The notes below the pieces were generated by a model. That model was given only the letters and a program-made list of their open reading frames with translations. It made no database searches and was not told where the DNA came from. This document shows positions 1 through 25,574 of a DNA stretch of 25,574 bases, piece after piece. The stretch is from an uncultured Ignavibacteriaceae bacterium. GTDB lineage: Bacteria > Bacteroidota > Ignavibacteria > Ignavibacteriales > Ignavibacteriaceae. Both the position numbers and the translations under genes were made by a program. The DNA is taken from contig CAZTDB010000002.1 in assembly GCA_964612385.1 (NCBI GenBank), positions 1 through 25,574 of the forward strand. The letters run 5' to 3'. Every line of letters starts with the position of its first letter. Position 1 is the stretch's first letter.

Positions 1-49
1 ATGCGGATAGTACATATAAAGCAAAGAATAGAACTACTGCAAATTTCAT
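1..49 (-). CDS. 5' end of a probable secreted protein running off the window (MKFAVVLFFALYVLSA...)
   Basis: Minus-strand ATG at 49 preceded by AGGAG; 16 codons with a Lys followed by a hydrophobic signal-peptide-like stretch. Not in the ORF track because it is truncated. Confidence 0.6.
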   Translation of the reverse strand, partial: MKFAVVLFFALYVLSA

Positions 50-264
50 TTCGGAGCTCCTGTTGTATTTGTTAAATGCAGTAAAATATTTCTGTACACT
101 ATCCGTAAAATTTTCAGATGCAATTAAAGTCATTTTGATGTTTGAATCAAGTTACAATAAAAAACACTACTGTTAGCAGCTTAAGAGCTGCAGCACACAA
201 ATTAGCAATTTGGATAATCAGGAAAAATTTTATTGTATTTCGTTAAATAAGAATTTATTTTTAC

Positions 265-288
265 GCACAGACCAGTGGTCTGTGCTAC
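265..288 (-). repeat. GTAG-family REP hairpin upstream of RAYT
   Basis: Minus strand GTAGCACAGACCACTGGTCTGTGC: 9-bp stem, 3-nt loop, 5' GTAG. Identical copy at 936-959. Confidence 0.9.
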
Positions 289-312
289 GATATAAATTTT
301 ATAATTATAAAG

Positions 313-894
313 ATGAAACGCCACTTTCACCGGAGAAATTTGCCGCACCTCTATTACGATGAAGGTGAATTCTTTATAACCTACCGTCTGGCAAATTCGA
401 TACCGCTGCAAAAATTAAAAGAGATTAAATCAGATGTGAAAAATATAGACTTCGATCAATTCAAAAGATTATTCAGAAAATACGATGCTATACTCGATTC
501 AGGTGAATTCGGAATTAAGTATTTAAAAGAAAAACGTATTGCTGAAATCTGCAAAGCCACAATCCACTACCCCAACGGAAAAGAATACAAGCTGATTTGT
601 TACTGCATTATGCCGAATCATATTCACATCGTATTTAGGCTGCTTGAAAACAATAAAGGCATAAGTAAAATTATGCAGGCTATTAAAGGTATTTCCGCAA
701 AAGAAGTTAATAAAATTCTTAATAGAAAAGGAGTATTCTGGCAGGATGAAAGTTACGATAGACTAATTAGGGACGAGATTGAATTATATTTTATAATTAA
801 ATATGTTTTGTTAAATCCTGTTGAGGCAGGATTAGTTAAAAATTGGAAGGATTGGGAATATACTTATTGTCATCCGGATTATATTGTAATTTAA
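313..894 (+). CDS. REP-associated tyrosine transposase (RAYT, Y1/HUH family)
   Basis: N-terminal RRNLPH, FITYRL, HUH motif in CIMPNHIHIV, FWQDESYDRLIR and YVLLNPVEAGL, all typical of RAYT/TnpA(REP); REP hairpins on both sides. Confidence 0.93.
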   Translation: MKRHFHRRNLPHLYYDEGEFFITYRLANSIPLQKLKEIKSDVKNIDFDQFKRLFRKYDAILDSGEFGIKYLKEKRIAEICKATIHYPNGKEYKLICYCIMPNHIHIVFRLLENNKGISKIMQAIKGISAKEVNKILNRKGVFWQDESYDRLIRDEIELYFIIKYVLLNPVEAGLVKNWKDWEYTYCHPDYIVI

Positions 895-900
895 AATCCC

Positions 901-959
901 GTAGCACAGACAATCCTGTCTGTGCAAATAAGTAAGCACAGACCAGTGGTCTGTGCTAC
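901..959. repeat. Inverted REP doublet (REPIN-like) directly downstream of RAYT
   Basis: 901-925 GTAGCACAGACAATCCTGTCTGTGC on plus and 936-959 GCACAGACCAGTGGTCTGTGCTAC (GTAG on minus), separated by 10 bp. Confidence 0.9.
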
Positions 960-1060
960 GGTATAATAAAAAACTTTTGTCATTTTCAGAAATTTGAAAT
1001 ATTTTAGAACTACTGGGGAATTAAAAAAACTATCATCAAAAAATTTTCCGGGAGGAAAAA

Positions 1061-1306
1061 ATGAAAATAGTTCGCATGAACAAACTCGATCAGTCCGGCG
1101 GGGGTAAATTAGCCGCTTTTTTCGATATCGAAACAAATGATGAGATCATTATCAAAGGATTCCGCCTGGTTCAAGGCTCCAATGGTTTATTTGTCTCATC
1201 CCCCGATGAAAAAGGGAAGGATGGGAAATATTATGATACGGTTATTCTGCCAAAGGAAATGAAGCAGCAGCTTGAAAATATGGCAATCGAAGAATACAAT
1301 AAGTAG
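1061..1306 (+). CDS. spoVG: SpoVG family nucleic-acid-binding protein
   Basis: KLAAFFDI...IIKGFRLVQGSNGLFVSSP...DGKYYD matches the SpoVG pattern; GGAGG RBS upstream. Confidence 0.88.
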   Translation: MKIVRMNKLDQSGGGKLAAFFDIETNDEIIIKGFRLVQGSNGLFVSSPDEKGKDGKYYDTVILPKEMKQQLENMAIEEYNK

Positions 1307-1478
1307 AATTTTCCGGAACACCGCATCCTTCTGAAAATTCATTCAATGGCACTAAGAATTATTTTCATTCCTAAGGAGTGAAGCGCAGGAAAAGTACGAG
1401 CTGTATAGAAGATTTCTTTCTCGCAAATTTCCGCGAGTGGGATGACGAATATACTTTTTACATTGTCTTTATCGTTTC

Positions 1479-1625
1479 GAATTGAAAATAGAAACACATG
1501 ACGAGCAGATAACTACAATCTTCGAAGTAATTAATCAACTTTTGTCTCCGCCTGAATCTCCGAAAAAGAAGATCGGATTTATTGTGGAAGAAAAAAGAGT
1601 AAGATATGCTTCAAATAAAATTTGA
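1479..1625 (+). pseudogene. Orphan 3' fragment of an ORF6N-family gene
   Basis: 1479-1607 aligns with 2042-2170 (129 bp, 6 substitutions) and ends in its own TGA at 1623-1625; no 5' part. Confidence 0.8.
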
Positions 1626-1639
1626 TGGAAAGGTAAACT

Positions 1640-2182
1640 ATGAGTAAAGAAATTGTTCCGGTTGAAGTAATCGAGAACAAAATACTGCTGATAAGGGGAC
1701 AGAAAGTAATGTTGGATAAAGAATTAGCAAGATTATATGGAGTCGAAACATTTAACTTAAACAAAGCTGTTAAACGCAATATTGATAGATTTCCACCCGA
1801 TTTTATGTTTCAACTTTCAAAAAAGGAATTTAAAAACTTGACATTCCAATTTGGAATATCAAGATGGGGCGGTACCCGTAAATTGCCGTACGCTTTCACA
1901 GAACAGGGTGTAGCGATGTTGTCCTCTGTTTTAAGAAGCCAAAGAGCCGTACAAGTTAATATTGCTATCATGAGAGCGTTTGTAAAATTAAGAGAAATAA
2001 TAGCAACTCATAAAGAACTTGCACAAAAACTAAAAGAGCTTGAATTGAAAATAGAAACACATGACGAACAGATAACCGCAATCTTCGAAGTAATTAATCA
2101 ACTTTTGTCTCCGCCTCAACTTCCGAAAAAGAAGATCGGATTTATTGTGGAAGAAAAAAGAGTAAGATATTTTTCAAAATAA
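1640..2182 (+). CDS. ORF6N domain-containing DNA-binding protein
   Basis: [64 protein letters not shown] is the ORF6N signature. Confidence 0.93.
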
Positions 2183-2200
2183 TTTAAGTCGAGGTAAATT

Positions 2201-3070
2201 ATGCCGCCAAAGAAAAATTATTCGGAAGATGCAAAAAACTTTTTCTTCGATGAAATGAATAAAAAGAAGAAGAGACAGTTGAAAGATAAATACGGGATGG
2301 ATTTTTCGAAAGAAAAAGAAAATGCGCCCCCCGAGGTTATAAATAGTTTCTTGAATTATGTAGAAGAATTTGAAGAGGCATGGAACAATGCCGAGAGGAA
2401 AAAAATAATCGAGATACTTGGATTTTCGAATTTTAAAAAGCTGAGCGAATTAACACCCGGTAAATTGGAAAGTGAAATAGCCGAAGTCCTGGCTGTTTAT
2501 GCCGACCATGATATTAACATCGACATTATTGAAAAGGATGACGTTACAAAGGAGGAATTTTACAAGTTTCTAACCGAAGAATTACCCGAACACGAGACAG
2601 ATTTCTTTCAGGTTGAAGGCATGACAACCAATTATATCTACGAAGAATTTCACCCAAGCAATAAGCTCGATGCAAAAAATATTATTGAATGGTTTTCCTA
2701 TCCTTACTTTGAAAGAAATGAAATAGAAATTAAAACTTACCTATCCAAAAAAAAATTAACATTCAACGGAGTAAAAAAATCTTTAACGAAATTTATTGAG
2801 GAGATGTTTACTCTGTTATCTGGGTACGACAAAATAGTTAAATTCCATACAGTGTTTAAGGATTTTAAATTCAACTTAAATAAGAAAGGTGACGGAAGAA
2901 TTAATGTGGAATTCATTGTAAAGTATAAAGATGCGAAAACCTCCTCTGCATCACCTTCAAACAAAAGAAAGACAAAATGCAGTACACTGAATATAATTTT
3001 TAATCTAGAAAGAACAGACTTTGGCGGGTTTTATATAAAAGGTTGTTCGGTTGAAAAAATTACAGCTTAA
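2201..3070 (+). CDS. Conserved hypothetical protein (289 aa)
   Basis: Long ORF with GAGG RBS; acidic; no catalytic motif recognised. Confidence 0.75.
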   Translation: MPPKKNYSEDAKNFFFDEMNKKKKRQLKDKYGMDFSKEKENAPPEVINSFLNYVEEFEEAWNNAERKKIIEILGFSNFKKLSELTPGKLESEIAEVLAVYADHDINIDIIEKDDVTKEEFYKFLTEELPEHETDFFQVEGMTTNYIYEEFHPSNKLDAKNIIEWFSYPYFERNEIEIKTYLSKKKLTFNGVKKSLTKFIEEMFTLLSGYDKIVKFHTVFKDFKFNLNKKGDGRINVEFIVKYKDAKTSSASPSNKRKTKCSTLNIIFNLERTDFGGFYIKGCSVEKITA

Positions 3071-3149
3071 AAAACTTCTTCAAAGAAAGTAAAGCTGTTT
3101 AAATTATATTGATCTAAAGATTATATTTCATCATAAATCAAAAAAGGAT

Positions 3150-3854
3150 TTGCAAATGGCAGGCAGTATAAACATAGATAATCCTAAAGCCGATTATGAT
3201 TCGTTTATTGAACTTCAAATAAAAAAATATCTTGAAAAAAGCGGTAAAGATGAATTTAGTACCGAAGACGAGACTAAAGCTGTACTGGATAAAATTGTCA
3301 TTGCATGGAATGATAAGATAGCTCATCAACATGAACGACTGGATAATTCAGACTTTGAAACTAAAGCGGAATGGTTTAACTCTGTTGAAATTGATTTCAA
3401 TTTAGACCAGCAGATGCAAGTTACAAAGTCATTGTGGGATGGTACAGAAATAGATTTTGAGGACATGGTAGAATACTATGATGAATTATTTCCTTTCCTT
3501 CCAAAAGGCGCTATAGTATTTCTTACGTTTGCAGGGCCTGTATTTGAAGCTTACGGATATTCATTCGAAAGATATAGAAAACTGTTTGACGGAGAAGAAC
3601 CAACTGAAATTGAAAAATTATTACTTAATTGGGCTTATAGTATTGCTTATGGAGTAACGGCTTTTCATATTGAAAAATTTGCCTCGAATAGAGAAAATAT
3701 TCGGTCTGCCACACTGAAAATTGCAGAAATGGAATTGGATCCTAAAACAGCGCGAAAGGTATTTGATGATATTCTTACCTATATAAAGGAGTACTTTGGG
3801 TATGTACACAAGAAGGTTAAAAGATCAAAGACCCAAAAGAAAAAACGAAAGTAG
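3150..3854 (+). CDS. Hypothetical protein (234 aa; ATG at 3156 is an alternative start)
   Basis: Long ORF; acidic body and basic tail; no motif recognised. Confidence 0.7.
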   Translation: MQMAGSINIDNPKADYDSFIELQIKKYLEKSGKDEFSTEDETKAVLDKIVIAWNDKIAHQHERLDNSDFETKAEWFNSVEIDFNLDQQMQVTKSLWDGTEIDFEDMVEYYDELFPFLPKGAIVFLTFAGPVFEAYGYSFERYRKLFDGEEPTEIEKLLLNWAYSIAYGVTAFHIEKFASNRENIRSATLKIAEMELDPKTARKVFDDILTYIKEYFGYVHKKVKRSKTQKKKRK

Positions 3855-3967
3855 CTTATAGGATACTTTCAAATCACAGAGTCATGAACTTCGAAAGAGA
3901 CTCATTTGAGAGCTCAATTTTTTTTACGTAAGTTGGGTTATTACATTAAAAACAAAAAAGGGAGTGC

Positions 3968-6430
3968 ATGCCACGCTGGCTTAAAATTACAATTGGCTTA
4001 ACTGCTTCATTAATTATTTTAGTCGTAATCGGCGGTTACATTTTTTCAAGAATGTTAATGGCTTCGCTGCCTAACTATTCGGGACAAATTTATTCCTCCA
4101 ATGTTTCTTTCAGAGTTGAAATATATCGCGATCAATACGCAATACCCTACATCGCAGCTCAATCCGATGAAGATGCTTCATTTGTGCTTGGTTATGTTCA
4201 CGCACAGGATCGGCTTTTCACAATGGACCTCGCCAGGCGTGCCGGTGAAGGGAGACTAAGCGAAGTTTTCGGTACTCAAACAATTCCTTTTGATAAAATG
4301 TTTTTAACTGTGGGAATCAATGAGACAGTGAAACGAATAATGCAGAATTTAAATTCCGAAGCAAAAAAGTTTCTCGATGCTTATGCCGCCGGTGTTAACC
4401 ACTATATCAAAGCAGCCGGAGGGAAATTTCCGGTTGAGTTTGATGTGCTCGGTTATGATCCCGAACCATGGAAACCTGAGCATAGCCTTATAATCGGAAG
4501 ATTGATGGCATGGGAATTAAATATTAGCTGGTGGACAGACATTGCATTTACGCATCTAATTCAAAAGTTTGGCGAGGCAAAATTTTCTGAAATTATTCCC
4601 GATTATCCTGAAAATGCGCCGGTAATAATTCCGCCCGAACTGAAAAATTATCCTTTAGTTTCCACATCTTTAATTGAAACCGATAAAACATTCAGACGAT
4701 TTATGGGATACCGGGGAACGCATATTGGTTCTAATAATTGGGTGGTAAATGGTAAAATGTCTGAAAGCAAAAAGCCGTTAATAGCAAATGATGCTCATCT
4801 TGCTTTTAGTGCCCCGGGTAAGTGGTATTTAGTAGTTATAAAATCACCGGGTTTAAATGTTGAAGGATTTACTTTACCCGGATTGCCAGCGGTTGTGATC
4901 GGTAAAAATCAAAACATCTCGTGGGCAGTTACGAATATAATGGCTGACGACAGCGATTTCTATATCGAGCATCTCGATTCGTCAAGAACATCATACCGCT
5001 TGAATAACGAATGGAAAAAGTTAATTATCAGGGAAGAGACGATTAAGGTTAAAGATTCATCCGATGTGGTTATTGAAGTAATGGAAACACACCGAGGTCC
5101 AATTATATCCGGTATCCATCCATACGATTTTCTTTATGAGAATAAAAATGTTCCCGCTGTTGATATCAGCATGAAATGGCTCGGCAATGAATTATCCGAT
5201 GAGTTTCTTGCTTTCATGAAAATAAATAAAGCAAGCAATTGGAACGACTTCACCGATGCTCTTGAAACGTTTGCAGTTCCCGGGCAAAATTTTGTTTATG
5301 CAGATAAGCAGGGTAATATTGGCTATGTCTTTGGCGGGAAGCTTCCACTGCGCGAAATAAATTCTTCTACATTTATCTTTGAAGGAACTACTACAAAGTA
5401 TGATTGGAAAGGAACGGTGCCGCGCCAGGAAATTCCGGTTTTATTCAATCCGCAGTCAAATTTTATTGCTTCGGCAAACAATAAAACGTTAAGAAATTTT
5501 AAATATCATATTTCCAACTTATGGGAGCCTTCTTCAAGATATGAAAGAATAGTTGAACTGCTGTCATCAAAGCAAATTCATACCGAAGAAGATTTTATGA
5601 AATATCAAACGGATTTTGTATCCCCCTATGCGCGTGAATTAACCGCACATATATTATCTGCATTTAAAGGAGTTGAAATTAAGGATGCAAATCTTTCAAT
5701 TGCTCTTGAACTTTTAAAGCAGTGGGATTTTGAGATGAATCAGTATAGTCAGACTCCGGCAATCTACAATGTTTTTCTCGTTAATCTGTTAAGAAATATT
5801 TACTTAGATGAAATGGGCGACGATCTTTTTAATCAATTTATTTTTGTAGGAAATGTTGCATACCGCAGTTTGTACAAAGTGCTTCGCAATCCTCAATGTT
5901 CATGGATAGACGACATAACAACACCCGAAGTCGAAACTTTAACCGATATCATTAGGAAGAGCATGGTTGATGCATTAGTATATCTTGAAAAAAAATATGG
6001 TAAAGAAATAAAAGATTGGCAATGGGGAAAAATTCACAAAGTAAAATTTAAGCATGCCTTTTCCGGTATTTCATCGCTGCTTGATAAATACATCGACATA
6101 GGTCCGTATGAAATTGGCGGCGACGGCACCACTATCTTCAACACCGAATATGCATTTAGCGAAGGGATAAAAGAATTTCCGGCATTTGATCATGAGCCAT
6201 TCGAAAATGATTTGGGCCCGTCAATGCGTTACATATTTGATTTTGCCAAACCGGATGAGTTCTATGCAATTCTTCCCACCGGTCAATCCGGCAACGTAAT
6301 GAGCGATCACTACCGTGACATGACTGAAATGTGGAGAGAAGGAAAGTATATTAAAGTAAAAACAGATTTAAATTCTATAAGAAATTCTGGATATAAGTTA
6401 TTAACGATAATTCCGTCATCCGAGGAGTAG
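3968..6430 (+). CDS. Penicillin acylase family Ntn-hydrolase with N-terminal membrane anchor
   Basis: GYVHAQDRLFTMD, GSNNWVV (beta-chain N-terminal Ser nucleophile), LIANDAHL, HRGP, QNFVYADKQGNIGY, PTGQSGNVMSDHYRD. Confidence 0.93.
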   Translation: MPRWLKITIGLTASLIILVVIGGYIFSRMLMASLPNYSGQIYSSNVSFRVEIYRDQYAIPYIAAQSDEDASFVLGYVHAQDRLFTMDLARRAGEGRLSEVFGTQTIPFDKMFLTVGINETVKRIMQNLNSEAKKFLDAYAAGVNHYIKAAGGKFPVEFDVLGYDPEPWKPEHSLIIGRLMAWELNISWWTDIAFTHLIQKFGEAKFSEIIPDYPENAPVIIPPELKNYPLVSTSLIETDKTFRRFMGYRGTHIGSNNWVVNGKMSESKKPLIANDAHLAFSAPGKWYLVVIKSPGLNVEGFTLPGLPAVVIGKNQNISWAVTNIMADDSDFYIEHLDSSRTSYRLNNEWKKLIIREETIKVKDSSDVVIEVMETHRGPIISGIHPYDFLYENKNVPAVDISMKWLGNELSDEFLAFMKINKASNWNDFTDALETFAVPGQNFVYADKQGNIGYVFGGKLPLREINSSTFIFEGTTTKYDWKGTVPRQEIPVLFNPQSNFIASANNKTLRNFKYHISNLWEPSSRYERIVELLSSKQIHTEEDFMKYQTDFVSPYARELTAHILSAFKGVEIKDANLSIALELLKQWDFEMNQYSQTPAIYNVFLVNLLRNIYLDEMGDDLFNQFIFVGNVAYRSLYKVLRNPQCSWIDDITTPEVETLTDIIRKSMVDALVYLEKKYGKEIKDWQWGKIHKVKFKHAFSGISSLLDKYIDIGPYEIGGDGTTIFNTEYAFSEGIKEFPAFDHEPFENDLGPSMRYIFDFAKPDEFYAILPTGQSGNVMSDHYRDMTEMWREGKYIKVKTDLNSIRNSGYKLLTIIPSSEE

Positions 6431-6617
6431 GGCGAAAGTGGCTGTTAATAAAAACGTTTTTACAGCATCTCGAATTTAAAAAGATTCGCATCAGTTAGCC
6501 CTTATCCTGTCAAATGCCTCACTTCGGATTTGAATTTGGATTCCTGTAATAATAAATATTTTTCTATGGATTGAATTTTTTCAAATTTGTAAATTTATTT
6601 GATGAAAGTATCCATTC

Positions 6618-6645
6618 AAAAAAGCCCCTCTGCAATTGAGGGGCT
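6618..6645 (-). terminator. Rho-independent terminator after the DUF433/DUF5615 operon
   Basis: Minus strand AGCCCCTC-AATTGCA-GAGGGGCT followed by a T-run, about 30 nt after the stop at 6678. Confidence 0.75.
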
Positions 6646-6677
6646 GACACAGGTCTTTATCATCCTGCAGCGGAAAA

Positions 6678-7025
6678 TTAAACAGGTAAAAATTCAACTC
6701 TATTCATCATTTCGTCAGGACTATAAATTTGCGAAATCAATTCTAAACTCTTAATACATTCACCGATTGTTACCTTCAACAGATGGCAATAAACAATTCC
6801 GTTAAAACTTTCCCCTATCTTTTGCATATCATTTGCAATAGCCAGAAAATCTTCATCGAAAGTAATAAAAATTCTTTCTAATGAAGAAGCTCTTTTTAAT
6901 AAGGAATAATCATCGAGTAAGGTGGTTTTATCTTCCTGAGAGGTTAAGACATTTATATTTCGTAATCGTAAACCAGTGGTAATAACACGCGGGATATGAA
7001 CATCCATATAAAAGCTTAATGCCAT
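6678..7025 (-). CDS. DUF5615 family PIN-like protein (putative toxin)
   Basis: FYMDVHIP...LRLRNINVLT...DD..LL..A..LERIFITFDEDF, the PIN-like acidic pattern; coupled to a DUF433 gene. Confidence 0.88.
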   Translation of the reverse strand: MALSFYMDVHIPRVITTGLRLRNINVLTSQEDKTTLLDDYSLLKRASSLERIFITFDEDFLAIANDMQKIGESFNGIVYCHLLKVTIGECIKSLELISQIYSPDEMMNRVEFLPV

Positions 7026-7330
7026 TATCCTGCTTTTTTATCGTGTAACTTAGAAGGTTTTTGATGCTTAAGAATTTTTTCTTTTAAGTCTTCAACATTA
7101 CGATTACCCTCATCCAGGAACTTTTGAAAGTCCTCAATATTATCCCAATAATAAGCAAAAGCGGAATGGATTTGCCCCAATGACAAATAACTATGCTGAA
7201 GATGAATTTCTTCCGGTCCCCAACCCCAGGCAATATATTCTTTAATTAGATCAATAACTTTAGTGGTTGTATTCTTAATTATAGGAATTCCATCCTTTGT
7301 TAAGCTTATGTGTTTATATTTTGTATCCAT
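7025..7330 (-). CDS. DUF433 domain protein (putative antitoxin)
   Basis: GIPIIKNTTTKVIDLI...GWGPEEIHLQHSYLSLGQIHSAFAYY; 1-nt overlap with the DUF5615 gene. Confidence 0.88.
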   Translation of the reverse strand: MDTKYKHISLTKDGIPIIKNTTTKVIDLIKEYIAWGWGPEEIHLQHSYLSLGQIHSAFAYYWDNIEDFQKFLDEGNRNVEDLKEKILKHQKPSKLHDKKAG

Positions 7331-7488
7331 ATTTTAGCCTAAAATTTTGATCCAAAATAGTTAAAAACTACATTATTTGAAAGTCTCAATACTCTAAACT
7401 TTACTGCCAATAAGCTGGGTTGAGTTCGTTAACCCAGGTAGCAATAAAAAATATTTTTATGTAGATTGAATTTTCTCATAGCAAAAAC

Positions 7489-7630
7489 AAACCTTAGTAA
7501 CAAAGTAAACAACAAAATACCCGGACATATCTATAGATTCCTTGAATTACTTTATAGATCAAACAATAAAAATTTTTATGATATTAATAAGGTTAAGCGT
7601 TTGGGAGGCATGTTTTATTACTTCACTTTT
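7489..7630. repeat. Degenerate copy of long inverted-repeat element H
   Basis: Left arm AAACCTTAGTAAC..AGTAAACAACAAAATACCC matches 8618-8652; right arm is eroded (TAATAAGGTTAAGCGTTTGG). Confidence 0.6.
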
Positions 7631-7733
7631 TTAATCCCTTCCGATTCATAGCTTTCCTATGCTGAAAAAGGTTGGAATATTTATAGGATTTTTAATATTT
7701 TATTGAAGAAATGAATTAGACCGGGGTTGAAAA

Positions 7734-8135
7734 ATGGAATTAAATGGAACACAAAATCAGCAGAATGTGACTACAGCCGAAGCCGAGCCTGAAGTTAAAC
7801 TGAAGCAGGAACTTAAACCGGATGACTGGTTATGTTTAATGTGCAGTAAAAAAATTACTGAAGATAAAGAGAGGTTTTTATTCGAAAATCAAAGTGAATT
7901 TCGATTCAGTAATCCCGACGGATATATTTTCGATATTATAACATTTCGAGCAGCAGACGGCTGCCGTGAAGAAGGTAAGCCCACTCTGGAATTTTCATGG
8001 TTTAAAGGGCATTCCTGGTGCTATGCTTTTTGCAGCCGGTGTGGTCTTCACCTCGGATGGAAATACTCAGGTAAATTCTCTTTCTACGGCTTGATCAAAG
8101 CAAGACTTATCAAAGGAGCAGCACTTTTTAATTAA
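7734..8135 (+). CDS. Cereblon-like (CULT / thalidomide-binding domain) zinc protein
   Basis: CLMC and CSRC zinc pairs, NPDG, FSWFKGHSW and HLGWKY (aromatic-cage residues of the CULT domain). Confidence 0.9.
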   Translation: MELNGTQNQQNVTTAEAEPEVKLKQELKPDDWLCLMCSKKITEDKERFLFENQSEFRFSNPDGYIFDIITFRAADGCREEGKPTLEFSWFKGHSWCYAFCSRCGLHLGWKYSGKFSFYGLIKARLIKGAALFN

Positions 8136-8251
8136 ATCATGTCTTTGCAAAAGGAAGAGTTGTCTGAATAGCTCATTTGGAAGGAGGATATCGTTAACCT
8201 CTGTAATAAAAAATATTTTTATGTGGATTGGATTTTCTCAAAGCACCAATC

Positions 8252-8437
8252 GAACTCTCTCTCAATCTCTCCCTTGGGAAGGGAGAGACTTTATTATCAT
8301 TTTAAAACTTTTCATTTATTGCTATTGTCAAGATGTAAAATGTGAAGATACAATTACCTATAAACCCTTCTCTTGGTAAGAGAAGGTCGTTAGACTCCGG
8401 CAGAGTCTAGCGGACTCTGACGAGGTTGGGATGAGTT
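8252..8437. repeat. Inverted doublet repeat D, copy 1 (two triloop hairpins, AACTC...GAGTT ends)
   Basis: Left TCTCTCCCTT-GGG-AAGGGAGAGA; right CCTTCTCTT-GGT-AAGAGAAGG...GGGATGAGTT. 8252-8341 matches 8770-8859 with 2 mismatches in 90 bp. Confidence 0.8.
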
Positions 8438-8445
8438 ATATTATA

Positions 8446-8600
8446 ACCTTTACCTGTGGGCTACATTGGGATTGTCAGAACGATCCTTTGGAGTAGTCTT
8501 TTTAGTTATGGTATTGATGGCAGCTTAAAGCTTAGAGTATTGAGAGAGTGAAGTTCCTGATAGCCAAGCGAAATAAAGAATATTTTTGTGTGGGTTAAAT
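8446..8600. repeat. Repeat unit P-M, copy 1
   Basis: ACCTTTACC..GGGATTG..GTAGTCTTTTTAGTTATG..TAAAGCTTAGAGTATTGAG..GAAGTTCCTGA..CAAGCGAAATAAA.AATATTTTTGTGTGG; homologous to 9015-9256, 10701-10855 and 12643-12790. Confidence 0.85.
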
Positions 8601-8617
8601 TATAGCAATACGGCTAG

Positions 8618-8769
8618 AAAACCTTAGTAACCGAGTAAACAACAGAATACCCAACCTTATCCGTAGGATCCAGTGGATTACATCATTACCAGGCAAGCAA
8701 GCTTTTATGAAACTAAATAAGGTAATAAGGTTAGCTGTTTGGTTGGGTATGGTCAGTTACTAAGGTTTT
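8618..8769. repeat. Long inverted-repeat element H with an 18-bp insert
   Basis: 14-bp perfect terminal IR AAAACCTTAGTAAC/GTTACTAAGGTTTT; right inner arm AATAAGGTAATAAGGT; left inner arm split by the insert at 8660-8677. Confidence 0.85.
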
Positions 8770-9007
8770 GAACTCTCTCTCAATCTCTCCCTTGGGAAGG
8801 GAGAGACCTTATTATCATTTTAAAACTTTTCATTTATTGCTATTGTCAAAATGTAAAATACAAAGTCATAAATACCAATCCGAAGGATCCTTTGGACAAG
8901 TCCTTCGCTTGGTCCTATGGATCCTTTGGATAAGGGAAAAATTGCAAGTCACGGCGTAGACTCCAGGTTATCATCAGAAGTTTGTGTCGTAGCCGGAGGA
9001 AGAGTTC
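8770..9007. repeat. Inverted doublet repeat D, copy 2 (with nested inserts)
   Basis: Offset 518 bp from copy 1; right hairpin split by an 18-bp insert at 8913-8930; 8897-9007 recurs at 24009-24119. Confidence 0.8.
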
Positions 9008-9014
9008 TTTTAAA

Positions 9015-9256
9015 ACCTTTACCCGGAGGCAGCATTGGAATTGTCGGAACGATTCTTTGGAGTAGTCTTTTTAGTTATGAGCCTGTCTGCCGGTTTATCT
9101 CTTTACCTCACGAACGGAGACCAATGAAGGATGGTTTACATACCTTTGGTATGCAAGCAGGGTTGTTGGCAGTTTAAAGCTTAGAGTATAGAGGGAGAGA
9201 AGTTCCTGACGGCCTGGCGAATAAAAACATATTTTTGTGTGGATTGAAGTTTCTCA
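9015..9256. repeat. Repeat unit P-M, copy 2 (with an ~80-bp composite insertion)
   Basis: Colinear with 8446-8600 except for an extra block CCTGTCTGCCGG...CATACCTTTGGTATG..CAAGCAGG. Confidence 0.85.
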
Positions 9257-9303
9257 GACTAGTGAAAGAAGTTGCTGGAAGAATATTAGGAAGAAAAAAT
9301 TGT

Positions 9304-9648
9304 TTATATATCCTTAATCAGATAATCACTCAATCTTTTTAATAATTTCTTATGACGAAATTCCGAAATTCTGCCAATCTTTCCAGCAACCAAATTAATT
9401 GGAGCAACCGCCAGAAAGCTTAATCGAATAATTGAATCTTTAATTATTCCACTATCTTTAAAATCATTATCTTTCTCTGAAATCAGTTCATCGAAGTTTT
9501 TAATTAGTTGATGGATTTGGGTGCTTATACCACAAACCAGAAAATCATTATAGGGTGAAGGAAGCTGCCGAAGAAGTAATACTGGTCTTAATTTTGATTT
9601 TCCATCTGCCTGAGGAAGGGCAGCAAGTACTACATCCCCCTCTTTCAT
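9304..9648 (-). CDS. PemK/MazF family endoribonuclease toxin
   Basis: GDVVLAALPQADGKSKLRPVLLL...VCGIST...GIIKDSIIR matches PemK/MazF; 4-nt overlap with the upstream small gene. Confidence 0.88.
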   Translation of the reverse strand: MKEGDVVLAALPQADGKSKLRPVLLLRQLPSPYNDFLVCGISTQIHQLIKNFDELISEKDNDFKDSGIIKDSIIRLSFLAVAPINLVAGKIGRISEFRHKKLLKRLSDYLIKDI

Positions 9649-9908
9649 TTTTTATAATCCGGGTTGGGTTCTTTAATCATTGAAACAGAGTATTCTGGTT
9701 CATCTTCAGAATATGCTTTGTTTAACTGAGATAAAGATGAATCAGCCCACTCCTTTCTTTCGTCTGAATCTGATTCAGATTTTCGGAACGATCCTTCGGA
9801 AAGAACAGTAACAAGTAATTTATCTTTTGGATGAAGCTCAAATGGTGCATCAAGTATTATTGATTTGCCATCGAAATGTGCAGGCAGTGTAATAAGCGGT
9901 TTTTTCAT
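9645..9908 (-). CDS. Putative antitoxin of the PemK-type toxin (start moved to ATG 9908, MKKPLITL...)
   Basis: Small gene with acidic C-terminus (AYSEDEPEYS) overlapping the toxin start. The ORF-track extension to 9977 starts at TTG inside repeat H sequence. Confidence 0.7.
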   Translation of the reverse strand: MKKPLITLPAHFDGKSIILDAPFELHPKDKLLVTVLSEGSFRKSESDSDERKEWADSSLSQLNKAYSEDEPEYSVSMIKEPNPDYKK

Positions 9909-10101
9909 TTTAATCAGAGTTTTTTTGTTTAAAGATAGTAAATAAATGTTTAACTGAAAACAAAACCTTAGTAGCAAGTAAACAACCGAATAATCAAAAC
10001 CAAGGCAAACGGTATTGTTTATTTTTCTTGTATTTCATTTATGTAGGAACATCAATTATGATGTTCATTATAAAAAAAATTTTTATGCGGAGTGGACCTG
10101 A

Positions 10102-10527
10102 TTAATTTTCCGGGTACTTTGCCTGAAGCCAGGTTATAGTTTCCTTCATTAACATTTTCAATTTTCCCTGGTCTATGTCCGAAAGTTTTTTGATGTAAAT
10201 ACAAGCCTTGCCCATCTTGAAATTTCCGAGACCATCCAGCAGATGTTTGTGCTTGTCGAGTCCGGTAAACACATAGAGTGAAATCGCTGCCTTACGCGGA
10301 GAGAAGCCGATCATTGGCGCATCACCCTCATGACCACTGTCGTATTTATAATGATATCTTCCAAAACCGATAATACTCGGACCCCACATTCTGGGTTTGT
10401 GACCTGAGATTGATTGCATCAGTTTTATTATGTCATAACTGTCATTTCGCTTCTGCTTTGTGTCTGCAAATTCGTTAATAAATTGCAGAACATCTTTTTC
10501 CGTTACAGTTGTTTTGTTTTTTGCCAT
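10102..10527 (-). CDS. DUF1801 (YdhG-like) domain protein
   Basis: PRMWGPSIIGFGRYHYKYDSGHEGD..GFSPRKAAISLY..LGNFKMGKACIYIKKLSDID is the DUF1801 family pattern. Confidence 0.88.
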   Translation of the reverse strand: MAKNKTTVTEKDVLQFINEFADTKQKRNDSYDIIKLMQSISGHKPRMWGPSIIGFGRYHYKYDSGHEGDAPMIGFSPRKAAISLYVFTGLDKHKHLLDGLGNFKMGKACIYIKKLSDIDQGKLKMLMKETITWLQAKYPEN

Positions 10528-10700
10528 AGATTAATTCCTTTATTGACTCACTTTAAATTAATAAAATTTTTTGTATCCGCATGGAGTGTAAATTTTGTTG
10601 TTGTGGATTAGGTTGTACTTACTGCACATTTTCCCAGCAATAATATTTTTATCCTGTAAAATATTGGCTTAATAATAGTAATTAGTTTTGATCAAAGAAC

Positions 10701-10855
10701 CCTGCCTACCGGTTTACTTACCGAATTTATCCAACGCAGGTAGAGGTATTGCTGGCAGTGTTGATGGAAGTTTAAAGCTTGGAGTATTGAGGGAGTGAAG
10801 TTCTTGACAGACAAGCGAAATGAAAAATATTTTTGTGTGGATTGAATTTTGTCAA
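10701..10855. repeat. Repeat unit P-M, copy 3 (partial, begins in a CCTGCCTACCGG palindrome remnant)
   Basis: TTTAAAGCTTGGAGTATTGAGGGAGTGAAGTTCTTGACAGACAAGCGAAATGAAAAATATTTTTGTGTGGATTGAATTTT aligns without gaps to the other copies. Confidence 0.8.
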
Positions 10856-10986
10856 AATAATTAAATACCGTGATTGGCTTTCCATTAAATCACATATTTT
10901 TAATTTCCTATAATACAATAACTTATCTATCCCTTCCTCTTTTTCGTCGGTTTGTTTTTAATAAGAAAATAGAATAAATTAACATA

Positions 10987-11042
10987 ATAAACTAAAAACC
11001 ATACTTCATTATAAACTATAAATTAAGCAACACAATAAACTA
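10987..11042 (+). promoter_or_regulatory. Three ATAAACTA direct repeats at 24-bp spacing upstream of the Fic gene (possible operator)
   Basis: ATAAACTA at 10987, 11011 and 11035; ATG at 11050. Confidence 0.45.
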
Positions 11043-11049
11043 AAATATA

Positions 11050-12576
11050 ATGGCAGCACCACACCAAAAATTAGCTCAGTCCCTTGAAGTGTTAAAGCAA
11101 TTCCAGGATAAGAATGGAGTAGCAATAATAAAATCTGATGCACTTTCAAGAACCCATAGAGAACGACTGTTGAAAAATGGTTTCATCAAAGAAGTCATGA
11201 AAGGGTGGTACATTTCAAACAATCCGCAGGAAAGAAAGGGTGAAAGTACAGCCTGGTATTCGGCTTTTTGGAAATTTTGTTCTGTTTACCTGAATGATCG
11301 TTTCGATAAGGACTGGTGCGTTTCGCCCGACCAATCAATATCATTGCATTGCGAAAACTGGACGATACCAAAGCAGTTGTTGATTCGTTCCTCCAAAGCA
11401 AGTAATAATGTTACCAACCTTTTATTTGATACATCACTTGTAGATGCAGTATTAACTATGCCTGCAGAAACAGATATTATTGAAAAGAATGGCATACGTA
11501 TTTTCTCTTTAACCTCTGCCTTGTTGGCCTGTACGCCGAATTTCTTTTCACAAAATCCAATAGATGCCCGGACAGCACTAACCGGTGTAAAAGATGCTTC
11601 AGAAATACTGGTACCGCTTCTTGATGGAGGTAATTCCGTTATTGCAGGGAGGCTGGCAGGTGCATTCAGAAATATCGGAAGAGACCGCATTGCTGATGAA
11701 ATTATTAAAACTATGAAAGCAGCCGGTTATGATATACGTGAAAATGATCCGTTTGAAAAAAAGCTTCAATATACTTTTACAGACCGCTCCACTTCTCCGT
11801 ACGTAAACAGAATAAAATTGATGTGGCAGCAGATGCGTGAACCTATACTAAAATATTTTCCCAAACCACCTGGTATTCCCACAGATAAAACCTCTTATTT
11901 CAAACTTGTTGATGATAATTATAAAACTGATGCATACCATTCATTATCTATCGAAGGTTACAGGGTCACATCAGAACTGATAGAACGTGTAATGGGCGGT
12001 AACTGGAACCCGGACAGAAATGAAAAAGATAATGAGCAGAAAAATGCTCTTGCTGCCCGCGGCTATTTTCTTGCTTTTGAAGCTGTAAAAAAAAGTATAG
12101 CAAAAATATTTGAAGATGAAAATCCCGGGAAAGTAGCAGACGATGATCACAGCGATTGGTACAGAGAAATGTTTAGCCCATCTGTAACAGCAGGCTTATT
12201 ACGTACCTCTGATCTTGCCGGCTACAGGAATTCACAGGTTTACGTTTCTAACTCAAATCATATTCCTATGAACTGTGATGGTGTCCGGGATGCAATGCCG
12301 GTTTTATTTGATATGCTAAAGGACGAAAAAGAGCCGGCTGTCCGGGCAGTGCTTGGACATTTTATTTTCGTTTACATTCATCCCTATATGGATGGTAACG
12401 GAAGAATAGGCAGATTTCTGATGAATGTAATGCTGGCATCAGGAGGTTTCCCCTGGACCATTATAACTTTAGAAAGACGAAATGATTATATGAATGCTTT
12501 AGAAAAGGCGAGTGTTGAACAAAACATTAGTGATTTTGCTAAATTTATTGCGAGCCTCGTCAGCGAAAAAAAATAA
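11050..12576 (+). CDS. Fic family protein (508 aa) with long N-terminal extension
   Basis: Canonical Fic motif HPYMDGNGRIGR near the C-terminus; AYHSLSIEGY upstream. Confidence 0.92.
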   Translation: MAAPHQKLAQSLEVLKQFQDKNGVAIIKSDALSRTHRERLLKNGFIKEVMKGWYISNNPQERKGESTAWYSAFWKFCSVYLNDRFDKDWCVSPDQSISLHCENWTIPKQLLIRSSKASNNVTNLLFDTSLVDAVLTMPAETDIIEKNGIRIFSLTSALLACTPNFFSQNPIDARTALTGVKDASEILVPLLDGGNSVIAGRLAGAFRNIGRDRIADEIIKTMKAAGYDIRENDPFEKKLQYTFTDRSTSPYVNRIKLMWQQMREPILKYFPKPPGIPTDKTSYFKLVDDNYKTDAYHSLSIEGYRVTSELIERVMGGNWNPDRNEKDNEQKNALAARGYFLAFEAVKKSIAKIFEDENPGKVADDDHSDWYREMFSPSVTAGLLRTSDLAGYRNSQVYVSNSNHIPMNCDGVRDAMPVLFDMLKDEKEPAVRAVLGHFIFVYIHPYMDGNGRIGRFLMNVMLASGGFPWTIITLERRNDYMNALEKASVEQNISDFAKFIASLVSEKK

Positions 12577-12642
12577 GATACATTTTTATTGGTAACGGCT
12601 CAGGAAAGAGTTGGGTTTGTTATGGAGATGAGCCTTTAAATT

Positions 12643-12790
12643 CTTTACCCTTTGTGCAGCTTTGGGATTGCCGAAACGATCCTTTGGAGTAGTCTTTTTA
12701 ATTATAGGTTGATAGCAGTTTAAAGCTTAGAGTACTGAGCGAGAGAAGTTCCTGACTGCCAAGCGAAATAAAAAATATTTTTATGTGGAT
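12643..12790. repeat. Repeat unit P-M, copy 4
   Basis: CTTTACCC..GGGATTG..GTAGTCTTTTTAATTATAG..TTTAAAGCTTAGAGTACTGAG..GAAGTTCCTGACTGCCAAGCGAAATAAAAAATATTTTTATGTGG. Confidence 0.85.
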
Positions 12791-12827
12791 ATTACCTGCA
12801 GCCTACTTTTTAGATTTGTTTTCGTGT

Positions 12828-13154
12828 TTATATCTTTTGAAGTAATGATAAGAGTTGCGGCAGGTTATTATTAACGGTATTCCATACAAGCTCAATGTTA
12901 ACTTCAAAGTATCCATGGATTAATCTGTTCCTCATTCCAATAATATCTTTCCACGGTACTTCAGGATATTTTAGTTTTATTTCTTCGGATATTTTTGAAG
13001 CGGCTTCTCCAATTATTTCAATTTCCTTAATTACAGAAAGAATGAGCATCCTGTTTTGAGAAAAATCTTTTTCAGAAATTTCATCAGTAAATGATAATGC
13101 TTCCTCTGCTGCATCAATCATATGCTGAATCCTGATTCTGTCTTCAGGCTTCAT
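12828..13154 (-). CDS. hepT: HepT-like HEPN ribonuclease toxin (DUF86)
   Basis: RX4HXY motif RNRLIHGY; EIIGEAAS..PEVPWKDIIGMR. Confidence 0.9.
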   Translation of the reverse strand: MKPEDRIRIQHMIDAAEEALSFTDEISEKDFSQNRMLILSVIKEIEIIGEAASKISEEIKLKYPEVPWKDIIGMRNRLIHGYFEVNIELVWNTVNNNLPQLLSLLQKI

Positions 13155-13440
13155 ATTTAACTTTTGCTTCTTTTACAATAGTATCTCTGAAATATCTGCT
13201 TAGTTCTTCGGGTGTGCGAAGATCAACTTTTACACCGATTATTTCAGAAAGTTCACGTTCCAGTCTTGCCACATCAAGTAAACCGTAGCCGGTATTTTTC
13301 TCAAACTCTACCAGCAAATCAATATCACTTCCTACACTATAAGAATTTTTTAAATAAGACCCGAACAAAGAAAGTTTTCTAATCTTATTTGCTTTGCAAA
13401 AATCTTTAAGTTCTTTTGACTTTTTGGTTAATATATCCAT
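13144..13440 (-). CDS. mntA: MntA-like minimal nucleotidyltransferase antitoxin
   Basis: GSX10DXD motif in LFGSYLKNSYSVGSDIDLLVEF; overlaps the hepT start. Confidence 0.9.
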   Translation of the reverse strand: MDILTKKSKELKDFCKANKIRKLSLFGSYLKNSYSVGSDIDLLVEFEKNTGYGLLDVARLERELSEIIGVKVDLRTPEELSRYFRDTIVKEAKVKYEA

Positions 13441-13559
13441 AACGTTTGATTTTTTTTTACAATTTAAATTTATTCATTTGCGGGCTGCTATGAAAATGGA
13501 ATTTGTATCTTAAAAAACATAAAAATACTTTTTTACACGGAATGAAAGTCGAAGTATTA

Positions 13560-13674
13560 GTCTGGAAGTGGCAGGCTCTGAATGTAATACACGGGAAATG
13601 TTCCTTATGGACCCTTAAGGAAACAGGTTAAGGTTTAGTAATACTGTAAATAAAAGTTAATGCTAAAATGAAGG
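13560..13674. repeat. Repeat R, copy 1 (empty form)
   Basis: GTCTGGAAGTGG..CTGAATGTAATACAC.GGAAATGT..CTTATGGACCC..GGAAACAGGTTAAGGTTTAGTAATACTGTAAATAAAAGTTAAT..AAATGAAGG; homologous to 14478-14685. Confidence 0.8.
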
Positions 13675-13766
13675 AGCGAGAATATGTTAGGAAGTTCTTG
13701 TCCGCATTTGGAGGAGTTCCTGAAAGCCTTGGGAATATAATAACCTGGGGTGAAGTTTTATGCTTG

Positions 13767-14015
13767 TTATTTATAAATATCTTTTCTATGTCCGATTCGA
13801 AGTATAATTACTTTGTCTTTATCAATGTCAAAGATAACCCTGTAATCCCCTATTCTGAATCTATATGAACCAATGAGTGGATTAGATAATTTTCTGCTAT
13901 TACCAACAGGATCATTAATTAAAGTTTTTTACTTTTTTTTAATTGTTACCTTAACATCTTCATTTAATTTATCAATATCCTTTATAGCTCTTTTTACAAG
14001 AATGATTTTGTACAT
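13767..14015 (-). pseudogene. RelE/ParE family toxin gene with in-frame TAA at codon 29
   Basis: Manual translation: MYKIILVKRAIKDIDKLNEDVKVTIKKK*KTLINDPVGNSRKLSNPLIGSYRFRIGDYRVIFDIDKDKVIILRIGHRKDIYK*. TAATG overlap with the antitoxin; internal stop at 13929-13931. Confidence 0.88.
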
Positions 14016-14206
14016 TAAAGTACTTCATCAATGTCTTTGAAATCCCCTGCTTTGTAATCTTCCCGTGCTTCACGAATGGAATTAATATAATCCTTGCTTG
14101 ATAGTGCTTTTAAATCTTCGAGATAATCTTCAATTGCTTCCTGAACAGATTTTGAAATTAATTCTTTTAACTCGTCAATAGTTAGTTCCGATACTCTTGT
14201 GTTCAT
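14015..14206 (-). CDS. Putative antitoxin of the RelE-type toxin
   Basis: 63-aa acidic protein (SIREAREDYKAGDFKDIDEVL) translationally coupled to the RelE-like frame; GGAG RBS. Confidence 0.78.
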   Translation of the reverse strand: MNTRVSELTIDELKELISKSVQEAIEDYLEDLKALSSKDYINSIREAREDYKAGDFKDIDEVL

Positions 14207-14298
14207 TTATTGCTCCTGTTTTAGAATTGGATTTTCATTGCTATAATTTTAATAAATATTTCGGCGAATAAAAAGAGTTGATTAAATACATTTGAAAA

Positions 14299-14429
14299 TA
14301 ACCTTAGTAACACAGCACACAACCCCGGGATAAAAACCTTATTACCTTATTAAAAAGTGAATATTTTTTTAGAATGAATAAGGTAATAAGGTCAGTGGTC
14401 TTGGTTACAGGATTTCGTTACTAAGGTTA
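14299..14429. repeat. Long inverted-repeat element H, intact copy
   Basis: 13-bp outer IR (14299-14311/14417-14429), 16-bp inner IR (14336-14351/14377-14392), 24-nt unpaired spacers on both sides, 25-nt central loop. Confidence 0.88.
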
Positions 14430-14477
14430 ATACTTATGGAAAACCATATCGTTACTTGGTGTGCGAGTCTAAACCCT

Positions 14478-14685
14478 GTCAGGAAGTGCCTGATTCTGAA
14501 TGGAATACACCTGTAATGTCATCCTGCCTGCCCCTTGGGGATGTTGCCTGCCCTCTGTAATGAAATGAAGGAGGGTTGAAGGAAATGTCATCCTGAGCTT
14601 GTCGAAGGATGTCTCTTATGGACCCTGACGGAAACAGATTAAGGTTTAGTAATCCTGTTAATAAAAGTTAATACTTAAATGAAGG
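14478..14685. repeat. Repeat R, copy 2 (filled with two palindromic insertions)
   Basis: Colinear with 13560-13674 apart from an ~70-bp composite at 14511-14580 and the 24-bp TGTCATCCTGAGCTTGTCGAAGGA at 14586-14609. Confidence 0.8.
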
Positions 14686-14774
14686 GAAAGCATTTGGCAG
14701 GGAGTAGTCTTGACAGTCTTGAAAAGTTATATAATTAAATAGTGTAATTTGGTTGGTTGTAGATAGGAAATATT

Positions 14775-15179
14775 TTATTCTTCAAATCTATTACGGTTCA
14801 TATCAGAATATGTACTATAATCGGTTGTAAGTTCTTCACCCTTTTTTATATCTCTAATCGCAAAAAATAATAAATTTTTATCCGCAGCAACGTTTGGCTC
14901 CTGTGAATAATTAAGATACCAGGCAACAGTTAATTGATTAAAATTTTTAGGGCATCCGTACGAACTACCTTTTTTAACACAAAAGTCTTTATACAATTTT
15001 TTGATTTCTTTTGGTAAATGATTTAACCTGCTTTTTTTAATCCAAACTAAATCTTCATCATCACCATAAAATATATATGTTCCTTTTTTAATATTTTTAA
15101 TTGCAAATACACCAACTCCATGAATTTTGGAAGGAGCTAGACGTGTAAATACTTTATCATGGGGAAGTTTATTTTTCAT
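14775..15179 (-). CDS. SET domain-containing protein (putative protein lysine methyltransferase)
   Basis: SKIHGVGVFAIKNIKKG, YLNYSQEPNV (NHS..PN position) and AIRDIKKGEELTTDY. Confidence 0.88.
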   Translation of the reverse strand: MKNKLPHDKVFTRLAPSKIHGVGVFAIKNIKKGTYIFYGDDEDLVWIKKSRLNHLPKEIKKLYKDFCVKKGSSYGCPKNFNQLTVAWYLNYSQEPNVAADKNLLFFAIRDIKKGEELTTDYSTYSDMNRNRFEE

Positions 15180-15188
15180 ATAACTTTA

Positions 15189-15761
15189 TTACCATTTAAA
15201 GTATGGAAACTTTTTATCGTATTTATATTTATTTGCATTGCGAATTACCCAGTAATAAATAAATAAACTAATTATTATAGGTACAATTATAAAAAATACA
15301 AAATTATTATGATTTACAAGAAATTCAATTGAGCTGAGGATTGTTAAAATATATTCGATAGTCGCAAATACAGAAAGCCAGAATGCTATAATATAAGGTA
15401 TCCAGGATTTCCAACAATCAGCATCTTTCAACCATTCTTCTAATCTGCATTCTGTAAAATCCTTTTGTATAACTTCCAGAGAAATTTGACCATAATACCA
15501 CGCAAGCTTTGACCTCTGTTTATAAAATAAAGCTGAAGCGATAAATAATGCAACAGATGCCAATATTAAAAACCAAATTCCCTTATCAGTTAAATTACTT
15601 GCTACATTGAATGCAACAGAATTTTTATCAATGGAAATTATTCTTTCAATTACTATTGAAGGTACAGCAACACAAAATGCAGATAATATTCCCATGATTG
15701 TCATTTCTTTATCCAAATAGTCTAAATAATATTTAACATCTGAATTCATAATAGTCTCCAT
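15189..15761 (-). CDS. Hypothetical membrane protein (about 4 hydrophobic segments)
   Basis: 190 aa with four long hydrophobic stretches; 9-nt gap to the SET gene. Confidence 0.75.
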   Translation of the reverse strand: METIMNSDVKYYLDYLDKEMTIMGILSAFCVAVPSIVIERIISIDKNSVAFNVASNLTDKGIWFLILASVALFIASALFYKQRSKLAWYYGQISLEVIQKDFTECRLEEWLKDADCWKSWIPYIIAFWLSVFATIEYILTILSSIEFLVNHNNFVFFIIVPIIISLFIYYWVIRNANKYKYDKKFPYFKW

Positions 15762-15809
15762 TAGAAAATCAAATATTGACGGATATTGCTTCTAAAATGC
15801 ACCTGCGTT

Positions 15810-16556
15810 TTATAACTTTTTTGATTTTTGTTTATTTAATATTTTTTTCATCTCTTTAATAGTATATGGTTCACCTGACTTTTTATGAATCATTGCATGG
15901 CAATTTGGACAAACTGGAATTAAATCTTTTATTGGATCAACGTGGTATGTCTTTTTTATTTTACCAATAGGTGTCAGGTGGTGTATATGAATAAAGCCCT
16001 TACCCAATTCACCATAAGTTTTTTCGAAATCAAAAGAACAAACAGAACAAATTGCTTTATAATAAGCAATGCATTTCTCCCGATCTTCTGTATTACGTTC
16101 ATATAAGTTTACAGTTACTTTATGTTGTGCACCTTCTGGAAATGAATCTGAACTTTCGATCTCTTCAGGCGACAAATATACTGTCTGCTTGTTAACAGCA
16201 TACCATTCATCATTAATTTTTTCAAGTGAGCGATCATACAATTCTTTTATAATATAGTCTATAACTGCTGGCGAATCTTTTGGTAATCCTTTTTTTTCTA
16301 TCATTGGAAAAATTTTAAGAGAATATCCTTTATTGGTCACCAAATTTATATTTTCTAGTGCTTCATCATAAGCTTTGTTTTTTTTGTGATTATGGTAAGC
16401 CCAAGATTCTTTTAGAATCATAATATATTCAGGATCTTCATTCCAATCCCAATAACCAAAGATTACACATTTTTTTTTATGATTAACAAATGACCAACTC
16501 CATAACCAATTTTTACATGTAGCTCCATGGGATTCAATAAATTTTTTTCTGCTCAT
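15810..16556 (-). CDS. HNH endonuclease (McrA-like C-terminal domain)
   Basis: CSVCSFDFEKTYGELGKGFIHIHHLTP...DLIPVCPNCHAMIH zinc-HNH module with an unrelated N-terminal domain. Confidence 0.9.
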   Translation of the reverse strand: MSRKKFIESHGATCKNWLWSWSFVNHKKKCVIFGYWDWNEDPEYIMILKESWAYHNHKKNKAYDEALENINLVTNKGYSLKIFPMIEKKGLPKDSPAVIDYIIKELYDRSLEKINDEWYAVNKQTVYLSPEEIESSDSFPEGAQHKVTVNLYERNTEDREKCIAYYKAICSVCSFDFEKTYGELGKGFIHIHHLTPIGKIKKTYHVDPIKDLIPVCPNCHAMIHKKSGEPYTIKEMKKILNKQKSKKL

Positions 16557-16653
16557 AAAAAATTACCTTTTGGAAATTAATGTTTGTAAAAAAAATATTT
16601 TTATAGGGATTACATATGATTTTGAATTAATTGAACTCTCTCTAAATCTCTCC

Positions 16654-17271
16654 TTATCTACCTGCTTCATTAGCAACCTCTTCAATCCAATTAGAAAAAT
16701 TCGAATTGCCATCATCCATTATCCAACAATATGTATCAAATTTTTCTGAGAATCGAAAAAATTTTCCAAAGTCATTAAATATTAACCAGTCAGCAAAATA
16801 GAGTGTGTTCGATTTTTTATTATTGATCGTGGGTAGTTCTTTATAAATAGTCCATTTCCGGTTTAATAATTCGTAGAAATGAATTCTTTCTCCATCCTCT
16901 GAAATTTCGAACCCAAGCTTATCAAGTGGATTTATGCCCCTTGGAGTTATACCTATTTTACCTTTAATTCTATTGATGTGTATTCCTAAAATTCCATTAC
17001 CACGTTCAAAACTTTTAATTATCTCATAATTAATGCACTTTCTATTAGCCGTACTTTCACCGATTAAAACAGTTGTAATTGAAGTTTTCTTCAGTCCACT
17101 TTCAATAAGTTGCTTTATAGCATGATCTTCTTGTGTTTTAAGTTTTTCCCAGATTGAACCATCAACAAAAGTCTCATTACTATGTCTCATTAACCAACTA
17201 TTACGAACTACATTTACTTTGAAGTTCTTAACATCTTCATATGCAAAACTAAAGAAGACAAATCTCGCCAT
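16654..17271 (-). CDS. ThsB-like TIR domain protein (DUF1863 type)
   Basis: VFFSFAYED..VNVVRNSW..IKQLIESGLKKTSITTVLIG..YEIIKSFERGNGILGIHI; catalytic Glu position (YEI) retained. Confidence 0.88.
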   Translation of the reverse strand: MARFVFFSFAYEDVKNFKVNVVRNSWLMRHSNETFVDGSIWEKLKTQEDHAIKQLIESGLKKTSITTVLIGESTANRKCINYEIIKSFERGNGILGIHINRIKGKIGITPRGINPLDKLGFEISEDGERIHFYELLNRKWTIYKELPTINNKKSNTLYFADWLIFNDFGKFFRFSEKFDTYCWIMDDGNSNFSNWIEEVANEAGR

Positions 17272-17284
17272 AATTATTATCCAA

Positions 17285-17944
17285 TCAATCTATAGTTTTT
17301 GAAATATTGTAGTCTTCACTGTTCTCTTTAATATGAAACGCTATATCAATGTATTTATCAATATCCTCATTAAAGTCCCTCCACCTTACACAAAATATAT
17401 AAGAAAAATAACCATTGTAAATAGTACTTCCTTCACACTGCCTTGTATCAGGATTTTTGATATTAAACATATTGTCTCTCAATATTTTGAAGAGACGGTC
17501 TGTGTGGTAAGTAGTGCTATTGCAATTTGGATTATAAGTAAGAAAGTATTCGTAGCTACCATTTTCATCTGGTAACACAACAGCTAGAATTGCGTTGGTT
17601 TTACTAGTTCTTCCCGCCCTAGACATTTCTTTCAGAGAATAAGATATTTCCCATGGTATCCATTGATCAGTTTCAGCGAGAGTATAATCTTTCATTCCTT
17701 TTGATATTAAAACAATAGTAACAGTACTGTCAAAAATTTTATTTTTTAATTTTGTCTCTATCGTTTCGTCCTTAAAATCTTCCAAGCTCTCATTATCATT
17801 TTCACCCTTATAAATGTAATCTTCATCATCTAGCAAATCTTGAAGTTTGTCAACATAATCTCTAGCGGTAGAAAAGTAATTGCCATCTAAACCTTGGACT
17901 TGAGAATCTGAGTATTTATAAGTAACAAAAATTTTCTTGCCCAT
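17285..17944 (-). CDS. ThsB-like TIR domain protein (DUF1863 type)
   Basis: KIFVTYKY..KIFDSTVTIVLIS..WIPWEISYSL..NAILAVVLP. Confidence 0.88.
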   Translation of the reverse strand: MGKKIFVTYKYSDSQVQGLDGNYFSTARDYVDKLQDLLDDEDYIYKGENDNESLEDFKDETIETKLKNKIFDSTVTIVLISKGMKDYTLAETDQWIPWEISYSLKEMSRAGRTSKTNAILAVVLPDENGSYEYFLTYNPNCNSTTYHTDRLFKILRDNMFNIKNPDTRQCEGSTIYNGYFSYIFCVRWRDFNEDIDKYIDIAFHIKENSEDYNISKTID

Positions 17945-17967
17945 TTTTGATTTTCTCCCTTTAATAG

Positions 17968-18558
17968 TTAAATGTAATCTCTCAATAAATCTTTTAACAA
18001 TGACATATAGGCATAGTCATTTTTAAGCCTGACATCAAGTTTAGTTTTCATATTATCATATATCAGTTTGGCAGCTGCGCCAGTACTTGCAAATGGTAGC
18101 AGTAAAGCATTTGGATGTGATTCCTGAAATAGTTTAAATTCTTCAATAACCCCCTCCATGCCCCCAATAAAAATTCCAACTTTAAAGTCATTATCTTTAA
18201 TCATAACATTTCTCAAATCAACCATACTTTTTTCACGATTTATGTTTGCTGGAATAAGTTTTATATCCTCAAAAAAGAAATTATCCTTTGGAAATGACTT
18301 TTCAAAGAACTTTGATTGATAAAGTGTAACATGTTCCTTCAAATCAATTTTCATAGCACTTAAAACAAATCTGATTAAAGGTGTAATTGCTGGATGTCCG
18401 CCCCAAATCAATTTTGCATTTGGGATAACTACAGTCGCTAATGCCCTTACCGAATCTCTTATTGCAATAATATCAGCAGTATCATAAAATTTTCGATCCC
18501 TATCTGGTAATGGAATGCTTGCAGCAAGGAATACTTTATTTAAATTTTTTTTAACCAA
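17968..18558 (-). CDS. Stand-alone SLOG domain protein (LD cluster3 type)
   Basis: VFLAASIP..IAIRDSVRAL..LIWGGHPAITP..TLYQS..GIFIGGMEGVIEEF..STGAAA, the SLOG nucleotide-binding pattern. Confidence 0.85.
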   Translation of the reverse strand: MVKKNLNKVFLAASIPLPDRDRKFYDTADIIAIRDSVRALATVVIPNAKLIWGGHPAITPLIRFVLSAMKIDLKEHVTLYQSKFFEKSFPKDNFFFEDIKLIPANINREKSMVDLRNVMIKDNDFKVGIFIGGMEGVIEEFKLFQESHPNALLLPFASTGAAAKLIYDNMKTKLDVRLKNDYAYMSLLKDLLRDYI

Positions 18559-19712
18559 TGCTCTATCTCAATAATTTTTATAGTCCGTACAGGAAGATAT
18601 TGCTCTAACCAAGCTAAATGTTTAAGCCATTTTTCTCTGATATTCCTGTGGTCAAATAATAAATATGTTTCAGAAATATTTTTTGATTTTATACGATTTA
18701 TTATCTCCTCCGATTGGTTATACGTGAATGCTTGTGGAACTCCTATTGTGGGAATAATTAAAACTCTCTTTTTTTGCTTGTTCTGCAGAGTAATAAATTT
18801 TTCCGGATGTAAGCGTGGATGAATTCTCATTTTATTAGAAGCTTTAATAAATTCAGTAGTAATGTTATTACGTCTAGCAGCAAGGCTTCTAGCTCTCCAC
18901 GATTCCACACTGCTTACAATTCTTTTTATAGTCTTTTCCCTAAGACTACTTTTGGAACTATTGTAATTTCGATTTGCAAAATCAGTTGCTTTCAATTTAA
19001 AAGGAAGACTTAATTCTGCTATGTCTTCTGGCTTATGGTTTGGCCAGATAATGTGCAATATACCTATAGACATCGAATTAGCTCTGGCAAGTTCTTTGGG
19101 CGTCCACTCACTATTTAGAAATCCAGGTGTATTTAACAGTACTACTGTATCAGTATCAGCAAGTCTATGCCATAATTCATCTTGAAAGGGATCTCCATAC
19201 CTAACGCTATGTGTATCTAAAAATACATCAAATCCAGCTTTTTCAAGTTGTTCGTAAAGTTGAATCGCAACTGCACTAGATTCAACCCTCCTATAGCTTA
19301 TAAATATTCTCCTTGATAATCTTAATAAACTCAAACCCTCTAGTATACAACTTACAAGTGGTTCTATTTCTAAATTTGATGATAAACCAAAACTATTAAT
19401 GCCTTCTAACTCTTTTGGAACATAAGAGCTAAAACTCTTTAGATTATCTACTACTGGCAGGATTAAAACAGCATCGGTAATTAATTTCCTAATGATATCT
19501 AAATTAGTGAACCTATTTTTAGCATTACCAAAATAAAGACAATATGATGGTACATTGGCTCTATATTCTTTATAAAAATTTTTCTTATTTAGAATTATGA
19601 CATTGCTCTTATCAAATCCAAGCTCACGAAGCCGTTTATAAAACGTCTTCATTATTTTATTGATACGAAGATTCTTATATCCTAGCAATATTAATTGATA
19701 TTTATATCTCAT
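18540..19712 (-). CDS. TIR (TIR_2-like) protein with extra N- and C-terminal domains
   Basis: RIFISYRR..AIQLYEQLEKAGFDVFLD..SEWTPKELARA; about 130-aa N-terminal extension. Confidence 0.87.
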   Translation of the reverse strand: MRYKYQLILLGYKNLRINKIMKTFYKRLRELGFDKSNVIILNKKNFYKEYRANVPSYCLYFGNAKNRFTNLDIIRKLITDAVLILPVVDNLKSFSSYVPKELEGINSFGLSSNLEIEPLVSCILEGLSLLRLSRRIFISYRRVESSAVAIQLYEQLEKAGFDVFLDTHSVRYGDPFQDELWHRLADTDTVVLLNTPGFLNSEWTPKELARANSMSIGILHIIWPNHKPEDIAELSLPFKLKATDFANRNYNSSKSSLREKTIKRIVSSVESWRARSLAARRNNITTEFIKASNKMRIHPRLHPEKFITLQNKQKKRVLIIPTIGVPQAFTYNQSEEIINRIKSKNISETYLLFDHRNIREKWLKHLAWLEQYLPVRTIKIIEIEHWLKKI

Positions 19713-19722
19713 TTATCTTTGA

Positions 19723-20322
19723 TCAATAATTCTTATTTAACCAATCTTTTAATGGGGTAATATATCTTATACCTTCTTTATTTGTTGGTTCACAAACATA
19801 ATAACCTTGTGGTATCAATTTATTCGAAACCCTATATTGACTTTTTCCGTCCTCATAATCAATCTGAGGATAAATACGAAGATATTCGTTTCCTTTATAG
19901 TCAGAGTTGGGCGTTCCTTTTTCTTTCACAGGTAATATAGCTATTCTACTGATATAAGTAGTTGTATCTCCTAAGCCTAACTCCCAATTACACCAAAATG
20001 ATTCAATGGCTTTATTAGTGGCTAATAAAATAAATTTATCACAAAACCGAATAACTTCTTTTATCCTTTTTGCTGTTTCTCCAGATGTCTGTTCTGGCAT
20101 TTTATTATCCATACTATCAATATAAATTTTTACTCCAAACCTTTGGAGTAACCCAATTACACCTCTGAGATCATTTAAGTCTTCATGTTTATGCGATATG
20201 AACACCGTTGGTTCGTAGGGTCTTTGAGAGTCGGTGCTAAATTTTTGGATTTCTCGTAGAGATTCATTAATAAATGAGTCACTTGCTCTATAATTGTTAA
20301 AATATTCTCTTTCAAAAATCAT
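19723..20322 (-). CDS. TIR domain protein
   Basis: VFISHKHED..GVKIYIDSMD..IRFCDKFILLAT..SFWCNWELG. Confidence 0.88.
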   Translation of the reverse strand: MIFEREYFNNYRASDSFINESLREIQKFSTDSQRPYEPTVFISHKHEDLNDLRGVIGLLQRFGVKIYIDSMDNKMPEQTSGETAKRIKEVIRFCDKFILLATNKAIESFWCNWELGLGDTTTYISRIAILPVKEKGTPNSDYKGNEYLRIYPQIDYEDGKSQYRVSNKLIPQGYYVCEPTNKEGIRYITPLKDWLNKNY

Positions 20323-20344
20323 AATTCTTCCTTAATAATAATCC

Positions 20345-23300
20345 TCACCCCACCACCCTCTTCACCAACCTATCAATTTCCTTCATCTCCGCTGCAAGGT
20401 ATTTTTTTATATCAAGACGGAGTTTGCCAAGACGTGTGGCAGTTAGTTCTTTTTGAGGTGGATTGTCTTCCAAAAATTTTACTGCTTTTTTATGTGCTCT
20501 CTCGCTTAACTCTGCTAGCTTTAAATGCACTTCATTTGTTTCATCAAAGCGGGGGAAGTAAATGTCGAGTATCTTTTTGTGAACGTGTCTTGCACCAAAG
20601 TGTCCTCTTGCCTGAAAATCTTTTATTAACTTATTTGGAATTGAAGAGTTCAATATTGATGTTAAATAAAAAGCAACTTTTATATCATTTGTATAGAAAA
20701 TATATGTTACACTTTCTGCTAAAAAATTTAAGTCTATACTGTTCCTATTAACAACAGTTGCATTCGCATCTTTTGCTGACGAATTATACAAAACCATATA
20801 AAGTGCATCCAGATTTTGTTCGGTTAATCCTCTCTGAAAATCTATTCTGCCATTTGCAGTCATATTTTTTGATTTTTCAGTTTTATTTATCTCCCAAATG
20901 TTTTCAGCATTCTTAAACCATTTAGATGAATGCAAATATCCTTCCTGCATTAGTTCATTTGCTGCCAGTAGCTTGATTTTTTTATTACCCTCATTATTTT
21001 TTTCAATTAAAATCGGCAGGACAACCAAATCAGGTTTATACAAAGCAAAAGGTAAAATACTTTTTGCCAGTGCCGTCCTGAAAATAAATTTACTTTCAAT
21101 TCTTCCTGTAAACTCCAATCCTTTCCAGGGTTTCTTTGCATCGTTCTTTATTGCCTCGGAAGTTTTAATATTTATTATTCTATCCTCAAAATCCTGCGGA
21201 ACATCTTGCGTTAATTCAATAAAATAAAAACACCGGGGAACGATTGTAGCACCCTGCTTAAAATGTTTCTTATAAGGATTTTCTGTTTCGTTGGATTTCG
21301 TTTTTTTACTTGATATTGCAGAAGCTTTTCCCTGTTTTACATAATACCATTTAACGGCTTCTTCAGTAATATTTTCTTTTGCAGTTAAAAGATTGCAGTT
21401 ATGCTCAGTCAGCTTCCCGCTAAATATATTTCCGTGTAAACCAGAGAAAGGAACTTTTTTCTTTTCATACTTTTCAGCAAAGAAAACACAGCTTGGAATT
21501 CTGAACAGAGGAGAAACATCTTTCAAATCCCATATCTGTTTAAGCTTAAACCCGACAGCTTTTCCGCTTCTTGTGTTATCGTGGTGGTCGGCACTAAAGA
21601 AGCTTCTCGGCAGAACAAAAGCAATCTGTCCATGCTTGCTTAAAAAGTAGCTGCTGCAGTAAACCATAAATATTGCTGCAATTTCAAGATGAGGAAAGTT
21701 TGCAACCTTAACCGGCTTCACCTCATACTTATCAGCAAGTGCATTAAGTATATTCTGGTAATCTTCATTCCTTATCGAGCTGTAAGTAAACCAGGGCGGG
21801 TTGCCTATAACATAATCAAACTTACCAGCAAGGAAATAAGGTTTGTAGAGGTTCTGCACAATAAACTTCCAGATGCTGTCTCTTCCTTTTTCTTTAACAA
21901 CTTTTAATCCTGTATAAATTTTATAAAAACTTTCAATTACCTGCTTATTTGCCCCCGATTTATTTCCGTTCTTTGCAAAATGCTTCCTGAAAATATTTTC
22001 AAAGACTTCTTCCGATTCTTTTTTCTTTCCCATTGTTTGTTCTGCAAGGTCATCGCAGATTCCGAGCGCTTCATCGAACAGCTTTACATCTTCAAGTATC
22101 TGCGTGGTTAAGTGATACTTCTCTTTATCAATGTTCAGAAGAAATTCATTGCCGAAAAGATTCTGCACACCTTCAGGTGCAAGAAGCGTGTTTGCAAGTA
22201 ATATGTTAAGGTAAACAGGTTTCTTTGCGTTAATAATTTCCTTACCGAGTGCAAGAAGCAAAGTTGTTTTTGCTATCTGCACACTAAGCGGGTGAATATC
22301 TATTCCGTAAACCTGCTCATTTAATTCTTCAACGGTTACATCGGGATTAAGCTCTTTAATCCTGTGAATAGCCGCTCTTAAGAAAGACCCGCTTCCGCAG
22401 GCAGGATCGAGTATCTTGTTTGTTTTGCTAAACTGAAACTCTTTAACAATTCTTTCGCAAAGCCAGTCGGGGGTGTAATACTCGCCGAGAGAATGTCTTG
22501 TATCAATATCAATCAGCTCCTGGTAAACACCTTTAAGAATATCTTCGTCAACATTATCAAATTCAAAGTTGGAAATTTCCTGTGCAATAAGCCGGAAAAC
22601 TTTTTTCAGGTTGTTGAAACTCCGCTCAGTATTAATCCAATGGAAGAAATCGTTATCAACAAAATTGCGGATGTTATACCTGTGAAATATTGTGCCGTCG
22701 AGAATTCCCTTAAGTTCGGAATCGTCGATAAAATCATCGTTGGATACTACACAGTAAGCGAGCATTTTGGAGATTACGCTAAGGTAAGTGTGAATAAGAA
22801 AGATGTTATCACGCGCATCAAATCCGCCGTAAGCAATGCTTAAGAATTTACTCCACTGCTCGTAAGAAACCTGCACTTCGCCGTATTTCTTAGCTTCTCT
22901 GAACCAATTATTCAATTCACGGAATGACTCAATGAAAATATTGCTTTGATATCCAAAGGCTTCTTCAATTCTTTTAAGCGTTGCACGTTGCTTTTCTTCC
23001 TTGAAAAGAAAGCGGTCAATCCAGTAATAAAATTCCTCTGTATTTCTTTCATTTAGTACAAACGAAGCGCTTTTAACTTCGTTAAGAATCAGTTCGTGTT
23101 CCTGTAATTCTTCTATTCTATCAAGCGAGGAAACATCGGGGGCAAAAACTTTCCATGTAATAAAATCTGATGCAATCAGAGTAAAATTATAACTCTCGCC
23201 GGACCGCAATTGTCCTAACAGATATCCGGCAAGCTGTTCTTTGGCGTGCTCTAATGTAAGGTTAAGGTTATTTTCAAATTCAATGATGATATGATTATAA

Positions 23301-23524
23301 AGTGTATCCGCACTACCTTTATGAATTTTATCTTTTCGGGGAATATTTAGAACGGTCGTTTCAGCCCCAAGTGTAATTTTATTAACAAGACGAAGAATTT
23401 CTTCATCTTGAATATACAGCCGGTTTAATAAATCTTTGAATGCTTCTTTCTTAGTAAACTCTTTATTAGCTGCTTTAACTTTGGATAAATACTCTTTTAT
23501 AAGAAAAGTTTTGTTGCTTTTCAT
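20345..23524 (-). CDS. Single-chain restriction-modification enzyme (type IIG-like) with N6-adenine methyltransferase
   Basis: Motif I DPACGSGSFL, motif IV GNPPW, GEYYTP; N-terminal ADTLY..IIIEFE..EQLAGY nuclease-like segment; long C-terminal specificity region. Confidence 0.88.
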   Translation of the reverse strand: MKSNKTFLIKEYLSKVKAANKEFTKKEAFKDLLNRLYIQDEEILRLVNKITLGAETTVLNIPRKDKIHKGSADTLYNHIIIEFENNLNLTLEHAKEQLAGYLLGQLRSGESYNFTLIASDFITWKVFAPDVSSLDRIEELQEHELILNEVKSASFVLNERNTEEFYYWIDRFLFKEEKQRATLKRIEEAFGYQSNIFIESFRELNNWFREAKKYGEVQVSYEQWSKFLSIAYGGFDARDNIFLIHTYLSVISKMLAYCVVSNDDFIDDSELKGILDGTIFHRYNIRNFVDNDFFHWINTERSFNNLKKVFRLIAQEISNFEFDNVDEDILKGVYQELIDIDTRHSLGEYYTPDWLCERIVKEFQFSKTNKILDPACGSGSFLRAAIHRIKELNPDVTVEELNEQVYGIDIHPLSVQIAKTTLLLALGKEIINAKKPVYLNILLANTLLAPEGVQNLFGNEFLLNIDKEKYHLTTQILEDVKLFDEALGICDDLAEQTMGKKKESEEVFENIFRKHFAKNGNKSGANKQVIESFYKIYTGLKVVKEKGRDSIWKFIVQNLYKPYFLAGKFDYVIGNPPWFTYSSIRNEDYQNILNALADKYEVKPVKVANFPHLEIAAIFMVYCSSYFLSKHGQIAFVLPRSFFSADHHDNTRSGKAVGFKLKQIWDLKDVSPLFRIPSCVFFAEKYEKKKVPFSGLHGNIFSGKLTEHNCNLLTAKENITEEAVKWYYVKQGKASAISSKKTKSNETENPYKKHFKQGATIVPRCFYFIELTQDVPQDFEDRIINIKTSEAIKNDAKKPWKGLEFTGRIESKFIFRTALAKSILPFALYKPDLVVLPILIEKNNEGNKKIKLLAANELMQEGYLHSSKWFKNAENIWEINKTEKSKNMTANGRIDFQRGLTEQNLDALYMVLYNSSAKDANATVVNRNSIDLNFLAESVTYIFYTNDIKVAFYLTSILNSSIPNKLIKDFQARGHFGARHVHKKILDIYFPRFDETNEVHLKLAELSERAHKKAVKFLEDNPPQKELTATRLGKLRLDIKKYLAAEMKEIDRLVKRVVG

Positions 23525-23744
23525 TTACACAATTCTAAGTTATTTCTCGTTTACGGTGCAACTTAGCAAGAATTAATTTAATTGAAAATAGAGGGATTGC
23601 AAAAGTAAGGAATACGGCTGAAGTTAAAGTATCGCTAATCTCATGGAGATTCAGGATATGTTCAATACTACCATATCTAATTTAAAATAAATTGAACTCA
23701 CTCTTAATGAGGCTGTCCAATCCAAAGGATCGTTCCGAAAAGTT

Positions 23745-23912
23745 CTTTGTGACGTTTTGTGCCTTCGAGTCTTTTGCCAAAGGCATTCCCTCAGAAGTGG
23801 CTAAAGTTTGAAAACACTTGATAATCAAGATTTCTATCCACAGAATCGTATCGATTTGCCACGTTCGAAGAATCCTATGGAAAGGCACAAATACACAAAG
23901 AATCTCACTAAG
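23745..23912. repeat. Imperfect inverted-repeat element G built from CACnAAG subrepeats, both arms carrying inserts
   Basis: Left CTTTGTGACGTTTTGTGCCTTCGAGTCTTT[22 bp]GTGGCTAAA; right TTTGCCACG[18 bp]AAGGCACAAATACACAAAGAATCTCACTAAG. Confidence 0.7.
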
Positions 23913-24008
23913 ATAATCTATTTTTTGGTCACCCTCACTTTATAGTAATTGTTAACCTACCAAAAAAATGTTCTGTCAACATATTAAGCGTGAAGACATT
24001 GCCTCAAA

Positions 24009-24119
24009 CAAGTCCTTCGCTTGGTCCTATGGATCCTTTAGATAAGAGAAGGATTGCTAGTCACGGCGTAGACTCCAGGCTATTATCAGAAGTTTGTGTC
24101 GTAGCCGGAGGATGAGTTC
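24009..24119. repeat. Right half of repeat D, near-identical to 8897-9007
   Basis: 111 bp, 8 substitutions, no gaps, same nested inserts. Confidence 0.9.
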
Positions 24120-24126
24120 CTCCCGC

Positions 24127-24377
24127 CTCACCACCTTCTTAACCAACCCATCTATCTCCTTTCCAAAGGATCCTTCGGACATCTCTTCTGCAAGGTGTTT
24201 CTTTATATCGAGACGGAGTTTGCCTAAACGCCTGCCTGTTTGGCAGGTAAATATGGCGCTTAGTTCTTTCCGAAGGATGGCGTCCATTTGCTGTGGATTG
24301 TCTTCTCCCAAAGGGATGCAAAAGCATAAATATTTTGCTGTTTTTTGTGTGCTGCTTAGCTTAGTTCTGTAAGCTTT
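24127..24377 (-). pseudogene. Decayed 3' fragment of a paralog of the RM enzyme gene with four short insertions
   Basis: Aligns to about 20345-20522 (KLAELSERAHKKAVKFLEDNPPQKELTATRLGKLRLDIKKYLAAEMKEIDRLVKRVV); one premature TAA, a 1-nt deletion, and inserts of 18, 21, 18 and 21 nt. Confidence 0.88.
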
Positions 24378-24380
24378 TTA

Positions 24381-24629
24381 TTACGCAGTAACATGACGGA
24401 ATACTTTTACAGGCACCTCCATAATCTCATCCCATTGCTGTTTGTGCTTAATATCTTTCTCAATGGATTTAGCATTTTCTGCTTTTAAATATTTTTCTCC
24501 GCATTGCTGACAGACTCCAACAGGCACACTCCTAAAAACATATAATTTCCCTTTATAGCAGTAGTCTAATTCAATTAACTTTTCTTTAACTTCGCCGCCG
24601 CAAAACGAGCAATCTGCATATTGTCTCAT
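24381..24629 (-). CDS. YgiT-type zinc finger protein (likely start MRQYADC at 24629)
   Basis: CSFCGG..VFRSVPVGVCQQCGEKYL..EIMEVPVKVF; the usual upstream DUF4258 partner is absent. Confidence 0.85.
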   Translation of the reverse strand: MRQYADCSFCGGEVKEKLIELDYCYKGKLYVFRSVPVGVCQQCGEKYLKAENAKSIEKDIKHKQQWDEIMEVPVKVFRHVTA

Positions 24630-24689
24630 GTTTATTATCCTTCTTTGTTTCTTGTTCATTCATCTATTCAGAAAAATAATTGATACATA

Positions 24690-25100
24690 CTAATCCTTTA
24701 ATAAAGATTCACCCCATCTTTTGAACCTCTCAAAATTCTTCCAAAGATTATCAATGTCTTTCTTGTTGTAAACATCCCCGCTATATGAAACGGAGGTTTT
24801 ATATGCGATAATTTTTTCAAGTTGATTATATGCTTTCTTATTCTCATCGTTTGCAGCGAGAATTTCCTATAATGGTATTACTGTTTGATAATGATCTTCT
24901 CCCTGACTTTTTTCTCCTCTGAATTTAATACTTATTGCAACGGCATAAGCAATAGCAGAATGAACAATCAATACTCCCGCTGCATTCCAATATTTATATT
25001 CATGGGCGACCTCTGTGCCACCGAAAAAGCTTTCAGCCACTTTTTTATAATCCATCCATTTGGCATTGTCAACTTTAGTTCTTATTGTTTTTCTGCTCAT
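24690..25100 (-). pseudogene. HEPN-like protein gene with in-frame TAG at codon 78
   Basis: The frame continues past the TAG at 24867-24869 (EILAANDENKKAYNQLEKIIAYKTSVSYSGDVY...SLLKD*) to a stop at 24690; LIVHSAIAYA and QGEDHY resemble HEPN; overlaps an MNT gene. Confidence 0.75.
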
Positions 25101-25574
25101 TCAGAAGTTTCCTGATGGTTTTACCGGATATTACTATTCCATCACTTATAATATCGGAGATGGGAGGCTTTTTAGTTCGGGCTCTTTTTTTGAATTCTGT
25201 TTCCGAAATAAAAAATGGCGATAATGAAACACCGTATTTTTTAAAGAGAGACAAATTAACTTCAGTTAAAACATTTTCAATTTTACTTTTCATTCCGGCA
25301 CCATTAAAAACTATGCAGAGATCAAGGTCGCTTTCAATTTTTTCTTCATTTCTCGCAGTACTGCCGAATACAATTAAGCTTGATGTGTGCCCACCTAATT
25401 CTTTTTCAATATCAGAATAAATAGTTTCTGCGAATTTCTTTTCCGAATTAAGATTCGGGATAATGATTTTTTTAACTATATAATGCTCGCGGTTTAAGAA
25501 AAAGAAATGTTCTCTGCCGCCTCTTTGCCGGTTTACGATATTAAGATTCTCAAGAGACGAAAGCGCCTCTAAAC
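25075..25574 (-). pseudogene. HTH-nucleotidyltransferase (MNT) gene, 5'-truncated by the window edge, with a +1 frameshift
   Basis: VFGSTARNEEKIESDLDLCIV motif in the frame of the 25075-25293 ORF. The upstream LSSLENLNIVNRQRGGREHFFFL frame joins it only if one A is removed at 25493-25495 (giving LNREHYIVKKIIIP). Confidence 0.78.

Follow-up and report, generated by a model that had tools for sequence, protein, structure and literature searches.

A repeated motif in toxin-antitoxin and defence islets of Ignavibacteriales corresponds to the start of a putative PD-(D/E)XK nuclease gene

Organization of the islet

The window considered here, i.e. the whole stretch of 25,574 nt that was analysed from the genome of an uncultured Ignavibacteriaceae bacterium (G000), contains a series of small cargo modules with copies of a short motif at their boundaries. 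The cargo comprises a DUF433/DUF5615 toxin-antitoxin (TA) pair (6678..7330, minus strand); a Yippee-like gene coding for 133 aa (7734..8135, plus strand; a weak Pfam match), also found in arrays L106, L160 and L139; a PemK toxin with its antitoxin (9304..9977, minus strand), common to arrays L016, L118 and L160 at other positions; a DUF1801 gene (10102..10527, minus strand); a Fic gene coding for 508 aa (11050..12576, plus strand), whose homologues occur both with and without the motif adjoining them; an MNT/HepT TA pair (12828..13440, minus strand); and a longer module (13774..16556, minus strand) with a broken RelE-like gene, an intact antitoxin, an element H, a SET gene, an unknown gene and an HNH gene. 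Two modules between motifs are gene-free, and two cargo genes (Yippee-like and Fic) face the opposite way.

Several other repeats accompany the motif. Repeat D is a DUF559-type REP arm (8248..8360, with a second copy at 8768-8878 and a stub at about 16633-16656), and both it and a further REP end, Q, match the REPs that flank DUF559 genes. Element H, MITE-like and bounded by inverted repeats, lies at 8618..8769, between the fourth motif copy and repeat D. Block P (8429..8567, with others at about 8998-9216, 10745-10814 and 12625-12762) is a separate repeat that is also found without the motif: six-frame searches for its origin returned only another copy of P, and the synonymous pattern that it appeared to show as a coding remnant was not sustained (27/10/13 changes by codon position).

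The original prediction counted ten copies of the motif, nine of which are real and all in the same orientation (38-mers starting at 6544, 7439, 8201, 8568, 9217, 10065, 10815, 12763 and 16583, plus strand), whereas the position at 13519 holds no copy (score -27.5). The nine score 12-43 bits against matrices built without the copy being tested, and above 18 bits there are 11 matches in the real genome versus none in two locally shuffled genomes. Just one further strong copy occurs elsewhere in the 2.96-Mb assembly (C16:5171). Profile matches below about 25 bits were taken as noise, the four inspected being no clear stubs. Four copies do extend into block P, as a single ungapped 116-nt family. 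The proposed placement 3' of minus-strand stop codons holds for five copies, about 10-95 nt beyond the DUF5615, PemK, DUF1801, HepT and TIR genes, but not for the four at 7439, 8201, 8568 and 10815. Since independent assemblies carry the same building blocks, these argue against an assembly artefact.

The motif as a gene start

What the first reading of the motif overlooked is a gene start read backwards: sequence comparison shows that, on the complementary strand, it reads as the start codon and first ~16 codons of an accessory gene of ~395 aa, predicted to be PD-(D/E)XK nuclease-like. In genome G505 an intact 394-aa ORF has the motif at its 5' end, intact alleles match it at 78-87% over 38-50 nt of DNA, and the start codon is the limit of conservation among the stubs. 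The signature conserved across the parent family is the same N-terminus that the motif encodes; a peptide profile drawn from 84 intact N-termini only, independent of the stubs, ranks 7476, C16, 6581 and 8238 first to fourth among the 5,875,848 windows of the genome. The intact homologues show synonymous variation, so they are unlikely to be mis-called ORFs. The parent gene is present in eight of 251 family genomes; none was found in this genome or in those other genera with stubs that were searched, nor did a search recover the exact parent allele of the stubs.

In the parent protein P78, D79, E92 and K94 are invariant (the P-D...E-x-K residues), and its predicted model (pLDDT 91.6) matches a PDDEXK_4-containing cluster in the ESM Atlas (TM 0.80) and, weakly, the PDB structures of MspJI, NucS/EndoMS and SfsA. 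Pfam returned no match and PADLOC and PDB sequence searches no name. The PD...(D/E)xK residues on a modelled restriction-endonuclease-like fold place it in the PD-(D/E)XK superfamily, as a putative nuclease.

The gene was truncated after about codon 16, beside a DUF559-type REP arm. A DUF559 gene remnant as the source of the motif is unsupported, though the flanking REP ends are DUF559-type. All nine stubs in the window read on the minus strand. Stub 1 (6537..6584), the first past the penicillin amidase gene and the third-best peptide-profile match, has a TTG start and codons 1-16, with a stop at codon 7. Stub 2 (7429..7479), the top match among the 5.88 million windows, keeps its ATG and 16 open codons (MRKFNLHKNIFYCYLG), followed by a stop and REP end Q, and stub 3 (8194..8241) begins with TTG and, having lost one codon, stays open for 15 before a stop. 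Four copies are joined to P: stub 4 (8570..8599) retains codons about 4-13; stub 5 (9219..9257), with the PemK stop 47 nt before it, is frameshifted after codon 9; stub 7 (10817..10855) has a TTG start and recognisable codons 1-11; and stub 8 (12765..12791) retains codons about 6-13, its 5' part being replaced. Two copies are weak: stub 6 (10067..10093), directly beyond the DUF1801 stop, with only codons about 5-12, and stub 9 (16586..16611), beyond the last TIR gene and the D stub, with codons about 5-11.

Changes in the stubs fall on the three codon positions as 24/30/37 and comprise 19 synonymous, 53 missense and eight stops, besides frameshifts, whereas intact alleles show 8/9/35 and no stops; the synonymous share is 0.24 in the stubs (neutral expectation 0.15-0.24) versus 0.58 in intact alleles. 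With stops present and codon-position bias absent, the stubs have stopped evolving as coding sequence. Nevertheless, they have not decayed at the neutral rate: between G000 and its sister species G001 stub DNA is 85% identical, where fourfold sites predict about 62% (P 1e-5 to 2e-2 per pair), and in the PemK module common to the two the motif is 90% and the adjacent spacer 64% identical. Hence, conservation of the copies exceeds that of neutral sites. Their A5/T5 palindromic core is almost invariant, an apparent conservation inflated by the location of copies via the core itself. The above-neutral identity may reflect recent exchange, ascertainment or constraint.

Distribution, module ends and comparison with known recombination sites

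Several Ignavibacteriales genera have co-oriented stubs in variable islets, where these share a pool of small cargo, in differing order, and are accompanied by other gene-end relics. Stubs with the same reshuffled cargo were found at unrelated loci in four genera, uniformly oriented inside each cluster, and the relics adjoining them are restriction-gene tails, which recur as 3' stubs in the same arrays, and DUF559-type REP ends. The cargo genes can also travel independently of the motif. A BLAST search with P plus motif over 401 genomes of the class gave one strong foreign match, viral contigs contained no exact match, and a literature search for gene-start stubs between TA/defence modules returned no report.

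Whereas the islets do have an array-like layout and modules have indeed been reshuffled between genomes, a recognisable gene-capture site is not supported. The expectation that module breakpoints map to a fixed base largely failed: only one of 16 shared-module comparisons, all cross-genome and between distant genomes, where later decay may blur the ends, runs through the motif, and the remaining modules end 2-400 nt from it (over 1 kb in one pair) at no fixed base. Most upstream junctions cluster in the interval from about 10 nt ahead of the start codon to codon 5, with those within stubs spread over codons 1-5, and microhomology is visible at the junctions in L106, L118 and L016.

The copies likewise lack the features of established capture sites. 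As first noted, a RYYYAAC/GTTRRRY pair, whose boxes in attC are spaced 55-145 nt, is absent within 100 nt of the copies on either strand (0/9); however, the proposed ~60-nt hairpin is no better than shuffles in five of the six copies folded (z about 0) and displays no compensatory changes in 13 pairs. CALINs and sedentary chromosomal integrons resemble these islets in their co-oriented repeats beyond stop codons and their TA-rich, reshuffled cargo, but here there are no R''/R' boxes, supported hairpin or fixed crossover, the cargo has promoters of its own and occupies both strands, and the repeat is a gene start. With boxes, hairpin support and compensatory change absent and module ends scattered, attC was rejected. 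A structured RNA was also set aside, with neither an Rfam match nor covariation.

The absence of a dif-like site was borne out as well, the copies matching the genome's own canonical dif (on contig C357), a 28-bp XerC-spacer-XerD site, at best at 13-15 of 28 positions, the same as random sequence. pdif pairs are inverted, whereas all copies here are direct, with no inverted pairs. Chromosomal dif was rejected, and the copies do not qualify as pdif sites. The XerCD-dependent pdif modules of Acinetobacter plasmids (e.g. PMC13141974) are otherwise alike in their small TA/defence modules between short AT-rich sites, with a recombinase that would act in trans in both.

No tyrosine or serine recombinase was detected among the 30 window ORFs scanned, in line with the original prediction. 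A XerD-like recombinase was found neither in the window, with 6.5 and 9 kb between the array and the two ends of the contig, nor next to arrays L016, L159 and L160. The rAID-1 gene arrays of Bacteroidales (10.1101/471110), from a related superphylum, are comparable in their low GC and in the motifs repeated between genes; however, their defining 5' XerD-like recombinase, adjoining the array, and co-directional immunity genes are absent here. A XerA/integron-like recombinase is encoded elsewhere in G000, on another contig, and G001 has a true IntI, but the closest enzymes to that of G000 in G001 and G467 reach at most 38%, and no dedicated recombinase shared by stub-bearing genomes was found. 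The motif is thus no recognisable gene-capture site.

Stubs as portable homology and competing explanations

We consider it probable that the gene-start scar, copied along with small modules, serves patchwork TA/defence islets as a short stretch of portable homology. A single truncated allele of the nuclease gene would have been copied as a passenger on such modules, so that the stub, like P, D and the restriction-gene tails, would now provide 40-60 bp of portable homology. Host recombination could then add, swap and lose modules, a repeat anchoring one end and microhomology the other, and repeated exchange through the stub in recent times would explain why copies remain alike between species. 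Counted against this are the 85% versus 62% identity, the near-invariant core and the clustered upstream junctions; furthermore, homology of 40-60 bp is short for RecA.

Homology-facilitated illegitimate recombination (PMC6382021), with an anchored end and a microhomology end, appears to fit the junctions in L106, L118 and L016. Spread by homologous recombination has been proposed for eroding chromosomal type II TA islets at small genomic spots (PMC13617665). Those islets likewise occupy a fixed spot, with no mobile element attached, and hold clustered TA pairs together with pseudogenes and DNA remnants; however, the remnants reported for them are of the TA genes themselves, in contrast to the one repeated non-TA gene start here.

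The original prediction, of an undescribed gene-capture site acted on in trans, is partly supported by layout, reshuffling and conservation, but has the gene-start origin, the scattered ends and the missing dedicated recombinase against it. A version compatible with that origin, which we regard as unlikely, has the relic converted to a target or site-specific recombination site: the pseudogene start would have been recruited, in one Ignavibacteriales family, as a dedicated, conserved joining site for non-integron shuffling of modules by a trans-acting enzyme recognising its palindromic core with a 7-bp centre. The above-neutral conservation and nearly invariant core, the common orientation within each cluster, the start of the PemK-module homology with G001 at the motif and the recombinases of G000 and G001 all speak for it; the unfixed crossover base, with stub junctions over codons 1-5, the cargo travelling without the motif, the want of a shared recombinase orthologue and of compensatory changes, and the inflation of core conservation by the way copies were found speak against it.

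It is rather doubtful that the stub is a passenger between REP arms, D upstream and Q downstream, moved in REPIN-like fashion by a RAYT or a DUF559-family REP-cutting enzyme. In seven of 26 stubs D does precede the start codon by 9-16 nt, Q directly follows codon 16 in most, the stub occupies the position of a DUF559 gene between its REPs, and a RAYT-like Y1_Tnp gene is present in the window. However, the palindromes flanking the RAYT differ in sequence, a DUF559 gene is absent from the G000 assembly, only six D starts were counted genome-wide, and the literature search gave no report tying DUF559 to REP mobility. REPINs consist of two inverted REPs matching those that flank the RAYT and are high-copy and dispersed; neither property is seen in these few, clustered copies.

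We think it very improbable that an integrative element used the 5' end of the nuclease gene as its attB and left displaced gene starts behind through repeated integration, although every stub is a gene start in direct orientation and one intact homologue adjoins a tyrosine integrase. A parallel is offered by SXT/R391 elements, which insert within the 5' end of prfC and accumulate in tandem (PMC2786100), with the gene-start sequence repeated directly at module junctions, but the islets have no integrase, core target gene or element-sized modules. Also absent are a constant attP arm upstream of the stubs and, where the array ends, any intact gene or remnant of its downstream part, and the stubs lie at many unrelated loci. 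Equally improbable is a duplicated promoter, terminator or operator kept to regulate the cargo: conservation is above neutral and sigma-70-like matches overlap three copies on the minus strand, but promoter-like sites number 37 versus 42 in shuffles, no copy is terminator-like, Rfam gives no match, the copies have no consistent placement with respect to genes and two modules contain no gene.

Thus, an apparent cassette site of an unknown kind is explained as the scar of a gene, and the islets provide a clear example of recombinase-free TA/defence clusters stitched at gene-end relics. For motif-based searches for integron-like systems the lesson is to translate the repeat first. If the conservation of the stubs does reflect an enzyme-bound site, this would be a recombination site that arose from coding sequence, and of real interest as such.

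The repeat as the start of a nuclease-like gene

The motif is a real repeat with an identified and fairly ordinary origin. A search matrix built from eight of the copies in the original prediction recovers nine in the window, every one on the + strand. The claim of about ten co-oriented copies holds for strand and nearly for number; the sequence at 13519, with a score of -27.5, does not belong to the set. The rest of the parent assembly, G000 (2.96 Mb, 78% complete), contains one more strong copy by the same search (C16:5171), located about 15-20 nt 3' of the stop of an NYN gene, while shuffled genomes yield no match above 18 bits.

In genome G505 the profile match is the start of an intact minus-strand ORF encoding a 394-aa protein with 241 homologues, whose N-terminus, MRKFNPYRNIFYYYRG, is the conserved signature of its family. 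The consensus of the repeats (henceforth stubs) translates from TTG as LRKFNPHKNIFYYCRG, and the second window copy retains an ATG and 16 open codons. With a peptide profile made from intact N-termini only (n=84), motif copies occupy ranks 1-4 among the 5,875,848 six-frame windows of G000. Across the 26 stubs compared, conservation starts at the start codon and fades past codon 13-16; neither the arrays nor the genome yielded any further piece of the gene. A search of 251 family genomes recovered the intact gene in eight, none of them from stub-bearing genera.

The parent protein has invariant P-D...E-x-K residues; together with a confident structural model and structure matches, these identify it as PD-(D/E)XK nuclease-like, its second domain resembling DUF1054, and we infer nuclease activity for it. 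Where intact, the gene usually occupies a downstream place in a defence-type operon and lies 10-20 nt past the stop of another gene. The unnamed PD-(D/E)XK + DUF1054-like family of ~395 aa (L162:7648-8832 and homologues P0121-P0240), for which there is no Pfam or PADLOC model, has GmrSD, ADP-ribosylglycohydrolase and AbiE as operon neighbors and is a candidate defence nuclease.

Decay, probable copying and excess identity of the stubs

The stubs no longer code for protein: their changes fall 24/30/37 by codon position, the synonymous fraction is 0.24 and eight changes are stops, fitting the neutral expectation; intact alleles show 8/9/35 and zero stops. The stubs resemble each other more than any intact allele, and most have the same 3' junction, with a REP end whose sequence is also that of the REPs beside DUF559 genes; this pattern suggests a single truncation that was then copied. 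Block P, which adjoins four window stubs, is a separate repeat that is also present without the right half of the motif; its origin was not found.

Stubs of G000 and its sister species G001 are 85% identical, against ~62% predicted from fourfold sites of neighboring genes. Within the PemK module that both carry, identity is 90% for the motif versus 64% for the adjacent spacer. Across copies the palindromic A5/T5 core scarcely changes. Recent exchange through the stub, the use of the core to pick out copies, and a low substitution rate within AT runs may each contribute, as may constraint on the stub DNA itself. Since such constraint is conceivable, this excess and the near-unchanging core keep alive, at low odds, the original idea of a recombination or target site of an undescribed gene-capture array acted on in trans, recast as a co-opted gene start. 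The expected module breakpoints at the motif largely did not materialize: only one of 16 shared-module alignments runs through it and the other ends lie 2-400 nt off (one pair >1 kb), in comparisons of distant genomes where later decay may have blurred the original ends. The three tyrosine recombinases of the G000 assembly (XerD, XerC and an XerA/integron-like protein) are all encoded outside the window contig, and the last has no orthologue common to the other stub-bearing genomes.

In five of the six copies folded, the proposed 60-nt hairpin does not exceed shuffles in stability; 91% of its alignment cells are pairable, with no compensatory change. Rfam, promoter and terminator scans of the motif gave nothing beyond chance. 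By the features tested, the motif is not attC, dif, rAID or REPIN. The core boxes of attC are missing from all copies, and in no copy does the likeness to the dif of G000 exceed that of random sequence. The canonical dif-like site of G000 lies at C357 ~1614-1641, and a true integron integrase, for which no array was seen, adjoins a transposase fragment at a contig end of G001 (L101:1162-2124, contig C114).

Cargo and distribution of the arrays

The cargo between copies consists of DUF433/DUF5615, a Yippee-like gene, PemK with its antitoxin, DUF1801, Fic, MNT/HepT, and a broken RelE-like pair, after which come a SET, an unknown and an HNH gene; two modules are without genes. A single stop codon interrupts the RelE-like toxin gene (13774-14206), its 63-aa antitoxin being intact; a more eroded copy occurs in G018, a genome of another genus. 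Three ~24-nt direct repeats upstream of Fic (~10970-11049), kept at every Fic homologue locus seen, are probably an operator. An 18-bp palindrome (9783-9800) lies in frame within the PemK antitoxin gene, is missing from the G001 allele and has 96 similar copies genome-wide. Elsewhere in the window, 22-nt palindromes in inverted orientation enclose a RAYT-like Y1_Tnp gene (313-894, within 265-966). The window makes up an entire contig; judged from the flanking penicillin amidase gene (90% identical), its closest relative is an Ignavibacteriales MAG.

By sequence profile, strong motif copies occur in only 6 of 151 family genomes, and the order's other families gave none. In G001, a 100% complete genome, the same spot holds three copies and other cargo, and the PemK module has another position. 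In G018 the copies cluster at two loci unrelated to each other, and genes from this cargo pool appear there in new orders. Further copies come from metagenome contigs, close to menB and accA, and motif-free loci also hold Fic homologues (85-88% DNA identity). Upstream of a similar array, L118:6288-7548 repeats a 309-bp unit four times in tandem without any difference, and every unit carries a GIY-YIG gene.

Junctions between modules

Readable junctions sit at short chance matches: stub codon 4 against the Yippee-like gene (locus L106), block P into the Fic gene (L118), and HepT onto the final bases of a PemK gene (L016). At L106:2228-4932 the Yippee-like 3' end and block P are duplicated on either side of Fic, joined inside a stub at a short chance match. 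Repeated 3' stubs of an Eco57I-like restriction-modification gene (~residues 990-1059) bound other modules in the window (24129-24305) and at L016, L159, L118 and L106. The arrays are patchworks in which gene-end relics alternate with small palindromes, and their best explanation would be host recombination that uses short repeats as anchors (compare the passages on homology-facilitated illegitimate recombination in PMC6382021 and on eroding chromosomal type II TA islets in small genomic spots in PMC13617665). On this reading the stub works like a portable joint in these TA/defence islets.

Follow-up and report, generated by a model that had tools for sequence, protein, structure and literature searches.

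The question raised by this locus is how strings of about 18 bases, each resembling two tiny hairpins set side by side, come to lie with exact ends inside other repeats and inside genes. The window, by which we mean the whole stretch of 25,574 nt that was analysed, belongs to a metagenome-assembled genome (MAG) of the Ignavibacteriales (G000), and an earlier note on it had listed 14 such strings and proposed that an active process writes them as structure-defined micro-elements, too small for MITEs. All 14 lie where that note placed them, each occurring once in the window. Strict twins, meaning the pattern T-xy-NNN-y'x'-A in two successive halves whose stems both include G/C, number 8 in the window against 0.22 ± 0.48 expected from a first-order Markov model (maximum of 3 in 300 runs), and the strings TCCTTTGGA, TCCTTCGGA, TCCAAAGGA and TCCGAAGGA are each present in 85–96 copies genome-wide, 5–6 times the order-3 Markov expectation. 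The source MAG carries 177 units (about 60 per Mb) and a congener, G001, carries 81 in 1.14 Mb (about 71 per Mb), with 0 in the reversed-genome controls of both, so the excess over controls on which the note depended is real. Logan contigs of two runs, one from 2017 and one from 2024, are identical to the unit-bearing window wherever the matches listed cover it, none of those matches spanning 23487–24290, the region of the RM-fragment units; since they match where they cover, the units are not an assembly artefact. Insertion polymorphism was looked for in Logan contigs of four runs and none was seen, which is weak evidence because contigs drop rare variants.

Each unit consists of a variable hairpin of 9–11 nt followed directly by a near-constant one, TCC-TTY-GGA (TCC-RAA-GGA on the opposite strand), and the unit, like each of its halves, begins with T and ends with A. 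Units are 17–22 nt long, most commonly 18, with further size classes of 17, 19, 20 and 22 nt, have a GC content of about 50% and are located in the bacterial chromosome. The earlier note had treated the two halves alike, a description that has to be replaced by one near-constant and one variable half, the sole constraint on the latter being a stem of 3–4 bp, with a loop that is mostly GNA or AAA. Immediately 5' of TCCTTYGGA, 106 of 286 unique contexts have a 9-mer that folds as a perfect 3-bp hairpin, against only 2–10 when the 9-mer window is slid by 2–5 nt, and six stems covary, each in at least three independent contexts (TCC/GGA, TCG/CGA, TCA/TGA, TGC/GCA, TTC/GAA and CTC/GAG). The stem covariation first proposed from the window is therefore found genome-wide, but the accompanying idea that loops vary freely is not, as GNA loops occupy 62 of these 106 variable halves (58%, against about 6% by chance). 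Variable halves fall into many subfamilies, each present at several unrelated sites.

Several units in the window can be matched to an empty form of the same site (halves are separated below by a slash, and a caret marks the point of insertion). The unoccupied host hairpin at 8366–8386 is the empty form of two filled sites, namely the plus-strand unit at 8913–8930 (TCCTATGGA/TCCTTTGGA), placed by alignment at the host hairpin tip, CCTTCGCTTGG^TAAGGGAA, and the plus-strand unit at 24025–24042 (TCCTATGGA/TCCTTTAGA), a duplicate of the former together with its host hairpin. The unit at 8660–8677 (TCCGTAGGA/TCCAGTGGA) lies in an H-element arm, an IS200-like end, at ACCTTA^TTACC, and its empty counterpart is found at about 14336. 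A decayed 3' end of an RM gene holds four inserts, all absent from the intact RM gene and from its G001 copy: the palindromic-type unit at 24162–24179 (TCCAAAGGA/TCCTTCGGA; empty site at 20384), a unit at 24269–24286 read on the minus strand (TGGACGCCA/TCCTTCGGA), a 21-nt plus-strand unit at 24306–24326 (TCCCAAAGGGA/TGCAAAAGCA) and, added here to the three already named in the note, a 21-nt hairpin at 24231–24251 that represents a second small-hairpin family (CCTGCC...GGCAGG). The empty sites which the note had assigned to 8660, 8913, 24025, 24162, 24269 and 24306 all stand, and at no verified pair does removal of the insert leave a target duplication.

The plus-strand units at 8475–8492 (TCAGAACGA/TCCTTTGGA, with an A.C mismatch in the variable half), 9044–9061 (TCGGAACGA/TTCTTTGGA, decayed) and 12671–12688 (CCGAAACGA/TCCTTTGGA, decayed) are paralogues that go back to one ancestral insertion, multiplied by duplication of the host repeat. 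The unit at 23721–23738, read on the minus strand as TCGGAACGA/TCCTTTGGA, lies within one copy of a host repeat; at the same site, further copies of this repeat are empty or carry TCAGAATGA. A palindromic-type unit, TCCGAAGGA/TCCTTTGGA, occupies 8879–8896, and two further plus-strand units are found at 23864–23881 (TTCGAAGAA/TCCTATGGA) and at 23775–23796, the latter 22 nt long and thus of the 11+11 class (TGCCAAAGGCA/TTCCCTCAGAA), with a clean 22-nt relative, TGCCAAAGGCA/TTCCTTCGAAA. Conversely, the site at 2036–2047 is empty in the window and filled in the G001 orthologue by TCGAAACGA/TCCTTCGGA.

Orthologous loci of the two congeners give filled and empty pairs in both directions. In aligned orthologous DNA, 12 units are present in G001 only, 4 in G000 only and 3 are shared but diverged; indel lengths spike at 18 (22 indels, the neighbouring lengths 17 and 19 having 12 and 5), and the clean 18-bp indels are units, present in either genome. 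Paralogous repeats tell the same story, with 114 of 170 clean indels measuring 17–20 nt (mode 18) and most of the listed inserts of that size reading as two adjacent mini-hairpins. G134, from another family of the class, carries a unit that is missing from both of its congeners, and lineage-specific gains are found in at least three genomes across two families. Identical units at unrelated sites are exact blocks without truncation, and the few copies that are old and decayed still measure exactly 18 nt. The direction of change is clearest for the plus-strand unit at 9783–9800 (TCGGAACGA/TCCTTCGGA), which lies in frame in an antitoxin gene (9645–9977, minus strand) and adds the residues SEGSFR; it is missing from the G001 orthologue and from 15 homologues, outgroups that polarise it as a gain. 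The central proposal of the note is thus backed by clean presence and absence between congeners, by paralogous repeats and by a second family of the class. These strings are very probably non-autonomous mobile micro-elements that form a real mobile family, and the 18-base unit ranks among the smallest mobile DNA elements so far observed. Most copies are intergenic and coding DNA is strongly depleted of them; gene-borne units, which occur even in essential genes and are found in argH and in Mur ligase, DNA methylase and antitoxin genes, keep the reading frame and lengthen loops of live proteins by six residues, often S-x-G-S-F-G, as is seen for argH against one aligned solved homologue (PDB entry 2e9f).

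Insertion prefers a weakly palindromic context, CTTN^NAAG. A flank logo of 125 contexts (A at +2, 0.74; G at +4, 0.62; T at -3/-2, about 0.5) gives CTTK^AARG, which is roughly symmetric, carries at most 0.75 bit at any position and is symmetric around palindromic-type units. Of the earlier statement that filled sites have neither target duplication nor shared flanking sequence, the first part holds and the second gives way to this weak context. A perfect flanking stem of 5 bp or more encloses 13.9% of units against about 3% in controls, and longer hairpins, among them those of other repeats and of other units, are preferred at their tips. In one host hairpin family two unrelated units occupy the same tip and an empty form exists too, and in nested cases the inner unit splits the outer one at TC^CTTYGGA, the outer being restored once the inner is removed.

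The reading that we prefer as a whole, with a probability of about 0.55, is that of a mobile family moved in trans as folded single-stranded DNA by an HUH/Y1-type enzyme. The unit would travel as folded single-stranded DNA, a host-encoded enzyme of the RAYT or IS200 class would excise or copy it and rejoin it in trans, and the targets would be single-stranded, namely extruded or lagging-strand hairpin loops. For single-stranded hairpin DNA as the substrate we see even odds: the covarying stems and the GNA loops point to it, and C-GNA-G triloop mini-hairpins in DNA have exceptional stability (PMC13037366, PMC3201870). In nearest-neighbour DNA folding, bare units do no better than shuffled sequence. 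To our knowledge the hairpins that Y1 transposases are known to bind are all much larger than these 3-bp stems.

Movement by an HUH/Y1 enzyme is a tentative assignment. It is consistent with the lack of target duplication, with exact, hairpin-defined ends and with the several Y1/RAYT genes that each unit-rich genome encodes, including one that lies in the window. This REP-associated tyrosine transposase (Y1/HUH) gene, at 313–894 on the plus strand, is flanked by its own REP hairpins, the window REPs carrying a CTAC/GTAG tag, and is a candidate of the enzyme class that we favour for moving units in trans; an IS200-like element and its miniature derivatives (H elements) are also resident in the same genomes. 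Co-occurrence speaks against it. Of the 401 genomes examined from the class, 321 carry RAYT-family genes but only 25 carry units; identity to the window RAYT is 70% in unit-poor G089 but falls to 36% in unit-rich G183, and the H-element TnpA has close homologues in unit-poor G089 only. The 59.6 kb around 20 Y1 loci contain 4 units, which equals background, the exception being C109 of G001, where a RAYT is flanked by its own REP hairpins with units in their loops. IS608 uses a strict 5' target tetranucleotide and IS200/IS605 elements show an orientation bias with respect to replication; a tetranucleotide of this kind was not seen in unit flanks, nor was an orientation bias against GC skew (odds ratio 1.0) or gene strand (2.1), with n=49 and proxies on draft contigs. 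The HUH/RAYT suggestion of the earlier note hence survives as the best guess but fails to co-occur with unit abundance.

It is possible, if rather unlikely, that the units are instead moved by a dedicated, unrecognised enzyme that is neither HUH/Y1, DDE nor RT, examples of which would be a small nuclease-ligase and a recombinase whose substrate is a symmetric 18-bp duplex centred on GATC. The class-wide distribution is patchy, with bursts of letter-identical units in three families (G000/G001, G134 and G183) and 0–4 copies in close relatives, and such bursts would arise because the enzyme gene spreads horizontally. A Y1, RAYT or RT gene tracking unit abundance was looked for and none was found; the target is symmetric, the units, most of them centred on GATC, show pseudo-symmetry, and the lack of strand bias, within the same 49 draft-contig proxies, fits as well. 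However, no candidate gene has been identified, and recognition of a duplex by sequence leaves both the covarying stems of six sequences and the preference for hairpin tips unexplained.

That preference would be accounted for by template switching, in which enzymatic transposition plays no part and a polymerase engaged in replication or repair halts at the tip of a hairpin, takes an ectopic unit-bearing loop as template, copies the unit and switches back, an explanation that we consider improbable. Several unrelated small-hairpin insert families do coexist side by side, the 9-nt insert CCGAAAGCA and the adjoining flank TTCGG together make up a complete hairpin, as this process would lead one to expect, and an enzyme correlate was not found. 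Yet template switching predicts variable end points and microhomology, whereas the ends are base-exact at dozens of unrelated sites, non-hairpin coding sites included, and the junctions are largely without microhomology; polymerases and hairpins are universal, but letter-identical units occur in only 25 of 401 genomes.

Spread through RNA, with a unit-carrying small transcript being reverse-transcribed and integrated, is highly improbable. It would agree with the absence of target duplication, and the motif C(UUCG)G, whose RNA form is stable, occurs within TCCTTCGGA. Such a route has been suggested for the double-hairpin elements of Allomyces mitochondria because target duplications are lacking (PMC2800124). 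The sole RT of G000, however, belongs to CRISPR adaptation, as a Cas6-RT-Cas1 fusion, and the single match in G001 is interrupted by a stop, 5'-truncated copies and tails were not found, decayed inserts keep their exact 18 nt, and GNA loops fit DNA rather than RNA structure; the RT candidate of the note is accordingly disfavoured. Its third candidate, an excision footprint in which the 18-mer is the two 9-nt ends of a departed larger element, is close to refuted: the T and A that bound each half do resemble paired termini, but a search among clean paralogous indels and collinear HSP pairs up to 4 kb found no larger insertion bounded by the halves, units nest in units with the outer restored, the many variable-half subfamilies each occur at multiple unrelated sites, and the ends of the resident IS200-like H element differ from those of the units. 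An immobile functional signal (uptake sequence, protein-binding site or terminator module) amassed by selection or molecular drive would suit the strong over-representation, the chiefly intergenic location and one loop position that is about half T and half C in all lineages, but it is already contradicted by the indel evidence, as such sites arise by substitution and the units as exact 18-bp insertions, besides being senseless inside the four kinds of gene named above and at odds with the free decay of copies.

The closest known analogues of the units are the small dispersed repeats (SDRs) of cyanobacteria and the double-hairpin elements of mitochondria. SDR1-8 are repeats of Nostoc punctiforme and its relatives described by Elhai et al. 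in 2008 (Genome Res 18:1484), of which SDR5 is 21 nt long and inserted between bases 3 and 4 of HIP1, and their mechanism and function were still unknown in 2026 (PMC4390886, PMC5861425, PMC13756078); SDRs have been reported from Nostocaceae only (PMC5861425). Like the units, they are very small, dispersed and precisely inserted. Elhai et al. 2008 reportedly found them within other repeats without classical target duplication. In contrast, SDRs are 21–27 nt long and the units 17–22 nt (mode 18), overlapping at the lower edge only, and the units, set apart from SDR1-8 by description, have a host in another phylum (the Ignavibacteriales MAG), a constant-half/variable-half twin mini-hairpin layout and in-frame copies in housekeeping genes.

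Mitochondrial double-hairpin elements are attributed to Allomyces and Schizosaccharomyces by Paquin et al. 2000 (as cited in PMC10085805 and PMC2800124), and one study picked them out by requiring >75% GC over 35-bp windows (PMC10085805). They too consist of two adjacent hairpins without flanking duplication, with mobility inferred from related genomes, occasional copies within genes and an unknown mechanism; sponge mtDNA has repetitive hairpin-forming elements that are grouped with them as analogues. They are, however, organellar, very GC-rich and, by the account of Paquin et al. 2000, reportedly 26–79 nt long, whereas the units come from a bacterium, measure 18 nt at about 50% GC and have 3-bp stems. 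Outside cyanobacteria and mitochondria, the units are the first of their kind that we could find in the literature.

Other families are more distant. REP/REPIN elements, mobilised by RAYT (Y1 HUH) transposases (PMC3116915, PMC3733652), are likewise short, mostly extragenic hairpin repeats without target duplication, and RAYT genes flanked by REPs of their own occur in the unit genomes, including the one in the window; but a REP has a tag at the foot of a 20–40 nt palindrome with a stem of 8–12 bp, whereas the units lack a GTAG or CGTC tag, have 3-bp stems, are not inverted doublets, do not flank RAYT genes (save at the C109 REP loops) and vary in abundance independently of RAYT presence. IS200/IS605 elements share hairpin-defined ends, exact insertion without duplication and a plausible single-stranded DNA mechanism, but the units are about tenfold smaller than these and their palindrome-associated miniature derivatives, their ends are unlike those of resident IS, and at their targets a weak context was seen and no strict tetranucleotide detected. 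A classical MITE needs terminal inverted repeats, a target-site duplication and at least 50 bp, against 18 nt and no duplication here, and DNA uptake sequences spread by substitution or recombination without indels, whereas the units appear as 18-bp indels; both were rejected. Finally, the palindromic elements of Rickettsia, reportedly 100–150 bp long and adding 30–50 residues (Ogata et al. 2000), resemble the units as selfish palindromic repeats that survive in frame in live protein-coding genes, the units adding six residues where those elements add 30–50.

The MAG that holds the window (2.96 Mb in 537 contigs, 37% GC, 78% complete, with the window as contig C2) has as its nearest neighbour JAGUYG01 (DeMMO6_2, referred to here as G001), a member of the same genus whose penicillin amidase is 90% identical at the protein level. 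The fourteen twin mini-hairpin strings that the earlier note had placed in the window are all located correctly and each is single there. Strict twins, that is two adjacent T-xy-NNN-y'x'-A 9-mers with G/C in both stems, occur eight times in the window where a first-order Markov simulation expects 0.22 ± 0.48 (maximum 3 in 300 runs). Genome-wide, TCCTTTGGA, TCCTTCGGA, TCCAAAGGA and TCCGAAGGA rank among the most enriched 9-mers, with 85–96 occurrences each, which is 5–6 times the order-3 Markov expectation. The genome-scale pattern scan that had been proposed bore out the family, returning 177 units in the MAG (60 per Mb) and 81 in 1.14 Mb of G001 (71 per Mb), against 0 in both genomes when reversed. 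The units are not an assembly artefact, since Logan contigs from independent assemblies of a 2017 subsurface run and a 2024 rock run show zero differences to the unit-bearing window sequence wherever the listed pieces cover it, and since shared orthologous copies have diverged by substitution. Among the pieces listed none spans 23487–24290, and the units of the RM-gene fragment located there rest on the window assembly.

The anatomy of the unit was defined from 364 TCCTTYGGA seeds on either strand. An adjacent hairpin lies 5' of the seed in 258 cases and 3' in only 75, and the unit is therefore oriented, with a variable hairpin of 9–11 nt followed by a near-constant TCCTTYGGA (one unit reads TCGGAACGATCCTTCGGA); the opposite strand reads TCCRAAGGA, then the complement of the variable half. 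In 106 of 286 unique contexts, the nine bases that abut the constant half on its 5' side form a perfect 3-bp hairpin, compared with 2–10 when the same test is slid by 2–5 nt. Six stems are each represented by at least three independent contexts (TCC/GGA, TCG/CGA, TCA/TGA, TGC/GCA, TTC/GAA and CTC/GAG). Units fall into size classes of 17 (8+9 or 10+7), 18 (9+9), 20 (11+9) and 22 (11+11) nt, which accommodate the longer variants described at 23775 and 24306. The loops, which had been thought to vary freely, do not, as 62 of the 106 variable halves carry a G-N-A loop. C-GNA-G triloops give unusually stable DNA mini-hairpins (PMC13037366, PMC3201870), and because of this nearest-neighbour folding, by which bare units score no better than shuffles, may underestimate the unit structures. 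Stem mismatches carry no signal of strand asymmetry (11 G.T-type, 8 A.C-type), no covariation of the loop base Y with the first flank base was seen in a context list judged by eye, and Rfam and tRNA scans of the window gave no match.

That units arrive by insertion is seen at sites for which an unoccupied counterpart is available. Within the window, units 8913 and 24025 occupy the tip of a hairpin whose unoccupied form lies at 8366–8386, and unit 8660 splits ACCTTA^TTACC, which is unsplit in a copy at about 14336. The RM gene (20345–23524) has its 3' end repeated at 24100–24380 in a decayed copy, which carries four clean inserts of 18, 21, 18 and 21 nt relative to both the intact end and the G001 counterpart. 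These inserts (24126–24380) are all multiples of three, with a chance of around 3% as estimated from the size spectrum of non-coding inserts, and for this reason translation of the fragment may be continuing or may have ceased only recently. Unit 9783 adds SEGSFR to an 87-residue antitoxin, and these six residues are absent from the G001 orthologue and from 15 homologues of 79–81 residues, which gives the change its polarity. Every insert, decayed ones included, is full length, and the absence of target duplication claimed in the earlier note holds at every filled/empty pair.

The same conclusion is reached by comparison of genomes and of repeats. Of the 1.14 Mb of G001, 714 kb could be aligned to the MAG at approximately 79% identity, and the indel lengths spike at 18 nt (22 cases, against 12 at 17 nt and 5 at 19 nt); the clean 18-bp indels are units, some present only in the MAG and some only in G001. 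Strict units in the aligned DNA number 12 only in G001, 4 only in the MAG and 3 shared, the shared copies differing by 2–3 substitutions. This mixture of private and diverged shared copies shows an old family with turnover, whose copies decay like neutral DNA. Among paralogous repeats of the MAG, 114 of 170 clean indels of at least 9 nt measure 17–20 nt, 18 being the commonest length. Of the 17–20-nt inserts listed, most consist of two adjacent mini-hairpins and a minority are single hairpins from other families. Genome G134, which belongs to another family of the class, has a unit that is absent from both its congeners, G089 and G061. Logan contigs of four runs contained no 18-bp indel as a population polymorphism.

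Units are strongly purged from coding DNA: stop-free frames of 150 codons or more take in some 83% of random positions but only 16 of the 112 strict units. Those that survive are in frame and in real genes. At least six paralogues of type IX secretion C-terminal sorting domains carry a unit of the GTA/GCA-loop subfamily in the same surface loop (YEVEF-SVGSFG-N), found on contigs C11, C13, C102, C131, C263 and C323 of the MAG, with C325 carrying one in the next loop (loci L341, L342, L349 and L350). Two of the sorting-domain copies are absent from their G001 orthologues, and the shared loop could be the outcome of repeated targeting, of gene conversion between the paralogues or of precise loss. 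In argininosuccinate lyase (argH; L347, C273:1574–2983) an in-frame unit lengthens the C-terminal domain by six residues compared with PDB entry 2e9f, while a Mur ligase (L348) and an N6/N4 DNA methylase (L346) have units inside their Pfam domains and a CheR-TPR protein has one in frame. Units also lie in long frames in G089, G061 and the unit-rich genome G183, as SEGSFG or PKDPSE.

The flanks were compared across 125 unique contexts of oriented units. Position -4 is C in 0.39, -3 is T in 0.50 and -2 is T in 0.48, with C nearly absent at -1, and on the 3' side +1 is A in 0.48, +2 is A in 0.74 and +4 is G in 0.62; palindromic-type units have this same pattern on both flanks. From these frequencies and the two-sided pattern, the preferred insertion context is a loose palindrome, CTTN^NAAG, which is weak but clear and corrects the view that the sites share no flanking sequence. 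Base pairing between the flanks does not lie behind this logo, as the complementarity is just what the marginals predict and the two flanks show no covariation beyond them. Perfectly complementary flanks of at least 5 bp surround 13.9% of units; in two controls the figure is about 3%. A single family of host hairpins (GGGCT..AGCCC) occurs in three forms, one unfilled, one carrying TCGGAACGA|TCCTTTGGA at the tip and one in which the left half at that tip is unrelated, which argues for hairpin tips being hit repeatedly. Units also enter one another, since taking the inner unit out of TCGGAACGATC[...]CTTCGGA leaves a perfect outer unit.

Exact ends, an absence of target duplication, ends set by base pairing rather than by sequence and a taste for hairpin tips are the signature of HUH/Y1 single-strand transposition. 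On the strength of these four properties of the units we favour an HUH/Y1 enzyme as their mover, at a probability of roughly 30%. The window itself encodes a REP-associated tyrosine transposase (RAYT; 313–894, + strand; NF047646, 86 bits) flanked by its own GTAG-type REP hairpins at 262–295 and 901–962 (GCACAGAC..GTCTGTGCTAC), with a G001 orthologue that is 93% identical. Y1 genes are plentiful in these genomes, the MAG having further Y1/RAYT proteins on C19 and C146. G001 has ten Y1 hits, and one of its RAYTs is flanked by REP hairpins (AAACCGTT..AACGGTTT), some of which hold a unit in the loop, which makes them T-shaped, and some of which do not. The window RAYT was rejected as the mover, being 70% identical in the unit-poor G089 and only 36% in the unit-rich G183, as were the IS200-like TnpA of the H elements and the RAYT on G001 contig C109, which show no correlation with unit abundance. 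At twenty loci in three genomes units do not flank Y1 loci, and unit orientation shows no bias relative to GC skew or gene strand, both taken as proxies on draft contigs (n = 49). As a separate observation, the H elements (IS200-like end repeats at 7489–7630, 8618–8769 and 14299–14429) match both ends of an intact G001 element (L123:3680–4240), which has an outer AACCTTAGTAAC repeat and inner ACCTTATT repeats flanking a gene for a 146-residue Y1 transposase, and on this match they look like gene-less miniature derivatives of it.

Nearly equal weight goes to a dedicated, unrecognised enzyme. The anticipated co-occurrence of units with particular RAYT/HUH genes did not emerge, no Y1/RAYT enzyme being singled out by any test run, and this favours such an enzyme; class-wide, RAYT-family genes are near-ubiquitous (321 of 401 genomes, a tally that takes in one unpublished genome, G387, on which no claim depends), so their presence is uninformative. 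The units may be the substrate of an undescribed transposition chemistry, in which an enzyme outside the known transposase families would copy in single-stranded mini-hairpin DNA by reading its structure and without duplication. Such a system would spread horizontally through Ignavibacteria and keep adding loops of six residues to proteins, argH and other essential enzymes among them. The insertion process may also be wider than one sequence family, because other small single-hairpin inserts, on contigs of the MAG and at 24231–24251 in the window, behave alike and can be matched to clean empty sites. They include CCTGCCTGCTGCAGGCAGG, which is 19 nt long and has a 12-nt relative, GTTTACCTAACTTTAGGTAG (20 nt) and ACCGAAGGTTCTTTATGA (18 nt). 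In the 9-nt insert CCGAAAGCA the first half is complementary to the adjacent flank and completes a hairpin, as template switching would produce. Reverse transcription, also put forward earlier, fares poorly: the only reverse transcriptase found in the MAG is part of a 949-residue Cas6-RT-Cas1 fusion (L287, C20:6629–10240), a type III CRISPR adaptation protein, the only G001 hit contains a stop, and there are no truncated copies. The suggested footprint of an excised larger element is contradicted by self-nesting and by multi-copy variable-half subfamilies, and no larger element bounded by both halves was found among clean paralogous indels or collinear HSP pairs up to 4 kb. A classical MITE is dismissed by the lack of duplication and a length of 18 nt, an uptake or binding signal by the origin of units as indels, also inside housekeeping genes, and a phage vector by 13 IMG/VR matches, at or below chance in a rough estimate with assumed database size.

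The distribution of the units is patchy. The exact pattern TCGGAACGATCCTTYGGA occurs 29 times in the MAG and 80 times in G001 and is absent from 29 other genomes of the family and order, and TCSRAASGATCCTTYGGA is found in 25 of 401 genomes of the class, with 0 in the reversed control of all 401. Bursts occur in three families, represented by the MAG with G001, by G134 (113+114 strand hits) and by G183 (35+33), and their congeners have 0–4. Outside the class, a search of all species genomes gave singleton matches at roughly chance level.

Among bacteria, the SDR family of Nostocaceae comes closest to the units, being likewise very small and precisely inserted. SDR5 is 21 nt long and splits HIP1 between bases 3 and 4, and the function and mechanism of SDRs are still without explanation (PMC4390886, PMC5861425, PMC13756078). 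In structure, the nearest parallel is the mitochondrial double-hairpin element, which also lacks flanking duplications and for which an RNA route was proposed (PMC2800124, PMC10085805). The units differ from both in defining features of size, taxon or composition, and from REP/RAYT systems in tag, flanking and co-occurrence features, and are therefore filed among very small structure-defined mobile repeats, outside any named family. They put the lower size limit of mobile DNA to the test, as 18 nt fits only two 3-bp hairpins and the mover must read structure plus about nine conserved bases. Among bacteria only the SDRs of cyanobacteria are comparable, and their mechanism has gone unexplained since 2008; the present units offer a better handle through a sharp consensus, subfamilies with covarying stems and dated gains between congeners; the bursts beside nearly unit-free sister genomes are a contrast suited to gene finding by phylogenetic profiling. 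They are also a natural protein mutagen that supplies flexible S-x-G-S-F-G loops in frame, with the type IX sorting-domain loop hit repeatedly. In practice, units fragment assemblies, may be taken for linker artefacts, GGATCC being present in most of them, and produce frame-preserving indels that confuse orthology and selection analyses.

Individual sites add some detail. A 164-nt direct repeat, 90% identical between its copies (1479–1642 and 2042–2203), brackets a Rha-family regulator gene (1640–2182), and in the G001 orthologue a unit stands precisely where the second copy begins, a position that is unoccupied in the window. One host-repeat site (8475 and 23721 in the window, with paralogues on C16, C61, C185 and C321) holds TCGGAACGA in some copies and TCAGAATGA in others, with the one-mismatch intermediate TCAGAACGA in the window, a series that could have arisen through compensatory change of the two stem arms in place, or because different subfamilies hit the site repeatedly.

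Follow-up and report, generated by a model that had tools for sequence, protein, structure and literature searches.

The short blocks that interrupt a decayed RM gene end at positions 24127-24377 of the window, the whole stretch of 25,574 nt analysed here from an uncultured Ignavibacteriaceae bacterium, are best explained, at a probability of about 0.7, as lineage-specific mini-palindromes collected by a dead RM tail that was displaced behind small gene cassettes, with block lengths that derive mainly from a repeat unit of 18 nt.

Anatomy of the fragment and its four inserts

The fragment aligns on the reverse strand with the last ~178 nt of the intact RM gene (20345-20522) plus four extra blocks, i1 to i4 (Table 1). 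The insert calls are based on a MAFFT alignment of 24100-24400 (-) with 20330-20540 (-), which agrees with the original prediction of inserts of 18, 21, 18 and 21 nt; the net length is firm at each site, and for i2 and i3 the exact boundaries can move slightly, by a few bases, with i2 shifted by four in blastn. A premature TAA and a 1-nt deletion had also been predicted and both were located, and the RM stop itself is lost, with CGG at 24124-24126 where TGA was. By tblastn, the fragment matches at 52% over RM residues 1014-1058.

Table 1. Features of the fragment, its inserts and its surroundings in the window
Feature	Position	Strand	Description
RM 3′ remnant	24127-24377	-	Non-functional; last ~58 codons of an Eco57I/MmeI-like RM gene; probably displaced behind a cassette
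i1	24162-24179	-	18 nt; fits the twin mini-hairpin family exactly (TCCGAAGGA + TCCTTTGGA); peptide SEGSFG
i2	24231-24251	-	21 nt; one hairpin (CCTGCC, 5-nt loop, GGCAGG) + TTTA; peptide FTCQTGR
i3	24269-24286	-	18 nt; twin mini-hairpin (TGGACGCCA + TCCTTCGGA); peptide MDAILR
i4	24306-24326	-	21 nt; twin mini-hairpin of 10 + 11 nt, one loop measuring 4 nt and one stem 4 bp; peptide C-F-C-I-P-L-G
Premature TAA	24356-24358	-	In place of a Glu codon
1-nt deletion (frameshift)	24340/24341	-	From the alignment
MqsA/YgiT-like antitoxin gene	24381-24659	-	Stop abuts the fragment; Pfam MqsA_antitoxin E=2.9e-6, just under cut-off
Intact RM gene	20345-23524	-	1059 aa; fragment compared against its last 178 nt
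Dispersed repeat	24008-24119	+	Adjoins the fragment on its 3′ side; copy of 8896-9007 (93%)
Further 18-nt family member	23721-23738		In the 856-nt spacer
Further 18-nt family member	23864-23881		In the 856-nt spacer
Further 18-nt family member	24025-24042		Inside the dispersed repeat

The protein of the intact gene matches the Pfam families N6_Mtase (7.7e-16), Eco57I (3.8e-15) and MmeI_Mtase (4.4e-10), and this combination of an N6 adenine methylase with Eco57I/MmeI methylase domains in a single protein of ~1000 aa identifies the parent as a putative type IIG enzyme. The GGAACTCATCC end of the dispersed repeat next to the fragment is also found after RM fragments of the congener G001 and of G128. 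Rfam gave no match at or near the fragment.

An assembly artefact is ruled out by exact unitigs from run X1 that link i1-i4 and by an independent sample from 2017 (X2, another study). Logan unitigs of X1 match 24010-24179, 24156-24316 and 24291-25574 without any difference, and the second of these spans i1 into i4, physically linking the four blocks; in X2, 76% of the sampled words of window 23600-24900 are present and one contig, among those listed, is an exact match to 24291-25574 that reaches the i4 block. No population polymorphism of the inserts was seen in the contigs of four runs from rock/subsurface populations (X1-X4). Contigs of X1 and X2 that join 24215 to 24287 via 32 other letters, the length expected without i2 and i3, come from a different RM-like tail of these communities, one without the two blocks, and not from an allele of the fragment.

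Direction of the length changes

The final 130 residues were aligned from 112 full-length homologues with 60-86% identity across the C-terminal 300 residues, and no residue occupies the insert columns i1-i4 in any of the 112. The tail measures 58 residues in 100 of 113 alignment rows. Across 401 genomes of the order, intact RM 3′ ends matched a 201-nt query without length change, and extra length was found in fragments only. The pattern of the i2 junction gave 12 matches in 185,579 species genomes, of which two are fragments in G018 and G128 and the other ten unrelated chance matches, and the i3 and i4 junction patterns gave nothing in JGI metagenome contigs. As no homologue or intact RM 3′ end carries any of them, all four blocks are gains in the fragment, in line with the original observation that the intact gene has no inserts at these sites, and deletions in the RM gene are ruled out by the alignment of the 112 homologues. 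With an RM tail that is length-invariant in more than 100 homologues, the fragment is a polarised record in which each block is unambiguously an insertion; it thereby supplies the direction of change, which is the usual weak point in claims of mobility for tiny palindromes.

A genus-specific family of 18-nt twin mini-hairpins

All four blocks are palindromic. A pair of T-NN-nnn-N'N'-A halves, which a random 18-mer would form with a chance of ~1 in 65,000, makes up i1 and i3 exactly and i4 with an added loop base and an added stem pair, while i2 stands outside this design as a single hairpin with a 6-bp stem. The genome holds 9 exact copies of i1 and 177 matches at <=3 mismatches (both strands counted), as well as 13 matches to i3 at the same threshold. 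The CCTGCC...GGCAGG hairpin of i2 belongs to a family found at 8 loci in the genome versus 0 for the control, with lengths of 16-21 nt, mostly 19. The i2 stem is the same in the window (24231-24247) and in G018 (L014 ~6400), and the 5-nt loop reads AAACA in the former and TTGTT in the latter, nearly its reverse complement, which suggests a loop inversion between the arms.

The 18-nt element consists of two adjoining 9-nt mini-hairpins, T-NN-loop-N'N'-A, whose halves vary by paired changes (e.g., TCC/GGA, TCG/CGA, TGC/GCA), and its consensus TCCGAAGGATCCTTCGGA is found at 153 loci within 4 mismatches in the genome. The subfamily TCGGAACGATCCTTYGGA is present in 41 copies in this genome (G000), 114 in the congener and 0-4 in 119 other genomes of the family (reversed control, 0), and the 18-mers are thus expanded in this genus only. 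A definition by structure alone returned 279 18-mers where ~175 were expected, and because of this high background the family must be defined by sequence. Its density is 15-fold higher outside ORFs. The spacer at 23525-24380 (856 nt) contains five members versus 0.25 expected (P = 6e-6), two of them within 251 nt (P = 0.0025), and clustering is general, with 33 of 56 neighbour distances at <=300 nt. The family is restricted to one Ignavibacteria genus, has in-frame copies within live genes, many secretion-tag domains among them, and merits dedicated study.

Several of the copies in genes and in other repeats deserve mention. At least 13 C-terminal sorting domains of the type IX secretion system (T9SS CTDs) have an in-frame 18-mer at one shared position (F-SVGSFG-NA); in this genome the sites are C11:8153, C13:7491, C45:2194, C46:5505, C54:3318, C69:5360, C69:6879, C102:2466, C131:4682, C178:2516, C263:1708, C323:3774 and C325:1223. 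The G001 orthologue lacks the 18-mer in three of these cases, and the same site in paralogous domains would therefore have been repeatedly filled or converted. At C61:4461 a ~12-nt direct repeat (TCAAAGGTCAAA) borders an exact 18-mer in a secretion-tag domain, the other sites being without duplication. At C315:2334, C105:1106 and C78:7991, longer GTAG-tagged hairpins (GTAGAGACG...) hold an 18-mer precisely in the loop, an arrangement that reads as tiny 18-mers nested in REP-like elements.

Insert lengths and the reading frame

The alignment of 925 kb of G001 to this genome yielded 511 kb aligned at 81% identity, in which 18 nt is a sharp mode, with 19 indel events versus single events at 16, 17 and 20 nt and four at 19 nt. 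The twin mini-hairpin element accounts for 13-15 of these 19 indels, and the CCTGCC...GGCAGG hairpin is likewise itself an indel between the two genomes. The element indels are exact, have the extra copy in one genome or the other and lie in ORFs as well as in non-coding DNA, so that the 18-mers form a genome-wide presence/absence family. The unit likewise measures 18 nt in non-coding DNA at 8879-8896, compared with the paralogous copy near 23991. Six clean six-codon differences, including SVGSFG (secretion-tag domains), PKDRSD and SEGSFR, separate otherwise intact orthologues in three reading frames. No target duplication is present at 11 clean empty/filled site pairs, and the insertion sites mostly have T at the end of the 5′ side and A at the start of the 3′ side. 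This combination of T/A site preference and lack of duplication resembles single-strand "peel and paste" transposition, a likeness that is not diagnostic.

No stop codons occur in the six frames of the canonical 18-mers, i1, i3 or i4, and under the genetic code a unit that starts with T and ends with A cannot create one at its junctions. Frame-neutrality is thus largely intrinsic to the 18-nt unit, with no need for translation; the insert lengths are divisible by three mainly because 18 nt is the size of the dominant unit at every place of insertion, and two of the four are simply of that size. Such a uniform series of lengths is therefore no sign of translation where the inserted unit itself measures 18 nt. 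The two 21-mers, i2 and i4, are weak evidence on frame-keeping and contribute little, given the 19 nt that the i2 hairpin measures elsewhere. About 60% of hairpin indels in non-coding DNA are multiples of three, which puts the chance of four in four at ~0.15, and 21-nt hairpin inserts are rare elsewhere, at 1 of ~35 indels of >=12 nt, which counts against the preferred reading.

These results bear on two suggestions of the original prediction. One, that the elements are intrinsically frame-neutral and the stretch a hotspot, is supported by the modal 18-nt indel in coding and non-coding DNA, the lack of stops and the excess of family members in the spacer. The other, a comparison of coding with non-coding lengths, was covered over the 511 kb: 18 nt is found in both compartments, and the other hairpin-type indels of non-coding DNA measure 19, 19, 19, 20, 22 and 27 nt.

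Origin of the fragment and its cassette context

Over the 177 shared positions the fragment is 80% identical to the resident RM tail, 83% to the RM tail of G018 and 84% to a congener fragment, values that rule out a recent duplication of the resident tail. Its differences from RM genes fall 8/9/16 by codon position, and this excess of third positions indicates that it diverged mostly as coding sequence, with only moderate decay since.

In related genomes, RM 3′ fragments follow a DUF4160 + DUF2442 gene pair (casAB; G098, G018, G001, G128). The order is RM gene, casAB, fragment in G098; fragment, casAB, fragment in G018; and fragment, casAB, fragment, peptidase gene, fragment in G001. In G401, the intact RM gene has behind it an MqsA-like gene, whose protein is 84.5% identical in amino acids to the product of 24381-24659 in the window, a ~40-nt remnant of the casB end and an RM fragment with empty i4 and i3 sites. 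The fragments G001_b, G018_f2, G098_f and G401_f share a start point (TGAAAC...) preceded by the junction GTATAAYAC-CT, and those of G128 and the window begin slightly further in. The window fragment is thus the flank of a cassette and, judged by these comparisons, appears to be a displaced RM tail of a kind that recurs behind small toxin-antitoxin-like cassettes in at least five genera. Given the cassette and fragment orders in the related genomes, including G401, the unit in the window is most simply read as a later state of the same structure in which casAB gave way to MqsA and the fragment was shortened by its first ~27 nt. The fragment does start right after the YgiT gene stop, as first noticed; the accompanying idea that the rest of the paralog was replaced is right only roughly, as what remains is such a displaced tail and not a copy of the resident gene.

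The DUF4160/DUF2442 pairs (L013 9970-10544, L069 3306-3820, L014 6515-7086 and L068 77-648) are 83-86% identical in nucleotides between genera, lie just downstream of the RM gene wherever one is present and always have an RM 3′ fragment directly after them.

The locus is syntenic with contig C46 of the congener, whose genome (100% complete) has three RM fragments and no full RM gene. Between the same conserved flanks, the window holds more than 19 kb at 6460-25574, with toxin-antitoxin cassettes, TIR genes and the RM gene, and the congener ~4.3 kb at L013 9600-13900, with the three fragments and no RM gene. Region 6460-25574 is thus a highly variable defence island. At 6500-14700, small toxin-antitoxin-type genes (DUF5615/DUF433, PemK, HepT/MNT, Fic, DUF1801) stand in series, separated by repeated spacers with a recurring motif of ~50 nt, and resemble a cassette array.

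Occupancy of the insert sites among fragment copies

The i1 block is confined to the window fragment, its site being empty in the other fragments that extend to it, namely the three of G001 (a-c), G018_f1, G128_f and G032_f, and in all RM genes, and i3 is common to the window and G001_b. The i2 position is filled in three lineages with elements that differ in length and loop orientation, namely the window, G018_f2 (an inverted loop, 21 nt) and G128_f (a frame-breaking 19 nt). Three different elements occupy the i4 position in three lineages, with a 21-nt insert in G128_f that has the same second half and an ordinary 18-nt family member in G001_b. Overall, three sites are filled in differing combinations in four copies from three genera (this genome and G001 forming one genus, G018 and G128), and G001_a, G001_c, G018_f1, G098_f and G401_f are without any insert. 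This repeated filling of three sites points either to targeting that recurs or to an exchange of sequence among the copies. In the window, G001_b and G018_f2, every insert has a net length divisible by three. G001_b, an intact ORF of 86 codons, contains two 18-nt inserts and differs from RM genes at 6/4/16 sites by codon position, and these coding-like differences indicate that its two inserts came before any visible decay.

Proposed mechanism and alternative explanations

According to the preferred explanation, a small toxin-antitoxin-like cassette lodged at the RM gene end would leave a displaced RM tail behind it, the first cassette being the DUF4160/DUF2442 pair and its replacement here the MqsA-like gene. 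Freed from protein constraint, the tail would become part of a spacer that collects tiny palindromic repeats, with i1 and i3 as standard 18-nt units, i4 as a stretched 10+11-nt version and i2 as a member of the separate CCTGCC...GGCAGG family. The repeats may spread via a trans-acting enzyme on single-stranded hairpins, for which a Y1/HUH transposase is a weak candidate, or via copy exchange between fragments, and would persist in the tail as nothing selects against them. Passive accumulation alone may be insufficient, since the density of inserts relative to substitutions in the fragment is far above the genome average.

A further step, that sequence- or structure-guided machinery returns mini-hairpins to the same few positions, is tentative and on balance unlikely; it is suggested by the refilling of the i4 and i2 sites across lineages and of the same T9SS CTD position in many paralogues. 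If true, cassette-flanking RM tails would act as a natural trap in which targeted insertions of a mobile unit are recorded. At 18 nt this unit would be about the smallest described, and its T...A ends and freedom from stops would allow it to reside in genes.

It has been proposed instead that the inserts entered while the tail still formed the translated terminus of a functional RM gene, with frame-keeping lengths under selection, so that the fragment would be a retired alternative C-terminus, possibly by way of a cassette-borne tail recombined onto the RM gene. The preservation of frame by 4/4 insert lengths, the open frame and coding-like divergence of G001_b with its two inserts and the presence of the same elements in frame in live genes elsewhere all fit this proposal. 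In the AlphaFold model of the RM tail (mean pLDDT 77.7), i2, i3 and i4 are predicted to flank or lie in a single loop (residues 1021-1028), as expected of a protein that once tolerated insertions; i1, however, falls inside the last predicted helix (pLDDT 85-97 in this part), which speaks against translation. The near-invariant tail length and the frame-breaking 19-nt insert of G128 also stand against translation, as do the searches of intact genes: neither the 112 homologues, whose intact C-termini were compared as originally suggested, nor any intact RM tail of the order carries an insert, and no intact gene with one came from the species genomes (i2 junction) or the JGI contigs (i3, i4). The proposal is therefore improbable, and the claim that the inserts diversified a translated C-terminus finds no support.

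Little probability is likewise given to a functional non-coding role, in which the fragment and its hairpins would be a cassette module (for example a site of recombination or a structure at an RNA 3′ end), with the hairpins kept for that role. The shared junction after cassette genes in G001, G018, G098 and G401, the filling of the same three sites in different genera and the persistence of 78-85% similarity across genera among nominally dead fragments would suit such a module. The RNA folding z-score of the fragment with its hairpins (-2.9) also points that way, but any set of inserted palindromes gives such a score. Moreover, the filled sites differ from copy to copy, several fragments have none, the RM fragments are truncated at differing points, and no recombinase gene was found among the window ORFs scanned. 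As regards integron cassettes, which have an integrase gene nearby and attC sites of R''-L''/L'-R' structure, the 27 window and locus ORFs scanned gave no integrase domain, and a junction motif is shared among the fragments.

A very improbable reading, in which the blocks, at least i2 and i4, are local template-switching or hairpin-forming replication errors at fragile sites and not mobile copies, would accommodate the uniqueness of i2 and i4 in the genome at <=3 mismatches, the overlap of the i2 arm GGCAGG with the original RM TGGCAG, the inverted i2 loop in G018 and the end of the G401 fragment at the i2 site, but not the exact match of i1 to a dispersed 18-mer, the two-unit family design of i3 and i4 or the recurrence of the i2 hairpin at 8 loci and as an indel between congeners.

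Relation to known repeats and candidate enzymes

MITEs have terminal inverted repeats and a target-site duplication and are usually longer than 50 nt, features from which the 18-mer departs in its size and in the lack of duplication at the 11 clean site pairs. Rickettsia palindromic elements (RPEs), of ~100-150 nt, are similar in being palindromic repeats in frame in protein genes and differ in length from the 18-21 nt seen here, where the host sequence is a dead fragment. Another likeness is to the small dispersed repeats SDR1-8, which Elhai and colleagues reportedly described in 2008 in Nostoc punctiforme and relatives (as cited in PMC3116915 and PMC5861425). The SDRs measure 21-27 nt and are reported in Nostocaceae only (PMC5861425). 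Like the 18-mers, they are very short and dispersed, have hairpin potential, show precise presence/absence between related genomes, nest in one another, have expanded in restricted lineages and have no identified enzyme; the unit seen here differs in its 18 nt, its build of two 9-nt mini-hairpins and its occurrence in Ignavibacteria.

REPs are also small palindromes that are mostly extragenic, clustered and sometimes in frame inside genes, and at 20-40 nt they are longer than the 18-mers. Intragenic REPs and GTAG/CGTC-tagged REPs were described by Di Nocera et al. 2013, including different REPs at about the same recB site in two Xanthomonas species (PMC3733652), and REPINs occur with RAYT transposases (PMC3116915). 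The flank profile of the 153 18-mer loci contains no GTAG/CGTC tag. As precise, tiny dispersed palindromes, some of them in genes, are already in print as SDRs, intragenic REPs, RPEs and mitochondrial GC clusters (PMC3733652, PMC3116915, PMC5861425, PMC4478555), the present case is a new family member in a new setting and not a new kind of element.

The genome has three Y1/HUH transposase genes, at 313-894 of the window, C19:8262-8603 and C146:3844-4182. Among 121 genomes of the family, the presence of RAYT did not correlate with 18-mer abundance, which rejects RAYT as the 18-mer mobiliser, and this comparison of Y1/RAYT genes with abundance ties no enzyme to the elements. A cognate RAYT flanked by 18-mers was not found; the Y1_Tnp (IS200-like) gene at 313-894 (+), encoding 193 aa, is instead flanked at 265-286 and 935-956 by GTAG-tagged hairpins, GCACAGACC-AGT-GGTCTGTGC, of which the genome has only ~6. 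Its orthologue in G001 is 93% identical and in a syntenic place, homologues are present in 66 of 121 family genomes, and the gene with its hairpins has the appearance of a classic RAYT/REP arrangement.
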